A DNA stretch of 64,000 bases from a virus. Numbering within the stretch: the stretch's first letter is position 1; every line of letters begins with the position of its first letter. The stretch covers positions 1 through 64,000 of the IMG/VR virus record IMGVR_UViG_3300021197_001203; one strand, given 5' to 3'. Positions 1 through 64,000 of this stretch are shown one piece after another. The notes beneath the pieces were generated by a model that had not been told where the DNA came from, made no database searches, and saw only the letters and a list, made by a program, of their open reading frames with translations. Made by a program: the position numbers and the translations under genes.

Positions 1-3000
1 GTATTAGTATCAGTAGCAGCAATCGTTAGAGTCCCTGCTGCATCGTCATATGTTTTGGTAATATTAGAACCTGCTACGATAACTCCATTGACGTAATCCT
101 CAACTTGCTCTTGAGATAATTGCGTATTAGTATCTGTCGAAGCAAATGTAATCGTGTCAGAACTTGCATTGGTTGTAATTGTCACATTAGAACCTGCGGC
201 AAGGGTTAGCGTGTCTGCTGCCGCATCCGCTACAACATTAGATTGGCCGCTAACCGATATAGTCTTGAAAGCCTCACCAGCCCCGCCTGTTGCAGTAGTA
301 TCTATTGAATCCTGAAGATTATCAAGAGTCATGTGTTTCCATTCAGAAGCAGATTCGTCCCAAAGTAATATTTTATCATCGGTTGCATCTGAAGATTCAT
401 CTAACGCATTTAGATTAGCTGGGTCGGTTAAAGCGAAAGTCGTACCTGAAAGTGCAATGCCTACACCAGCTGAATAAGTAGTGTCAGAAGTTGATATTGT
501 TCCGTTAGATGATGGAATTGTAAGACTTGATATATCGTTGCCGTCACTACCTTGAAACCTTAGAATAGCACCGTTTGATGCGGCACTTGCTGTTTTTACA
601 GTAAGTCTAGTGCTTGTATCTCCTAACAATTGAACGGAATTGTTTAGTTGAATATCACCCGATACTGCTGAGATAGTGACGGTATCTGTTGAGGGCGTGG
701 TAGCAATCGCAAGATTTCCTGAAACTGCAAGGGTAAGAGTATCGGTTGTTCCATCTGCTACAACATCAGACGACCCACTTACTGATATGGTGCTGAAAGC
801 GTTCTGATTGTTCTCTCCGCCAGCACCCGCCGCTATCCAAGTAAATCCACCACTAGCTTGATCATAACTTAGAAGATGGTTATCTGTTGGTGAATTAGTT
901 GCGTTCAGATGCGATTCATCGATAGCCCCATCTTTTAATTCTGAACTATCAACTGCATTCTCATCGATCTGTCCTGCGGCAACCGAGTTAAGAGTAGCTA
1001 ATGCACCAAGAGCTGAACCGCCTAGATTTATTGCATCTGCATATAATACCCCATCAATATATGCGTCTTTGAACTTGAAAGTGCTAGAACCTAAATCGTA
1101 ATCATTGTTTGTTGCAGGTCTTACAAACCCATCATGAAAATGGATTTGGTCATCACCCTCAACTACAACCATTAATCCCTTTCTTTGATTTGTATTGTCG
1201 TCTATTGCGGCTCTAAGTCCTGTATTAGTCCAACCTGTGCCATAAAATGAATAACTTGGATGTGTATTCGCACCTGTTCCTACACGAATTATACCATTGT
1301 ATTGACCACCTACTGTTAGTAATTCCGTGTTATTAGAAGTTGTATATTTCAAACCTTGATGGCCTGTAATGCTTGTGCCATCGCCAAACGCAACTTGTGT
1401 ATCAGCTATGCTTCCTTGAACTCCTGTTGCAGCAGCAGACAAAACGCCACTACCGTTTATACTTAGATTCGCACCTACTTTTATTCCACCTAAAGTATCA
1501 GAAGCAGCAGTCGGTAAAGAGAAATTGTTTGCCGATGCTGCTATACCGTCAAGTTTAGTCTTAAGAGTATTAGTGAAATTGTTTTGTGTTAGACCTCCAT
1601 CACCAATAGAATACGTGGTGTCCTGAGTAGGTATTGTAAATGTAGCATCGGGAATAGTGACCGTCCTATCCGCTGAAACGGTTCCAGCTTTCAAAGTCAA
1701 TTCATTATTGTTAGCCGCACTACCTTCAAACACTACACCATTTGATGTCGATAATGTTTCGACATTCTCAGTAGTTGTCGTACCAGTCACAACAAGATTA
1801 CCTCGGACCCTGACCGTTGTATCGTCTCCTGAGTCACCCATAACTAAAGTGTCATCACCAGTAAGTGCTGCTAATGCAGTGGTTATATTTGCTAAATCAG
1901 TGACATCAGCTGCCGCTTCAATTGCGTCTAATTTACTTTTCAAAGCATCAGTAAAGTTGTTTTGTGTAAGTCCACCGTCACCCACTGAATATTCAGTATT
2001 AGCGGTCATGTCATCCACTACTAGATTTATTTTACCTGACGCTACGGCACCATCAACATAAGTAGCAGAAATCCTAGTTTCAGTATTAGAAGCAAACATC
2101 TCCCCTACTACATCTTGAATCCATTCTTTGTCTATATCATTATTTGTTAATACAGAACCTGAATGATCGGGAAAAGCCCATATCCTGCTATCAGCCTGTG
2201 GGCTGAGCCATGAAATTACGCCTACATTTGTATCACTAGCACTTCCTGAAATTATAAGGCTAGACGCACTTACTTGACCCGCAAAGATCGCTTTATGACC
2301 AGTAGTAGTACCAATGTTAAAATCAGCACCTATGTTTGCATTCAACGCAGATGCTACATCAGCAGTAGTGGTGGTATTAGTATCAGTTGATGCTATTGTG
2401 ACTGTATCTGTCCCAGCAGTAGTTGTGATTGTGACGTTTGACCCTGCTGCTAGGGTTAAAGTATCAGTGGATGAATCAGCAGCGACAGTTGTTTGACCGC
2501 TTACAGCTACATTACTGAAAGCATTTTGATTAGCCCCCCCTGCACTCGCAGCGTCTATCCACGTAAAACCGCCACTAGCTTGGTCATAACTTAGGATGTA
2601 ATTATCTGTTGGGGAATTAGTCACTTTGAGATTGTCTTCATCGACAACATTGGATGCTATGACAGTAGCCCCATCTGCCGAAGATGTCACCTCTCCACTA
2701 TGGTTAGGATGAGTATAAACTGTATTAGTATCAGTGGAGGAAATTGTTATGTTGTTTGCATCAGTATGAGTTAAACTGACATTAGAACCTGCTACGAACT
2801 TAATATCTTGTGTCCCACTACTGGCACCACTCTTGGTCAAACGTAATAGAATGTCGTTGGTTGAATCGACAAAAGATGAAGTAAATACATTTTGAGTATT
2901 AGTATCTGTTGTTAGCTGACTCGTTAAGGCAATAGTGCCTGTTGCATCCGGCAAAGTAATTGTTCGGTCAGCACTTACTGTCCCCGCTTTTAGGGACACT

Positions 3001-4613
3001 TCGTTGTTATCCGCATTAGAACCTTCAAAGATAACACCATTAGATGTTGAAACGGTTTCAACGTGATTCGTGGTTGTAGTCCCTGTCACTACAATTGAAC
3101 CGGGAAATGTAGTAGTTGTGCTGCCGTCTCCGATTTGAAGTGCATCACCCCCTATTGCCCCCCCTAAAGCTGATTTTACGTTAGCGGAATCTGTCACATC
3201 AGCAGATGCTTCTATACCATCCAACTTTGTCTTGAGGGCATTTGTGAAATTGTTTTGTGTTAAACCTCCATCTCCTACTGAATATTCGGTATTTGTATCA
3301 GTGGCGGTAAAGGTGATAGTATCGCTACCAGCTGTTGTAGTTATTGTGACATTAGCCCCGCCGACAAAAGTCAAGGTATCAGTGGTCGAATCTGCGGCGA
3401 CACTTGTTTGACCTGATACAGCAATAGTGCTGAAAGCATTTTGATTATTCTCCCCTACACTTGCTGGTGCAATCCATGTAAACCCGCCCGAAGCTTGATC
3501 GTAGCTTAAAATATAATTATCAGTAGGGGTATTGGTGACATCTAATTTTACTTCACTGATTGAATCATCGGTTATACTAAGTGTGTCTCCACTAAGAGTT
3601 AAACCTGTCCCCACTGCCAAGTTTGTATGACTTGATATGTCTATTGAATTGAGTAAAGCCATACTGCCTAGACCTAAATTGCTTCGTGCGGTTCCTGCAT
3701 TAACAAGATCAGATAAATTACTTGCCTTTGCTAACTTAGTGCCTATGCTTGTAGTAATTGTCGAGGCAAAAGAAGCATCATCATTTATTGCTGCTGCAAG
3801 CTCATTGAGGGTGTCTAATGCCCCCGGTGCGCCCCCTACAATTGTATCGACATAATCCTTGATTGCTGCTGATGTCATCAAAGTAGTATCATTATCTGCA
3901 AATGATTCTGAGCTTAATTGAAGAGTATTGGCCGCTAATTGAGAAATAGTCAAACCACTTACATTTAATGTCACATCTCCCGATACGCCACCCCCAGTCA
4001 GCCCAGTTCCTGCTACTACGCTACTTATGTCCCCGGTACTAGCAACTACCCAATTGTCGCCATTTCCTACTATTGATTGCCCATCAGTGGGGGTAAGTAG
4101 GGACAATTCTGTTAATCTTGCACTAAGCGTTTGATATATATTAGCCCCTGTGACCGCATTTGTAGTCGGATTAATAAAAGTGGTTTCAGTTTCAGCGGTC
4201 ATGCTGAAGGTCACAATTTCACATTGCATCGTATATCTGAATAGTTTTTTAGTACGGTCAGATAAGTCAGTACGTGTTTTGAAAATAATCCGATCAAAGT
4301 TTATTCCATCTCCTTTTCTAAACCCATGTAAAATCCTCCTGACCTCATTTCTTAATTCAGATAACCTCTCCCTGCTTTTTACAGTCCTAATGTCTAAAGT
4401 TAGGTTAATGTGTTCATTAACGAAATCGTACAATAACTCAGGCTGTGCTTCATTATGTGCTGTCTCAAATATACGAATTACGTCTTTGTCTTGAAGCCTT
4501 ACTCTTTTCCCATCACCCTTATCCAAATTGGCTATGTCTTGTATAGAAGGCTTAGGGGCCTTAGTCCAATTCGCATCAAGAATGTTAGTGACAATTGCGA
4601 TTGCGTCTGTCAT
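1..4613 (-). CDS. Large fibre protein (partial, runs off window): N-terminal ~135-aa tail-terminator/completion-like domain fused to repetitive Thr/Ser/Gly-rich fibre
   Basis: Absent from the ORF track, consistent with no in-window stop. The ATG at 4613 overlaps the upstream stop (ATGA) and reads MTDAIAIVTNILDANWTKAPKP..., includes the fibre motif APGALDTLNELAAAINDDASFASTIT, and the same frame reads IVAGSNITKTYDDAAGTLTIAATDTN at the window edge (>=1537 codons). Confidence 0.85.
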   Translation of the reverse strand, partial: MTDAIAIVTNILDANWTKAPKPSIQDIANLDKGDGKRVRLQDKDVIRIFETAHNEAQPELLYDFVNEHINLTLDIRTVKSRERLSELRNEVRRILHGFRKGDGINFDRIIFKTRTDLSDRTKKLFRYTMQCEIVTFSMTAETETTFINPTTNAVTGANIYQTLSARLTELSLLTPTDGQSIVGNGDNWVVASTGDISSVVAGTGLTGGGVSGDVTLNVSGLTISQLAANTLQLSSESFADNDTTLMTSAAIKDYVDTIVGGAPGALDTLNELAAAINDDASFASTITTSIGTKLAKASNLSDLVNAGTARSNLGLGSMALLNSIDISSHTNLAVGTGLTLSGDTLSITDDSISEVKLDVTNTPTDNYILSYDQASGGFTWIAPASVGENNQNAFSTIAVSGQTSVAADSTTDTLTFVGGANVTITTTAGSDTITFTATDTNTEYSVGDGGLTQNNFTNALKTKLDGIEASADVTDSANVKSALGGAIGGDALQIGDGSTTTTFPGSIVVTGTTTTNHVETVSTSNGVIFEGSNADNNEVSLKAGTVSADRTITLPDATGTIALTSQLTTDTNTQNVFTSSFVDSTNDILLRLTKSGASSGTQDIKFVAGSNVSLTHTDANNITISSTDTNTVYTHPNHSGEVTSSADGATVIASNVVDEDNLKVTNSPTDNYILSYDQASGGFTWIDAASAGGANQNAFSNVAVSGQTTVAADSSTDTLTLAAGSNVTITTTAGTDTVTIASTDTNTTTTADVASALNANIGADFNIGTTTGHKAIFAGQVSASSLIISGSASDTNVGVISWLSPQADSRIWAFPDHSGSVLTNNDIDKEWIQDVVGEMFASNTETRISATYVDGAVASGKINLVVDDMTANTEYSVGDGGLTQNNFTDALKSKLDAIEAAADVTDLANITTALAALTGDDTLVMGDSGDDTTVRVRGNLVVTGTTTTENVETLSTSNGVVFEGSAANNNELTLKAGTVSADRTVTIPDATFTIPTQDTTYSIGDGGLTQNNFTNTLKTKLDGIAASANNFSLPTAASDTLGGIKVGANLSINGSGVLSAAATGVQGSIADTQVAFGDGTSITGHQGLKYTTSNNTELLTVGGQYNGIIRVGTGANTHPSYSFYGTGWTNTGLRAAIDDNTNQRKGLMVVVEGDDQIHFHDGFVRPATNNDYDLGSSTFKFKDAYIDGVLYADAINLGGSALGALATLNSVAAGQIDENAVDSSELKDGAIDESHLNATNSPTDNHLLSYDQASGGFTWIAAGAGGENNQNAFSTISVSGSSDVVADGTTDTLTLAVSGNLAIATTPSTDTVTISAVSGDIQLNNSVQLLGDTSTRLTVKTASAASNGAILRFQGSDGNDISSLTIPSSNGTISTSDTTYSAGVGIALSGTTFALTDPANLNALDESSDATDDKILLWDESASEWKHMTLDNLQDSIDTTATGGAGEAFKTISVSGQSNVVADAAADTLTLAAGSNVTITTNASSDTITFASTDTNTQLSQEQVEDYVNGVIVAGSNITKTYDDAAGTLTIAATDTN
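190..3540 (-). repeat. Internal repeats of the fibre gene
   Basis: Three unit types. SYDQASGGFTWI..NQNAFSTIxVSGQ..VxAD.TTDTLT at ~3380-3540, ~2440-2630, ~740-910 and partially ~190-270. YSVGDGGLTQxNFT..KxKLD at ~3220-3290, ~1920-2000, ~1540-1615. VETxSTSNGVxFEGSxAxNNExxLKAGTVSADRT at ~2940-3090 and ~1645-1790. Confidence 0.85.
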
Positions 4614-4864
4614 CCCCCCATCACCTCTTCAAGCCGTTCCATTGCTTCTTCTAAATCCTTATTGATAGGATGGTTCAATATCTGCTTTGCCACTATGTTT
4701 TCTATTTCTGCCGGGGTATAATTATGACCCTCAAGAAACGAAGTTTGTTCTTCATAAAGTGTTAGTTTTTGTTCAAGAGAAGGATATATGCTCAACCATT
4801 TTTCATAACATTTTTCAACCGCTTCAAAACTATCCGCTAATTTCTGAAAATATTCACTCTGCAC
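4610..4864 (-). CDS. Hypothetical protein (neck/tail module)
   Basis: 84-aa ORF translationally coupled to both neighbours. Confidence 0.65.
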   Translation of the reverse strand: MQSEYFQKLADSFEAVEKCYEKWLSIYPSLEQKLTLYEEQTSFLEGHNYTPAEIENIVAKQILNHPINKDLEEAMERLEEVMGG

Positions 4865-4867
4865 AGA

Positions 4868-6460
4868 TCAACCACCTACTCCGGCAACAATAATTGTTTC
4901 TTGATAAGGTATTAACATTCTTTTAACTTCTTCATCTAGTTTTGTTATTTTACCATTTAGGTCTAAGTTTTGAGTTCCTTCAGGGAATAAAGCAGTGTAA
5001 TCATCAGTCATCAATATATCTCTAACTACAAGTTTGGTGCAAGCATCTTCAATGACTTTATCGAGATACCTCTCACCATATACATATGAAACTTTTAAGC
5101 TATGATTTTCAAAGAAAGGATATTGGTTGTTGAACATAATAGCCCCATTATCTTCTATTGACCACCAATCTTTTTGCCTCTCAATATCTTGTGAATCTAT
5201 CCCTAACCTTTGCTGGCGAATAACAACATCATTTGCACAGCTGGCTGCAAAGCTAGAAGTCAAGTCAGTCACGATAGTAAACACATTGCCGCTACGTGAA
5301 CACAAAGCAACATTGTCTCCATTATAGACTAATGAATGCCCTTGAACAAAGGTGCTAGCATCTGATAAAGTAAATGTATTTACAGGAGACCCCGTTGTTG
5401 CTGTAATAGTTGAGCTACAATCAGTCCCTCGATCCATTGCGAAACTACTACTGTTTGAAACCGCAATGGTGCTATTGATACCATCTTCACCCTCTCTCAT
5501 GCTACTTATTATGACTTTTCCATCACCATCATCACTATTTGATGTAGCAAGATATTCGTTTGATATATTCAAATTGCTACCATTTTGAGTTAGTGAGCCA
5601 ATTTGTATGGCTGCTTTGTTTGTAAGAGCATCTTCATTGATTAAGTTAGCCAACTCGGTAGCCACTGATTTAACACCAAAATCTCTAATATATTTTGATG
5701 TTGATGTCGCACCCGCACTACAAGCTTGAAGAATACCTACATGAGCCACATTAGGACACAAGAATACTTTGTCATTATCTGTCATTGAATGAGTGTTGCT
5801 TAGTGTAAGACGAACTCTTCCTGCGGCTAATTCTTTGTAATAATCACCCTGCCATACCCCCATCCTAAGTATTTGCCTAATACTTCTATGATTAAGATAC
5901 ACCGCACCTACATAATCAGTGTAATACCTACGGCGGTAGGGTTTGAAAGTAGTGAAGTTTTTGTATTCATCGACAACAATTCTTGGCCTCCATGATTGTC
6001 TAGTCATGGTATCAATATAGTCTTGTCTTTTCTTGATCAAGTTTTCAACGGCTGATTTTGTAATACCTCTTTGTTTACTGTTAGAAATAATAGAAACAGG
6101 CTGTAAAAATGCGTTGTTTGCAGTGGTAAATGTGTTGCTATCATTTGCAGCTACAAGATTGACCACACCGCTAGACCCCGCTGATGTTGCACCAGTCAAC
6201 GTATATTCAACATTCAAACTTGTCACATCATCATAAACATAGACCTTATCTCCTGCTGAAAACCCCCACCTTCTATAATCAGCACCACTTATAGGAAGTC
6301 TAATTGAACTACCCGATACAGATGTATTAACAGCTAATGCTATTGGTTCGGTCTCAGGTAATTGAAGATATTGAACAACTTTATCCACAGTAGTATAAAC
6401 TAAGCTATCAGGGTATAGTGGCTGACTTGGCCTATTTCCGGGGTTGAATGTTGTTGGCAT
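4868..6460 (-). CDS. Head-tail adaptor/connector-like protein with inserted beta-rich domains
   Basis: YTTVDKVVQYL...VENLIKKRQDYID and LKVSYVYG...IEDACTKLV motifs resemble gp6/gp15-type adaptors. Lies downstream of the capsid genes. Confidence 0.6.
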   Translation of the reverse strand: MPTTFNPGNRPSQPLYPDSLVYTTVDKVVQYLQLPETEPIALAVNTSVSGSSIRLPISGADYRRWGFSAGDKVYVYDDVTSLNVEYTLTGATSAGSSGVVNLVAANDSNTFTTANNAFLQPVSIISNSKQRGITKSAVENLIKKRQDYIDTMTRQSWRPRIVVDEYKNFTTFKPYRRRYYTDYVGAVYLNHRSIRQILRMGVWQGDYYKELAAGRVRLTLSNTHSMTDNDKVFLCPNVAHVGILQACSAGATSTSKYIRDFGVKSVATELANLINEDALTNKAAIQIGSLTQNGSNLNISNEYLATSNSDDGDGKVIISSMREGEDGINSTIAVSNSSSFAMDRGTDCSSTITATTGSPVNTFTLSDASTFVQGHSLVYNGDNVALCSRSGNVFTIVTDLTSSFAASCANDVVIRQQRLGIDSQDIERQKDWWSIEDNGAIMFNNQYPFFENHSLKVSYVYGERYLDKVIEDACTKLVVRDILMTDDYTALFPEGTQNLDLNGKITKLDEEVKRMLIPYQETIIVAGVGG

Positions 6461-6472
6461 ACTTCATCCCCC

Positions 6473-6688
6473 TCAACCTCTATTTGTGATATAATCAGGC
6501 GGAGTTATATCCTCAATCGTCAAATCTATCGAATTATCAAATCCTCTAGCCGCTGCATTTTTTCTTTGACGGCACCTGTTAGCTGGCATTCGGGCATTTT
6601 TACCACACCTGTCGCCGGGCATAGCACCGCAAACTCCGCATGGTGCGGCTTTAACCAACTCCCAAGCTTTGTCAAAATCTTCTGTCAT
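6473..6688 (-). CDS. Tagged small Zn-finger protein
   Basis: N-terminal FDKAWELVK tag followed by CGVCGAMPGDRC. Confidence 0.65.
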   Translation of the reverse strand: MTEDFDKAWELVKAAPCGVCGAMPGDRCGKNARMPANRCRQRKNAAARGFDNSIDLTIEDITPPDYITNRG

Positions 6689-6996
6689 TGTTCATACTTC
6701 CCTAAATTATAATCCATAGCCCCGCCACATCCTGCACAGGCTGGTGTCCAACAAAAGTGAAGAAGGCCGCATTCAAGGCAACGAGTACCCGCACCTATAT
6801 TTTGAATATCGTATTTTTGTCGCCCTCTTGTTTTTACTTTAATGTCATGGCTATGAGCCGCCATGTTGTCTTTACTGAAGATCGACTCATCAGTTTTAGT
6901 CATGCCAGTAGTAAGTTCTTCAAGACGTACTTCACGCCTTTTACCTATTTCTAGTAATTCTTCAAGATTTATTTCACCAAGTTCTAAGCTACCCAC
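6685..6996 (-). CDS. Zn-ribbon protein
   Basis: C-terminal CLECG...CAGCG. Confidence 0.65.
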   Translation of the reverse strand: MGSLELGEINLEELLEIGKRREVRLEELTTGMTKTDESIFSKDNMAAHSHDIKVKTRGRQKYDIQNIGAGTRCLECGLLHFCWTPACAGCGGAMDYNLGKYEQ

Positions 6997-7011
6997 AGGG
7001 ATTCACCCCGT

Positions 7012-7326
7012 TTATGCCCTTGTCCCGGTGACTGTGATGAAAAGAGTTTGACCTGATAAGTTAGTGGAGTCTGCCACTGCATCGAGAGAAGCACCATCCG
7101 CCCCTGCTTCGTAAGCAAGAAGTTTAGCTGCTGATCTATCAAATGACCAAACATATCCTCCGGGGTCTGAATCAACAAGAACCGTTTCTAATACAGGAAC
7201 GTATTGTGTCAAGTTCAATGCTTCGCCAGCCGCAAGCCAGCTACTATCAGGGACTACTTTTAGTGCAACAGTAAGTCTGTTGCCTGTAATATTCGTTCTT
7301 CCAAGTTGCGTCACGGTTAATGCCAT
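7012..7326 (-). CDS. Putative small virion protein
   Basis: Start moved to the ATG at 7326 (MALTVTQLG), which lies 31 nt from the start of a TATA box (leaderless). Beta-rich, in the head module. Confidence 0.7.
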   Translation of the reverse strand: MALTVTQLGRTNITGNRLTVALKVVPDSSWLAAGEALNLTQYVPVLETVLVDSDPGGYVWSFDRSAAKLLAYEAGADGASLDAVADSTNLSGQTLFITVTGTRA

Positions 7327-7349
7327 ATAGAACCCTTCATGATACAATC

Positions 7350-7357
7350 ATATATAA
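7350..7357 (-). promoter_or_regulatory. Archaeal TATA box (TTATATAT) with upstream A-run, leaderless transcript
   Basis: Box starts 31 nt upstream of the ATG at 7326. Similar spacing recurs at several other genes. Confidence 0.6.
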
Positions 7358-7373
7358 GAACTGTTTTTTTTTA

Positions 7374-7898
7374 TCATTCGTGAATAACTATTAATCTGAA
7401 ACTTCCACCAGCGAAAGTACCGTTAGATGTAGCTATTGTAAATGTGACTTTACCACATACAAGCCCACTCCACGGTGCGGCTTCATCAATTACTACTCCA
7501 CCTGTGGTCGAACTTGCTGGGGCTGAAACAGTGAAATGTAATCCACTTGTATTCCCGCCATCTGCATTCAAGTTGCCGCCCTCGGATGTTTGGAAATGCA
7601 AAGCGGTGTTGCTAGCAGTCCTTACATCTAAAGCTGCGAGCGTGTCACAATACGGATAACCTGTTGATGATCCAGTAGGGCTTAAATCCATTGAAATAAC
7701 TAATGAACCAGTGGTTGCCGCATTTGCATTGCAGGATATATCTTTAGGGTCAAGTATTACTCTTGTAATCTTACCATTCAAGTCAAGTGAACCCGATACG
7801 CTGTCAGTGCCGTCTCCTTCAATTGTCAAAACCCGTCTATTAACACGGGTGCGACTAGCGTATCTGCCTACGCCATCATTAACGTCTTCTGAACTCAC
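7374..7898 (-). CDS. Putative virion structural protein
   Basis: 174-aa Gly/Ser/Thr-rich ORF in the capsid operon. Confidence 0.7.
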   Translation of the reverse strand: MSSEDVNDGVGRYASRTRVNRRVLTIEGDGTDSVSGSLDLNGKITRVILDPKDISCNANAATTGSLVISMDLSPTGSSTGYPYCDTLAALDVRTASNTALHFQTSEGGNLNADGGNTSGLHFTVSAPASSTTGGVVIDEAAPWSGLVCGKVTFTIATSNGTFAGGSFRLIVIHE

Positions 7899-8365
7899 TC
7901 AGATGCCCCCGCTAAATGTTGGCGGGCTTTATCTGTAAGTTTGGCTTTAGTGTCGGTATTTACGGTTGTTATTCCTCTTTCCGTACACCAAGTCATCATT
8001 TGTGATCTTGTTAAGCCCTGAGAGAATCCATTCGACATTAATTCTTCGTCTGATATTGTTATTGGGGCTGGTGCCTCAACAACTGGTGCCTCAACAACTG
8101 GTTCAGGTGCGACTGGAGTTTCAACCACAGGGGCTGCTACTTCTTCGATCACCTTAGCCATTTCTTTAGCTTGGTCTTTACCAGTGGTGTCGATTACCTC
8201 CCACATCCTACCGCCGTTTTCTATTGCGGGTAATATTTGCACACGAATCCAATCGTCAGGAATGTCGTCCCTTTCCATGCCTCTAGCAAAACCTAGTTGC
8301 TTACCACTTGGTAAAGTGATTTCACAATAAGGTCTTGCACCGATATACTTCAATGTAAGAGCCAT
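7895..8365 (-). CDS. Hypothetical protein with Pro/Ala/Glu linker and C-terminal SAP/HeH-like helix pair
   Basis: PVVEAPVVEAP linker and LTRSQMMTWCTERGI..TKAKL. GAGGTGA-type RBS (AGGTGAG). Confidence 0.65.
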   Translation of the reverse strand: MALTLKYIGARPYCEITLPSGKQLGFARGMERDDIPDDWIRVQILPAIENGGRMWEVIDTTGKDQAKEMAKVIEEVAAPVVETPVAPEPVVEAPVVEAPAPITISDEELMSNGFSQGLTRSQMMTWCTERGITTVNTDTKAKLTDKARQHLAGASE

Positions 8366-8377
8366 TTAGCTCTCACC

Positions 8378-8770
8378 TCAAGCATATATTAAGGTCAATC
8401 TCATTACATCGGTGTTTGTACCGCTTGGACTTGTGAAAAGCACAGTTGAACCTGAAGTTCTAATGTCTGCTGGTATTTCATATGCCCCTGAGTTGTTTAC
8501 TAGAGAAAGAACTGCTAATGCTGTTGTTCCGTTTACTCCAGTTATACCTGAGTCTGCAAGATCAAAAGTAGTTGCTGTTGATGCTGATGTTATGTATAGG
8601 TCAACAGTTAGAAGATTTACTCCACCTTCTGCTTGACCCGCTGCTACACCAGCTATTCCATTCAACCATGCTGTTGACCCGTTCCGTGTACCCATCCATA
8701 GTCTTGAATCCAAAACTACTGAGCTGCTTGCTTCTGTAATATTTACGTTTGCCATATCTTTTTCCTCCAT
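8378..8770 (-). CDS. Putative capsid decoration/minor head protein
   Basis: Directly after the MCP and beta-rich. The true start is probably MANVNI, after a GGAGG RBS. Confidence 0.6.
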   Translation of the reverse strand: MEEKDMANVNITEASSSVVLDSRLWMGTRNGSTAWLNGIAGVAAGQAEGGVNLLTVDLYITSASTATTFDLADSGITGVNGTTALAVLSLVNNSGAYEIPADIRTSGSTVLFTSPSGTNTDVMRLTLIYA

Positions 8771-8792
8771 TAATTATTCTTCTTTAGCCACC

Positions 8793-9959
8793 TTAAGCAG
8801 ATAAATCTCTCACCTTACCGTGTGCGCCATAGAAGAGTTGCCAAAGGTTGCCCATAGTGTGGAACATTCCCATTTGTCCTAGTCTGTTGATTCCGAATGG
8901 ATCGCCAGTCTCTATACCGGATTCGTGGTATAATGTTGGTTTTGCAGTGCAAAAGTAAAGGTAGTCTGTATCTAAGTAATACATACGACTTAATCCACCG
9001 CTTTCTGAATGAACGTCTTTTGATGGAATTAGTGGGACTCCGTTGTATGTTGCTACAATGAAACCAGCTTCCATGCCCGGTACACCCTTAACGCCATTAA
9101 CGCCGGGTACAACTCTCTTCATCTCAGTAAATCTTTGCTGAGGTTGTAATAGTTGCTGAATCTTTTCTAATGTATCGTAGCCAGTAAGGATAACTTTAGG
9201 CTGTCCTCCACGTTCCCATACACTTCTGAACATTCCGTCCATGATGTTTAGAGACAATGCTCTCTCAGTACCTGAAGCACCTGCATCCACGTTTGCGTCA
9301 TACCATTGTGCAACGCTTCCTGCATTACGGTCAATGTTATATTGGTCGTGATCACCAGCAGCACTTACGTCACCAAAGCTAGTTGTTTCCACGAATGATG
9401 ATGATAGACAACGGTCAATTGACTCAAAGTCGTTTAGTGTTGTATCACGGAAATCAATGTCTTTTAGAAGCATTTTATTGATTGCCTCAGCGTGGTGCTT
9501 TGCCATTTCCATCTTCATGACAGCTCTAGCATCTCCAAGACCATCGTCTTTGTCAGCTAAGAACATTGCAGTTTCAGACAGATCGAATGTATGTGCGACT
9601 GTTCTTGGTTTGTCAGCTACGTGAGCAAAACTTGGTTTGCTTGTTTCAGGCAGTGTACCGTTCTCAGGAAGACCGCCACCAACATCGAATGAAGGTTTGT
9701 CAGTGACTACTCTCCAACCGGATTTTTCCCACGGTTTCTTAGGCAGTATAGAGAACGCATTGAACTCTTGGTTCAGCTGCGACCATACTTTACGACCAAA
9801 TATAGCTTGGTAAGTACCTGTGGTACTGCTCATTAGAGGCGAGTCAGCCTTCAGTAAGTCTGTACCGGAGTATGCCCATGCGTTAGCACCTGCACCAGCC
9901 CCGTAGTATAGACGTTCCATGTCTTCTATTGTTCTCAAATATCCTCTTGATCCACTCAT
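8793..9959 (-). CDS. Major capsid protein (HK97 fold)
   Basis: 388 aa, directly after the protease/scaffold. Motifs GGGLPENGTLPET, KHHAEAINKMLL, FESIDR and YNGVPLIPSKD are typical of archaeal tailed-virus MCPs. Confidence 0.88.
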   Translation of the reverse strand: MSGSRGYLRTIEDMERLYYGAGAGANAWAYSGTDLLKADSPLMSSTTGTYQAIFGRKVWSQLNQEFNAFSILPKKPWEKSGWRVVTDKPSFDVGGGLPENGTLPETSKPSFAHVADKPRTVAHTFDLSETAMFLADKDDGLGDARAVMKMEMAKHHAEAINKMLLKDIDFRDTTLNDFESIDRCLSSSFVETTSFGDVSAAGDHDQYNIDRNAGSVAQWYDANVDAGASGTERALSLNIMDGMFRSVWERGGQPKVILTGYDTLEKIQQLLQPQQRFTEMKRVVPGVNGVKGVPGMEAGFIVATYNGVPLIPSKDVHSESGGLSRMYYLDTDYLYFCTAKPTLYHESGIETGDPFGINRLGQMGMFHTMGNLWQLFYGAHGKVRDLSA

Positions 9960-9998
9960 TTTAATTTCATCTCCTGTATTTTATATCCCTGTGCAGAA

Positions 9999-11315
9999 TT
10001 ATTCTCCACGTATTGCTCTCCTTGCTAGGTCTTCAACAGCTCTCCAGCCGTCAATGTCACTACCCATTGCGTTAAACTCTTCATGTGTAGGGATTCGGAT
10101 GTCTGATGTTGTAGGTACTGCAACTGCTGATTTTTGTATATCTGCATTTACAGTTCTTAGTGATGCAATTTCTTGCTGTAATGCTGCGATCTGCCCGCTA
10201 TAATCAGATGCTTTTTGCATCTCCATAGCTCTAGCTGATTCAGCTTGATAACGCTCTTCCCATTGGGATTTTACGACTGACTTTAGATTTTCTTCATCAC
10301 GCATACCAGCGTATGCTCTATAACCACGCTCTAATCCTTCAGCGGTGACTTCATTTGATTCTTTGATTACGGACCTGTTGCCCTTTGGTGCCTCCATCTT
10401 CATCTTAGCTGGTGCCTTGATTACGTTTTTATTACCGCTAGCTGCTGGTAATGAAGGGTATGTAGGTTCAGAAGCATCTTCTCCGCTTCCAATCTCATCT
10501 CCCTGCCCTCGGTGTGAATAGCCCTGACCATCGCCCGGCAAATATGCCTTAGCTAATCCGAAGTGACCTCTTAATTTATCAAGATCAATTCCTTGTTCGT
10601 GAGCAAACTTCTCTAATGTGTCGATGTAAGCTACTGCTGTATCGTTAGATTTGTTCATCACTGGGGCTTCTGCTGGTTCTTCTTCGTCAATATGTTTTAG
10701 CACTCTTGCTAATCCATCTCGTATTTCACTTAGGGCTTCTGCATTATCTGTCATTTTTTCCACTTCCGGGTTTTCCATTTTTAATATAGTATAACGAGCT
10801 TCGGGGTTTATTCCTTTTTTACACAAAGTCACTTCATGCAATTCCAGCTCGGTAATCTCACGGTGGCTTCCATGCTCAGGCGTATGTTTACTAACCCTGA
10901 ACAAAGCTTGTCCACCAATAGAGAAGGCACGTAATTCATTATCTCTAATTTGCTTTTGTACCTCTCTAGCTTTCTGTATATCGCTGCGTATCTTACAAAC
11001 AACGAATAGGCCATGATCGTCAACTTCTGATTTCCATAATCGGCCATTTGAATCGGTGTGGTCTGCTACAACTTCTCCTACTTGTATTCCACTGTGCGCT
11101 AATTGCACATTTCTGAAAGCTTTGTTTTCCATGAAACTTCCAAATGCTTTCTTCAAAGCATCAGCAGGTATTCTATCTCCCTGCTTGTCCACCATGTCCA
11201 CACTAGCATATCCAGCTATGTATAAGTCATTACCAGCTTGAGACTTTAAGATAAAGTCTGACCCTACTGCACTCCACTTAAGGGAGGGTTGTATGGCTAA
11301 TGCGGCGGATGACAT
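9999..11315 (-). CDS. Prohead protease (HK97/S78-type) fused to scaffold domain
   Basis: IAGYASVDMVDKQGDRI, H (LAHSG), FSIGG (catalytic Ser) and LHEVTLC...NPEA, then an acidic coiled-coil C-terminus. Start at ATG 11315, TATA-like TTCATATA at 11340-11347. Confidence 0.88.
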   Translation of the reverse strand: MSSAALAIQPSLKWSAVGSDFILKSQAGNDLYIAGYASVDMVDKQGDRIPADALKKAFGSFMENKAFRNVQLAHSGIQVGEVVADHTDSNGRLWKSEVDDHGLFVVCKIRSDIQKAREVQKQIRDNELRAFSIGGQALFRVSKHTPEHGSHREITELELHEVTLCKKGINPEARYTILKMENPEVEKMTDNAEALSEIRDGLARVLKHIDEEEPAEAPVMNKSNDTAVAYIDTLEKFAHEQGIDLDKLRGHFGLAKAYLPGDGQGYSHRGQGDEIGSGEDASEPTYPSLPAASGNKNVIKAPAKMKMEAPKGNRSVIKESNEVTAEGLERGYRAYAGMRDEENLKSVVKSQWEERYQAESARAMEMQKASDYSGQIAALQQEIASLRTVNADIQKSAVAVPTTSDIRIPTHEEFNAMGSDIDGWRAVEDLARRAIRGE

Positions 11316-11378
11316 TAACAACTAATTATTTTACAATGGTATATGAATGAGATTGTGTTAAGGCTGACAACCCTAACA

Positions 11379-14300
11379 TCATACCGAATCAGTCCTAACG
11401 CTAGGCTGCGCCGCTGCATCAGCGATTTTTTCTTTTTTTTCTTTTTTTGGAAAACGCATCACTGCACCGTTTTCATCCATTTCTATTTTGGGCTTTTCTA
11501 ACTCGTCATCAGGGAATATATTTAGCATGGGTATATTGTGTTTTTCTTGGTCATCGTCCCTGCCCTCTTTTGGGTCTCCAAAAGTAGTATTTTCTTCGTC
11601 ATCAATAGTAGTAGCACCAGTGGGGGCGGTAATATCACCCTGCATACCTGACCACGCACCGCCATCACTGGATGCTCTATTCATTCTAGGAAAAGCAAAC
11701 TTCTCAATTGGAGTATCTGCAATATCGTCATCCACTGCTTGATTTACTGTCCATTTATTATCTTCAGTTCTTTCGATCCCATATTCATTTCCAAATCTCA
11801 ATAGGTGGTCTTCTTTGAGTCCATCTATTTTTTCTTCCAGCTGATCAGAGGTCAAAGAAATCTCTTCCTCAGTAATAACTTTAGATACGTGCCTCATCAT
11901 ATGTGCAATTTCGTCTTCTTCACCATTTGGTTCAAGGATAGCCGGGGCCTTTTGAATAATCTTCTTTTTCTTTTTACGGCGGGGATTAACAGAATGAATG
12001 GCCTGTAATGTCCCCTCGGTTGTCGAGGACACCATTCCCGTACCTTCGCCTCCACCACCTACTCCCGCAGCTGCACCTTCTTTCAAAACCAATGCGGCTG
12101 GGGCAGACCAAAGGTCAAATTGAGATTGAGCTTGTTTTACCAAATATGACAATCCTTCGTAAGATTCAACGAATATGCCGTTTTCATCAGTATTGGTCTT
12201 AACAATAACTGGCGAAACAATCTCAGGATATTCAAGTATAATATCAGTTCCTTTCACTAATAACTCAGGCAAAGGAGGATAAATCTTAGTTTTAGATATA
12301 TCATCATTAACGAATAATACCCATTTTGGATGTAATTCTTTATCTTTAATAAAAGTGGAATAAGAATCTCTAACTAAAAACTCGCCTTTATCAAAACCAG
12401 CTATTGATTTAACAAGTCCTTCATCATCTGAAAATACACAATTAGAAGGTGCTGGGAAATGAATATTGTCCGTTGAATGGTATAATGTGCGTAATACATT
12501 TATTCGGTCAGATAACGGTTCAAACGATAAATCGGAACCTTTGTGGACTAACAAATCAACAACTGATAATTTTTTATCATTCAAATAACCATCAATTGTG
12601 AAGTCTCCTTTCATACCTTTCAAGTCTTTTTGGATGTTGTTCGGTAGTCTTGGCTCTATTGATTTGCCTTTCTTTTCAATAAGCATACGACTCCCTAATG
12701 GTTTAGTTTGTATGACCCAATCTCCGCTAAACCCTTTTAATTCTGTAAGATCGTCAAAAGCTTTGACGGTATGTGCTGGTGAAATTAGATTTTTATTAAA
12801 GACACCTGTTGGCTCATAATCATCTGATTTATGCAAATCAGCAATTAAAGAAGGATAATTCTGATAATTAGACGTTAGTAGGTTAATATCCTTGTCTTTT
12901 GTCATTATAGTTTTCAAACTAAAAGCTGGGTCTAATTGTTTAACGTGTCCTTCATGTGCTGTTCTTTGAAGTATAATAAAAGGTTCTTCAGTTTGAGATA
13001 TTTCTATATCTAAAGTGTCAGGATTAAATGTCCATGCTATGTTTGTGGGCATAGGATGACCCCAAGCATCATTATTTCCTGTATTAAATATAGGGGCCAC
13101 TACCCCATGTGATTCAGGAGAAACCGCACCTAATGTTTCTTCAAAGCTTTCAAGCTGCCCTGATTCAAGATTAGGTAAAGCCATAGGAGAATGTCTAGCC
13201 ACATCGCCTTGACGCATCAAATTGTAATTTGCAGCTGCGAGGAATTGCTGAATATTGCCTCTAGCCAAAGTATTACCCTCAACGTCAGTGAATCCCGGCT
13301 CATCATCAATTGGTCCTGTAATAATTTCTGACCCTAATTCTTTCATCGCACGTTGCGATAGTCTCATCGCTTCTCTTGTTATCGCATTACTAGAAAGAAT
13401 TGAAAAACGATTATGTAATTGATGATATTTTTCATTTGAGTTAGGATGTTGTGAACCTAGAAATGGTGCCCCGTGTTCACCTATATTCATCATAGTCATA
13501 CCAAAGGGGCTTAACATATACGCATCGTGAGGTATTTCCATAATACTCCCCTGACCTTCAATTTCTGAGGGATGCAAATGATGATGATTAGAAGCTGAGG
13601 TCCATAAGGCCCTCTTTCTCTCAAAGTCTAAATCACCCTCTGAATGACTTGACAATATTGAAGATAATTCTCCGCTACCTAATTCGGTATTAGCAGACTT
13701 AGGAAAATGAGAACCTGCAATAGAATGTTTGCCGTCTAAAACCAACCCATCAAATAACAAACTTTCTAACCATGAGCCGTTAAAAACATTAGAATAAGAT
13801 TGATTAAATAATTGTCTCAATGAATTAAAATCCCTACCGACACCACCCCAATACTGAAAAGGTTCCCACCAATGATAATTGTGGCTTTGTGTAATACCTT
13901 CTTCAGTCATTACCCACGGTGAAGAATGATGTCTGTCAAATGATGCCTGATCGGGGTGGGGTCGAGTAGGGCCTGATTTGTCGGCTGGCCTAGCCCACCA
14001 AGCGGCCAACGGTGTAAATCTGTCCCTCCAATTTCGCAATGCTCTGTCCCAACTTAACCCGCCTTTTTCTTTTATTTGATTAGTAGCAAAGTCAACATCC
14101 GGTGAACCTTCTTCAGCATTAGACAATCTCCCTAACAAATCCATAAACTCGTCTCTTTGGGTAGTAGTCTGATATTCTAAACCAAATAAATAAGATAGAA
14201 GCCCATAGTCATAATTTAATTCTTCAGTTTTATTTTGGATATATTCTTCGTCTGAAAACTCACCATATCTGCCTCTATCAATATTATACAGGTCTAACAT

Positions 14301-14792
14301 TGTATCTGAGGGGTCTCCCATTACCAAGCGTTGTTCTTTCAAATCAACACGGATTCTTCTTTCAGCCTCTCTATGTGCATTCATCAATTCCCCTGTAAAC
14401 CTCATAACGTGTTTGGTATATTCGGGTTCACCGTGGGCCGCCCCATGCAATAGAGGACAACAATTTGATTGAGGGTGAAATGGATGATGCTCTCCAAAAC
14501 GATTGTCTTTTTCGGCTAACGGCCAGTCCCCCGCATAAGATGTTGAAACCTTAGTGTGCCCTGAAAGGAACTCACTCATTGATTCAGGAATTACCATTGT
14601 TGAAGGTTTCATTGGTTTGTCCAAATCTCTCATAGAATAAGGGGGCGGTGATGATGCAACGGCTAATGTAGCTGCATCCATGTTAGATTTAACAACTTGT
14701 AAATTAGACATATAATCTTCTAAAGCGGGTTTGCCACCTGTTAAAGAAGAAAGTAATACGTCAGTGCGTTGTCTTACAATTTCTTCCGTCAT
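11379..14792 (-). CDS. Large head-module protein containing a degenerate ATP-dependent ligase/nucleotidyltransferase-like domain
   Basis: At ~12290-12830: WVIQTKPLGSR (motif I-like), FTIDGY (III), VVDLL..G..L...PL.DR..L (IIIa), EFLVRD..S.F (IV) and KWV (V). Several catalytic positions differ from consensus. Confidence 0.7.
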   Translation of the reverse strand: MTEEIVRQRTDVLLSSLTGGKPALEDYMSNLQVVKSNMDAATLAVASSPPPYSMRDLDKPMKPSTMVIPESMSEFLSGHTKVSTSYAGDWPLAEKDNRFGEHHPFHPQSNCCPLLHGAAHGEPEYTKHVMRFTGELMNAHREAERRIRVDLKEQRLVMGDPSDTMLDLYNIDRGRYGEFSDEEYIQNKTEELNYDYGLLSYLFGLEYQTTTQRDEFMDLLGRLSNAEEGSPDVDFATNQIKEKGGLSWDRALRNWRDRFTPLAAWWARPADKSGPTRPHPDQASFDRHHSSPWVMTEEGITQSHNYHWWEPFQYWGGVGRDFNSLRQLFNQSYSNVFNGSWLESLLFDGLVLDGKHSIAGSHFPKSANTELGSGELSSILSSHSEGDLDFERKRALWTSASNHHHLHPSEIEGQGSIMEIPHDAYMLSPFGMTMMNIGEHGAPFLGSQHPNSNEKYHQLHNRFSILSSNAITREAMRLSQRAMKELGSEIITGPIDDEPGFTDVEGNTLARGNIQQFLAAANYNLMRQGDVARHSPMALPNLESGQLESFEETLGAVSPESHGVVAPIFNTGNNDAWGHPMPTNIAWTFNPDTLDIEISQTEEPFIILQRTAHEGHVKQLDPAFSLKTIMTKDKDINLLTSNYQNYPSLIADLHKSDDYEPTGVFNKNLISPAHTVKAFDDLTELKGFSGDWVIQTKPLGSRMLIEKKGKSIEPRLPNNIQKDLKGMKGDFTIDGYLNDKKLSVVDLLVHKGSDLSFEPLSDRINVLRTLYHSTDNIHFPAPSNCVFSDDEGLVKSIAGFDKGEFLVRDSYSTFIKDKELHPKWVLFVNDDISKTKIYPPLPELLVKGTDIILEYPEIVSPVIVKTNTDENGIFVESYEGLSYLVKQAQSQFDLWSAPAALVLKEGAAAGVGGGGEGTGMVSSTTEGTLQAIHSVNPRRKKKKKIIQKAPAILEPNGEEDEIAHMMRHVSKVITEEEISLTSDQLEEKIDGLKEDHLLRFGNEYGIERTEDNKWTVNQAVDDDIADTPIEKFAFPRMNRASSDGGAWSGMQGDITAPTGATTIDDEENTTFGDPKEGRDDDQEKHNIPMLNIFPDDELEKPKIEMDENGAVMRFPKKEKKEKIADAAAQPSVRTDSV

Positions 14793-14801
14793 ATACTCAC
14801 C

Positions 14802-15686
14802 TCACAGGCGAGCATACACTTTTTCAATGAGACTCGCAATCTCTTCAATAATACCTTCTTTACCTACGGTTGATTTCTTGATCTGCGCCAGCTTGTCTTC
14901 AAATGAGTCTAGGTTATCTGCTGTGCCGCCACCATCAGTGTAGTGCATATGAAGGGTCGAACCATCGGGGCCATATCCTGTTTGAGCTGCTGATGGCATT
15001 TTATACACTTCACTAATACCCTTTTTCGCAGTAGCATCCTCAGTGTATGGCAACACTCCATTAGTACCATACCCTTGAGACCTTATTTGTGCTGAACCTG
15101 AAACCTCGACAAACTGCGGCCTAGATTCTTTTGGCTCAACTTCGTATTTTACAAAAATCCCACGTTCTCTTAGGAATGCCGTGGTTGCATCTTCTTTCTC
15201 AACTTTGCCACATTCCTTGTCGCATTGAGCCTTTTGTGTATCTGAACATTCAGAATATTTGCATCCAAAGTGTTTTTGACAATAACTATTCTTTTCACTC
15301 ATGTCAGCCTTTTTTACCTTCATTTGCTTAAAATCATCGCCATCTATGTCGCCATCTTTGTCTTTATCGAGTTCTTTTTGCCCACCGATTAAAGGTTTTT
15401 TGCCTTTACCGATCTTATTTTTATTACCTTTAGGAGACGGCAGGTCCGGCATTTTTTTATCGCCTCTATCCGATTTATATCCTTTATCCTCATCCATGTA
15501 AGCCATAGAATTATACATAGCTGTTTTCGATTTTTTCACTGGATAGCAATCCTCGCAGCCATCATCGTCATCGCTACAATTCATACAATTGTAGTTTTTA
15601 GTGACTGCTTTTTCTAATCTTCTAACCATCCCTAATAATTGACCAGTCGGTGTATCTTTCATTGGGTCCGTATATCTTAAACTCAT
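14802..15686 (-). CDS. Putative internal head protein (Cys-rich, EF-hand-like loop)
   Basis: LDKDKDGDIDGDDF loop, Cys clusters, and many xxK-[AS] sites. Confidence 0.65.
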   Translation of the reverse strand: MSLRYTDPMKDTPTGQLLGMVRRLEKAVTKNYNCMNCSDDDDGCEDCYPVKKSKTAMYNSMAYMDEDKGYKSDRGDKKMPDLPSPKGNKNKIGKGKKPLIGGQKELDKDKDGDIDGDDFKQMKVKKADMSEKNSYCQKHFGCKYSECSDTQKAQCDKECGKVEKEDATTAFLRERGIFVKYEVEPKESRPQFVEVSGSAQIRSQGYGTNGVLPYTEDATAKKGISEVYKMPSAAQTGYGPDGSTLHMHYTDGGGTADNLDSFEDKLAQIKKSTVGKEGIIEEIASLIEKVYARL

Positions 15687-16009
15687 CTCATCGCCTCTTC
15701 TGCTTCAATCCATTCTTGTAATTCATCATAACGAGATTTAGATTTTTGGAATGTTTCACCAGTGCCCGCAAATGGTCCTACTGTATCGCTATTATTGGAC
15801 ATCTCTCTATTTAATGGGTCGAAAGTTTCTGCTGGATGTGGTGTTGAATATCTAAGATACCCCGCTTTACGCATAAGAATCTCAGGGTCCTCCATAGCTT
15901 TACGAAGGTCATTGTTTTCGCTTTCAACAAAAGCTAATCTTTCATTCAAAGCTCTTAGCTCACCCACTACTTGTTTTAGAACATCCAAGTTCATTTGGTC
16001 ATCGCTCAT
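15683..16009 (-). CDS. Hypothetical coiled-coil protein
   Basis: 108-aa ORF coupled to neighbours by ATGA overlaps. Confidence 0.65.
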   Translation of the reverse strand: MSDDQMNLDVLKQVVGELRALNERLAFVESENNDLRKAMEDPEILMRKAGYLRYSTPHPAETFDPLNREMSNNSDTVGPFAGTGETFQKSKSRYDELQEWIEAEEAMR

Positions 16010-16530
16010 ATCCTAAAGCCTCCTGCTTGACCGTCTATTGGAGGCATAGCAACGCCTTCGCCAACATCCATCTTAGGTGATTGCACAGGTGCATCGTATT
16101 GCATCAAAGTCGCATTGAGTTGTTTTGCTTGAGCTAATGCACTACCAGCGGCTGTAAGTTGTTCCTCGATCATCTTCATGCTCATGTCAAATTGCATGAC
16201 AGCTTCTTCCGGCATACCGTTTTTACGAAACATGGCCATCAAACCGTGTCTTTGCCCTAATTGTTGGCCTAACGCACCGACAGAATCTAACAATGAATCA
16301 ACATAATTTCCGCCTTCGGCTTGCGCTGGGACAACTGGTGCGCCCATCATATCACCAAACGCCTGATTTTGTACGGGTTGGGTATTTGACAGACCAGCAC
16401 CTGCTGGAGTTTCGGGGTTAGCCGCATTCATAGCAGCTTCAGGGTCAGCCGCTGCTTTGCTTATGGCCATGTTCTGTATTTCTAAGGCTCGCATCCTTTG
16501 AGCTATCGACCCACGATTTGATTCATACAA
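16006..16530 (-). CDS. Hypothetical protein (Met/Ala/Gln-rich)
   Basis: TTG start with GAGGTG RBS. Lies between portal and protease. Confidence 0.65.
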   Translation of the reverse strand: MYESNRGSIAQRMRALEIQNMAISKAAADPEAAMNAANPETPAGAGLSNTQPVQNQAFGDMMGAPVVPAQAEGGNYVDSLLDSVGALGQQLGQRHGLMAMFRKNGMPEEAVMQFDMSMKMIEEQLTAAGSALAQAKQLNATLMQYDAPVQSPKMDVGEGVAMPPIDGQAGGFRI

Positions 16531-16540
16531 CTAAGCCACC

Positions 16541-16897
16541 TCAATAAACTATGTGTTCTCGATACAATTTACTGGTTCGGCCCGGTCTTACAACGCCAAA
16601 CACTTCTGCGTCTTCTCCACCATTGAATGTATTCTCATGGTTGTTGGGAATAAAAGCCGTACCTTTTTGGATCAAAGAATCTGAGGGTGCTGGTGCTGCT
16701 TTCGACAAACGGTCATGCAATTGTAAATCGTCTTCGACCATTGAAAGAGCGTTTTTAGCAATGAGTAATTGTTGCTCAATTAAGTTTCTATCATTAGTGT
16801 CTATTCCTTTTTGCATTGCCTCAACAGCCGCTAAACATCTGCGAGCCATTGGGTCCATTTTTGCTAGTATATCAAAGCCCTCGCCCATATGTATCAA
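16541..16897 (-). CDS. Hypothetical protein
   Basis: 118-aa ORF downstream of portal. N-terminus EGFDILAK is a weak tag-like sequence. Confidence 0.65.
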   Translation of the reverse strand: MIHMGEGFDILAKMDPMARRCLAAVEAMQKGIDTNDRNLIEQQLLIAKNALSMVEDDLQLHDRLSKAAPAPSDSLIQKGTAFIPNNHENTFNGGEDAEVFGVVRPGRTSKLYREHIVY

Positions 16898-16921
16898 ACT
16901 CCCTACGAATTACAATCCTAT

Positions 16922-18715
16922 TCAAGACTTGTCCTCTTCTTTGCCTCTTTGACCATCAATATTTAATCTTTTTAATTTTGCATTGGCTCTTTTTAATGCA
17001 GGGGGGTCATCAGTATTTTTATTGCCTTTAGATGATATTGGTGAGCCTTCGTTATGAATTACTCTATCACCTGCATTGCCCTTTACCGAAGACCGTGTTT
17101 GGGATATTCCCCCTTCTCTAGCTGGGCGTATATCAGTACCTCTTGTTGTGACAGCAGCAGCAGCATCAGGGACACTGCCGTGAATAGGGTCATTAACATC
17201 TCTTTTGAATAATCCAAAAGCACCCATATCCTGCTTTTGCACTCCAGCACCCCCGCCAGCAGCTTGTTGTTCGGCCATCGCAGCCTCCTGTGCTGCCACT
17301 TCTTCGGGGTCCGGTTCCGCATAATCGAAAGTCAAATATGCGTCATCAACTGTGTCCCTCAATTTAGCATCAAATCCTGCTTGCTTCATTTGCATCATAT
17401 TGCGGATAGCCATCTCATCTCGGCGTAATTGCATTATCTCATCCTCTTCTTCGTGAGGCGTTAATGTTATTTCCCATTCAGTTATACCGAATGCTTCTAA
17501 CAATGCAGGGAATAAAAGACGGTTGTATATTGATTGTGAAAAGGACACTGATCGGTTGCTGACAACAATTTGCATACCTTCGTTATTTAATCCGCCTCCG
17601 GTCACATCATTCATAAATACATTAGATACACCATAAAAGGCGGATATACGTTGTCTGATGTCATCTTTAATTGGTATGTATTGTAGCTCTTCTAATGTGT
17701 CCATCATACGAACATACTCTATTCCTCCCCTACCTGATTCCGTCTCAACACCTATGGTTGGCACATAGTTAGGGTCACGTTCAAGATGTTCTTGGATATT
17801 CCTTGCTGTTCTCTCAACAGTTTCCATGTTTGATGATTTAATGACCATAATACCTCTTGGCATTCTTCTCTTTTGATATGCGGAATAGACATAGTTATCC
17901 ATAGCAATCAATGTATTGACTTGTCTCCACATAGTAGCAACTGGACTACGCCCATACAATTTTGAAGGGGACCATTTACTAAGATGAATAATTTCACCTT
18001 CAGTATAACATTGCCCGTTGCCCACTCCAGCTAAGTTCATGTAATGTATTGGCACTACATTCATACCAGTAGTTGGACATTTATCATTAGGGTCCGAAGT
18101 GCGGAACGACCTGTCAACAAGGCTGGTGTATTGATTACCCCCTCTTACCCCTCTTTTATCGGACAAAATACGCATAAATATAGGGTCTGCTCTCGATATT
18201 TCCTTAATCCTAAAAAACGTGGCCGCCTTTGTTTTAGGGTCAATAAAATATTCCTTTGTCACTACGAGATAGGCATCATCGACAATATTCAAATCCATTT
18301 CTAATTCTCTTAAAACATCAATAAACGTCTGCCCCATTTCATTCGTACTCCTGAATACCATGTCTGCATATTCTATTTGTGAACGGTCAGCTTTTCTCAT
18401 TTCGCCCCCCGTTTCAGGGTCGCTTTCATATTGTTGTCCGAACTCTTGATCAGTGTCTATACTTTTTACAACAAACTTTGGTTTCCATGCCCAGCCTTTA
18501 CGAAATGTTTCAACACATAAATGATTCAATATTGACCTTAAAACCATGCACTCGTAAGATGCTGCATACAAAGCAGGGATAGTAATACCCTGAAGTAAGG
18601 CAGGTTCTTGAATACCTGATGTAAATAAGGGCATTGAGGGTTTAGGACTAGAATGCCTCTCCATGTCCATTCCCACTGCTGAGAATAATCGTTCCATTCT
18701 TTTTTTATCGACCAT
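16922..18715 (-). CDS. Portal protein
   Basis: DLNIVDDAYL, EIIHL..WSP..LYGRSP, PRGIMVI and RISAFYGVS are HK97-like portal motifs. Located after terminase. Confidence 0.9.
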   Translation of the reverse strand: MVDKKRMERLFSAVGMDMERHSSPKPSMPLFTSGIQEPALLQGITIPALYAASYECMVLRSILNHLCVETFRKGWAWKPKFVVKSIDTDQEFGQQYESDPETGGEMRKADRSQIEYADMVFRSTNEMGQTFIDVLRELEMDLNIVDDAYLVVTKEYFIDPKTKAATFFRIKEISRADPIFMRILSDKRGVRGGNQYTSLVDRSFRTSDPNDKCPTTGMNVVPIHYMNLAGVGNGQCYTEGEIIHLSKWSPSKLYGRSPVATMWRQVNTLIAMDNYVYSAYQKRRMPRGIMVIKSSNMETVERTARNIQEHLERDPNYVPTIGVETESGRGGIEYVRMMDTLEELQYIPIKDDIRQRISAFYGVSNVFMNDVTGGGLNNEGMQIVVSNRSVSFSQSIYNRLLFPALLEAFGITEWEITLTPHEEEDEIMQLRRDEMAIRNMMQMKQAGFDAKLRDTVDDAYLTFDYAEPDPEEVAAQEAAMAEQQAAGGGAGVQKQDMGAFGLFKRDVNDPIHGSVPDAAAAVTTRGTDIRPAREGGISQTRSSVKGNAGDRVIHNEGSPISSKGNKNTDDPPALKRANAKLKRLNIDGQRGKEEDKS

Positions 18716-20015
18716 TCATCAACACCTTTTCTTTCATCTTATCAAATCTTTCAATAGAAACATTCTTGCTTTTTAGAAATGTGACTTGTTCCTTCCTATT
18801 TAATGAATCATGAACCATAACAATCAAAGCGTCTTTATCACCAACAAGTGCTTTAGATAACATAAATGCCTCATGCGAAGAGTCCGTGATGTATGGTGAA
18901 GCCATCTCAACTGCCTTAATAACTCCTTTCTCTCCTTCAATACATAAACCCGAAGACGTTGATTTTACACAATTCATATCCATTTCGTTATTCAACGCAT
19001 CGGCATACCACGGCGCAGTAGGGGCATTAAACCTCATTTCAATACGTGGTTTCATCCTACTATCAAACCTTACCGAAGAATTAGTTTCGATCAGGCCAGC
19101 TAAGAACCTGCCCGCATCTTTTAGAATAACATCTCTTCGTTTTATATCATAGAACAATCCTCTTCCTAAAGTTTTACTAACCTCTCCCACTGATATAATG
19201 TCATAGAGAAAACCATGCGATTTAATCAAGGAGGATATTTCTCCTGTGCTGGCTGAGACACCATTTATTTTCAAAGTCTGAGCATTCAAAGCCCCTTTCT
19301 TGAACAAGTGTCCAGCACATTCACTTAATATTGTCCTCTCTCTAGGAGATAATCTTAGATTTGCATCTATTACTGATTTCCATGCTGTGTATGATTCCTG
19401 CTTTGCTAGAGAGTCATCAGCAGCCTCCCAAACCTTTACAAATCTTCTAAACGGTATTCCCAACCTGTTTGAATATTTATTCAAGCTATCGTAATCAACA
19501 TCAGTCAAAGGTAAATGTTTTACAAGTTCAGGTGAAACTCCGGGGAATGAGGATAGAATCGCTTTCTTTTCAGCAATCAACAAAGGGTATAATGCGTCTA
19601 ATGCTTTGAGTTCATTGGATTTGATAAATATTGAAGCCATTTCAGAACCTGTCATTCCAAAATTATCCACGAACCAAGTTCTGTTTATGTCTATATCTGA
19701 TCTTAGAAAACCATCTTCAGACGGTGCTGTCAGGTCTCCGTCCATCTCCGGCGCACTCGTATGAGAACTGTCCATTCCTTCAATGTCGGCCCCTTGACCT
19801 TCTTCAGTCTTTGGTTTCTTCATAGCTTGAGCATCTGTTTTTTGGGCCTCCGCTAATTCCGCCTGAGCTTGTGTCACCTTATTCATCGCCATTTCAGTTA
19901 GCTTACCGCCTACAACCCCTGCTGCTGCTGTTCCAGCGGCTGCTAACATTGGATTTTTTCTTATCGAATCAGCAAGCGTTTCCACGCCAATTTGGGTTTC
20001 TAAGTATTTACGCAT
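18705..20015 (-). CDS. Hypothetical protein with C-terminal degenerate LAGLIDADG-like domain
   Basis: FLAGLIETNSSV followed by a RIEMRF beta-strand (~18760-19130). Sits between terminase and portal. Confidence 0.6.
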   Translation of the reverse strand: MRKYLETQIGVETLADSIRKNPMLAAAGTAAAGVVGGKLTEMAMNKVTQAQAELAEAQKTDAQAMKKPKTEEGQGADIEGMDSSHTSAPEMDGDLTAPSEDGFLRSDIDINRTWFVDNFGMTGSEMASIFIKSNELKALDALYPLLIAEKKAILSSFPGVSPELVKHLPLTDVDYDSLNKYSNRLGIPFRRFVKVWEAADDSLAKQESYTAWKSVIDANLRLSPRERTILSECAGHLFKKGALNAQTLKINGVSASTGEISSLIKSHGFLYDIISVGEVSKTLGRGLFYDIKRRDVILKDAGRFLAGLIETNSSVRFDSRMKPRIEMRFNAPTAPWYADALNNEMDMNCVKSTSSGLCIEGEKGVIKAVEMASPYITDSSHEAFMLSKALVGDKDALIVMVHDSLNRKEQVTFLKSKNVSIERFDKMKEKVLMNGR

Positions 20016-21378
20016 CCATCCACCCTAATCTCTTCTGCCATGTGGGACCATCTAATATCATAATATTTTCACGATATTCCTTTGTAGCTTGAACCGCCAA
20101 ACCCAAAGCTAAAACCATATCGTCATGAGAACCTAAACTCTCCATGCGACCATTTTCTAACATAGTAAAATTAGACAACTCAGTGAGTAGTGCGTTCATA
20201 TGCCTTCTTGTCCCTTCATGATTCTTGTAAGGTATAATCAGGTGTTGCTGTTCAAAATGAAGTTGTAAGGTGTGCATTATAGCCTCTTTTTTCATACGAG
20301 ACATATTGAATGGTTTAATGGGTAAATCGCTTATTTCTTTTAGCACCTGATTAAATGCCATAGCAAAATTGTTTGTCTCCAATTCAATTATAACAGGGTT
20401 AAATCTAGCATTCAATTCAATTATTTTATCTATCTGATGACTAAAGTCCATACCTTTTTCGTGATGAACATGAATTATTCTCTTATGTCTATTTTCATCC
20501 ATTCCTATAACCATCATACAAGTGTAATCAGCAGATCGGTTAGCACTAATCGCCGGGTCCCAACCAATGTAATAATTTAGCTCTTCTTCAGATTCAGGAT
20601 AATATGACAAAGCTAAACTTTGGTCCTTTACACGTTCAAGCATATCTTCAGGAAAAAGACTGGCTTCACTGGCGATTGGTTTACACAGGTACTCACGGGT
20701 AAATGCTATTGAAGTCATTTCCCCCCTTCTAGCATTCAAAGCTTCAAGAGACCATCTTTCAGGCCACAAGGGGTCTCCTGTTGCTTCATTAATCGCAGGG
20801 TACTCTCCAACGACATAACCGTCCAAAGCCTTCAATTCAGAATACAAATCAGTAAATGAAAACGGAGTCCCGACTATACATAATCTAGCTGTATGGTGAA
20901 GAACTGGTAGTAATGCGGTATAAAACCAAGTCGATATTGCTTTCAGCTGCGTTTGCGCTTCACTTGACAATATGTCATCTAAAACCACTATGTCAGGGTG
21001 CGCCCCTCTCACTGCTTTGCCGACTGACATAGCACGTATGGAGGATTTATTTGTCATCTTGAACAATTGCTTTGCCCATCCTCTTTTGGGTTTTAGATGC
21101 TGTAATGCGGGGGTTGTTTCTATTAATTCATTCATTTTACCCATGTGGTCAATGGACTGATGCTGACTGTGGCTGAAAAATAAAACTTCTGTATTTGGCC
21201 TGTAAGCCATTTTCCATAAAAGATAACATCTGAAAAATACTGATTTACCATGATCACGACTGGCTATTACACAAGTTTTAGTGTGGCCTTCTGACATCTC
21301 ATACCATTCTTTATGAAAATCCGCCAATTGAAAACCGCAAATATCTTCAAAAAAGAATCTGAAATCTTTACGCCCCAT
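20008..21378 (-). CDS. terL: Terminase large subunit
   Basis: Walker A ASRDHGKS, Walker B DIVVLDD, IVGTP coupling motif, nuclease motifs IGWDPA and HDDMVLAL. May start at an in-frame CTG at 21423. Confidence 0.93.
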   Translation of the reverse strand: MGRKDFRFFFEDICGFQLADFHKEWYEMSEGHTKTCVIASRDHGKSVFFRCYLLWKMAYRPNTEVLFFSHSQHQSIDHMGKMNELIETTPALQHLKPKRGWAKQLFKMTNKSSIRAMSVGKAVRGAHPDIVVLDDILSSEAQTQLKAISTWFYTALLPVLHHTARLCIVGTPFSFTDLYSELKALDGYVVGEYPAINEATGDPLWPERWSLEALNARRGEMTSIAFTREYLCKPIASEASLFPEDMLERVKDQSLALSYYPESEEELNYYIGWDPAISANRSADYTCMMVIGMDENRHKRIIHVHHEKGMDFSHQIDKIIELNARFNPVIIELETNNFAMAFNQVLKEISDLPIKPFNMSRMKKEAIMHTLQLHFEQQHLIIPYKNHEGTRRHMNALLTELSNFTMLENGRMESLGSHDDMVLALGLAVQATKEYRENIMILDGPTWQKRLGWMDA

Positions 21379-21415
21379 TTCAAAATCAACTTTACTGGCT
21401 AATTTCTGAACCGCT

Positions 21416-23158
21416 TCACTCAGAATCCCACCCCCTCGGTAGTAAGCTGGTATTGCTGAAGCTTGTATCTTCTTTTGGCATCATTGAAGGTAGCATACTA
21501 AGGTCGTCTCCCTCCCGTGTGTCAAATCCCGATTTTGCTAAAATATCATGAGCAGGATTAGAAACAAAAACTGGGCCATCGGTTGTATCGGCCCAAGCCC
21601 CAGCTTCAACTGCTTGCTCAGTCGATACCGGAGGCGGAGTATTATTCACTCGGAATGCTTCAGGATTATGGAATGGATTAGCAAACGGGTTAGCAACTGG
21701 GGTCCATGTTTCCGATTTAATTACTTTACCTGTTTTTTGATTTATCGCTTTACTTCCGGGCATAGGGAAATACAATGGTAAAGGTACTGTCCTATTTTTC
21801 GTACCTTCACTTTGACGCTTAACTTGGTCAACTGTGGTATATGGTGAAGCGATGGATGATATAGACCTTGAAGTGGTTTGCCCTAATGCTTTATTTGGTC
21901 TTTTTAGACTGTCTAAAGGAACACCTTCAGGGCGGTCAGGGTGAAAAGCAACAGTTATCGCTTTACCATCTTTGTCTTTACCTCGGCCAACAGTCCACCC
22001 TGTTTTCCCGTTTAGTTTTACTGGATTGCCTCTTACGTCTAATACTGGTATTGGTTTGCCTTCGCCCCAAGCCTCAAGTGCTTGTTCGGGATTATCAGTC
22101 ATACTGGTCTGAGCTTTACCCCTATTGAGTTTATTTACTGATTCAGGAAGTTTGAAGGCCGCAGTATCGGTGTAATCCATATCAGGGTTTTCTTCTAATG
22201 TCGCTCGATCCTGCTTTGCTTGAAGTTCTAAAAGTTGATTTTCTTTTCCTTCAATGACCGACTTTTTCCTCATTTGGTTAATTTCCTTTGGCGTAGTGTT
22301 CATTTTATCTGCTAACAGCTTAACCTCGGATGTTCGATTAAATTGATTTAATTGGTCTATATGTGCATCCGAACCCCCGGCTGCGAGTTTGCACAACGTA
22401 GCAAAGGACCTACCCACATCTTCAGGGTTATCTCCATTCATCATATCTATCAAAGTCAAAGCGTTGATTTTGTTTTCAGCATATTCTTTTTCATCATCTT
22501 GAGGCACAGTCATATTAGGTGTCGAAACCCCATTCCTGCCGTCCTCCATACCCTGTGTCTTAGCATCAACTATTGGTGAACCAAGTTCTTCGACCTTTTC
22601 TGCATCATCCGGCTGCGGCATAAAATGGTGATTTGTTTCATCGCCATGTTGATCAGGTTCATACCCTTGATTGAATCTGTCATCGCCACGGTCATCGGCA
22701 TATTCTATCTTAGGCTCGTCTTCCTCAGCTTCGGGTGTTTTCATGCCGTCCCCCGCCTTTGTTTTTTTAGGGGTTTTTTTTGGTTTTGGTATTTCCGCTA
22801 GAGTATCAGGTTTAGTCTCAGGCTCGACCACCGATTCTTCGACTTTTTCTTCGGGAATATCCGCTAATGTATCGGGCTTAGTCTCAGGCTCAACCTTCGG
22901 TTCTTCAATTGCGGGTTCTTCAATTGCGGGTTCTTCAATTGCGGGTTCCTCGATTACGGGTTCAGGCAAACGAAACTTGTCCCTCGGATTTATTTGACCC
23001 ATAAGAGTATTAGCCACTTCATCACGATAAGCCTCTCTCAACTGAGCTTGCCTACGAGCATTCCTAAAATCTTCTATCAGTCCCTTTTCAAAGTCTGATT
23101 CGCCAACGTCTTGTTTGGCTAAATCCCAAGCCTGATCGAATATATCATCTGAAGGCAT
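21416..23158 (-). CDS. Tagged acidic low-complexity protein (putative internal virion protein)
   Basis: Likely start MPSDDIFDQAWDLAK at 23158. Contains IEEPA and EPETKPDTLA repeats. Confidence 0.7.
   Translation of the reverse strand: MPSDDIFDQAWDLAKQDVGESDFEKGLIEDFRNARRQAQLREAYRDEVANTLMGQINPRDKFRLPEPVIEEPAIEEPAIEEPAIEEPKVEPETKPDTLADIPEEKVEESVVEPETKPDTLAEIPKPKKTPKKTKAGDGMKTPEAEEDEPKIEYADDRGDDRFNQGYEPDQHGDETNHHFMPQPDDAEKVEELGSPIVDAKTQGMEDGRNGVSTPNMTVPQDDEKEYAENKINALTLIDMMNGDNPEDVGRSFATLCKLAAGGSDAHIDQLNQFNRTSEVKLLADKMNTTPKEINQMRKKSVIEGKENQLLELQAKQDRATLEENPDMDYTDTAAFKLPESVNKLNRGKAQTSMTDNPEQALEAWGEGKPIPVLDVRGNPVKLNGKTGWTVGRGKDKDGKAITVAFHPDRPEGVPLDSLKRPNKALGQTTSRSISSIASPYTTVDQVKRQSEGTKNRTVPLPLYFPMPGSKAINQKTGKVIKSETWTPVANPFANPFHNPEAFRVNNTPPPVSTEQAVEAGAWADTTDGPVFVSNPAHDILAKSGFDTREGDDLSMLPSMMPKEDTSFSNTSLLPRGWDSE
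22899..22955. repeat. 15-bp tandem repeat (GGTTCTTCAATTGCG) encoding IEEPA
   Basis: Two perfect copies plus degenerate copies. Confidence 0.8.
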
Positions 23159-24365
23159 CTCTAATTGCCCCCGTAGTATTCTGTTCACGAATTGACATTA
23201 AATCACCACGGTACTCATAATGTTTAGCGAGTGTCATACTCATTTCCATTTCATATTCGGTATCAGACCTTAATAATCTGTTTCCTATATTAGCTGCACC
23301 CTGAGCTATTTTATTTGCCCCGTATTCCGTAGCAGCACCGACCCCGGCCACTGCCCCTGATAGCCCCAATGTCCTACCAAATGTTTTAGCTGCATTGTTT
23401 ACTGATTCATTACGAGTTGTTTTGATACTACCATCGGGGTTAGTCGTGGATGTTTCTGATACATCTTTACCCGGAACTAAACCCCTCCAGCCCGGTATTT
23501 TTATACCGCCTGAATCTGTTCCGCCCAAAGCTTGGTCTTTCCAATTCCCTAACTTATTTCCTGCTGGTTTATTGACCGTCACATTTTCTTGAGGGGGGTT
23601 AGGGGTTTGGCCTCCCTCGTTCCTTATATCATCTGTAATATTGAATGGGTCTTGATAGCCGCTAGCAGCGTCAAATGCCTGTTGGCTTTCGGGGTCTGCT
23701 AAAGTTCTAAGCGGTCCTTGACCTTCAGGGCTTCCGCCCGTTCCAAGAGCCTTCATTTTTCTTCGATTCGCCGCTGTGAGTTTTCGATTTGCTTGATCTT
23801 TATCTTGGTTTTCTCTATATCCCGCTTGTTCTTCAGGTGTCATATTTAGATTTTTTTGCTGAAATCTAGCCGCATTTGCGGCAGTAGGCATTTTGAAATC
23901 CATAGCTGCACCTACACGGTCTCCTATACCGCTAAAAATACCAGTCTTCACTCTTTGAGGCGTGGGTTCTCCCGGTTTTCGCATAAAATCTTGTACGTTT
24001 GTCCGAGCTTGATCCATATCCTCCCGAAGCCTATCCAGCCCCGGTGTGCCCGTTGGTTGTCCCGCTAGATTATCTAAACCCGGCGTAGCTGGTTGTCCCG
24101 CTAGATTATCTAAACCCGGCGTAGTGCTTTCATTTTTAGGAGGTATAGAAGTAGTAGGTTCAACGGCTGGTTCAATACCAGCAGCATCGTTTAATCTTTG
24201 TTTGTAGCTGGATTGGTTTGTTTTAGTTTCTTGATTGAGTCCATCAGCTTCGCCTTTTGCTGGTTTGGGCATAGCGTCTATTTTTCTATTTCTTAACCCT
24301 GTGCCCATTTGACTTGTGGTCTGCGGTGAAAACTTAACAACATTCCAAGCTTCTTCAAAACTCAT
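23145..24365 (-). CDS. Tagged Gly/Pro/Asn-rich protein (putative internal/ejection protein)
   Basis: Starts MSFEEAWNVVK. Has a duplicated TPGLDNLAGQP (~24054-24125). Confidence 0.7.
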   Translation of the reverse strand: MSFEEAWNVVKFSPQTTSQMGTGLRNRKIDAMPKPAKGEADGLNQETKTNQSSYKQRLNDAAGIEPAVEPTTSIPPKNESTTPGLDNLAGQPATPGLDNLAGQPTGTPGLDRLREDMDQARTNVQDFMRKPGEPTPQRVKTGIFSGIGDRVGAAMDFKMPTAANAARFQQKNLNMTPEEQAGYRENQDKDQANRKLTAANRRKMKALGTGGSPEGQGPLRTLADPESQQAFDAASGYQDPFNITDDIRNEGGQTPNPPQENVTVNKPAGNKLGNWKDQALGGTDSGGIKIPGWRGLVPGKDVSETSTTNPDGSIKTTRNESVNNAAKTFGRTLGLSGAVAGVGAATEYGANKIAQGAANIGNRLLRSDTEYEMEMSMTLAKHYEYRGDLMSIREQNTTGAIRDAFR

Positions 24366-26254
24366 GAAAACGCCACCTTTACCATTTGTACCTTTTCGTG
24401 ATCGACTCCAATTGTATGAGCAATATTACGCCAATCTCCTTTTGTGAATAAGATACTAATTACATCAGCCGTTGGTCTTTGAATATGTGCGCCCATCATA
24501 GCAATGTCAGTAGGTGAATTAATGTCAAAAGAAGGGACAGGGGTTAAATCTTCAAGAGTCGCCTTTGCGATTTCTAATTGGACATTTTCAAGATATGACT
24601 CTAATTGATTAGCGTCTTCGGAACGTAAGATTTGTCCTCCGCCCGATAAGCGACCTAGTAAATCTGCTATTTGACTCATTACGCCTCCGCCCCCCTCGCT
24701 TTGATTAGGTGCATTCGGCAATGGTATATTGCTGTTTATACCGTTTCCTCGCTGACGCATGAAATCTTGCATATTTGGCGGCATTATTAATTCCCTTGTT
24801 GATGACGGGTGAGCCACGGTTTTCGCAGGAGGCCCCATTGATTGAATTGGAGGTGGTGGAGGTGCTGCTTCAATACGAGGCGGTGGGGGAGGAACCGTGG
24901 CTATTTCTCTTGGCTTGACTTCTTGTTCGGGTATAACAGGGGCGGGGTCAGTCAGCATACTGCCTGATGTTGTCAACTGTTCTGCTACTGACGGTGGCTT
25001 CTCAGAATCAAACCACTGCGGGACATCTTGTGTTGTTCTAACATGATGGTCTAATAACTGGTCAACAAATCTTTTACGTGTCCTACCGCCTTTGGACATC
25101 CTGACATTACGAACAAACTCTTTTGCCGATTCGTCATCCATATGGTGATTTTCTTTTAGGTAATTCATAACATTAGCATTTGGCTTATCAGATAACTCAT
25201 CGTATAACGAATGTCTAATATTATTATTCATATTCTTGAACCAGTTTGCCTCCCTGTGGTCAGGATGTATAACAGCCATAGGGTCTGTTTGAGGTGCTTG
25301 TGTTCCCGCACCCGGCGCAACACCGTTATTCATGGCTTCTTCTTGATCGATTACTTCATCAGGCACTGGTAAATCATCAGCGGAGTCATCTCTTACATTT
25401 CGACCATAGCTGGATTCGGGGGCATGATTGTGATGTCCAGTCATAGAAAAGGAACGCTTGTCAGCCATCCATTGTTCACTAGCATGGTCGATAGCCTCTT
25501 GATGTCCCAAACCCGAAGTTGTAGCCTCACTATAATGTCTTTTCAATTCGTTAAACATAGGGACTAATTGATCGTGGTCGTTTATACTTATCAAATTACG
25601 ATTAGAAAAGTCCTTATGTCCCCTGATCACTCTATCATTTCTCTTTGTTGATGCTAAACCCTGTGCCTGTAATGCTTCTTCGTATGGCCTAGCCCAGCCC
25701 TCGACATTCCCGCCAGCAGTGTATATTGAACTAGCAATATGCGTCACAAGTTGTCCGTTGTAAAACGGATTGACTACTTTTTTGTTGCCCGGAACTTGTA
25801 GCTGTGCTTTTTGTGCTGTCGCCCCTTGTTTCCATATTGGATTCAGTCGAACCTGCCCATTACGATTGACTTCAAATGGAAGCGGCATCGCTTGAAAGCC
25901 TCTTTGAGAGTTAAGCTTATTTTGTCCGTCAACTGCTTGATTAACTACTTCTGACCCTCTTTGTAATGCGGTAGCAAATGCTTGCTTATAGTCGGGGTCT
26001 TGAGGTCCATTGTGTATTGCTTCATACACCTTTTCGTCTATTAATTTGTTCTTATACGCCAACTCAACAGCATCAATTTCAGGGCCTGACAATTCACTTT
26101 GTCGTAAGTCGTAATGGTCTTGTTGTAAAGACATTACAGCCGACATAGGGTCATCATTACCAAGCATTGCCTGAAACAACTGTGTCATGTCATAAACGCC
26201 GTAGCCCTTTTGAACAGTAAAATAATCAGTGTCAAACATCCAAGCTCTTGACAT
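24362..26254 (-). CDS. Hypothetical large protein (Pro-rich C-terminal region), putative internal virion protein
   Basis: 630 aa, coupled to neighbours. VQK-G, LRS-E and IAK-A sites. Confidence 0.7.
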   Translation of the reverse strand: MSRAWMFDTDYFTVQKGYGVYDMTQLFQAMLGNDDPMSAVMSLQQDHYDLRQSELSGPEIDAVELAYKNKLIDEKVYEAIHNGPQDPDYKQAFATALQRGSEVVNQAVDGQNKLNSQRGFQAMPLPFEVNRNGQVRLNPIWKQGATAQKAQLQVPGNKKVVNPFYNGQLVTHIASSIYTAGGNVEGWARPYEEALQAQGLASTKRNDRVIRGHKDFSNRNLISINDHDQLVPMFNELKRHYSEATTSGLGHQEAIDHASEQWMADKRSFSMTGHHNHAPESSYGRNVRDDSADDLPVPDEVIDQEEAMNNGVAPGAGTQAPQTDPMAVIHPDHREANWFKNMNNNIRHSLYDELSDKPNANVMNYLKENHHMDDESAKEFVRNVRMSKGGRTRKRFVDQLLDHHVRTTQDVPQWFDSEKPPSVAEQLTTSGSMLTDPAPVIPEQEVKPREIATVPPPPPRIEAAPPPPPIQSMGPPAKTVAHPSSTRELIMPPNMQDFMRQRGNGINSNIPLPNAPNQSEGGGGVMSQIADLLGRLSGGGQILRSEDANQLESYLENVQLEIAKATLEDLTPVPSFDINSPTDIAMMGAHIQRPTADVISILFTKGDWRNIAHTIGVDHEKVQMVKVAFS

Positions 26255-27564
26255 TATCTCTTCCCCACGACACCTGCTGCTTGAAGTGCAGTAGGGTCTT
26301 CAAACATCCAAGCCTCATGGCCGTCATCTAACTTTGTGCCCCCAGTAGGTGCCGTAGCCACATCTTCACTTGCTCTAGCCCCTCTTTTTGCGTTTTCTTC
26401 TAATTCAGGAGTTGCTTTTGTAATTTTTTCAAGCTGTCTTAGCAACTTTTCAATTTTAGCCTTTAGACCTATTATCTCAGTACGAGACAATGTTTTGAGA
26501 CCGCCAGCTTTTGAGATTTCCATAGCCAACTTCAACGGGTCTTCTGTCCCTAAAGGGTCTCCTGACCCCGGTTCGACCTTTTGGTCATACTGTCTCCCAC
26601 TATCCATGCGAGTCCCTAGATTGGGGCTAGAGGGTAATCTTGTGCCTCCTGCTTTAGTGCCTCCAATAGTCGAACCACGGGTTGTATCTGAAGAAACGCC
26701 AGCAGATGCTGAACGGTGATGAGTCATTGATCTAGGCATTGCCCCTGATTGCCTACGCAGTTTTTCATTTGCTAGCTTACGTGCATATGCTATTGGGTCT
26801 CTATACTTCAATGATAACTCAGAATGGGACCCGGTTGTTCTTCTTCCTTGTTTACCTCGGTCCATAACTTGGTCTCTTTCACCACGATTGATTTGTCGTC
26901 TAGCTGCACCAGCTACTGTTGCTGTTGTCCTCTTAGGATTACGACTATTAGAGCCTTTTAATCTCCCTCCTGCCTTTTTCCTACCTCTCAAACCGCTACG
27001 TTTCTTCTTACGTTTGTTTTTGCGTTTGCTCTTTTGCTCTTCTTCATCGTCTTCTTCGTCATCGCTATACTTGCGACCCTTGTATTTTCTTCGTGCTTTT
27101 GATAAATCAGACAATGCGGTCTCTATTGTTTTTCCAAAAGTGGGACTCCTACCGTATGTGACGTAAGGGGTAGTGCTACGAACAGAACCCCTGTTTGCAC
27201 CAGCCGACAACGATAACCCATTCGCCCCTAAATCAACACCTAAACCAGTTTCAAGCAATTTATTCTCTTCTTCAAATCTTGGTGAATTGTCGATCATGCT
27301 ATCCATGTCTTCAGGCTTAATACTAATGTGAGTGATTGCAGGGGCCAATTCCAATAAAGCTCGCCTTCTTCTTTTATCAGGGTCTCTTTGTTCCCTGCTT
27401 TCGGTGTCCTCAGTAGTGTGCCTACCATGATGAGACAGGCCGTCATTGTCCTCATTGGGATTAATATCGAGGTCTAATACTTCACGGGGGTTGTGGCCTC
27501 CGGTGAACTCTTGTGTTCTAGGGTGATATATGTCCCCATTACCTCTTGGATTAGCCATACCCAT
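26254..27564 (-). CDS. Hypothetical protein with highly basic central segment (putative DNA-condensing core protein)
   Basis: KSKRKNKRKKKRSGLRGRKK tract flanked by LSK-A and ISK-A sites. Confidence 0.7.
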   Translation of the reverse strand: MGMANPRGNGDIYHPRTQEFTGGHNPREVLDLDINPNEDNDGLSHHGRHTTEDTESREQRDPDKRRRRALLELAPAITHISIKPEDMDSMIDNSPRFEEENKLLETGLGVDLGANGLSLSAGANRGSVRSTTPYVTYGRSPTFGKTIETALSDLSKARRKYKGRKYSDDEEDDEEEQKSKRKNKRKKKRSGLRGRKKAGGRLKGSNSRNPKRTTATVAGAARRQINRGERDQVMDRGKQGRRTTGSHSELSLKYRDPIAYARKLANEKLRRQSGAMPRSMTHHRSASAGVSSDTTRGSTIGGTKAGGTRLPSSPNLGTRMDSGRQYDQKVEPGSGDPLGTEDPLKLAMEISKAGGLKTLSRTEIIGLKAKIEKLLRQLEKITKATPELEENAKRGARASEDVATAPTGGTKLDDGHEAWMFEDPTALQAAGVVGKR

Positions 27565-27566
27565 AA

Positions 27567-28016
27567 TTAGACCTCCTGTTCTCTTTGAGACCTTAATCGC
27601 TCATTACTTCTAATCGTCTTGAAAGAACCTGATACTCTCAATGGTAGGTTAAGATACCAACTTGAAATGATCGGTGTCCTTGCATATGACTTTGCTAAAC
27701 CGATATAAGCATTTTTTAAGTCGCCAAAATGTTTCATAACCTTAGTAAAGGACATAGAATTATCATTATCGTCCAAATAAGAATACACTGCAAAACGAGT
27801 GGACATATTTTCAAAATACAAATCCTGAGATAATTTCTCAGCCTGTTCTTCTAACCCGAAGGGTATCATTGATTCGGCCCATTCTTTGACTACAAAATCA
27901 AGTCCTTCAACCATTATGAAAAAGTCATCCCACGTTTTAGGGAAATCCCCATGTAGGTACGATTCGTAAGGCGTATCACGAAGCTGAAGCTGGACTAAGT
28001 TTTTGTGTCCCGTCAT
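27567..28016 (-). CDS. Hypothetical protein
   Basis: 149-aa ORF with ATGA overlap. Confidence 0.65.
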   Translation of the reverse strand: MTGHKNLVQLQLRDTPYESYLHGDFPKTWDDFFIMVEGLDFVVKEWAESMIPFGLEEQAEKLSQDLYFENMSTRFAVYSYLDDNDNSMSFTKVMKHFGDLKNAYIGLAKSYARTPIISSWYLNLPLRVSGSFKTIRSNERLRSQREQEV

Positions 28017-28720
28017 TCCATCACCCCTGCTTCTGCCAACATTGTTCTAATCACACGCCATTCATCGGGTGCTTTTTCTGAAAAGTATTCCTGCATAATC
28101 GATATGACAGATATGCTTTCACTTTTGTCAATCTCCTTTAGACGGTCCATCCATTTCGCCAATTCACTTAATGTTTCTCTTACTTCTCGGTGCATTTTGA
28201 TAGCTAAGTCTAGGTCTTTAGTCGAAACCATATCGGGATGATTGTGCATTTCTTCGTCAAGGCGGTCAAGGTGTAAAGAAAATATCCTATCGAAACGATT
28301 CATATTTCTCTCTATTCGGTCAAGGGAATCATGAGCTGTTTTCAATGCCGTTGGTATAAGTTCTATATCTGCTTGTTTTTGTATCAATGGTTTTATGTGA
28401 GACTCCATATGGGTACTAACTGCTTCTTCACTGACACCCAATTCTTCTGCAAAATCAATTATTGATGCTCTATGGTCAAGAATAGCCGACTCTATATCTG
28501 CTCGATCAACATTCGTGCATATCGGGCAATCATCATTACTGTCGTTAGAAAAATCCCCAGCGTGTCTTCTCATGTGCCTATGTGCGGAACCTGAAGCCCA
28601 CCCTTGATCTTTATCCAAATCACTAGACACCAGCGTCCCAGCTCTTATCTGCAACTCTAAATGGTCCCGTTCAGGATGATTACAAAAGTCGCAATTATTA
28701 CGAGTCCTCCGACCACCCAT
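28013..28720 (-). CDS. Tandem CxxC-HTH-HxxxH Zn-finger protein with coiled coil (candidate terminase small subunit/DNA-binding)
   Basis: CDFC...HMRRH and CPIC...HMESH units, followed by a helical C-terminus. First gene of the run leading to terL. Confidence 0.55.
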   Translation of the reverse strand: MGGRRTRNNCDFCNHPERDHLELQIRAGTLVSSDLDKDQGWASGSAHRHMRRHAGDFSNDSNDDCPICTNVDRADIESAILDHRASIIDFAEELGVSEEAVSTHMESHIKPLIQKQADIELIPTALKTAHDSLDRIERNMNRFDRIFSLHLDRLDEEMHNHPDMVSTKDLDLAIKMHREVRETLSELAKWMDRLKEIDKSESISVISIMQEYFSEKAPDEWRVIRTMLAEAGVME

Positions 28721-28743
28721 AGTCTAACCACGTTATACCATAG

Positions 28744-29175
28744 TTATTGTGTCTTTTCTTTATATTTGTTCATATGTATGCCACAATAGCCTTTAGACGA
28801 CTCTGCCGACATTCTTCTTTTACACCTGCTGCCGTCAGCGATTGTCCCTATACACCTCTCTTCATCGGTAGGATTCCGATAACATTCAACACATACTCCA
28901 GTTTTGTATTTAGATTTCTTTTTCAAATGTATTCCACACCTGCTGCATACCCTCATTGTTGGTTTCCCGTCTTTAGGAGGGGTAGGTAAAAACGAATCAG
29001 CTAAACCATGTAAATCGTCAAGAGTAATTTTTCCATCATTGTTTCTATCCAATGTGTTTTTGGCCAAGTGTTTTACGTCTTGAAAATTAACTTTACCATC
29101 TTTATTGTAATCAAACGGGGAATAAACTTGTTGGGTATTAGAGTAATAGGGATTTCTTTGTGCCCCGAATCCCAT
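28744..29175 (-). CDS. EF-hand pair plus Zn-finger protein
   Basis: EF loops DYNKDGKVNFQD and DRNNDGKITLDD, then CSRC..CVEC and C....C...CGIH. Confidence 0.75.
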   Translation of the reverse strand: MGFGAQRNPYYSNTQQVYSPFDYNKDGKVNFQDVKHLAKNTLDRNNDGKITLDDLHGLADSFLPTPPKDGKPTMRVCSRCGIHLKKKSKYKTGVCVECYRNPTDEERCIGTIADGSRCKRRMSAESSKGYCGIHMNKYKEKTQ

Positions 29176-29189
29176 TGAAGGGGATGGGG

Positions 29190-29456
29190 CTACCGAAAAG
29201 CCGCATATTGTCTAACAGCTAAGAAGAATGTTAGGAAAACACCCATTATGGCAATCATAGACCATGTTGGGTCCATCGTAGGACCTTTCCATATCATCAC
29301 TGAGGTGATCAAAAGCATGAATGATATAATAAAAATCATCGTTGCACTTTCGACTAACATCTTATTTGGTGCAAACATTTCCATTGTAGTGTCAGTCATT
29401 GTAGTCCCATACGGCCTACTGTTGTATTGATTTCTTTCATTTGTTTTGTCCTGCAT
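29190..29456 (-). CDS. Two-TM membrane protein
   Basis: Two hydrophobic stretches (MIFIISFMLLITSVMIW and WSMIAIMGVFLTFFLAV). Confidence 0.7.
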   Translation of the reverse strand: MQDKTNERNQYNSRPYGTTMTDTTMEMFAPNKMLVESATMIFIISFMLLITSVMIWKGPTMDPTWSMIAIMGVFLTFFLAVRQYAAFR

Positions 29457-29465
29457 TCTAACACC

Positions 29466-30092
29466 TCAAAGTAATGCGGCTGCACCTGCACCCATAGCAC
29501 CCATGCCACCCTGCTGATTCATTTGTTGACCTAAGACGTTTCCTAGAAGACTACCGAAGAAACCGGGTTGGTTCTGACCATTCATCAAAGGGTTGTGGGC
29601 TTGTAATAGCATAGATGTTTGTTGTTGGTTCATTTGTAGCTGGTTATTACAAGACGTTTGTAGTCTTTGTAAAGTCAGACTAAGGTTCTCAGGCGACATA
29701 GTGACCATATTTTGAGGCATGGATGAAAGATCGAGTGTAATTTTGCCTTCTGCATCTGTCAAAAAAGTCACATTACTAAAGAAATCTTTCATTGAAAGCA
29801 TTATTATTTCAGTAAATAAATCCATAAAAGTACCCATGTTGGATGAAACCATGAATGATGAAACAGGGTCATAATACTGTAATAGGCGTGATGTAGCCAT
29901 TACAGGGTCATTCGCCATCTGTTGCATAAACGGATTTTGCATCTGCTGTTGCATCATCATTGGGTCCATACCGCCCATCATATTGTTAGTCATCATTCCT
30001 CCAAAGCCTCCCGCTGCTGCACCAGCACCATATGTGCTAGGTGCCCCGAATTGCTGTGTTGGTGTCGTTGTGTCTTTACTGAACCAGCCCAT
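29466..30092 (-). CDS. Met/Gln/Gly-rich low-complexity protein
   Basis: MGWF N-terminus, MMMQQQMQ tracts and a GFFGSLLG amphipathic segment. Confidence 0.7.
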   Translation of the reverse strand: MGWFSKDTTTPTQQFGAPSTYGAGAAAGGFGGMMTNNMMGGMDPMMMQQQMQNPFMQQMANDPVMATSRLLQYYDPVSSFMVSSNMGTFMDLFTEIIMLSMKDFFSNVTFLTDAEGKITLDLSSMPQNMVTMSPENLSLTLQRLQTSCNNQLQMNQQQTSMLLQAHNPLMNGQNQPGFFGSLLGNVLGQQMNQQGGMGAMGAGAAALL

Positions 30093-30108
30093 TTACTCAT
30101 GTCTCCTT

Positions 30109-31062
30109 CTATTGTGTTTCTAACCCTTTCGCAGTATTTACTACTGGGGGAACTGGATTTTGTTGTTGCTGACCTGCAAGGCCAATCATATTTCGCTGCG
30201 CCATTGCGTCTTCAATTTGTAAAGCTCGCAGGTCAAAAGTCACAGTCACAAGATCAGATATGCCTGTAATTGGATTGGGGTATTGCGTCAAAGTAATACC
30301 CTTCTTGTGTTTAGCATCTTGTTGTATCAAGTTAAAAAACGGCTCATACTTTTTGAGCGATTCAGTTGTTGAACGGTTTGAATTGCTTGAACCAACCATT
30401 CCAGCTGTTAAGGTGGACAAACCCGGAACTTTGAGAAACTTAGTGCCTTTGCTGACTGGTTTGAAACCATCTTCGGCCATTTGGTCCTCCTGAACCATTT
30501 TCTTTAATGTGTGATATATGTGTAAATGGGCAGGGCACAGCGTACTATTCATTTGGTCGCCGTGATCGCCTCTAGTCCTTGCATGAGGTTTTACCGCCTC
30601 TTTCGTAGTTTCATCAAACCAATACAAATCAGCTAAAGACAGATTTATGTCGTAATCAACAATCTGAGCATAGTCGTTGTCCCCCTCAAGGAACCTTCTA
30701 ACATCGACTCCACAACAAGCGCACTCAAATGCTGCATTGTATCTATAAATCCTGTAAAGCCCTAGATTGTAGCTTGGTGGCCTCAAAGCTCTCCTTAACT
30801 TTTTTAGATTCTTTTTGCGGGCCTTTTTAGGGTTCTTCGCATTAGTCACTAATTGTATCTCGACTGTTGGTACGACAGCTTCTTCAAAATTACCCACTGA
30901 ACCCGCACTCGCAATTTCGGCCCTTTGTTGTGTTTTCAACAATTGATAATTTACTCCAGTAGTCGCTGCTAACGCCTTTAATTGTTCATCATTTAGACCC
31001 GATAATCTAGTATTACTATTCCATGAAGGCATGGACGGCATAAAGCTCGGCATGAAGTTCAT
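30109..31062 (-). CDS. Hypothetical Zn-binding protein
   Basis: CACC and CPAH motifs. Likely leaderless start at 31062 (MNFMPSFMPS), with TTTATTTG at 31087-31094. Confidence 0.65.
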   Translation of the reverse strand: MNFMPSFMPSMPSWNSNTRLSGLNDEQLKALAATTGVNYQLLKTQQRAEIASAGSVGNFEEAVVPTVEIQLVTNAKNPKKARKKNLKKLRRALRPPSYNLGLYRIYRYNAAFECACCGVDVRRFLEGDNDYAQIVDYDINLSLADLYWFDETTKEAVKPHARTRGDHGDQMNSTLCPAHLHIYHTLKKMVQEDQMAEDGFKPVSKGTKFLKVPGLSTLTAGMVGSSNSNRSTTESLKKYEPFFNLIQQDAKHKKGITLTQYPNPITGISDLVTVTFDLRALQIEDAMAQRNMIGLAGQQQQNPVPPVVNTAKGLETQ

Positions 31063-31105
31063 ATTAACCCTGCCACCCCTGTCAGCCAAATAAACATACT
31101 GCTGA

Positions 31106-31834
31106 TTACAGGAGTTCAACAATAGATAATAGCACTTTCTCGACATTTACGCCATGTTGTGCCGACATAGCGTCTATTTCAGCCCTAACTCCCGCCTTAC
31201 GGAGTCTTTTCAATTCGCCTCTAAAGGGCGAGATTATAGGGTGTTCTCTCGCTAAACCATTATCCCAAAGTACCTGTGCTTGAGGGGACCACCATAAATC
31301 CATTTTATTAGCAACAATTAACACTAATTTGGGCATATATACTGACTTAGCAGTTTTCTTTGCCTTACGAGATATTTCAGATGATACATCTTTACGTGTT
31401 ATATTGTCCACTAAATAAGTAAAGGATGCTAAAGCATCTTTTAGAAATGCTGGCGAAGTGACTACTCTATGATCAATCATAAACACAACAATTTCGACTT
31501 TTCTTCCAAACATATCTTCGATCCATAAATTACGGAACTGTGCTTGTCCCGCTATGTCAGAATTAGAAATTGGAATCCTTTCTTTTTTCCATCTAATCAA
31601 TTTCCGGTGTGCTTTGGGCTGAACGGGTTTGCCGTTTATTATCGGGTGCGATGTTCTCATTTCAAGGGGTATTGGGTCTATATCACCGGGGACTGTCAGA
31701 TATTGGTCTAGTGTAGTCTTACCCGTCATACTAGGGCCATATATGCCCACCCTGAATGGCCTCATTATCCTGTATATCTTCTGTAAGGCATTAACTGAAG
31801 CTAATAGAAGATGCCCTGCGATAACCGCACTCAT
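31106..31834 (-). CDS. Small Ras-superfamily (Arf/Sar-like) GTPase
   Basis: G1 GPSMTGKT, G2 T (EMRT), G3 DIAGQ followed by Arf-type RNLW, G4 NKMD and G5 SA. Hydrophobic/amphipathic N-terminal helix. Confidence 0.85.
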   Translation of the reverse strand: MSAVIAGHLLLASVNALQKIYRIMRPFRVGIYGPSMTGKTTLDQYLTVPGDIDPIPLEMRTSHPIINGKPVQPKAHRKLIRWKKERIPISNSDIAGQAQFRNLWIEDMFGRKVEIVVFMIDHRVVTSPAFLKDALASFTYLVDNITRKDVSSEISRKAKKTAKSVYMPKLVLIVANKMDLWWSPQAQVLWDNGLAREHPIISPFRGELKRLRKAGVRAEIDAMSAQHGVNVEKVLLSIVELL

Positions 31835-31845
31835 GCCTTAGCCTC

Positions 31846-32067
31846 TCAAAGACGACCTTTGAGGTATTCCCACAATTGTAATGGTGAAGTCCCCAATTCA
31901 TCTAAAATTATCAACACGGCAAAGGTCCCAGCCACACCACCGATAAGTGCCACCGTTGTTCTGACCCATCCGGCCATACGTTCCATTTTTCGTTCATATG
32001 AGTTTTCAGCTAATATTTGCGCCATTTCAGCAGCTTGTCGTTCCTGCCGTGTTGTAAATGGCCACAT
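31846..32067 (-). CDS. Small membrane protein
   Basis: One TM helix, VALIGGVAGTFAVLIIL. Confidence 0.7.
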   Translation of the reverse strand: MWPFTTRQERQAAEMAQILAENSYERKMERMAGWVRTTVALIGGVAGTFAVLIILDELGTSPLQLWEYLKGRL

Positions 32068-32082
32068 TTTCTATCACTCCAA

Positions 32083-32550
32083 TCACTGAGGGGGTTGGTT
32101 GTCTTCAGTGTTAGCGGGTGCATTAGGGAGGCCAAAAAGCTGTTGGCCTTCAGCCTGTGCTTGCATTTGCGCCATTTGTTGTTGCATTTCCCCATAATAT
32201 TGTTGTTTTTGCATTCTTCTATTCTGCATTTGCATTTGATTTCTAAACCATTTGTCGTAGCTGGCTTCTTTTGAAAACTCGGCTCTCATGGCCATACTGT
32301 CTCTTACACCACCTACTTGGAATAAAACCATAGCTATACACAAAAATCCGAATGAGATCAAACCATACTGAATACCCATCTCTCCGGCCCCAGCATCAGG
32401 TAAATACCAACCTTGATGCGACAAACCCACAGCCATACCTGTCAACAGGGATTGCCATAGCAACATTGCTATTAAATTAACATCGACTCTATTCGATGCT
32501 GCTGCGTCTGTTGGCGGCTGCCACATTGGTGTTCTTTGTCCCTGATTCAT
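32083..32550 (-). CDS. Two-TM membrane protein with Gln/Met-rich coiled-coil tail
   Basis: LIAMLLWQSLLTGMAVGL and YGLISFGFLCIAMVLF, then QMQMQ...MQQQMAQMQ. Confidence 0.7.
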   Translation of the reverse strand: MNQGQRTPMWQPPTDAAASNRVDVNLIAMLLWQSLLTGMAVGLSHQGWYLPDAGAGEMGIQYGLISFGFLCIAMVLFQVGGVRDSMAMRAEFSKEASYDKWFRNQMQMQNRRMQKQQYYGEMQQQMAQMQAQAEGQQLFGLPNAPANTEDNQPPQ

Positions 32551-32751
32551 TATATCATGTTCTCCTTGTCTCTAATGTGCTTGAAATACATCTCAAGTGC
32601 ATGATTGACAAAGGAAGATTTGGACTCACGCCCTCTAGTTTTTTCCATTTTCCGGTAAAGATCGTCCCTCATCACCACTGAAACGTGTTGGCTCATTATA
32701 GTGTGTGATACGTGTTAGGTTTAAGACAGTTGTCATATATAACAAGGTTAA

Positions 32752-35067
32752 TTAAGCGATTTTTCTGCCGCTTTGCGATTCTCGGATAGAGTTTTGTTGT
32801 ATTACTCGGAATATGTCATCTAATGCTTGACCATGTTCCATGTAAGATGTGTTTTCGTTTTCTCTTCTGAAACACATCCGGCATCCCATTTCACCAGTCA
32901 TTGGGTCAATATTCATGTCGCATTTTGTATCTGCACCGGGGAGTGATGCCGGACAAACCTGCTGCCGACTATTACCGCCAAAACCTTTCGGTGTTATCGT
33001 GCTTGTTGTAATTCCGGGGGATTCTAAAATCGAAGCGATGTCACCAACCCTGTCATTTCGTCCTTCTTTGCCCTTATACCACTCAGGTTCCTTGTCAATA
33101 GAAATCCTCATTGTTGCATTATCGGGCAAATGAGACTCTTGTGTCCCCCCTCTAGCCTCCATAGCCTCTCTTATGTATTGAGCTTGGCGTGAAGAAATCC
33201 AATGTTCTAAGTCTCGTAATTCTCTTGGGGTTTGTTGTTGTAGGAGATCGAAATAAGCTGAAACTTCACCGGGGCCTCTAAAATCTCCTGAAGCCTTTCC
33301 TCTAACATAACCCTTACCTGCAAGGTGTTTAGGCGCATTTCTTTTATTATTTGCGGTTTTCATCGCTTCAGAATACATTTCATTTTGCATGGCTGAAAGA
33401 TATTTAGGCATATCATTAAGAGAATTGTATAGATTACGGTGATATTTTCTTTGTGGGCCATTAAACGCCATTTTATTTTGAGCAGCATAACATATTTTAC
33501 AGGCCCCAGTTTTCATCGTACAAGCATGAACGGGCATATCCCCCAATGATATTCCGGGCATTTTACCGGGATTACCAAAGCCAGCCATTAACTTCGATTG
33601 TTTGTCGCTGCCCTCCCATGTTGGTATTTCCATCCCTTCTAAGGGATAATCCACTAGATTAGGGTTATCTTTGGGACCAGTGAGCTGTTGAACCTTTTCG
33701 GGGTATAGATTTATGAAATCAATTATATCTCTATTACCCCCCCCATACATCTGACCTTCAGGGCGTGGTGGGCCGTAATTTCCTTTTTTGTCTTTATTCC
33801 ACGGATATGGCACCGCATCCGGCAACTTACCACCGAACAGCTCTTCCCAAAAGAACATTTCACCGGGTTGCCCCCAGTGTTCTGAATCAAATACTGCTTT
33901 AACCAGCCCCCACGCATCTTCAAAGGTATTGTCTTCTGATAGATTAATGATCTGACCGAGCATTGCATTTTCTAATACGTCTCGGCCTGTATTGGTAAAA
34001 TCGCTTTCTCTAGCTAGAATACCATGAGTTGGGGTCACAAGACCCCGTTTCAAACCGAGTTTATCAGGATTGCTGCCTATATTCATAGGCACAGGAACTC
34101 CCTGATGCTTGAAACCTGATGAATCTCTATATGACGGCATTCTCCCTAACTCGTCTAATATTCTCATTATAGGGTCTATTGAGCCTGTCACTTTACTACT
34201 GTAAGGGACACCATCAGTGTGAACATCTGTATCTAAAGAACCAATACGATCACGCCAGTCATAATCATCAACATCTTCTCTATATTCCCTGTTATCAACA
34301 GAATATTTACCTTCTTTTGGGGTCAAATTGGGGTTTTTTGGTGTTGAGAAATCATAACCCACCATTATTAGAGGTCTGCCCGTTTCTTTATCCCAGCCCT
34401 GCATCGCCCCTTTCTTATCCCTGAAAAGGTCAACATCGTCCCCCCAATCTTGTAGCAACCGGGATTGGTCTAAACCTTCACCCAAAATATCAGATAATTC
34501 CCCGCGGCCTAGATTGCCGTGAACCCACATATGTTCATTTTTCTTACCATCGGCTTTTCTTTGACCATCAATTCTATGAGACCTAGACTGTGCGCCTCTC
34601 GATACATTAAATCTAGGGTCGTCTAAAGGGGTAGCATTAGAAGCCGCTAATGTTGTAAAACGCCCTTGTTTTTGAGGGTCTTCATCAAACCTTCTTTGTA
34701 ATGAGTGCATACCGCCTAAAGCTGGAAAATATTCACCACCAATTAAAGTAGGTGACGGAAGCGTATTACGTCCCGTAAATTGATTATTCCTAAACAAACG
34801 AGTGTTGTAGTCCCCAAAACGGTCTTTAGCAAACCGTGGTATAGCTAATCTGTCTCTCAATAATCGGCTCATACTCCTATGCGACCTTTTATCATCTAAT
34901 AAAGGATAAATAACTTCTCTAAGTGGATTTATTGTTGATTCTATACGGTCCACTGGGGTACGCTGCTGCCCCATTAACGCCCTAGTATTGAACCCATCAA
35001 TTGTAGCCCCGTCAAAGTCTAATGCAGTTTTCCAGCTCTTTTCAAAGAGACTGTCGTCACTGCCCAT
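32752..35067 (-). CDS. Doubly tagged protein with C-terminal GP88-like (Cys-rich, radical-SAM-like) domain
   Basis: N-terminal FEKSW tag and internal FEDAWGLVK tag. GP88-like motifs KMPG..C......C..CYA, VR...SGDF, W..SR, N..MRIS and CP...C...C..CF. Confidence 0.7.
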   Translation of the reverse strand: MGSDDSLFEKSWKTALDFDGATIDGFNTRALMGQQRTPVDRIESTINPLREVIYPLLDDKRSHRSMSRLLRDRLAIPRFAKDRFGDYNTRLFRNNQFTGRNTLPSPTLIGGEYFPALGGMHSLQRRFDEDPQKQGRFTTLAASNATPLDDPRFNVSRGAQSRSHRIDGQRKADGKKNEHMWVHGNLGRGELSDILGEGLDQSRLLQDWGDDVDLFRDKKGAMQGWDKETGRPLIMVGYDFSTPKNPNLTPKEGKYSVDNREYREDVDDYDWRDRIGSLDTDVHTDGVPYSSKVTGSIDPIMRILDELGRMPSYRDSSGFKHQGVPVPMNIGSNPDKLGLKRGLVTPTHGILARESDFTNTGRDVLENAMLGQIINLSEDNTFEDAWGLVKAVFDSEHWGQPGEMFFWEELFGGKLPDAVPYPWNKDKKGNYGPPRPEGQMYGGGNRDIIDFINLYPEKVQQLTGPKDNPNLVDYPLEGMEIPTWEGSDKQSKLMAGFGNPGKMPGISLGDMPVHACTMKTGACKICYAAQNKMAFNGPQRKYHRNLYNSLNDMPKYLSAMQNEMYSEAMKTANNKRNAPKHLAGKGYVRGKASGDFRGPGEVSAYFDLLQQQTPRELRDLEHWISSRQAQYIREAMEARGGTQESHLPDNATMRISIDKEPEWYKGKEGRNDRVGDIASILESPGITTSTITPKGFGGNSRQQVCPASLPGADTKCDMNIDPMTGEMGCRMCFRRENENTSYMEHGQALDDIFRVIQQNSIRESQSGRKIA

Positions 35068-35398
35068 AGTGATACTAGGGCATACCATTCATCAAAAGTC
35101 TGCCGGACATTTATAGACGATTGCAGAACATAATATTCTTTGCAGGGGGGGCTATTCATTTGTCTCGTCCCATTTTTTTGACACACCCCTATTGGTAGGC
35201 TGCAACCTAAACCAACCCCCCCCTGCACCTTCTAGTGCAGTTTGTTGATTTCATCAGCAATTTTTCCCAAAATATCAAAAACCTTCAAGGGAACGTACAA
35301 CACAAACAAGAAGGTGCCCACTATGAATAATAATAATAATTCTTTCAACATGGATTTAGAAGACATAAACAAAGCGCATACAATAGCATTTTTATTCT

Positions 35399-36274
35399 TT
35401 GCTGAGGATTATAACGCCAGCAATACAACTTTTGATTCTAGTTTTTATGATCATAGTTAATACTGATCGTAAGCTCAGACAAAGTATGAAAAAACCTGCG
35501 AGGGTCACTAAACTAATACAAAAAACCAAAACATTAGACCCTTCAAATAACGAACCAGCCACGGTTTTAAGTGCAAATAAGGTCACTGGTTGGTCTTTGA
35601 ACTTCCCTATACAAAAGACCTGTCAGCCGTCTAAGCTGTGCATAGAAACCTGCTACTTCGCTTCAGGCATGACGACATGGACAAACTCGTTAAGGAAACA
35701 GCTATGGAATTACGAGTCTTGTGTCGAAGACCCAATTGCCTTTGCTGAAAACATAATATCTGAATATGATAAGAAAATAAAAGGTAAAACAGATTTCTTA
35801 AGATGGAACGGGGGCGGAGATTTGTTTTTTGAATCGACTGAAGCATTGAATTACATCGGTCAAACTAGACCCGACATAGTAATTTGGATAGTCACTAGAA
35901 GGCCCGATATGGCAAAAAGAATAGAGAACCATCCGAATCTCTATGTCCATTTCAGTCTTGATCGAGAATCTATGACTAGAAGAAAAACCGTACTGCCATT
36001 ATTAACCCCTGAAATGCGTAAAAGAGTATTCTTTTCGTATCAAACCGCAGCAGGTGAAGAGCCTGATATGACAAAATTGATTAAAGAGGGGGTAAAATTG
36101 TTCTTTTTTGATAATTATAGGGTGCCTTTAGGTACATATTGGGCAGTAAAAGAAGAAAAAGGGGCTAGATGGGATGCGTTGTGTCCACTCAATAAGATGA
36201 GAAGTGAAGGTAAAGACATAGAAGGTGCCTGTAATGCTTGTCGAAGATGTTTCGATGGTAGCTGGGAACAGTAG
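35399..36274 (+). CDS. GP88-family protein
   Basis: TC.PSKLC.ETCY, LRWNGGGDL, WIVTR, PNLYVHFSLD and CP...C..C..CF. The true start is likely the ATG at 35447 or 35486. Confidence 0.72.
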   Translation: MLRIITPAIQLLILVFMIIVNTDRKLRQSMKKPARVTKLIQKTKTLDPSNNEPATVLSANKVTGWSLNFPIQKTCQPSKLCIETCYFASGMTTWTNSLRKQLWNYESCVEDPIAFAENIISEYDKKIKGKTDFLRWNGGGDLFFESTEALNYIGQTRPDIVIWIVTRRPDMAKRIENHPNLYVHFSLDRESMTRRKTVLPLLTPEMRKRVFFSYQTAAGEEPDMTKLIKEGVKLFFFDNYRVPLGTYWAVKEEKGARWDALCPLNKMRSEGKDIEGACNACRRCFDGSWEQ

Positions 36275-36275
36275 T

Positions 36276-36322
36276 TGTCAGTCCTGACAGGTTTTTCTGA
36301 AAAATTGGGCGTGGCGATTTTT
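36276..36322. terminator. Putative terminator between convergent genes
   Basis: TGTCAG-tc-CTGACA hairpin plus T- and A-runs between convergent stops. Confidence 0.35.
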
Positions 36323-36682
36323 TCAGGGTGTGCGTCCAGCTCTTCTAAAGCGATCAATGAGTCCTTTTGAACCAAGAGCTTGGGATGTGCTATCAGGAAT
36401 TGATGGTCCCTGCATTGTATCAGTACGTGCATATTCAGAAGCTGGTTCATTGTCAAACATATCCTTGAGCCTTTCATACTCATCTTCAATACCATCATTA
36501 TCTGTTTCTAATATGTTAGCCATAACCTTTCGATTATGACTTTCACCGTCAGTTGTTGATTTCATATCTGCAAATCTTTTAGGAACAGGTCTGCCGCCTT
36601 CTTTGAGTGAATCCAGCTTACTATTAAACTTCTCACCGAAGTCAGCCTTAACCACATTCCATGCTTGATCAAATGTTGTCAT
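36323..36682 (-). CDS. Tagged hypothetical protein
   Basis: Starts MTTFDQAWNVVK. Confidence 0.7.
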   Translation of the reverse strand: MTTFDQAWNVVKADFGEKFNSKLDSLKEGGRPVPKRFADMKSTTDGESHNRKVMANILETDNDGIEDEYERLKDMFDNEPASEYARTDTMQGPSIPDSTSQALGSKGLIDRFRRAGRTP

Positions 36683-36683
36683 T

Positions 36684-37004
36684 CTATGACCTACCGTAGT
36701 ATTCTTCTTCTGAACCGGGGTGCATTTCGTTTAATGCGGCTTGTGCCCCAACAATCATATCTTCAACCTCTGACATTTCACCGCAGCATTGTTCTGCTAA
36801 TGTAGTTGCTTGGCTAAGTAGTCTGTGTAATTCCTGCACTTTTTTGCCCATGTCTTCCATAGGAGAGCCATCGCTGAGTTGTCCGTTTATTGAACCACTA
36901 AACTCATCTAATTCATCTATATCAATACCATACTGCTCAAGTGTTGCTGGGTCATACCCACCTGACTCTTTTGTTATGTTCCAAGCTTTATCAAATGAGG
37001 ACAT
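36684..37004 (-). CDS. Tagged acidic hypothetical protein
   Basis: Starts MSSFDKAWNITK. GGAGG RBS. Confidence 0.7.
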   Translation of the reverse strand: MSSFDKAWNITKESGGYDPATLEQYGIDIDELDEFSGSINGQLSDGSPMEDMGKKVQELHRLLSQATTLAEQCCGEMSEVEDMIVGAQAALNEMHPGSEEEYYGRS

Positions 37005-37075
37005 TATTTTTTCCTCCTGAATAGTAGTTTGCGTTCCAGTTTGCTAAACAATTTACGTGCTGCCCCTGAGACCAT
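37004..37075 (-). CDS. Possible 23-aa basic peptide (MVSGAARKLFSKLERKLLFRRKK)
   Basis: Fills the gap, and its TAA overlaps the next ATG. Too short for the ORF track. Confidence 0.3.
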   Translation of the reverse strand: MVSGAARKLFSKLERKLLFRRKK

Positions 37076-37112
37076 GTTAGTCTGTAATATTACTATCCTT
37101 TTTTACCTTTCA

Positions 37113-37502
37113 CTATATTTTCCGTGAAACAATGCCTCTTGATTTGATTTTTTTGGGTTTTGACCTTGATACCTCAGTTAAGGGATAACCATACCCCGTG
37201 GTTTTATCTTCTTTAGATTTAGAAGGAACCCGGTGGTTCTTTCTGTCCCTATCAAAATCTTGTTTGCTTTTGTATTTCTTAGGTTTACCCACCTTTGCGT
37301 GTCCTACTAACTCAGCTGGACCTTTACCAGTCCTTATTATGCCGACTTTTTGGCCGACATAGGAGTCAAGTGTGGGTTTTTTACGTGTTTCAACCTTCTT
37401 TTTACCTGATAATATCATATCAGTGTAAGGGACATCTTTGTCATTTATGTTAATTCCCATCTCTTTGACTAGCTGCCAAGCAGTTTCAAACTCGTAGCTC
37501 AT
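37113..37502 (-). CDS. Tagged ASCH-domain-like protein
   Basis: Starts MSYEFETAWQLVK, then PYTDMILSGKKKVETR (ASCH GxKxxExR motif). Leaderless start with TTATTTAT at 37525-37532. Confidence 0.7.
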   Translation of the reverse strand: MSYEFETAWQLVKEMGININDKDVPYTDMILSGKKKVETRKKPTLDSYVGQKVGIIRTGKGPAELVGHAKVGKPKKYKSKQDFDRDRKNHRVPSKSKEDKTTGYGYPLTEVSRSKPKKIKSRGIVSRKI

Positions 37503-37546
37503 TAGCTGGTTGGTGTTTTCGATCATAAATAAGTGATCTGTTAATA

Positions 37547-38410
37547 TTATATTCTTTTGGAAGGATAACGCCGAATCGTTTTATCTGCCATATTAGGGGT
37601 TGAGGGGGTCGTGAAATCGCCGAGGAATGAGCCGTCTGCATAGTAATCGAGCATTCTCATGCCTTCCGTTGAAGGATAGTTGGGTGCATGGTAATTACCG
37701 GGGCCTATGTCATTTGTGTTATCAGACCCAAAATAATATTCCAGCTCGTCCAAAAGCTGGGCATTGACCCCTCTTTTTCCTCCAAACTCAAAGCTAGTCT
37801 TTGGGTTGCTCTTGGCTTCCTCATACGCATCCCTCGCAAGCTGGTCCCACCAATTTTCAAGCTTGTCATCAAAGGCACTCGCATTTGCTTGTCTTCTTGT
37901 AAGAGGCCCTTGTAATATGACTCTTTCACGATTCGGCCACTTTCCCACGTATGCAGTTCGGTCCCATTCATGTCCAGTCCCTGCCCCTTGTGTGTATTGT
38001 GAATCTTGTCCCTTTAACCAGCTCATATCGACTCTAGGCATTTTCATAGCATTCACAGGAAGGCCATCCACAGTCATCTGTTCGGCTGGAAGAAGGTATT
38101 TCTCAGCAACGTCCGGCAGGACGTTCTTCATCCTGTCATATGTGAAAGCCTCCCAAAAATCGTCTTTTTTACCCGGAGATTCATCATTAAGCTGTTCTAA
38201 TAATCGCCTCCCTCCAGCATCCAAATTAGGTACTTTAGCCACAGAGCCGGGGTCGTCCCGAATGTCGAAGACCCTTCTTTGGCCTCCTTGATCAAATGCG
38301 TCTCCTAAGCCCAACTTTTCCGTAGCTATCCGAGAAAGCTCGGTCTCTCTTTCTAATGGGGTCGTATCGTCAAACTTAACTATCTCCCAAGCTTGGTCAA
38401 ATGCGGTCAT
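37547..38410 (-). CDS. Tagged protein-kinase-like fold protein
   Basis: Starts MTAFDQAWEIVK. QGGQRRVF...VAKVP (Gly loop/VAIK-like), DIGPGN (catalytic-loop-like) and MLDY. Confidence 0.55.
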   Translation of the reverse strand: MTAFDQAWEIVKFDDTTPLERETELSRIATEKLGLGDAFDQGGQRRVFDIRDDPGSVAKVPNLDAGGRRLLEQLNDESPGKKDDFWEAFTYDRMKNVLPDVAEKYLLPAEQMTVDGLPVNAMKMPRVDMSWLKGQDSQYTQGAGTGHEWDRTAYVGKWPNRERVILQGPLTRRQANASAFDDKLENWWDQLARDAYEEAKSNPKTSFEFGGKRGVNAQLLDELEYYFGSDNTNDIGPGNYHAPNYPSTEGMRMLDYYADGSFLGDFTTPSTPNMADKTIRRYPSKRI

Positions 38411-38712
38411 TGATGGTCCTCCATCCTATTGTATCGCATCATTACCTCTTCGGGGGTAAGTCCTGAATCAGTCTCTGTATTTTCCCAATCCGTGTCACAC
38501 ACCCCACAACCACCCATTTTCGCACAGCAATCATTACAGATGTAATTTCCCGGTGTCCCACAGGCGTGTTCAGCCATACTATTCATACCGCACAACGGAC
38601 AAGGGGTATTTTCATTGTAAACGTCATCATCCTTCGACCTATCACGATTAGGGTCGATAGATATGGAAAAGTCCTCTTTTACAAGATTCCAAGCTCGATC
38701 AAAGGCGGTCAT
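38407..38712 (-). CDS. Tagged Cys-rich Zn-binding protein
   Basis: Starts MTAFDRAWNLVK. CPLC..C..CNDCC..CGVC. Confidence 0.7.
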   Translation of the reverse strand: MTAFDRAWNLVKEDFSISIDPNRDRSKDDDVYNENTPCPLCGMNSMAEHACGTPGNYICNDCCAKMGGCGVCDTDWENTETDSGLTPEEVMMRYNRMEDHQ

Positions 38713-39101
38713 TCATAATCCTCCATTCTATCTCGGTATGCCTCATAGTCAATACCATATGTTCTTTTAGGGCCAACCGTACTACCGTTTTCAATTGCCT
38801 GATTAAGATCGAATGGCTTGCCATCTCCAAAGAAACCTTCAATCTCCATTGAATCAGACATTCGTTTATCAACCCACGGATGAATACATTTGCTACATAA
38901 TTTTGGAATACCCTCAACTATGTTGTTGATGTCGCTAAAACATCGCTCACATTCACTCGGCCAGTTTACACTTGGGTCGGGGTCAAGCGGTTCTTGAAGC
39001 AATAATTGGTTCTCATTCGCAATTCTTTGTATTTCTTCATCGGAAAACAACCGATGATATACGGACTTCACAATATCCCATGCTCGGTCAAATGCGGTCA
39101 T
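38709..39101 (-). CDS. Tagged Zn-finger protein
   Basis: Starts MTAFDRAWDIVK. CERC..CSKC. Confidence 0.7.
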   Translation of the reverse strand: MTAFDRAWDIVKSVYHRLFSDEEIQRIANENQLLLQEPLDPDPSVNWPSECERCFSDINNIVEGIPKLCSKCIHPWVDKRMSDSMEIEGFFGDGKPFDLNQAIENGSTVGPKRTYGIDYEAYRDRMEDYE

Positions 39102-39721
39102 TGTTCCGCCCTCCTTTGCATTTCTTCAAGGCTCAATTCGGGCGAATGCCCTGTTTCATCGGGATCATCATCAAACCAAGCCAATCTTCTTTTTGGTCTA
39201 TCCACAGGCAGGTTTGCTCTTGCCAATGAATCAAGGTGTCCTCTTTCATAAGTCGGCCAATTTGTAGGTTCATTCACTTCAAAATCACTTTGATGCACCA
39301 ATTCTAAGAACTCCGGTGGTATGGTGACGTTTGAGAATAGGTGCGGTGAACCCCTGCCGTCATATCCTTCACGCATAGGGAATGATGGATCAATTCGTAT
39401 CATTGCAGGTGTAGCCACATCGTCTTGAATGTAGGGAACGCTAAGGTTTGGGTCACGCAGAAGATGAAGCCCTTGCTCATGCGCTCTTTTGCGTTGTGGC
39501 ATATTTGCTGCCATCATACCGTAAAGATTGGCAATGTTGGGATATGATGATGCGAACACCTTTGGCCCAGATCCGTATGTGTCTTTTCCTCCGATGAACT
39601 TGTTGCTATCCTCATACGTTCCGGGCTTCAATCCTTCACGCATTATGTTTTCAACACGATCTGATGTTGTTCCGTGATATGGCATCTTCACGATAGCCCA
39701 TGCGGTATCAAAGGCGGTCAT
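39098..39721 (-). CDS. Tagged ADP-ribosyltransferase-like protein
   Basis: Starts MTAFDTAWAIVK, then YHGT...I.REGL.P, G..VFAS and a terminal IPPE.L, typical of the H-type ART/Tpt1-like fold. Confidence 0.7.
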   Translation of the reverse strand: MTAFDTAWAIVKMPYHGTTSDRVENIMREGLKPGTYEDSNKFIGGKDTYGSGPKVFASSYPNIANLYGMMAANMPQRKRAHEQGLHLLRDPNLSVPYIQDDVATPAMIRIDPSFPMREGYDGRGSPHLFSNVTIPPEFLELVHQSDFEVNEPTNWPTYERGHLDSLARANLPVDRPKRRLAWFDDDPDETGHSPELSLEEMQRRAEQ

Positions 39722-40008
39722 TCCATGCCCTCCAATTCATCGTTCAGATTCAATTCAACCATAGCATCAGGATTTTCCCACCATTCAGTCAATTGTTTGG
39801 CAAACTCATTCGCTATCGAAGGCGACATCGTTTTTATGAAATTGAAAAATTGTTGCATATCTCCTAATCTCTTTGCATACATATCTGATTCATTGATGAT
39901 AGAAAGCATGGAAGCATTATCCGCGTTTCGTTTTCTGAGGAAGTTAATCTGCATCTCATAGTGTGGTGAGTTTTTCACCAAATCCCATGCTCGGTCAAAT
40001 GCGGTCAT
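39718..40008 (-). CDS. Tagged hypothetical protein
   Basis: Starts MTAFDRAWDLVK. Confidence 0.7.
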   Translation of the reverse strand: MTAFDRAWDLVKNSPHYEMQINFLRKRNADNASMLSIINESDMYAKRLGDMQQFFNFIKTMSPSIANEFAKQLTEWWENPDAMVELNLNDELEGME

Positions 40009-40097
40009 TTCGTCACCACTATCCTACAACATGAACCATCGATCACCCTAAGATTACCCAAAGCATTCCCACAATTAGGGCAATAAGATTTACTCAT
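40005..40097 (-). CDS. Small Zn-ribbon peptide (30 aa, MSKSYCPNCGNALGNLRVIDGSCCRIVVTK)
   Basis: Exactly fills the gap with ATGA overlaps at both ends. Confidence 0.5.
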   Translation of the reverse strand: MSKSYCPNCGNALGNLRVIDGSCCRIVVTK

Positions 40098-41551
40098 GAG
40101 GCAATCATCCTCGCATACCACGGCATTTGTTCTAATTCACTTGGAGGAACTACCCAGCGTGTCATGTCGCCTTCTCCACCCTGACCTCTAAATTGATGGA
40201 GATTGTTTTTGTTTGCTAAGTTCCTAGCCAAATTAGACCCTCTTTCAACCCCCTCGTACCCTTTGTCAGCGATAAATTGTTCCATAAAATTAGATGTGAC
40301 TCCGGGGACATTTGACACTACTAAAGATTCAGGCTTGATTGCTTTGCCCGCTGTTTTCTGACTCCCAGCTCTATTTACCTGAGCGTTCTGAAGCTTGTCG
40401 TGTCGAGCCATCAATATACTCAGGGGCAAACCACGCTCATTTATTGCATCTATAACTGGTTTTGTTGCGCTATTGTAAGTAAATGTGGGTGTCCCCTGTT
40501 CAGCCAACTCTTTGTGTTTGTCATAAACATCACCAGTCAATTCATCTGACCATACGTGCTGACCTTTTTCGCCTCCGCCATAAGGGGGGTCTTGGCCTAC
40601 TATATCTTTGTCAGCTGCAATATCAGCCCTGTCATAAAAATCACTAAAGTCATCGTTTGTAAATGCCCAGTTTTCCATTATCTTAGACCACGGACTAACA
40701 TCCCACGGGTCCATCTCTAAGTTCCCTCCACCTGAGAAAAGATTCAGACCCTGAGCTGAAAAGATAGGACCTGTTTCAAGATCAGACCTACCAAACTTCC
40801 TGTCCCCGGTTTCGGCTTCAAGAAAATCAGCAGCTCTTTGTGCATAGGAGGGAGTCAATTTACCCCCAGCATAGGACTGTTTTGCCCCCGGTGCCGAATT
40901 AACAAGACCCCTACTATTTGTCCTCCAAATACTGTTATAGACTCCCCTACTTAACCCCAAAATATTTCTCATCAATTCCTGTTTTTCTTGGGTACTAAGA
41001 TTTCCTGAACGATAATCGGGTAATTTTTGATTTACCGTTGCTCTTAATTCATTGACCCTTTGGGGCATATATACCCCATCTTCAAATACAGAATTAGGAT
41101 TTAGTTTTCTAGCCTCTTCTATATCCGCAGCTGTAATTTCAGGTAGCGTGTGCAACAACTCAGAACCTTGATTCGGCGAAGAAAACAAACGAGGCTCATC
41201 ACCTACTCTATACAAAATATCTTTTGGATCGAATGCTAATGCTTCGGGGTTATCTCTCATCATTTCATTCATATCAACTAAAAGCTGGTCCTTATCATTA
41301 CCAAAATAACCCTCTTCAGCTCTAACCGCTAAGGGGACAGCCAAGCTACCCATAAACGGTTCAACCAATCTGCGGCCAGTGGTACCCCCGCCGCCTCTTC
41401 TTGACTTACCATACAGATAAGCATTGATCGCACGATACATCGGGTCGTCTTTGTTGCCAGCTACTTTGTAGGCTGGAGGCGCAGCTGTGTTATACTTCAG
41501 CGCGTTTAGAATCTGCTGCATAGCAGGATGGGATTTGCGAAGACTAGCCAT
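40094..41551 (-). CDS. Dam-like (D12 class) DNA adenine methyltransferase, with insertions
   Basis: KVAGNK (motif X), VEPFMGSLAV (motif I), GNDKD..L, N..WRTN..G..N and DPPY (motif IV). Start MASLRKSH at 41551 after a GGTGA RBS. Confidence 0.75.
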   Translation of the reverse strand: MASLRKSHPAMQQILNALKYNTAAPPAYKVAGNKDDPMYRAINAYLYGKSRRGGGGTTGRRLVEPFMGSLAVPLAVRAEEGYFGNDKDQLLVDMNEMMRDNPEALAFDPKDILYRVGDEPRLFSSPNQGSELLHTLPEITAADIEEARKLNPNSVFEDGVYMPQRVNELRATVNQKLPDYRSGNLSTQEKQELMRNILGLSRGVYNSIWRTNSRGLVNSAPGAKQSYAGGKLTPSYAQRAADFLEAETGDRKFGRSDLETGPIFSAQGLNLFSGGGNLEMDPWDVSPWSKIMENWAFTNDDFSDFYDRADIAADKDIVGQDPPYGGGEKGQHVWSDELTGDVYDKHKELAEQGTPTFTYNSATKPVIDAINERGLPLSILMARHDKLQNAQVNRAGSQKTAGKAIKPESLVVSNVPGVTSNFMEQFIADKGYEGVERGSNLARNLANKNNLHQFRGQGGEGDMTRWVVPPSELEQMPWYARMIAS

Positions 41552-41553
41552 GA

Positions 41554-42444
41554 TCACCACTGTGGTTTCCCATAGGGTTTTACCCATTTTTCACAAGTCG
41601 TACAATATTTGTCATTCCATTCCCCTCTTGCTAGATTTAGATTGCCATCGCAATATGGACAAGTTTTTTGCTGCCTTTTGGAAATTATGGAAAATGATTT
41701 ACGAAGTTTTCTTTTATTATCCATCATTTGATGGTATCTAGCCAAAGCGGGATGCCACTGCGCCCTTGCTAAAGGATTCGGGTTCGGCATCAAACGTCTA
41801 TCATCCACAGCTGCATTTATGCCCATTCTTGCTAAATGCTGGTCCTGTTCCAATTTCCTGTCTCGTTTTCCTGAAGAATCCGTTATAGGGTCAATCTCAC
41901 CCAAAGTCGCTGCATATTCCTCTTGGTAATCATCTAACCTCTCTTCTTGAGATATTCCCGAAGAAGATAATGCCTGATGTATTGCCTCATGAGAAGCTAT
42001 CTCATTCATCCGGCTACCCCAACTAATGTCCTCATCCTCAGTCAAATCTCGGTCTAAGTCATCAATATTTTCCATTCCTAATATCTGAGCTAATACCTTT
42101 TCAGGATGGTTTCTAGCTGAATAAGGGCCTCTCCACTTGAGGGGGGCATAATTATCGCCACGCTCATTTGTCGCAATTCCGGTTTCTTTTAACCGTCTAA
42201 GCGGGCCAGCACTTGTTGTTTGACCTAAAGCACCCCCATGAGGTGCCTCTTCGCCCCAATCATCTAAGTAATCAGAAGTCCCTATTCTTGATTCAAGTTC
42301 TTCTTCTGAAGGGTCTCTTGTTGACGTTTCCCAATTGCTAGTCGTCAACGTGCTGGGTGCAGGAAAGCCAAATCTTGTCGGTGTTCTAGGATATGAAATC
42401 CTTGCCTTTACCAACTCCCAAGAGCTATCAAAGGCATCCGCCAT
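41554..42444 (-). CDS. Tagged zincin-type metallopeptidase-like protein
   Basis: Starts MADAFDSSWELVK. HEAIH with downstream EEYAA, and a C-terminal CPYC..CTTC. Confidence 0.65.
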   Translation of the reverse strand: MADAFDSSWELVKARISYPRTPTRFGFPAPSTLTTSNWETSTRDPSEEELESRIGTSDYLDDWGEEAPHGGALGQTTSAGPLRRLKETGIATNERGDNYAPLKWRGPYSARNHPEKVLAQILGMENIDDLDRDLTEDEDISWGSRMNEIASHEAIHQALSSSGISQEERLDDYQEEYAATLGEIDPITDSSGKRDRKLEQDQHLARMGINAAVDDRRLMPNPNPLARAQWHPALARYHQMMDNKRKLRKSFSIISKRQQKTCPYCDGNLNLARGEWNDKYCTTCEKWVKPYGKPQW

Positions 42445-42450
42445 GTATGT

Positions 42451-42642
42451 TCACTCTTTACCATCCTTCTTTTGCTTTACCATTATCTCGGTCCAAGCAT
42501 GACTATGTAAATCGTCCATCAGCTTACGTTGTGTTTCTAAATAATCACGCCATATCGGTTTCCGATTAGACTTCTCCATTTCCTCTAATTGAATATCCCA
42601 ATACTCTTCGGTCATACTCATATTACTCTTCCCAATCTTCAA
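42451..42642 (-). CDS. Hypothetical protein
   Basis: Short ORF. The true start is probably MSMTEEYW. Confidence 0.5.
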   Translation of the reverse strand: MKIGKSNMSMTEEYWDIQLEEMEKSNRKPIWRDYLETQRKLMDDLHSHAWTEIMVKQKKDGKE

Positions 42643-42966
42643 ATGATTCTGTCATAAATGCTTGCCACATTTTACAAGCACCATTGTGATGTTTTCTATC
42701 TTTCATTGTATTCCTCCTTTTCTAGTTGCTACCCAAAACCAAAAGGTATGAGAAACCGACCAAAACCACTTATCTAGCTTGCTCATTGTTTGCCTCATCG
42801 ATCAAAGTAAGGGTGAGGTGGCATATTTGCGTGGCGACAATTACAAAGAATGTATTGACATAAAACATCGCCATTTCCAATTTTATTGGTTGAGAAACTA
42901 TGCTTTCTAGTATCACGGTCTCCAACATGGTGTAAAAATTACACCGATTGTATTAATCTTTTTTGG

Positions 42967-43191
42967 TTATTTTTTCCAAAATCTATCCTCTAATTGCCTT
43001 TTCTCTCTTAACCGCTTCCTTGCTGCGGCCTTTGCACGACCCCTGCCAGCAGTACCGTCTCTCCTACGCTGGCTCTTTTCCTTGAGATAACATTTACCAC
43101 ACATACGCTGAAGCTCACTGGTCTGTTCACCGATCCCATTTGCCCTGCGATTAAACTCTCCACAGGTCGGACATCGGCGGGCCGAAGACAT
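42967..43191 (-). CDS. Basic Zn-finger protein
   Basis: CPTC...CGKC with an Arg/Lys-rich tail. Confidence 0.6.
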   Translation of the reverse strand: MSSARRCPTCGEFNRRANGIGEQTSELQRMCGKCYLKEKSQRRRDGTAGRGRAKAAARKRLREKRQLEDRFWKK

Positions 43192-43221
43192 AAATCGAAT
43201 AAAAAGTGTTAATTATTTAAC

Positions 43222-43404
43222 TTAACGGCTTTTTTTGTCGCTTTGAACTTGAACTCGCACATCTTGTGCGGTTCCCTTGATAGATTGCATAGCCACACGA
43301 ACTCTTGTTCCAGCTGCGCCATTACCTCTATCGTGCTTCTCAGCATCTGCGAGGGCGTTTTCTAGTTTTGTCATCATTCCTTTGATCATATCTGCAACAG
43401 ACAT
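43222..43404 (-). CDS. Histone H1-like Hc1-family nucleoid protein
   Basis: DAEK..RGN.AAGTRVR..MQ..K..AQ..R matches the Hc1 core. Leaderless, with TTATAACT at 43426-43433. Confidence 0.7.
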   Translation of the reverse strand: MSVADMIKGMMTKLENALADAEKHDRGNGAAGTRVRVAMQSIKGTAQDVRVQVQSDKKSR

Positions 43405-43479
43405 GACACGGGTGCGAATCCTGTTAGTTATAACAATTGTTGTGAAATAAGGGCATATACCCCCTATTTAGAGGTATAA

Positions 43480-44097
43480 TTAGCAATTCCATCTATCAAG
43501 AGCTGCGCCCTTTGGTGTTTTCTTGCCTTCTTTGCTGGTTGGACCCTTAACCCCACCCATTCTAGCGCAGAATGATTTACGCCTCTTTGCCTTCTTACTG
43601 TCAGGGTTGAGGGTTGATGGCTTCTCGGTCACTGGTGGTTTCAGGTTAGCACCTTCTTCACGCTTTGCTTTAGCTCGACCCTTAGCATTCAATCCACCTT
43701 CTTTGCTGTGTTTGTTAGGATTGTAGCCATGAAACGGTTTGTCATCCTTTTTCTCAAGAATATTATTGATCGAAACACAAATACCACAATTACAGGTTTT
43801 AGTCAGCTTGTCCCAGTTCTTCTTGTCAGGGTAGTCCTTGTCTCCGGGTTTAGCTGCCTTCTCGCCTCTTTTCTTTTTGGCGTGAACATTATCCCAAAGA
43901 CCACGTTTGCCTTTATCCATGTAAGTCATACTCTTTTCGATTTCATCCTCCTGATTTGCTGAAACACAAGTATAACAACTGTGTTTACCCAAATCATCCA
44001 TACCGTGAGCAGGGTCGCCACAATAATGACAATCAGGGCCTTCTCCCTCATACGGCCATTCTTTCAAGACACCCCAAGCCTTGTCGAATGCGGTCAT
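43480..44097 (-). CDS. Tagged multi-module basic protein
   Basis: Starts MTAFDKAWGVLK, then a Zn finger, GLWDNVHAKKKRGEK and the common phage basic module GGLNAKGR..NLKPPV..RRKSFCARM..W.C. Confidence 0.7.
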   Translation of the reverse strand: MTAFDKAWGVLKEWPYEGEGPDCHYCGDPAHGMDDLGKHSCYTCVSANQEDEIEKSMTYMDKGKRGLWDNVHAKKKRGEKAAKPGDKDYPDKKNWDKLTKTCNCGICVSINNILEKKDDKPFHGYNPNKHSKEGGLNAKGRAKAKREEGANLKPPVTEKPSTLNPDSKKAKRRKSFCARMGGVKGPTSKEGKKTPKGAALDRWNC

Positions 44098-44468
44098 TCC
44101 ATGTCCTCCGGCATACCATTATTGAAAAATCCCTGTAATATGTTCTGAAGGTAGGTATCAGCAGCAGCATCGTCATCTTGGTATTCATTATTCAATTCTG
44201 AGATACCCGTTTCTTGTTCTGATAATGAAGGCCCGTGATCTGCACAATAATATCCTGTGTCGCTACCAAAAAGCCCTTCCCATGAGGCTATATCGCCACA
44301 ACCGGGATGCTCACACATGGGATAATCCTCGTCATCATAATCATTACTGTCAATTTTGAACCATGATGGTGTTTTTTGATTCCACGGCAGGGGACCACCC
44401 TCATCATCGTGAGTCCTCCCTTCGATTGTGTTTTTCACCAAATCCCATGCTTCATCAAATGCGGTCAT
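44094..44468 (-). CDS. Tagged acidic Zn-finger protein
   Basis: Start reassigned to MTAFDEAWDLVK at 44468. CEHPGC...YCADH. Confidence 0.7.
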   Translation of the reverse strand: MTAFDEAWDLVKNTIEGRTHDDEGGPLPWNQKTPSWFKIDSNDYDDEDYPMCEHPGCGDIASWEGLFGSDTGYYCADHGPSLSEQETGISELNNEYQDDDAAADTYLQNILQGFFNNGMPEDME

Positions 44469-44469
44469 C

Positions 44470-44757
44470 TTACTCAATCCTTCCTCGATCCTTGTAGCAC
44501 CCTTTACAAAAGGCATTACCTTGCTTTGATTCGTAGCTTATGTTTTCATCGTTAAACTCTTTACCGCACAGCTGGCATTCATTACCTGCATAGCCGCCCG
44601 GACCCATCTTGACAATGTTCCAAGCTCGGTCAAAAGATTTCTTTACGTCTTTCGCAGCATAACAAGGACACTTAGGCTCAGTCTTAGAGCATTTCATGAT
44701 GCCCTGCTTCATACAAGCACAAGGGTTAGACTTGGTGGCCCCGCAACAGCAGCCCAC
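44470..44757 (-). CDS. Cys-rich protein with internal tag
   Basis: Metallothionein-like CCCG..CAC..C..CPC N-half, internal SFDRAWNIVK, then CQLC..CKGC. Confidence 0.65.
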   Translation of the reverse strand: MGCCCGATKSNPCACMKQGIMKCSKTEPKCPCYAAKDVKKSFDRAWNIVKMGPGGYAGNECQLCGKEFNDENISYESKQGNAFCKGCYKDRGRIE

Positions 44758-45162
44758 TTACATCAAGCCTCGTAGCATATCCATGAGCTTAATTTTGTCA
44801 AGAGTCCCATAAATGTCTTCACCTTCGTAATCACCCATGAAATCAGGGGCTAGTGGTTCGTATGGACCGCCTTCATAATGTCGGTCGAATAATTCAGACA
44901 TATCAGGACGGTCTTTCGTATATTGAGCGTAAGGACCCGCTTCGGTCCCATCATATCCTATATCTCGATAAACTTCAGGGTCTGACATCAACATTTCAAT
45001 CATAGGAACCATACTAGCTGGTACTTCCATAGTCACCATCCCTCCTTCTATGTCTTGGGCTATTGATTGTTGATCTGCAAAAACATCTTCATCTGTTCTG
45101 CTTAACTCTTTATTAACGACATTCCAGCTTTGCTCAAAAACAAAATCTTCGGCATCCGACAT
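44758..45162 (-). CDS. Tagged acidic protein, first gene of the minus-strand arm
   Basis: Start reassigned to MSDAEDFVFEQSWNVVNK at 45162. TATA-like CTATTAAC at 45184-45191. Confidence 0.65.
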   Translation of the reverse strand: MSDAEDFVFEQSWNVVNKELSRTDEDVFADQQSIAQDIEGGMVTMEVPASMVPMIEMLMSDPEVYRDIGYDGTEAGPYAQYTKDRPDMSELFDRHYEGGPYEPLAPDFMGDYEGEDIYGTLDKIKLMDMLRGLM

Positions 45163-45199
45163 ATCACACGCCACGGTACCATCGTTAATAGAATTGTCG

Positions 45200-45940
45200 A
45201 AAAAAAATACCCCGAAAAAAAATACCCGAATATACTCCAAAAACACAGGTTTTTTCGATCAAAATGCCACCATGACAGCCCTGACAAAAAAATATCAGAA
45301 AAATCGCCGAGCTGCGTATGCGGTGAGGCGGGCGCAGCCCGCCAAAAAAAAAAAAAATATCGGCACCGAAGCCTAGCCATTGCTCAATGGGTGTGGCGGG
45401 CTAACCACCATTCACCAATGCCATTGCCCAGCCCCATTCAATAGCTAAACCCATTCGATCAGACCAGCTTGAGAACACATTGGTGAATGGCTGGGCTGAA
45501 ACGCCCAGCAACACACCCATTCAAGCCTAAATCTAGGGCTATTGACGGCTATCTGAGGCCATTCACGCCCATCCAGCCCACCGTATATCATTCGGGCTGG
45601 TTGCATTGGTCAATGAGGCCACATTGACACGCCATTCACCCATTCGCCAATCCCATTGACCAATGCCCAGCCAAAGCGCAGATGTTCGTGATATAATGAA
45701 AGTGGGTTATTGGGATAGGTGTCTTAGGTTGGCTGGACGAAAAGAGCATACTGCGGGCTTATCGAGACACGTATGACACGATGGACAGACACAATATACT
45801 ACTTTTACAAAGAACGATTTAATTATACTCTGATTTAGAGTATTATAGAGAGGCTGTCCAGTGTCCAACGTGGGTTTTGTCCTATGTTATCGATGTCTGT
45901 TAGAAACAGCCTAGAAAGGGGTGTTTAGGCTGGTTTGACC
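45200..45940. other. Non-coding strand-switch region (candidate origin/packaging or genome-end region)
   Basis: Lies between the divergent arms. A-tracts (A14 at 45344-45357), repeated dyads and imperfect hairpin 45904-45936. Confidence 0.55.
45378..45666. repeat. Repeated dyad CATT[GC]nn[CG]AAT[GC] (6 copies) forming two 13-bp inverted-repeat pairs
   Basis: Copies at 45378, 45409, 45478, 45604, 45641 and 45654. Perfect inverted repeats 45408-45420/45478-45490 and 45603-45615/45654-45666. Confidence 0.8.
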
Positions 45941-45948
45941 AACAGTGC

Positions 45949-45997
45949 TTAAGTAGGGTGTTCAACCCCGTAGGGGTATGTAGTCCGATGTGGCTAC
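45949..45997 (+). promoter_or_regulatory. Early-type promoter: TATA-GGGTG plus 5' hairpin
   Basis: TTAAGTA GGGTG, with hairpin GTAGTCC..GGCTAC at 45980-45997. Confidence 0.6.
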
Positions 45998-46018
45998 GAT
46001 TAAATGGAAGTGTAAAAT

Positions 46019-49000
46019 ATGAGTATGACAGAAATAATGAATGTAATGAGAATGATACTAGGCAGTCTATTGCCTAGCGTATTCGGCCAAAAGGCTGGAT
46101 TAGAGATGACTGTAATGAGTGAGGCTAGAATCGGTGAAGCTGCCGATCAATTATACCACACCGATTTAGTGCTAATACAACAAGAACTACGCACATTATC
46201 GCACGTTGTTATCACCAATGAGTGGACTGGTGAACACCCAAAGAGAACCGATATGACACATGGTCTTGAAGCACAAATGAAAGTGGACAGATTAATCAAA
46301 GCGTCAGCAACACTAGAGACATACGCAAATGGCTGTGAATGTATCGAATGTAAGTTTGTAGTAGCAAAGGAGATGCCTAGCCTAAAGAATGTAGTATTAG
46401 GGACACCAGTGTCCTCATTCACATGGACAGGGACAGGTATGGTCGAAGAGGCCATTACACCTGACCCAGCACTAGAATTAGATGTGCCTATTACAGAAGA
46501 TGAAATTAGGTATCACATGAAGAAGTGGAACGGTGTAATACGGTCAACCTTCGTATGGCAACACAAAATGAATGCTGCTGAATTGATCGAAGATTTGCGT
46601 AAAGCGTCTTATCCTGCGGCTGGATATGAACCGACCTATGTTGGTGGTGGCAGTGATGCAGAACACGATTGGGTTGAGGCTAACTATAATTTCGATTCAG
46701 AATATGATAGAGAAAAGAATCGAATGAATGCTTCAATGGTAGTAGTGAATGAGGCTAGAACTGCAAATGGGTATAACCTCGATAGGGATAGGACAATACA
46801 CGATGTTCAGCCAGTAGTTAAGTCAATGAAAGAAGTGGAGGGCTGGACACAAGAGATGCTCTATATTATTATCCGTGATAGCACAAACGCATCTGATCGA
46901 GTGGAGGCGGCTGAAATGCTTGTTGAGCTAAAACAGAAGCAATTACACAGCTATCTGAAAGACAACCTAAAACCATCTGTCTTTAGAGCCGTGGATTTTG
47001 TTATTGGTTGTATGCCTAGCGACCTAGATTTGAACACGACAGTGGTGCAGGAATCCCGTGTTAATGATGAAGAACTTAGAGGCTTTCAAGACTATCGCAT
47101 GGGTGCAACACATCAGGCTACTGATGGTCTATACTATGAGACACCATTAGATGAATGCCTGTGGCAGATTCTTGACCGAGAAGATGTGGAGGCTAATTGT
47201 GGCTTAGAAGAGGGTGAAATAACCGAAGCGGCTTGGAAACAATTTCTTGCGTTGCATAAGGATGCCTTCGCTAGTGCGGTTTGTGCGTTGGCTTCGGAAT
47301 ATTACAATGATTATCATACACCAAAAGATGACTTGAGCGATACAGTAGTGCAGGAATCAAGAACTAGAATGTCATATATGTTCAAAGAAGGAGATGAATA
47401 TCCAGTCTCAGTGGCAAATAAATCTCAAGCTCACAAAATGCTTGTTCATATGATTGCTCATGCTTCGGGGGACGGCACACCTATTGCTATCGTTGTGGCC
47501 AACACATATGCAGATGAAGCCTTCGACATACCTATGGAAACTCCACATTCAGGAGATGAGTTATTGCATGGGACATATCAAGCAGTCAAAGAAGTTAGAG
47601 ACGGACAGAGCGTTCATGTTCAATTAAGTCGAGACGATGAAAGATTCGATCACACGACAGTAAAAACTAGCCATGTATGGGACAGGAGGACTTTGACTAA
47701 TTCAGACATTAACAGACTTAGAGAGCAATGGAATAGAGAGTTAGATGGTTTAGATTCAGACTCAAGATTCTTTCCTTATTCGATAACTGGTGCGAGGGCT
47801 GCTTCTAGCTTAATTGGCCAGCTTCTGACTAAAGCAGAAGATGATGATTATGGCGGTTCAGTAATGGTCAATGTTCTATGTGCCGAATACAAAGCAGAAC
47901 AGGTGTTGCGTGTGTATAATTTGAAAGATGAGTTTGGCGATCAGATTATGTCTCAAGCGGCTGGGTATAATCTCCCAATGACCGATGTAAGTCTGTTAGA
48001 GATGAGTCATTCAGTACCACTCATTGGTTATCGTGAGGCTAAAAATACCTTTATTTCATTAGATGGAGGTCGCTGGAGTCTTTCATGGGCTATTACTGGT
48101 AGTTATGATGATATGACTAATGAGTCGCCTAGAATAGAGATTAGCAACCATTACGTTATTGACAAATCAATTAGAGATTTGTGCGACCACATATTAACAC
48201 GAAAAGACAGTGGTCGCTTACTAACCACAGGACAGGTAAAGTCTGATGTGTTAGTCAAAGCCACAAGTAAAGAAAACACATATCTTGTTTCAGACCACCA
48301 GTTAAAGATAGTCAAGAAGGATTTGGCTGACCTTCGATCAGCCGCACAGCTCTCGCTAGATGACACAGTAGTCCATGAGGTTAGATTGGACATACCTGAT
48401 GAGCATTGGGACACACTGATGGAGACATTACTACTAGATACTGAAACAATGGCAATAGAGCCGTCTGAGAGGGACAGAATACGTGAGGCTTTGGATAGTG
48501 TCGAGACAGTCAATCCTTTCTTTGATAGAGGTCAATTGCATTGTGGATTTGATGTTCTTAAGAATCCACTTTACAGAATATCTCTTGCTGATGCGATTAA
48601 TGTATGTAAAGCAGGAGGATTAGTGTGGTTGGCTAATGAATCTCAAGATAACTATGGAGGGGAGGACAGCAGACACTATTCATACCCCGTTGAGAACCAT
48701 GAAGACCTATATGATTATGAAGATAGTGAAGAATTATTGATCGTATTAGAACCAATGTTTTACAATAAGCATGGTAATTTACTGGAGGGACATATACTAC
48801 CTAATTCTAAAGATGGTGTATGGAAGGTGTCATTGACTCTAGCTAGAGATGCGAGACATAGATTAGCTGATGAAACACACTTCGATGAAGAGCATATTGA
48901 AGGCGAAATTAAGTCATGGTTAGAGGACATAGACTACCGTGTCCTTGAGTGCGACATTATAGATGTATCAAACATCCCTAATGCTAACGATGGGGTCTAT

Positions 49001-49735
49001 GACTTAGGTGATGCTGTAAAGAATCAATTAATGGCTGTCGAGACAGAAGAAGAGGTCAAAGAAATAGCGATTCTTTATCAGACCCGTCAAGCATGGTTGG
49101 ATGGTTTCAGACACAAGAATGAGGAAGGTGAATATGAATTGCTTGAGCCTAGCACCAAAGAACAAATTGACGCTTTGTATGTCCCATTACCTAATTCAGT
49201 CGTTCTTGATGTGATAGAGCAATTACAACCAGTATGGGGTTATCATTGGTCAAAGGTAGTAGGCAATCTTGATACTGTGTCTGATCAGATATTTCACATA
49301 ATGAACCACGACAATAGGAATCCATTGTCAGTCAGTTTCCATAAGCATGGTATAGACGGAGATAGAACCATGCAGAATTGGATGGGGGACAACGGACTGG
49401 GACATACATCAATGAGTATGAATGACGTGATAGCCTACCGACTTACAGACGGCTGGGTGTATCACAGTTGCAGAGCTTTAGGATGGGCGTGGTTGCCTGT
49501 TATTCATCAGGCTCAAGGGGCAGAGAATATGACTCGCTTTGAAAAGGTAAAAGCAATGATTAATCTTGATACAAACAGGATTCCGCTTCAAGAGGGAGAA
49601 TTAGAATTGATTGAGGCTATGGTTAATGGTTTTAACCATCCCCGTATCAATGACTCATGGGGGGAACTCAATGAAGATGGAATGTTTTGGGCTACAAAAG
49701 CCATGGAAACTCTGAGTCATGAGGTGATCGAATGA
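46019..49735 (+). CDS. Large modular acidic protein with repeated TVVxE[SAV]R linkers (possible polyprotein)
   Basis: 1238-aa ORF with 5 copies of the linker motif. Confidence 0.8.
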   Translation: MSMTEIMNVMRMILGSLLPSVFGQKAGLEMTVMSEARIGEAADQLYHTDLVLIQQELRTLSHVVITNEWTGEHPKRTDMTHGLEAQMKVDRLIKASATLETYANGCECIECKFVVAKEMPSLKNVVLGTPVSSFTWTGTGMVEEAITPDPALELDVPITEDEIRYHMKKWNGVIRSTFVWQHKMNAAELIEDLRKASYPAAGYEPTYVGGGSDAEHDWVEANYNFDSEYDREKNRMNASMVVVNEARTANGYNLDRDRTIHDVQPVVKSMKEVEGWTQEMLYIIIRDSTNASDRVEAAEMLVELKQKQLHSYLKDNLKPSVFRAVDFVIGCMPSDLDLNTTVVQESRVNDEELRGFQDYRMGATHQATDGLYYETPLDECLWQILDREDVEANCGLEEGEITEAAWKQFLALHKDAFASAVCALASEYYNDYHTPKDDLSDTVVQESRTRMSYMFKEGDEYPVSVANKSQAHKMLVHMIAHASGDGTPIAIVVANTYADEAFDIPMETPHSGDELLHGTYQAVKEVRDGQSVHVQLSRDDERFDHTTVKTSHVWDRRTLTNSDINRLREQWNRELDGLDSDSRFFPYSITGARAASSLIGQLLTKAEDDDYGGSVMVNVLCAEYKAEQVLRVYNLKDEFGDQIMSQAAGYNLPMTDVSLLEMSHSVPLIGYREAKNTFISLDGGRWSLSWAITGSYDDMTNESPRIEISNHYVIDKSIRDLCDHILTRKDSGRLLTTGQVKSDVLVKATSKENTYLVSDHQLKIVKKDLADLRSAAQLSLDDTVVHEVRLDIPDEHWDTLMETLLLDTETMAIEPSERDRIREALDSVETVNPFFDRGQLHCGFDVLKNPLYRISLADAINVCKAGGLVWLANESQDNYGGEDSRHYSYPVENHEDLYDYEDSEELLIVLEPMFYNKHGNLLEGHILPNSKDGVWKVSLTLARDARHRLADETHFDEEHIEGEIKSWLEDIDYRVLECDIIDVSNIPNANDGVYDLGDAVKNQLMAVETEEEVKEIAILYQTRQAWLDGFRHKNEEGEYELLEPSTKEQIDALYVPLPNSVVLDVIEQLQPVWGYHWSKVVGNLDTVSDQIFHIMNHDNRNPLSVSFHKHGIDGDRTMQNWMGDNGLGHTSMSMNDVIAYRLTDGWVYHSCRALGWAWLPVIHQAQGAENMTRFEKVKAMINLDTNRIPLQEGELELIEAMVNGFNHPRINDSWGELNEDGMFWATKAMETLSHEVIE

Positions 49736-52599
49736 GCTGGAAAGTAATTGAGCTAGCCGACTCAACACCAGCACCTGCTATGGATGGTGATGAATCCTTT
49801 GACACTATGGGGGGTTATGCACATACAAGTCTATACGAACGTGCGGTCAAGCTGGGCGCATGGTGTCCTTCAACAAACAAAGACGGCTTCATGTGGTCCA
49901 TTGAACAAGCTGAGATATTAACTAAGACTCAAGTCGATTTAGTTAAATGGACACACTACGGAATACCTTGTCGTGTTTCGATCAATAGTGTTGCAGGTAG
50001 TGGTAAAACTACACTGATTGAAGGGATTGCCAAATTGATTTGTAATATGGGGCTAGGCAATCAGAAGATAATCATGACAGCCTTTAACACCCACATAGCA
50101 AAGGCATTAGGTGATGTGGCTAAGTCTCTCAAGAAGAGTGGTCTAACAGGCTTCAAATCAATGGGTTATAGCAACACAGCCTCAGCTGGTGGTCGTGAGC
50201 TGTTATTCAAAATGATAAGGGCTAATGGTATGACACCTATTCAGGATGACCAATACAAATACAGGAGTCTCAGTCGCCAAGTGTTTTCTGAGATAGCAGG
50301 AATGAAAGAGATGTTGATAGGCATAACAAGTCAGCATGAAGAGATTAAGAATCCAGTGGCTGGATGGATGAGTGGCACTAGGGCTATTGAACACCTAGTA
50401 AGTGCATCAATGGCCAGTGGGATAATTACAGAGACAGAAGGTAGTATTGATTCGATCAAGAAATTGATTACAAGTGAACACGGACAACGTGATGATGTAG
50501 TATTTCTAATTAGTTTCCTCGGTGTTGATGCAGTGGCTAATGCTGTTGAACAAGTCATAGAGAGGGCTATGGACACTTTGGTGTCAGACATAGTGTATAG
50601 AGCAGACAAGGATGCAGTAGTGCCTGATTCAGTCTCAGGCTACTATTCACGCAGGTCATTAGTATCAGTGGCCGAATTACTAGCCCAGCCCAATGGACAC
50701 CAAATACACAGGCAGTTAGGTGTGGACTTTCCATACAGGAAAGAAGTGCCTAAACAGGTAATGAATCATGAGCTTGGTAGTTTAGCTAAAGTTCAGAATC
50801 GTGGTGGTGTATCAGGCACTTACAAAGTATTGATCGAAGATGTTGATGATGGGTCAGCTTGTTTTAGGTCAGCTAGCTATGCAGCATCTAATATTGTCAT
50901 GGGTAGTGTTCAGGACATAGAAACAAGGCTGGGAGTTTCGTTTCAATATGTCCCTCGCAATAATCAGGTTGTTCTTCGTAATTTAATCAGGACAGCCTCA
51001 GAAGACAACCAAGCACCAGTGCCTGAATGTCAATACAGATACATTGTATCTAAGGACAGGGCACAAATATTGAAGGCTATTATTAACGAAGTATTAGGTG
51101 CAAAGAATGTCGAATATAGCAGTGAAGAGGTTCTTACGACAGGAGTCGCTACATCAGGCAGCAATGCCACTGTGCCTGTGTCGATGCAGGACTTTGTGTA
51201 TGGTTGTGTTTATCATAATCTAACCGACCCAGCACCAGCGGCTATGATAATGATTGATGAGGTGCAAGACTTTTCTCAATTACAAGGTAGGTTCTTACAG
51301 TGCTTTTCTAGTTCTAATACTTCTATGATTTGTGTGGGTGATGTTAGACAAAGCTTGTATCTATTCAATTTTGCTAACAGTAAAGCGACCAAGATGATCA
51401 TAAATGATTTCAATTGTGATGTGATGCCTATGACTATTTGCTGGCGAAACAGTAAGAATGTAGTCTATGATGTTCATCAATTTGTCAATCAATGTATTGC
51501 TGAGGCGGGGGTTGATGGTTATGATAAATACAAGTTATTGAATGCTGGTATGGGTGATTATTCAGCACATAAATGTCCTGATGCGGATTACTGGCCTGAT
51601 GGTAAAAGGTCTGTTGTTATGCCAGCGCATTTGCTACCTTATGCGGCTCAATTAGGAGATATAGTGTCGTGTAGGATAAATGCGCCATTGGCTAAATTAG
51701 CTTTGAGGACGCTAGTGGATGGTGAAAAGAGTATTACATTACCCGCTGGTAAAAAGGGAATAGGTGAAGAGGTTATGTCAATAGTCAAGGGTGGCTTGAG
51801 ATATAATGGGGCGCATCAAGGATTCGGTTTGTTAAATGGTGATGAAGCTAGAGAATATCTCGATCATGATACAATAGAAAAGAGATATGATTCATACATG
51901 GACACTAACTATGAAGCGGCGGTAAAGAGGTGTGGTGGTGATTTGACAGCGGCTAAAAGTGAGGCTACTTATGTAAAGCTGGCCGATATTGCTGATGCAG
52001 CTCAGACGTTGCTTCATGGTTATATTGACAGAAGAGGCGAAAGTGGGACAGCACCAATGGCTAAGTTTGAGGGTTGGTTGAACACTTTATGCGGTGAAAC
52101 AGAAGGCAGGTCAGGTCATGATAATACTATCAGATTTGCATCGGTTCATAGGACAAAAGGCGCACAAGGCAAACAGGCATTCGTAATAACTGATCGAATA
52201 AACCACGAAGGTCAATTGAAACCCACGTTTATGTTGCCACATTGCATGAATAATGCAGCCGAGGTCGTGCAGGAAATAAATGCAGCTTATGTAGCAGCAA
52301 CGAGAGCCATTGATAGAGTGGTCTTTGTTTCCTTCTCTCAAGCACTAGCTGATAAATATCCAACATGGGAATCATTCAGCTTAGTATGGAATCAAGAGAT
52401 AGAAGAAGGTCAGAAGGTTGTAGCAACACAGAAGATAATTGACCAAGATAACGAATATGGGGTCATAGCTAACACTGGCGATTCAGGAGAGGTTATCCAT
52501 GTAGCTGAGGATGGTTTTCCTTGCGTTAGATTTGAAAGCGGTTTAGCTACCGATGTATCATTCGACCAAATAGTGGAGGCGAACAAGCACGATGAGTGA
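49732..52599 (+). CDS. UvrD/Rep-like superfamily 1 helicase
   Basis: AGSGKTT, IDEVQD, VGDVRQSLY, ICWRN, SVHRTKG and YVAATRA, with a large insertion between motifs I and II. Confidence 0.88.
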   Translation: MSWKVIELADSTPAPAMDGDESFDTMGGYAHTSLYERAVKLGAWCPSTNKDGFMWSIEQAEILTKTQVDLVKWTHYGIPCRVSINSVAGSGKTTLIEGIAKLICNMGLGNQKIIMTAFNTHIAKALGDVAKSLKKSGLTGFKSMGYSNTASAGGRELLFKMIRANGMTPIQDDQYKYRSLSRQVFSEIAGMKEMLIGITSQHEEIKNPVAGWMSGTRAIEHLVSASMASGIITETEGSIDSIKKLITSEHGQRDDVVFLISFLGVDAVANAVEQVIERAMDTLVSDIVYRADKDAVVPDSVSGYYSRRSLVSVAELLAQPNGHQIHRQLGVDFPYRKEVPKQVMNHELGSLAKVQNRGGVSGTYKVLIEDVDDGSACFRSASYAASNIVMGSVQDIETRLGVSFQYVPRNNQVVLRNLIRTASEDNQAPVPECQYRYIVSKDRAQILKAIINEVLGAKNVEYSSEEVLTTGVATSGSNATVPVSMQDFVYGCVYHNLTDPAPAAMIMIDEVQDFSQLQGRFLQCFSSSNTSMICVGDVRQSLYLFNFANSKATKMIINDFNCDVMPMTICWRNSKNVVYDVHQFVNQCIAEAGVDGYDKYKLLNAGMGDYSAHKCPDADYWPDGKRSVVMPAHLLPYAAQLGDIVSCRINAPLAKLALRTLVDGEKSITLPAGKKGIGEEVMSIVKGGLRYNGAHQGFGLLNGDEAREYLDHDTIEKRYDSYMDTNYEAAVKRCGGDLTAAKSEATYVKLADIADAAQTLLHGYIDRRGESGTAPMAKFEGWLNTLCGETEGRSGHDNTIRFASVHRTKGAQGKQAFVITDRINHEGQLKPTFMLPHCMNNAAEVVQEINAAYVAATRAIDRVVFVSFSQALADKYPTWESFSLVWNQEIEEGQKVVATQKIIDQDNEYGVIANTGDSGEVIHVAEDGFPCVRFESGLATDVSFDQIVEANKHDE

Positions 52600-52858
52600 G
52601 GGGACACAGGACACACCTGCATGGGCTAAAGCAGCTCTAAAGGTCAAAGGAGTAGGGGTTGGAACCCCTACCCCCGAAGACTGGGATGGTAGGTGTGATT
52701 CTTGTGGTCAATCAGGCGTTTGCCACCACCCTCATGATCAAGTCGTATGGCGACTTAATGAGAGTGAAGTGTGCTTAAAATGCAATCAATTACTACATGG
52801 TAGCCCCACAAAGGATGAAGAGAGATGTGCTTCTTGTGGCCGACTATGGTGTGAATGA
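52592..52858 (+). CDS. Zn-finger protein
   Basis: CDSC..CHH and CLKC..CASC. Confidence 0.6.
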   Translation: MSEGTQDTPAWAKAALKVKGVGVGTPTPEDWDGRCDSCGQSGVCHHPHDQVVWRLNESEVCLKCNQLLHGSPTKDEERCASCGRLWCE

Positions 52859-52902
52859 TTAAATAGGGTGTATTCCCTAGAGATTGATGTCCTACGTGGA
52901 CA
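52859..52902 (+). promoter_or_regulatory. Early-type promoter: TATA-GGGTG plus 5' hairpin
   Basis: TTAAATA GGGTG, with TGTCC-tacgt-GGACA at 52888-52902. Confidence 0.6.
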
Positions 52903-52917
52903 GGAGTATGATGAGAT

Positions 52918-53799
52918 ATGATTAATGAACAAAATATAGAACAACAACAATACGATGAAAACTTGTGTATAGCTTGCGGCTATAAGTCGCTTGAATACTG
53001 TGATGACACTAGCTTAATGCCTAGTGAATATGCTAGAAGGATGATTTGCACGTCATGTGGTAAATCCACCGAGTTTTACGGTGAAGTCATTTGGACGCAC
53101 TTAGAGCAGGATGAGAGACATGATGAGATTACAGACGACTGTGCTGACCTGATAATACAAGCGACAAAAGTAAACCAATTGATTAGTAATTGGTGTGAGC
53201 CTTTAGAAGAAGTAATAGGGAGTTTTATTGGTTATGATCGAGAAGATTATGTGGCTTTAGATTCATTCGTAAATGCTGAATATTTTACCAAGTTTTTCAG
53301 TATCAAGAATATTGCCAGCTACTATGATGACACAAAATGGTCGCATGGACCCCATGTCCACCGTAATCGTGAGGATGGTAAAGTAGCAATGACTGATTTT
53401 ATGGCGGCTACTTTCGGCAAGATAAGACTACTAGGTGTAGGGATAACCACCGAAGTCCTATGGAATTACTTATGGTTTCACACTGAAAACTACATAGAGA
53501 CAAGATGTCAAGATGAGGATGATGAAGAGATTTATGAAGAATACATAAACTGGTTGAAAGGTTCTGTAAAACCAGCTTTATCGTTTATACATGAAAGAGA
53601 GTTTGCTTACGCATCTAACCTAGTGAAGAATAACACACATATGAATAGTAGCTGGGCAATTAAACACATGAAGCCGTTTAGCTTAATGCAACAAGCGATA
53701 GAATGTGCCATACGAGGGGACATAGAGATGTTTGAAGAGAATAGAAGAGAATTGAGCAATGAGTATTACGAAAGAAGGAACGGGGGGCGATATGTATGA
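52918..53799 (+). CDS. Hypothetical protein with N-terminal Zn ribbon
   Basis: CIACG...CTSCG. Confidence 0.7.
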   Translation: MINEQNIEQQQYDENLCIACGYKSLEYCDDTSLMPSEYARRMICTSCGKSTEFYGEVIWTHLEQDERHDEITDDCADLIIQATKVNQLISNWCEPLEEVIGSFIGYDREDYVALDSFVNAEYFTKFFSIKNIASYYDDTKWSHGPHVHRNREDGKVAMTDFMAATFGKIRLLGVGITTEVLWNYLWFHTENYIETRCQDEDDEEIYEEYINWLKGSVKPALSFIHEREFAYASNLVKNNTHMNSSWAIKHMKPFSLMQQAIECAIRGDIEMFEENRRELSNEYYERRNGGRYV

Positions 53800-54302
53800 G
53801 TAAAGCTGTGTCGATCAGTCTTGAAGAGATGGATGCTTTTATGGAGGCTCAATTCTTTACTAGATTAGAGCCTGACCAAGTGGGGCATACTTGTTATGAG
53901 TGGGTCTATGAACAAGAGATGAATCATAGATATGCCCCAAACTGTAAGATTAGAATCTATTCAAGTATAGACCGTAATGGTGAATCAAGAGCTAAAGGTT
54001 CGGATGCAATAAGAGTAGTATTGACAGACCCTAAAGGCTATCCCTTCTGTAAAGCTTTCAAGCGTGTGCATAGAGTCAAAGGCTGGAGGCTTAACCTGTT
54101 AAGAAGATACGAGCCTGTGTTGCATGAGCCATGGAATTATACGTGGGCTGAGGAATACTGTTGTCCTAAGTGTAAGAACGGATTGCTAAGGACACGTTGG
54201 GGTAAAAAGGGTAGCTTCATGGGTTGTTCTAATTATCAATTGAGTAATCCCGATCCATGTAAATATACTGAACCCGTAATATTGCAGGAGGTATTACAAT
54301 GA
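53796..54302 (+). CDS. Protein with C-terminal topoisomerase-type C4 Zn ribbon
   Basis: CPKC..G.L..R.GK.G.F.GCSNY..C.YT. Confidence 0.75.
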   Translation: MSKAVSISLEEMDAFMEAQFFTRLEPDQVGHTCYEWVYEQEMNHRYAPNCKIRIYSSIDRNGESRAKGSDAIRVVLTDPKGYPFCKAFKRVHRVKGWRLNLLRRYEPVLHEPWNYTWAEEYCCPKCKNGLLRTRWGKKGSFMGCSNYQLSNPDPCKYTEPVILQEVLQ

Positions 54303-54523
54303 AAATAGACTTAAGCGAAACAAAACCTGTGTATGAATTACACATTTGGTATGATAAAACAGAACCACCATTAGGTGAGTTCGATGAGTTTGTAAAGTAT
54401 GAAAATGCTAACGAAGCGATAGAAGCATATCACAAATTAGATTGTGCATACAAGATACTCATAGAGTATGCAGGTGATGATGGTGATGTGTTGTTGGAAC
54501 ACAGCAGGGGTGATGACAAATGA
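54299..54523 (+). CDS. Hypothetical protein
   Basis: ATGA-coupled with a GGAGG RBS. Resembles 61428..61679. Confidence 0.6.
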   Translation: MKIDLSETKPVYELHIWYDKTEPPLGEFDEFVKYENANEAIEAYHKLDCAYKILIEYAGDDGDVLLEHSRGDDK

Positions 54524-55059
54524 ATATATTTATCTTAGATGAAATACCAAGAATGGCGGCAAAATATCACTGTGATATTCACGTCAATAAAATGATATTA
54601 GAAACAACACAGATGTTATCAACGTGTTTAAGATTGAATGGTGCTGATGATGAGTGGATGATAGAAAGAGGCATTACTACCAAAGCAGGAACGCCATACA
54701 AAAAGACGCACCAACATCACCCAGCTGTGAAGTGGGCTTCTGAAACTAGAGATAATTTTGATTGGTTATCGGACTTAGGTTATTGGCTATTGATCGAATA
54801 TCATTTTCGCTACGACAAAACACACGGCTGTGAAAAACCTTTGATGAATATCATAAGATTAGACATAAATCAAAGTCATCTGATCAAAGAAGGTGAAATG
54901 ACCGACTTTGCTCAATGTATGCCCGATGAATACAAAGTCAAGGGTGATGCGGTAGCAGCTTATCGTGATTTTTACATCAATGATAAAGCTGGATTTGCTA
55001 AATGGAAACATAGCACCCCGCAACCTGATTGGTGGCCTCATGAAGAGGTGGTGGCGTAA
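54520..55059 (+). CDS. Pyrimidine-dimer DNA glycosylase-like protein
   Basis: MNIF.LD..P..AA.YHCD.HV.KMILE..QMLST, H.HHP..KW, F.Q.MPDEYK..DAV.AYR.FY..DK. Confidence 0.8.
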   Translation: MNIFILDEIPRMAAKYHCDIHVNKMILETTQMLSTCLRLNGADDEWMIERGITTKAGTPYKKTHQHHPAVKWASETRDNFDWLSDLGYWLLIEYHFRYDKTHGCEKPLMNIIRLDINQSHLIKEGEMTDFAQCMPDEYKVKGDAVAAYRDFYINDKAGFAKWKHSTPQPDWWPHEEVVA

Positions 55060-55376
55060 TGGGATGGTGGCCATTAGACTTAGAAACAGGCAACATCAAG
55101 TGGGGTAAAACCCCACCACATGATATGATGTGGGGTGATGCGGTTGCTGACGCTATGGACAGGATAATGGAAAATGCGTTAGAAGAAGCCATGGTTCAAT
55201 GTAAGGCTATCTTTGAATCCTTAGAAGGCGAGCCAGTGATGACTCCTTTGGAGTTTTTATCGGGTATTGCCTTTTCATTGAATACTGTTGAAGAATATGC
55301 TTTCAGCCCAGCTTTCAAAGAAGCGTTGGGTGGTTATACATTACAAGTTAAATTAGTCAAAAAGGAGGATGAGTGA
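55059..55376 (+). CDS. Hypothetical protein
   Basis: Coupled ORF with RBS. Confidence 0.65.
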   Translation: MGWWPLDLETGNIKWGKTPPHDMMWGDAVADAMDRIMENALEEAMVQCKAIFESLEGEPVMTPLEFLSGIAFSLNTVEEYAFSPAFKEALGGYTLQVKLVKKEDE

Positions 55377-55508
55377 TATGCCTATATGGAAAATATGTGC
55401 AAACTGTGGGATGCCTGACGGCGGGACGACAGAATGCTGGCGTGTTGAAAAGGGCGCAAGGGTTGTGTTTCCAGCTGGGCACAGCTTCTTCGATCAGGAG
55501 ATGAAAAA

Positions 55509-55859
55509 ATGACTCGGTATGAATACACTTGTTTAGCTTGTAATGAAACTGTTTTGTTGCGAGGCGAGCCTATGCACAATGACCTTTTGGAAAAGGGTCA
55601 ATGTCCAGCTTGTGGACATAGTGGCAGCTCTATATGGGATTACCGCTATCCTGAACGGACACCCTCTTTTGACCCGTGGAGTAAATGCCCTACTTGTAAT
55701 AACAAACAAGGTTTAGCCCTCAAGGTCTTAGTGAAACATAATCCCGATTGGAGGGGCGTGGACAGATGTTTTCGTTTTTGCAGCCCTAAGTATGGTGGTT
55801 GTGGTGAAAAGTTCTTTGAAGATGGAATTGAAGGTATTGAAGGTGATGAAAATGAATGA
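55509..55859 (+). CDS. Multi Zn-ribbon protein
   Basis: YEYTCLAC..CPACG, CPTC..C..C. Confidence 0.65.
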   Translation: MTRYEYTCLACNETVLLRGEPMHNDLLEKGQCPACGHSGSSIWDYRYPERTPSFDPWSKCPTCNNKQGLALKVLVKHNPDWRGVDRCFRFCSPKYGGCGEKFFEDGIEGIEGDENE

Positions 55860-56115
55860 TACAGAAAAACGCTGGGTAAAGTATGCACAAGAGCATTTAA
55901 CGGGCAAAACAATCGTTTCAGTTAGATACCTGACCAAAGAAGAAGCAAAGGGTATGTATTGGACAGCTCAATGCCTTGTGATCACGCTAAACGATGGAAC
56001 GGTGTTATTCCCTTCAAGAGATGATGAAGGCAACGGTGCTGGGACAATGTTCGGCAGAACAAGCAAGAATGGCGGTGCTGATTTGACATTTCCAGTTCTT
56101 CAAATCTATGACTGA
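55852..56115 (+). CDS. Hypothetical phage-type protein
   Basis: Start MNDTEK after a GGTGA RBS. L.GKTI..VRY...DDEGNG.G motif. Confidence 0.65.
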   Translation: MNDTEKRWVKYAQEHLTGKTIVSVRYLTKEEAKGMYWTAQCLVITLNDGTVLFPSRDDEGNGAGTMFGRTSKNGGADLTFPVLQIYD

Positions 56116-56124
56116 GGTGATTAA

Positions 56125-56328
56125 ATGAAAGATAATGAGTGGGGGACTAGGTTTTGGTCGCCTATGCCACAGCCGCCAAGAGAACCGCAGGATGAAGATG
56201 TAATGTCTATTCACTTGTGTCCTGTGTGTGAACGAAGATTAAGGCACCCTCAAGACCTAAAACTAGGGCTAAAAAAGGATAGTTTGCTACAATGTGATGG
56301 TTGTGGCTGGTGGACTATTTTGAAATAG
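56125..56328 (+). CDS. Zn-ribbon protein
   Basis: CPVC...CDGC. GAGGTGA RBS. Confidence 0.6.
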   Translation: MKDNEWGTRFWSPMPQPPREPQDEDVMSIHLCPVCERRLRHPQDLKLGLKKDSLLQCDGCGWWTILK

Positions 56329-56383
56329 TTTTGATCGAATCAATGTGAGAGGTTAATAATAACACGACAATCGGTCAGCCTAC

Positions 56384-58018
56384 ATGGGACGAGATGAACA
56401 ACCAATATATGTATTGAATCAAAACATAGACCGCAAACAAGGCAGGACAGCACAGCGCAGTAATATAGCTGCGGCCAAAGCAGTAGCTGAAGCTGTTCGA
56501 TCAACATTAGGGCCAAGCGGTTCTGATAAGATGTTGGTATCAGGAGAGGGTAAAAGCGTCATAATAACTAATGATGGTGCTACAATACTGAGAGAGATAG
56601 ATTGCCAACACCCAGCGGGACAGCTTATGATTAGTGTCGCTGAAGTCCAAGAAGAAGTAGCTTATGACGGCACCACAAGCTCGGTTATAGTAGCAGGTAG
56701 TCTATTAGCTGAAGCTGAACAATTAATATCCAAAGGCATACATCCCACTACTATTTGTAAAGGTTTCAAGAGTGCTTCTAAGGTTGCGTTAGAAAAAATT
56801 AAGAGTCAGGCTAAAGATGTTGAAATGATGATGGAGGCTTCAGACCTTGAAAAAGAGGCGGCTCTGTCTATGATTGCTAAAACCGCATTAACTGGTAAAT
56901 CCGCAGAGAGTGAGATTGACCAAATAGCAGGATTAGCTATTGATTCAGTCATGAGAGTAGGTGGAGAGGGTAAAGCGGATTTGGATGACATTAAGATATT
57001 GACATTTTCAGGTGCTAGCTTTGAAGACTCACATATTTTAGATGGAGTGCTTCTTGAAAAAGAGCCAGTGCATAGTCAGATGCCCACATCAGCGAGTGGT
57101 AAAATATTGTGTCTAACATCTGATATTGAAGTTAGAGAATTAAAACAAGAGACTACCCTTTCGATCACAGACCCAAACGCACTAGAACAATTTCTAGCTA
57201 AAGAAGAGGCGGCCTTGTTAGAGATGGTTGATGCTATAAAAGCGTCAAAGAGTAAAATTGTGCTGTGTAAAGGGGCTATTGATGAGTTGGCCCAGCACTA
57301 CTTACAGAATGCAGGAATTATAGCTGTGAACCGTGTGAAAATGTCAGACCTTCAATTAGTTTGTAAATCCACAGGGGCAAAGCTAGTCAATTCTTTGAAA
57401 GATATTAGTCAGAAGGATTTAGGAGATGGTGCTACCGATGTAGTGGAGTATGGTGATCATAAATGCCTACACATATATGGCGAAAACGCCAACAATCCTT
57501 CACCTGTTTCAGCTGTTTTACGAGGTGTTAGCTCTCATACAGCCGAAGAGTTAGAACGAGCTTTTGATGATACTGTGGGGGTTGTTTCCGTTGCTTATAT
57601 TAATAATCAATTTTTAGTGGGTGGCGGGGCATCATACATGGGTTTGTCAAAGGAATTGAATAGCTATGCAAAGTCTGTTGGTGGACGTGAACAAATGGCC
57701 GTTGAAGCGTTTGCTAGAGCATTAGAGAGTGTCCCAATAACATTAGCCGAGAATGCTGGTGCTGATGCCGTTGATGTTATGATTCAGTTGAGGCACGTTG
57801 TCGCTAATAATCCCCGTTCAGTTCACGGTATTGACATGAGTGGTAAAGTAAGTAATATTCTAACCGAGAAGGTCATAGAGCCAGCGATAGTCATCGAATC
57901 AGCAGTTAAATCGGCTACTGAAGCAGCTGTGTCTATTCTGAGGATTGACGATGTTTTGAGTATGAAGCCAGCTGGTGGGCCTATGGGTGGTATGCCTAGT
58001 ATGGGTGGTATGGGCTAA
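56384..58018 (+). CDS. ths: Group II chaperonin (thermosome subunit)
   Basis: STLGP.G.DKM, ITNDGATIL, DGTTS, GGGA, LAENAG and ILRIDD motifs, with a GGM tail. Leaderless, with TTAATAAT at 56353-56360. Confidence 0.95.
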   Translation: MGRDEQPIYVLNQNIDRKQGRTAQRSNIAAAKAVAEAVRSTLGPSGSDKMLVSGEGKSVIITNDGATILREIDCQHPAGQLMISVAEVQEEVAYDGTTSSVIVAGSLLAEAEQLISKGIHPTTICKGFKSASKVALEKIKSQAKDVEMMMEASDLEKEAALSMIAKTALTGKSAESEIDQIAGLAIDSVMRVGGEGKADLDDIKILTFSGASFEDSHILDGVLLEKEPVHSQMPTSASGKILCLTSDIEVRELKQETTLSITDPNALEQFLAKEEAALLEMVDAIKASKSKIVLCKGAIDELAQHYLQNAGIIAVNRVKMSDLQLVCKSTGAKLVNSLKDISQKDLGDGATDVVEYGDHKCLHIYGENANNPSPVSAVLRGVSSHTAEELERAFDDTVGVVSVAYINNQFLVGGGASYMGLSKELNSYAKSVGGREQMAVEAFARALESVPITLAENAGADAVDVMIQLRHVVANNPRSVHGIDMSGKVSNILTEKVIEPAIVIESAVKSATEAAVSILRIDDVLSMKPAGGPMGGMPSMGGMG

Positions 58019-58281
58019 TGCCTATACGTGCAAATAAAACATTAAGATTAAGAAACAAATTAATTGCATTCTTAAAGGTGCGAGGCACTGCTTCTTCAAG
58101 GCAATTGCTCGATCACTTCAACTCAACGACAAGACAAGGCTCAACCATGAATAGCATGACAAACGTGCTAGCAAAAGACCCTAGATTCAAAATAGTAGGA
58201 CATACCAAAGTATCAAAGTTTTCAGGTAAATACTCTATGCTAGTGTGGGGTCTTTCAGGTGAAGAAGAAGAAGAAGAGTGA
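58018..58281 (+). CDS. Winged-helix protein (DUF3860-like)
   Basis: T.RLR.K...FL...S.QLL.H.N.T.R.G.T.....NVL.KD pattern. Confidence 0.6.
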   Translation: MPIRANKTLRLRNKLIAFLKVRGTASSRQLLDHFNSTTRQGSTMNSMTNVLAKDPRFKIVGHTKVSKFSGKYSMLVWGLSGEEEEEE

Positions 58282-58501
58282 TACGTTGTGCAACGTGCAT
58301 CATTTGAGAGTCAGAAGAGAAACTAAGTGTAGGTTATGTGGTAGGTCATATTCATGAGAAATAGAAGAGCTTGCAGGTGGTGTGGAGGCAAGGTCGATCA
58401 CAACCATGATAGGAAATATAGGTGTGAAAATTGCCCCCCAAAATGGAACGCACGATAAAACAAAAAATGCCTCGCAGTATCACGTTTAGCTGACCTAAGT
58501 A

Positions 58502-58551
58502 TTATAAGGGGTGCCCCCCCTCATAGGTAATGTAGTGGACACGGGGCCACT
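58502..58551 (+). promoter_or_regulatory. Early-type promoter: TATA-GGGGTG plus 5' hairpin
   Basis: TTATAA GGGGTG, with AGTGG..CCACT at 58534-58551. Confidence 0.55.
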
Positions 58552-58677
58552 GAGAATGGAGATGAAGAGAATGACAACAGATAAAACGGAATGTAATGGT
58601 AAAGAATGTATGTGCGGCACTAAATCATCAGGTGAGATGATAGTGCCTATTGGACAGGGACACAGCTGGTGTCTTGA

Positions 58678-59742
58678 TTGTGGAGGGATTGTATGAGCCA
58701 CATGAAACATGAATCATGGATGATCAGATTGGACAACAAAGCAGTTAATAAAATGGAGTTAGTAAAACACTTCTGTCTAAATATAGACTGGGATTCGATT
58801 GTCGATCAAGCGTATGACTGGTGTAAAGAGAATCATTACTTAGGTCAGCAGCCTACACTTATGGATGAATTGCCTAAAGTAAAGCAGACAGAATATAGCT
58901 CAAATAAAAGAATGGCCGACCTATGGTCTAATACTGAATCCTCATTAAGAAGTCAAGCAATACTTAGAAGACAGCCAGTAAAAGTAGGCGGTGGATTCAT
59001 TGTGCGATTTAGTGGTAATGGGTCAAGAGCTGGCCCTCATTACGGTTGCACACTTGGGACTAATTGGGTATCGACAAAGGCAGGTGTTGATACAATAATC
59101 CATGAGCTGGCGCATATAGCTCATCTAGGACGTTATCATAAAGCAGTGATTAATGGACGGGCTAGGCCACACGATATATTTTACAATAGGATTATGCTGA
59201 CTGCTATGGACGCAGCGTTTGGTTTGACTAAATCATGCACTGACCCCATTTACATGGGTTATTCTGTTGGTAATGGCTATGCGCCAACATCAAAGGTAAA
59301 AGGAATGATTAATCTTGATACAGACAGGATGAAGCCATTCATCACAAGAGAAAACTTTGATTGGTTGGATGATCGAGAAGAAGCAAAACAAATCAAGGCG
59401 GCTAAACCAAAGAAACAACGAATTACAAGACAAACAGGTGAAGGGACATACGAAACTAATTGTGGTGATATTGAAATTACCAATGTTGGTGGCTACGGCT
59501 ATACTTGTTATGAGATTGAAGCACCAAACGGATTCAATTGGTGTGGTGCCCATTACAAAGAAGTTAATACAATCAAAGAGGCGTATTCCTACCTAGGCAC
59601 GTATGACAAAGACAAGGGACGATACACAGGTGATGAGCTAGAACGATGCGAGGCTGGTTGTGATTGTGAATGGGACGTTGTTGATAGCGAGCATTACAGT
59701 TCTGTCCGATCACTTGATGGTCTAGCGTCATTGTTTGCATAG
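58678..59742 (+). CDS. Zincin-like metalloprotease-domain protein
   Basis: IIHELAH...PHD.FY. The true start is probably MSHMKH. Confidence 0.7.
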   Translation: MWRDCMSHMKHESWMIRLDNKAVNKMELVKHFCLNIDWDSIVDQAYDWCKENHYLGQQPTLMDELPKVKQTEYSSNKRMADLWSNTESSLRSQAILRRQPVKVGGGFIVRFSGNGSRAGPHYGCTLGTNWVSTKAGVDTIIHELAHIAHLGRYHKAVINGRARPHDIFYNRIMLTAMDAAFGLTKSCTDPIYMGYSVGNGYAPTSKVKGMINLDTDRMKPFITRENFDWLDDREEAKQIKAAKPKKQRITRQTGEGTYETNCGDIEITNVGGYGYTCYEIEAPNGFNWCGAHYKEVNTIKEAYSYLGTYDKDKGRYTGDELERCEAGCDCEWDVVDSEHYSSVRSLDGLASLFA

Positions 59743-59806
59743 AGGTATTGGGTGAATACCCTATATGAATTAATTAGGCAGTAAGTTAGAGTATCAAACT
59801 GCTGTA

Positions 59807-59851
59807 TTAATATAGGGAACCTACCCCTGAGAGGATTACCACTACGAGTGG
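59807..59851 (+). promoter_or_regulatory. Early-type promoter: TATA-GGG plus 5' hairpin
   Basis: TTAATATA GGG, with CCACT-acg-AGTGG at 59839-59851. Confidence 0.55.
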
Positions 59852-60834
59852 GAGTAATGATTGAGATGACGAGAAAGATATTGAAAGAGAAACTTGAAGC
59901 ACAGCTAGAAGGAATGCTAACACCCGAAATAGGGCCATTATTAGAAGTGGCCGGATCGCTATGTAAGGAGATATGGCATGAAAAAAATGGTGTCTATCTT
60001 GATGCCGATGACCGTAAGGTCAAGCAGCAAACAAATGATGTATTGGCGGTAGTCGATTCAGTCAGCCATATTGAAATCAAATTAGGCAATGGTAAAGTAT
60101 TATCATTTGGCAATGCTAAACCTGACAAACCAGCTATGACTATACCTTACGGCATGAGTGATAGAATCAATACAGCAGCAATGCCTAAAGATTGGTTGCC
60201 TATGGCTCTATACCAACACTTAGTCGATGTATATGAAGGAGACACTACCTTTGCACAGGATGTTGCAGATTATCTGAATAAATGTATTGACGCAGCTACT
60301 GAGATTAGTGAAGAGGGTAGGCTTTCGATCAACAAGAAGAAACTACCGACTCCTTCAGCTACTGTGTTTACACAAGGTTTAGTGGAGTCTCACAAAAGAA
60401 TGTTCAAATCAAAAACCAAAGGTTCAACAGTATTCAATCTGACTTGTAGTATTGAAGATATTCAAGACGACCAGCCACTTAGAATACCACCACGATTAAC
60501 GGGATTCATATCCCCTAATATCATAGAAACTCCAGTTGCGCCACCAATGACTTCAAGGCCGCACACTTTACAGTCAGAAGCAACGGAGGACAAGGAGGCA
60601 GACGAAGGTGGTATGTCTGTTTCCGACCACTTGTTCAATGTGCTGGGTAATGACCCACTAACTAAGGGCATGATCAGAAAGGCGATAGCTGATAACGTCC
60701 CTGAGCCGATGTGGGTGGCTGAATTAGATAAGCTGGTCAAAGAGGGTATCATAATCAAGGACGCTAGTGGTGGGCCTAGAAGCACAAAATATGTGGTGGT
60801 TTCACCTATTCCTGATTTGGAGGTGATCGAATGA
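59848..60834 (+). CDS. Hypothetical protein with C-terminal winged-helix
   Basis: PLTKGMIR...LDKLVKEGII..G..STKY wHTH-like tail. Confidence 0.7.
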   Translation: MGVMIEMTRKILKEKLEAQLEGMLTPEIGPLLEVAGSLCKEIWHEKNGVYLDADDRKVKQQTNDVLAVVDSVSHIEIKLGNGKVLSFGNAKPDKPAMTIPYGMSDRINTAAMPKDWLPMALYQHLVDVYEGDTTFAQDVADYLNKCIDAATEISEEGRLSINKKKLPTPSATVFTQGLVESHKRMFKSKTKGSTVFNLTCSIEDIQDDQPLRIPPRLTGFISPNIIETPVAPPMTSRPHTLQSEATEDKEADEGGMSVSDHLFNVLGNDPLTKGMIRKAIADNVPEPMWVAELDKLVKEGIIIKDASGGPRSTKYVVVSPIPDLEVIE

Positions 60835-61214
60835 AGGCAAATGGTATTCCTGTCAAAGAGGCATACATTTTGAGAGCTTCAGGCGAGCTAGATTATACTC
60901 TCTTGTCTGAAGAGGATTGGTTTGAAGAGGTTTCAATCATATTAGGAGGAATGGTTGAGCCTGTAAATTATGTTAGAGAACACATAGGTGAAATGTATGT
61001 AAATGAAGAAGGCATACCTTTAGGACTCCAACCTAATCTTTTAGCTATGTCATTATTTGACCGACAGCCTTTCGGAAACACAGTGTTTAGAGGTAATGTT
61101 GTCTTGATGAGAAAAGGCATGAATGCTGATGTTAGAAATAACATAGACCTACTGATCGCATCAATGGAAATACAAACAAAAGAATGGTTCGATGTAAAGG
61201 AGGAAGAGGAATGA
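60831..61214 (+). CDS. DUF3846-like protein
   Basis: LGG.VE...MYVNEEG..LGL.PN..A...GNVV. Confidence 0.7.
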   Translation: MKANGIPVKEAYILRASGELDYTLLSEEDWFEEVSIILGGMVEPVNYVREHIGEMYVNEEGIPLGLQPNLLAMSLFDRQPFGNTVFRGNVVLMRKGMNADVRNNIDLLIASMEIQTKEWFDVKEEEE

Positions 61215-61427
61215 ATAATTACGAATGTTCATGTTGTGGTCATATATGGGCTGATGATGACGGACAACCATGTGGATGTGGTGAAGAATGAGCGACACAG
61301 AAAAGACTTGTTGTGAATGGTGTAGTGAAACTATCTCATCTAAAAAAGATGAGAGACGCATTAGAGGGGAGACGATTTGTAAGGATTGTAAAGATGGTTG
61401 GAATGAGCAACCTGCTGATGGGGGGTT

Positions 61428-61679
61428 TTGGTAATGAGCAAGGCAACAGAATATGCAATATTAGTATGGGATGTGAAGCCCGAAGATTACCCCTTTCTCG
61501 GTTGTATAGACAGGGAGTTCAACGTGGACACTCTTGATGAGGCAAACAAAATCTATGAAGGTTTAACGGATGTGTTTGCTAAGGAACTACATCACTATTA
61601 CGAATACAAAACACATGGGTTCATGTCTAGTTCTAACTGTCTAATGTCATGGGCGATTGAAGGAGATGATGATGAATGA
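61428..61679 (+). CDS. Hypothetical protein
   Basis: ATGA-coupled to the next ORF. Confidence 0.55.
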   Translation: MVMSKATEYAILVWDVKPEDYPFLGCIDREFNVDTLDEANKIYEGLTDVFAKELHHYYEYKTHGFMSSSNCLMSWAIEGDDDE

Positions 61680-61903
61680 GCAAAGAAGATTATTACATGA
61701 GTAATGAACACGGTGCGGCTCTTTACTTGTTTGCTGGTGCAGGAGATTTAAGATTCGTAATAACGCCTAGTGGTGATGGACGCATTGAATTGAGTCAGCC
61801 TAGAAAACATATTCAATTTAAGTTAGATAACTCTCAAATCACTATGATGACTAAATATCTTAATGAAGAATACGAGAAGGTGTATCAGGAGGAATCAGAA
61901 TGA
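61676..61903 (+). CDS. Hypothetical protein
   Basis: Coupled ORF. Confidence 0.6.
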   Translation: MSKEDYYMSNEHGAALYLFAGAGDLRFVITPSGDGRIELSQPRKHIQFKLDNSQITMMTKYLNEEYEKVYQEESE

Positions 61904-62322
61904 AGTTTATGATAGAAGTTGAATTGTCAAAGGAGGACATTTGGGGTCAGCTTGTTGGGGCTTTAGAAGGAGGGAGTAATTATTGGATCGATTATGTTGA
62001 AGAACAAGTTCCTAAAGATTTCACCCATGTAAGCTCATCTGAAGTGCCTTATAGTAATCAAGAAATAGATTACCACACTAAGAATCAAACCTATTCATAT
62101 ACAAGTCAGCTGCCGTTATTAGGTGGTTCATTTACAGTTATAGAGAGAGGTTATGACCACAACCCGAAAGTGGTCAATGCAGAAAATATCCTAGCTGGCC
62201 TAAAAAAAATGGCTGAAAAATCACCAAGACACATGAAAGATTTGATCGAGGAAACATTCGACTCAACAACCAGTGATGTATTGCTACAATACACTGTCTT
62301 TGGAGAGGTTATCTATGGGTAG
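61900..62322 (+). CDS. Hypothetical phage-type protein
   Basis: ALEGGSNYW...D...DVLLQ..VFGEVIYG. Confidence 0.7.
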   Translation: MKFMIEVELSKEDIWGQLVGALEGGSNYWIDYVEEQVPKDFTHVSSSEVPYSNQEIDYHTKNQTYSYTSQLPLLGGSFTVIERGYDHNPKVVNAENILAGLKKMAEKSPRHMKDLIEETFDSTTSDVLLQYTVFGEVIYG

Positions 62323-62548
62323 GACTCGTATAGAGTATAATAGAAAACCACGTTCAAGGTCGCAAAGAAGAGCAAACTTAGTTTGGAGTGGGGCTAGAAT
62401 GGTATTTGGTTCGCCTCCTGATTCTATGACTATCATAAAAGCTGGTCAAGGCAGAAGCACTGAATGGATAATAAGAAAGAATGATAAAAAGATAGAGTTG
62501 TCAGGAGACAGTAAAGCGGCTTATCAGAAGCTGATGGAGATGATATGA
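62273..62548 (+). CDS. Hypothetical basic protein
   Basis: The true start is probably MGRTRIEY, after a GGAGAGG RBS. Confidence 0.55.
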   Translation: MMYCYNTLSLERLSMGRTRIEYNRKPRSRSQRRANLVWSGARMVFGSPPDSMTIIKAGQGRSTEWIIRKNDKKIELSGDSKAAYQKLMEMI

Positions 62549-63357
62549 TGAAGATAGTAAGGTCATTCCCTAGCTCGCTACCTACTGAATTATTAACTCA
62601 ATTTTATCGTGTAAGAAACACGATCAGAGTTGGGGGCGACTTAGTAAGTGTAGCTGGTGAATCGAAAGTCTCAAGATTTCCATACAAAGACGCAAGGTTC
62701 CCTATGTGGTCTAAAGAAGGCATTGAATCAATGTATGATTATGGGCAACATACAGTTTCTTCTAACCCGTTTTTTGTAGGCGGGGTTGAATATCTTGAAG
62801 AGCCAAAGGAACCAATACATTATACTAATAAAGAAGTATTAGGATGGATAGAATCAGAATATCCTATTCATAATGTTTGGGATGAAGGGGAGATAATTGC
62901 TTTATTACCCGAAGTCGAAATACCCCCTCTTTTCTTCAACAGGGGGCAGATGTATGCAGCGGTTAATATGAATGGCGAGCTGGGGGTTGTCTGTCGTTCT
63001 GTGCGTGATTCTTATGTTATGATAGACTTTGATGACACCTGTTTAGATGACTTCAAGATTGCAGCTTTAACATCAGGCTGGCAGTGTATAGAGTATGAAA
63101 CCCATCTATTAAACGACCCTCCAGTAATCAGGGCTAATTTATCAGGTCATCACGATTTGAAATATTTCCCAAGAGTCGATGACGGCCATTTTGATCAGAA
63201 AACCTTTGCATTTTGGGTGGGTTCCCGTTGTAAATGGTGTGGCTCATCATCCCTAACACCTCCGTTCTTAGGCGAAAGAGGGTGTGTTGCTTGTAAAACA
63301 GTCGGAGAGGATAACGTATCTAGTGATAACTTCATTAATCTAAATGATTTAGTGTGA
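62545..63357 (+). CDS. Hypothetical protein with C-terminal Zn finger
   Basis: CKWC...CVAC. Confidence 0.7.
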   Translation: MMKIVRSFPSSLPTELLTQFYRVRNTIRVGGDLVSVAGESKVSRFPYKDARFPMWSKEGIESMYDYGQHTVSSNPFFVGGVEYLEEPKEPIHYTNKEVLGWIESEYPIHNVWDEGEIIALLPEVEIPPLFFNRGQMYAAVNMNGELGVVCRSVRDSYVMIDFDDTCLDDFKIAALTSGWQCIEYETHLLNDPPVIRANLSGHHDLKYFPRVDDGHFDQKTFAFWVGSRCKWCGSSSLTPPFLGERGCVACKTVGEDNVSSDNFINLNDLV

Positions 63358-63720
63358 GTGATTAAAGGCAGCACTACATTCAGATCGCTTAAGATGAACG
63401 ATAAAAGGCTCAAGGCAATAAGCATAGAGAGAAGATACAGGGTGTTTCATTCGGCATGGACAGATATACTGAGAGAGCTTAGAGCTGAAAGAGGGGCTTT
63501 GTTAGGCAGCAGTGAATATGATGACCAATTAGCTATGCAGAAGGCTGTTAGCTTAGATTTGATCGACCAAAGAATACAAGACGCTGAAACATGGATGACA
63601 AGATACCAAAATGAGAGAGAGGATAATTACAGGAAACTGAAATGGAATGCACGAAAGCTCATCAATGAGATAAAGACCATGACTGATAATGAATTGGAGG
63701 CAGGGCACCATGAAATCTAA
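63358..63720 (+). CDS. Hypothetical coiled-coil protein
   Basis: 120-aa helical ORF. Confidence 0.6.
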   Translation: MIKGSTTFRSLKMNDKRLKAISIERRYRVFHSAWTDILRELRAERGALLGSSEYDDQLAMQKAVSLDLIDQRIQDAETWMTRYQNEREDNYRKLKWNARKLINEIKTMTDNELEAGHHEI

Positions 63721-63868
63721 AGTTAAGTGTAGTAGCAGGTGTCTCGATCCAAGAGGTAAACCAATTTATATGATTCGTGGTCCTGAAAAGTGGATGGTTA
63801 TAGAATCAAGAAAAGCACCAACTTTAGTGTGCCCTGCTTGTAGGGGGTGGACATTTGAAAGAGTTTGA
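63710..63868 (+). CDS. Small Zn-ribbon protein (52 aa)
   Basis: MKSKVKCSSRC...CPACRGWTFERV, with a GGAGG RBS. Below the ORF-track cutoff. Confidence 0.5.
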   Translation: MKSKVKCSSRCLDPRGKPIYMIRGPEKWMVIESRKAPTLVCPACRGWTFERV

Positions 63869-64000
63869 AGATGTGTCCAATCATCAAATTGAGTGGTGCG
63901 ATAGACTTTGGACATCACTAAAGATAGACGCTAGCTGGACATTACCTAGTGTTGGCATCTATATCAAAACAGGAACCTACGAATTAACCTTGAATGAATT

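Follow-up and report, generated by a model that had tools for sequence, protein, structure and literature searches.

The locus and its features

The window analysed here is a stretch of 64,000 nucleotides from a magrovirus-like genome of 108,315 bp, which belongs to a virus of marine archaea and is labelled G000 in comparisons. The following features are referred to throughout.

1..64000, no strand: GATC lattice, holding 135 of the genome's 213 GATC sites
40094..41587, minus strand: P0004, predicted alpha-class (D12, Dam-like) adenine methyltransferase, from a Pfam D12 match
45032..64000, no strand: 'hardened' early (replication) arm, delimited by site voids
45170..46018, no strand: divergent intergenic region at the left edge of the array, its role suggested by sequence
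45255..63566, no strand: TGATCGA/TCGATCA array, 27 copies in the window on recount
49719..49735, plus strand: gene junction GAGGTGATCGAATGA, with an identical copy at 60818-60834
49732..52599, plus strand: UvrD-like helicase gene, the marker that recovered lattice-sharing relatives

The left-edge region combines iteron-like CCATTSRCCAATG repeats and A-tracts with two TGATCGA copies (45255 and 45455), and is a candidate origin or control region. At the junction GAGGTGATCGAATGA, three elements share bases with the heptamer: a ribosome-binding-like GAGGTGATC, a start ATG and a stop TGA.

The TGATCGA array

The original prediction described TGATCGA/TCGATCA as a dispersed functional site enriched in the early arm. 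All 27 positions given for it are exact, and the recount found no further copy between 45255 and 63566. The remainder of the window (1-45254) is sparser, as claimed, with 14 copies; the earlier figure of about 13 was one short. Beyond the window the array goes on, reaching 30 copies over 45.2-66.8 kb (45,255-66,790), the last ending at genome position 66,796. The whole genome carries 54.

The enrichment survives shuffling. The window total of 41 compares with 7.5±2.6 (maximum 14) in 100 dinucleotide-preserving shuffles. For the 30 copies in 45-67 kb, within-gene synonymous-codon shuffles give 8.8±2.4 (maximum 17 of 300), and shuffles keeping both codons and dinucleotides give 13.7±2.2 (maximum 18 of 60). 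The enrichment thus persists under the very shuffles in which, according to the original prediction, it might vanish. Ranked against codon shuffles, TGATCGA comes first among the genome's 7-mers (54 versus 19.2). Within 45-67 kb the heptamer is present in 28 of 101 synonymously possible places, where codon usage predicts 4.6; elsewhere it occupies 22 of 273, with 9.5 expected.

Both orientations occur, mostly inside genes, as first noted. Thirteen array copies lie on the plus strand and 17 on the minus strand, in 18 runs (15.7 expected). Relative to transcription, 14 are on the coding strand, 14 on the opposite strand and two are intergenic. Five of the six frame/orientation classes are occupied; the sixth is empty because a TGA stop would stand in frame. 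The earlier view that codon usage is not the cause is upheld: the shuffles, the five frame classes on both strands and the synonymous-opportunity counts lead us to reject a codon or peptide origin. A ribosome-binding-site origin is likewise rejected, since junctions of the GAGGTGATCGAATGA type account for only two of the 30 copies.

The heptamer is specific at all seven positions, and its single-mismatch neighbours are not raised. Its flanks carry little information beyond position +8, where A is favoured and T, which would create ATCGAT, is absent; an extended or bipartite motif is therefore rejected. Gaps in the array average 743 bp (CV 0.54) and are evener than under uniform placement (P=0.0003) or random choice among synonymous opportunities (P=0.0009).

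An even lattice of GATC sites

The evenness of the array belongs to a wider pattern. The 213 GATC sites of the genome form one even lattice, with a site about every 500 bp and a genome-wide gap CV of 0.58. Among 436 k-mers of similar count the CV is 1.04±0.15, and none is as extreme in its evenness as GATC and its subset CGATC; codon-shuffled genomes give 0.985±0.05 for GATC. The longest gap is 1,269 bp genome-wide, and 844 bp in 45-67 kb, where the CV falls to 0.47. Early-arm GATC sites other than TGATCGA interleave with the heptamers to give a combined CV of 0.465, against 0.79±0.07 when they are placed at random (P<5e-5). GATC is costly to this virus: its number is about half of expected, yet every stretch of about 1.3 kb holds one.

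The selected unit is GATC spacing. TGATCGA is the favoured context in one arm and no stand-alone signal. The original prediction of a dispersed functional signal at the DNA level stands, as does its tie to GATC, but the choice of the heptamer as the unit does not. The UvrD-like helicase gene illustrates the pattern, with five TGATCGA among six GATC sites at gaps of 474, 378, 564, 466 and 330 bp. One GATC per gene is rejected as the rule, since spacing stays even inside single long genes. A second lattice of TCGA behind the GA extension was also considered and discarded: TCGA sites are spaced in the ordinary way in G000 (CV 0.93) and with no more than mild regularity in the relative G207 (CV 0.71). 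A literature search for even GATC spacing found nothing relevant, and one for the literal heptamer returned primers only.

Restriction-site avoidance and the hardened arm

The contrast between arms that was first seen in the heptamer accompanies a far wider purge of restriction-type sites, which had escaped notice. GTSAC is absent from 45,032-69,352, GTAC from 48,014-71,211 and CCGG from 44,598-59,951. R-flanked GATC is about 10-fold depleted in the early arm (6 versus about 47 expected), and RGATCY is missing altogether (0 versus 15). This arm is purged of several restriction-type sites, and GATC therefore persists there almost only as YGATCR. Genome-wide, RGATCY occurs once (about 100 expected), CGATCG never (17 expected), CGCG seven times (204 expected) and TCGCGA never (17 expected). 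Short palindromes are thus near-absent relative to composition and codon expectation, the mark of restriction-site avoidance.

Avoidance accounts for the flanks and not for the heptamer enrichment. The TGATC(A/G) class makes up 49 of the 54 early-arm GATC sites, and within the allowed set TGATCGA alone is raised, six-fold (28 versus 4.6 expected). TGATCA (9 versus 11.3) and TGATCGB (8 versus 6.4) are neutral. Arm-specific voids of other sites recur in G207, G002 and G004. Such arm-specific loss suggests an exposure to host restriction that is peculiar to the replication arm. The contig seems to be circularly permuted, so that an account of the hardened arm as the first DNA to enter is unproven.

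Conservation and turnover in relatives

The INPHARED phage set holds no close phage relatives of this virus. Relatives with helicase identity as low as about 26-30% also have the lattice, every lattice virus having been recovered through its UvrD-like helicase. GATC gap CVs are 0.59 in G207, 0.55 in L025, 0.49 in L126, 0.48 in L127 and 0.45 in L029, compared with 0.8-1.36 in about 40 unrelated phage loci, which lack the lattice. One relative, L027, has GATC without significant regularity (CV 0.92), and GATC is wholly lacking from sister magroviruses.

Individual sites turn over while spacing is held, lost sites being replaced 60-75 bp away. Between L026 and G207, which are 91% identical, the conservation of GATC sites does not exceed that of other 4-mers, and each of the three sites that only G207 has is 62-73 bp away from one that only L026 has (P about 7e-4). 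The closest relative of G000 is represented by L024, a 2.1-kb fragment 72% identical to it. Each has four GATC sites there, at alignment columns 50/50, 620/627, 1086/1055 and 1416/1560; one of three heptamers is shared and heptamer density is kept. G000 and G207 share only about 10% of their GATC sites, yet the sites of the two genomes lie closer to each other than under a circular-shift null (162 versus 224±23 bp, P=0.001). Flanks follow lineage dialects: TGATCGA in G000 and L024, RGATCYG in L127, CGATCG in L126 and GGATCG in L025. Stabilising selection on spacing in this virus lineage is part of the favoured model, which as a whole has an even chance of being right.

Methyltransferases

The original prediction also noted a Dam-like methyltransferase. 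P0004, whose ORF runs over 40094-41587, does match Pfam D12 (29 bits, cut-off 22), but scores far below the NCBIfam Dam cut-off. Motif I (VEPFMGSLAV) precedes DPPY near residue 333, the alpha-class order, and the roughly 250 residues between them are predicted to hold the target-recognition domain. By profile match and motif order P0004 is counted as a putative cognate enzyme encoded in the genome; its structure model has a pLDDT of 34. Protein searches return homologues of P0004, and no P0004 locus was found in IMG/VR or GTDB genomes. G207 has no such homologue though it keeps the lattice, and P0004 therefore cannot be the universal writer. A second candidate, the leader-tagged, C5-like P0003, has a predicted fold, modelled at moderate quality, that matches only cytosine-C5 methyltransferases, and these weakly (best E = 0.018). 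Nothing informative came from profile searches of P0003 in PDB sequences and Pfam.

Both GATC-bearing genomes examined in full encode methyltransferases (G000 with P0004 and P0003, G207 with a P0003 homologue and two N6_N4 enzymes) and none was shown in three GATC-free relatives, a correlation over five genomes that is confounded by phylogeny. On the host side, GATC and CGCG are methylated in marine Euryarchaeota MAGs (PMC8919816), and the sites methylated in MGIIa are CGCG and TCGCGA (PMC9516812). The heptamer is tied to GATC, as first proposed, and probably to methylation.

Alternative explanations

The pattern could be a neutral by-product of host mimicry, very-short-patch-like biased repair, or codon or peptide usage. 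Part of the signal does remain in codon shuffles (8.8-13.7 of 30), since shuffling leaves in the pool the codons that make up the heptamer. The enrichment nevertheless exceeds the shuffles by 7-9 SD, occupies five frames and both strands, and is regularly spaced. Host mimicry is rejected for the hosts sampled: 201 Poseidoniales genomes hold at most about 0.48 TGATCGA per kb, and the three densest fit low-order Markov expectation. Biased repair is rejected as well, as the C-to-T neighbours TGATTGA, TGATCAA and TAATCGA are not clearly depleted. A neutral origin is very improbable and already largely refuted. Mosaic ancestry would explain the arm contrast differently, with the early arm longer resident in a TGATCGA-preferring lineage and the late arms acquired later from viruses without the preference. 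Tailed viruses are mosaic in general, and similarity to G207 is higher for late-arm proteins (65-87%) than for early-arm proteins (34-62%). Nucleotide identity to G207, however, is about equal in both arms (0.69 versus 0.67), and other sites are void by arm in G207, G002 and G004 too. RGATCY, CGATCG and CGCG are purged from all arms, and the late arms have therefore long been under the regime of this host. Mosaicism is an improbable source of the contrast.

Two further readings assign the sites to a specific machinery. TGATCGA itself may be bound by an early-arm-specific viral protein, with the GATC core incidental. Such a protein might be a nickase, a factor for recombination or for the initiation of replication, or one that nucleates at many sites to organise or silence the genome; the reading is unlikely, if the least so of the rivals. 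Specificity at all seven positions, six-fold enrichment while other allowed contexts stay neutral, density maintained in the 72% relative, and an array that begins exactly at the divergent region with iteron-like repeats all favour such a protein. Against it, gaps between heptamers are filled by other GATC sites, heptamer positions are not conserved, and the lattice is genome-wide and extends to relatives without the heptamer preference. The lattice could instead mark where a methyl-directed nick-and-unwind process of repair or recombination, using the viral UvrD-like helicase, tells the strands apart or enters the DNA, on the model of MutH/UvrD repair of E. coli. To our knowledge, methyl-directed mismatch repair is the only well-known process requiring GATC within about 1-2 kb. 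The UvrD-like helicase shared by all lattice viruses points the same way, but is confounded by how the relatives were found. MutS occurs in one of three host MAGs examined, and host GATC spacing is slightly regular too (rank 1-3 in four of six genomes). The virus yielded no MutH or MutS_V profile matches and no NucS signature, five host MAGs yielded no MutH, and the search of virus and hosts for MutH, DpnII, MutS and NucS gave nothing decisive. A mismatch-repair signal would call for a MutH-type GATC nickase together with MutS/MutL; the search, which covered MutH and MutS, found neither in the virus. This reading also leaves the heptamer preference and the arm contrast unexplained, and it is decidedly unlikely, a little less so than mosaic ancestry.

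Comparison with known systems

Chi and KOPS are dispersed oligomers with a strong strand and direction bias. They resemble the present sites in being selected for coverage, with a translocating enzyme meeting one within a limited distance. TGATCGA, unlike these, is split 14/14 with respect to transcription around a palindromic GATC core, and the suggestion of a Chi-like signal does not fit because orientation bias is lacking. We know of no RecBCD or AddAB in archaea. Among the viral proteins are a UvrD-like helicase and, encoded separately, a Cas4-like PD-(D/E)XK nuclease; that the two act together would be conjecture. The USS and DUS of Haemophilus and Neisseria share many-fold over-representation, location mostly in genes, equal use of strands and lineage 'dialects'; Karlin et al. 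(1996) reportedly found them unusually evenly spaced. They are 9-12-mers of cellular genomes read by an uptake receptor, whereas here a 4-bp palindrome with a 7-bp preferred form stands at half of its expected frequency and no uptake process applies.

Phage P1 pacase reads methylated TGATC(A/G) hexamers clustered in one 162-bp pac site. The same hexamer class dominates the early arm here, but is spread over the genome. With Dam/GATC systems in general the lattice shares the GATC core and a spacing useful for repair at 1-2 kb or less, although no MutH or MutS was found in the virus. Avoidance of sites confined to first-expressed DNA is known from the first-step-transfer region of phage T5 and the early region of T7. 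Here, too, one arm lacks sites tolerated elsewhere (GTSAC, GTAC, CCGG and R-flanked GATC). In contrast to T5 and T7, the assembly looks circularly permuted, any stepwise entry would be hypothetical, and the purged arm keeps and even enriches one GATC context.

HIP1 (GCGATCGC) of cyanobacteria has a suspected methyltransferase link (Xu, Lawrence and Durand 2018, PMC5861425), in which it resembles the present case. It is a palindrome with positionally conserved sites, periodic at 10-90 kb (PMC5861425). The heptamer is asymmetric, its sites turn over, its regularity is at about 0.5 kb, and candidate hosts are not enriched. The suggestion of a HIP1-like or host-derived signal fails because the 201 Poseidoniales genomes are unenriched beyond composition and positions are not conserved. 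Archaeal Dnd-Pbe phosphorothioation at GpsATC sparsely labels DNA as 'self', sparing it from a defence by which viral replication is blocked (Xiong et al. 2019, PMC6459918); no spacing rule is reported for it in haloarchaea (PMC6459918). The likeness lies in sparse GATC modification in archaea and in a viral protein of the PAPS-reductase family, to which DndC belongs. That match is generic, and no DndD, DndE or DndA was identified in the virus.

A model for the lattice and its meaning

The best reading, which we consider about evenly balanced between right and wrong, sees in TGATCGA the form that an evenly spaced GATC lattice, kept by stabilising selection, takes in the early arm, with GATC sites serving as modification marks. 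The heptamer would be the restriction-safe, and probably methyltransferase-preferred, form of a mark needed every 1.3 kb or less. The following steps are proposed. (i) GATC marks would be written by the virus's own predicted methyltransferases, the Dam-like P0004 and/or the C5-like P0003. (ii) The TGATCGA context would combine two advantages, falling outside the host's GATC-containing restriction sites (RGATCY, CGATCG) and being best modified. (iii) Restriction-safe marking would be most important in the arm whose integrity is needed for infection to start. (iv) The lattice would be read on double-stranded DNA, in either orientation, by a protein needing a marked site within about 1 kb. (v) As reader, the candidates are a host defence that scans DNA and leaves marked DNA alone, or a helicase/nuclease machine of the virus. 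We know of no archaeal defence or repair system documented as needing GATC every 1.3 kb or less.

The over-represented oligomers Chi, USS and HIP1 each led to some DNA-handling machinery. The requirement to which the statistics point here, a 4-bp site selected against in number yet recurring at short regular intervals, is undescribed for any virus. The CV of GATC gaps is a simple genome statistic that can be screened across all viral contigs, and the pattern is testable on existing long-read marine methylomes. The boldest interpretation is tentative and more doubtful than the model above: a clade of archaeal viruses would keep a homeostatic, orientation-free lattice of modified GATC 'self' beacons, at most 1.3 kb apart, for a scanning machine, with lineage flank forms matching the methyltransferase and the host's restriction enzymes, and with sister viruses deleting GATC. 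If this is true, the scanning machine would be either a host defence that spares marked DNA or a viral helicase-nuclease, and the lattice would parallel, in palindromic form, Chi or self-recognition by modification.

Virus identity and genome layout

The virus record (G000; IMGVR_UViG_3300021197_001203) is a single record of 108,315 bp, of which the window is the opening 64 kb. By its NCBIfam match (528 bits), the chaperonin of G000 is a thermosome subunit of the archaeal type, and Poseidoniales (Marine Group II) MAGs contain its nearest cellular homologues, at 45–46% identity. G000 has the thermosome and numerous structural genes in common with 91–109 kb IMG/VR contigs. This picture fits the magroviruses, a group that Philosof et al. 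2017 (PMC5434244) described. Genes were called approximately, as the longest ORFs. Genes point leftward from 1 to 45 kb, rightward from 46 to 76.5 kb and leftward from there to the end, and GC skew tracks these directions. The putative 'early arm' (approx. 45–67 kb) corresponds to the first two-thirds of the rightward block; the label is that of the original prediction.

46–76.5 kb, rightward: UvrD-like helicase, thermosome, zinc-ribbon protein, PAPS-reductase-family protein, Cas4-like nuclease and ERCC4 nuclease
69,528–74,296, right after the heptamer-rich region: PAPS-reductase-family protein, Cas4-like PD-(D/E)XK nuclease, weakly Sak4-like protein and ERCC4 nuclease, together a possible module for recombination or DNA modification
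45170–46018, divergent intergenic: iteron-like repeats of CCATTSRCCAATG, about ten in number and facing either way, together with CGAAAAAAAATACCC units in tandem and a run of poly-A; the region is a candidate for a replication origin or for early/late control

A repetitive giant gene leaves the contig start and appears to continue at the contig end; the assembly is therefore probably circularly permuted. This gene carries copies of GTATTAGT, which occurs 24 times genome-wide. Twenty copies, on a single strand and separated by distances divisible by 3, lie in window 1–2900 and genome 103,774–108,133.

Heptamer enrichment

The original prediction placed 27 copies of TGATCGA/TCGATCA in the early arm, and all 27 coordinates are exact. 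The run extends beyond the window, with 30 copies in 45,255–66,790 and 24 in the remaining 86 kb; dinucleotide shuffles give an expectation of 7.5 per 64 kb. When synonymous codons are shuffled within genes, 8.8±2.4 copies are expected at 45–67 kb against the 30 seen. The codon- and dinucleotide-preserving shuffle, named in the original prediction as the check on enrichment, raises the expectation to 13.7±2.2, and the enrichment persists. The heptamer uses five of the six frame/orientation classes, is split 14/14 by strand relative to transcription, and is present at 28 of 101 protein-permitted positions (4.6 expected by codon usage). Because of the shuffles, the spread over frames and strands, and this occupancy, the enrichment is a DNA-level signal. 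A coding explanation is unsupported, given the shuffle results and the five frame classes. The Chi/HIP1-like signal also proposed is not supported: the even strand split leaves an orientation-dependent (Chi-like) reading without support, and a host-derived (HIP1-like) reading is unsupported, as the heptamer shows no enrichment beyond composition in 201 Poseidoniales genomes.

The GATC lattice

The heptamer belongs to a wider lattice of evenly spaced GATC sites. GATC is under-represented in G000, with 213 sites versus approximately 400 by composition, or 201 versus 347 by codon usage. TGATCGA accounts for 30 of the 54 early-arm sites; nearly all others are TGATCA or TGATCG[C/G/T] and are located within the longer inter-heptamer gaps. 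Across the whole genome, the gaps between sites have a coefficient of variation (CV) of 0.58 and reach at most 1,269 bp; the early-arm figures are 0.47 and 844 bp. The 436 k-mers that occur 120–350 times have a CV of 1.04±0.15, and GATC and its subset CGATC (0.51) stand far apart from the rest, none of which falls below 0.82. Codon-shuffled genomes give a GATC CV of 0.985±0.05 (minimum 0.86). Random placement of the 23 non-heptamer sites in the early arm yields 0.79±0.07 for all sites combined, versus an observed 0.465 (P<5e-5). Even spacing is found also within single genes, as in the helicase gene (gaps of 474, 378, 564, 466 and 330 bp). Gaps below 100 bp number 14 versus approximately 38 expected, and long gaps are likewise scarce. 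This double shortage implies that each site carries a cost, yet coverage is needed.

Conservation and site turnover

In the relative G207 (IMGVR_UViG_3300020452_000548), the 147 GATC sites have a gap CV of 0.59, the lowest of 427 k-mers. Shorter relative loci give 0.55 (L025), 0.45 (L029), 0.49 (L126) and 0.48 (L127). Regularity is weaker in L125 (0.75) and not seen in relative L027 (0.92); approximately 40 unrelated phage loci from the same helicase search range from 0.8 to 1.36. G000 and G207, at about 68% nucleotide identity, have only approximately 10% of GATC sites in common. Their sites nevertheless lie nearer to one another than under a circular-shift null (162 versus 224±23 bp, P=0.001). 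Between G207 and locus L026 (91% identity), GATC is conserved no better than other 4-mers, and all three G207-only sites have an L026-only site 62–73 bp away (P about 7e-4); these compensatory-turnover P-values take no account of local substitution clustering. L024, a 2.1 kb, 72% relative of G000, and the matching G000 stretch each hold three TGATCGA, one at a shared position, and four GATC sites, all at matching approximate positions. Turnover of sites with their spacing kept is the mark of stabilising selection that acts on the spacing.

GATC is wholly absent from the sister magroviruses G001, G002 and G004 and from locus L031; approximately 350–450 sites are expected in the GATC-free 91–109 kb contigs. 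It is also missing in unrelated loci L137, L139, L144 and L163. Poseidoniales MAG contigs (G005, G009, G013, G010) have about the expected GATC frequency. In four of six host genomes, the GATC gap CV (0.87–0.90) is the lowest to third lowest of comparable k-mers, which faintly recalls the regularity seen in the viruses.

Avoided sites and flank context

G000 contains one RGATCY (about 100 expected), no CGATCG (17 expected), no TCGCGA and seven CGCG (204 expected). Methylation is reported at CGCG and TCGCGA in MGIIa archaea (PMC9516812) and at GATC and CGCG in marine Euryarchaeota MAGs (PMC8919816). The genome-wide lack of these sites therefore looks like a way of evading restriction by the host, and the match of CGCG/TCGCGA loss to MGIIa methylation independently supports the assigned host. 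The early arm is further void of GTSAC (45,032–69,352), GTAC (48,014–71,211) and CCGG (44,598–59,951), and RGATC half-sites make up 6/108 there versus 25% elsewhere and 57% in G207. One arm without a single copy of a short site that is frequent elsewhere in the genome was also noted in G207 (AGTTC/GAACT, 47,409–80,544), G002 (GTAC, 74,398–100,000) and G004 (CCCGG, 90,725–103,539); arm-specific avoidance seems general among magroviruses.

Excluding the forbidden contexts leaves the early arm with TGATCA and TGATCG alone. TGATCA and TGATCG[C/G/T] are about neutral in frequency; TGATCGA alone is raised, 6.1-fold in the early arm and 2.3-fold elsewhere. The approximately 23 excess TGATCGA sites restore the GATC density otherwise lost to the ban on other contexts. 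Other lattice viruses prefer RGATCYG (L127), CGATCG (L126) or GGATCG (L025), and flank choice thus seems to vary by lineage. Host restriction enzymes, the virus's own methyltransferase, or both may determine the flank. G207 has k-mers of its own above codon-shuffle expectation: CAGCTCAA (21 versus 2.8), ATCGGGCG (11 versus 0.7) and AGCTTCAG (36 versus 9.7; both strands, genome-wide).

Candidate methyltransferases (METHYLTRANSFERASES)

40094–41587: P0004, Dam-like (D12) methyltransferase with alpha-class motif order
genome 76,474–78,258 (L021:16474–18258), minus strand: P0003, leader-tagged, Arg/Lys-rich C5-like protein

In P0004, about 250 residues separate motif I from DPPY, a stretch that would contain the target-recognition domain. 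Its only close homologue (86% identical) comes from Tara Oceans data. P0003 has an N-terminal leader and invariant GG, C and ENP motifs. Its match to Pfam C5 is sub-threshold, its fold matches are weak and all to cytosine-C5 methyltransferases, and its family comprises at least eight uncharacterised proteins. A SVADASFEEAW-type leader is also present on the D12 homologues P0006–P0008; P0004 is without one. P0003 is common to G000 and G207, which additionally encodes two N6_N4 methyltransferases. The GATC-free genomes lack P0003 and gave no match to a D12 or N6_N4 methyltransferase; this methyltransferase–lattice association is drawn from five genomes.

A model for the lattice

Lattice GATC sites may be modification marks, with TGATCGA the putatively best-protected context, and a putative protein would read the marks at a range of approximately 1 kb. 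The lattice may serve a repair-type function, defence evasion, or replication/recombination.
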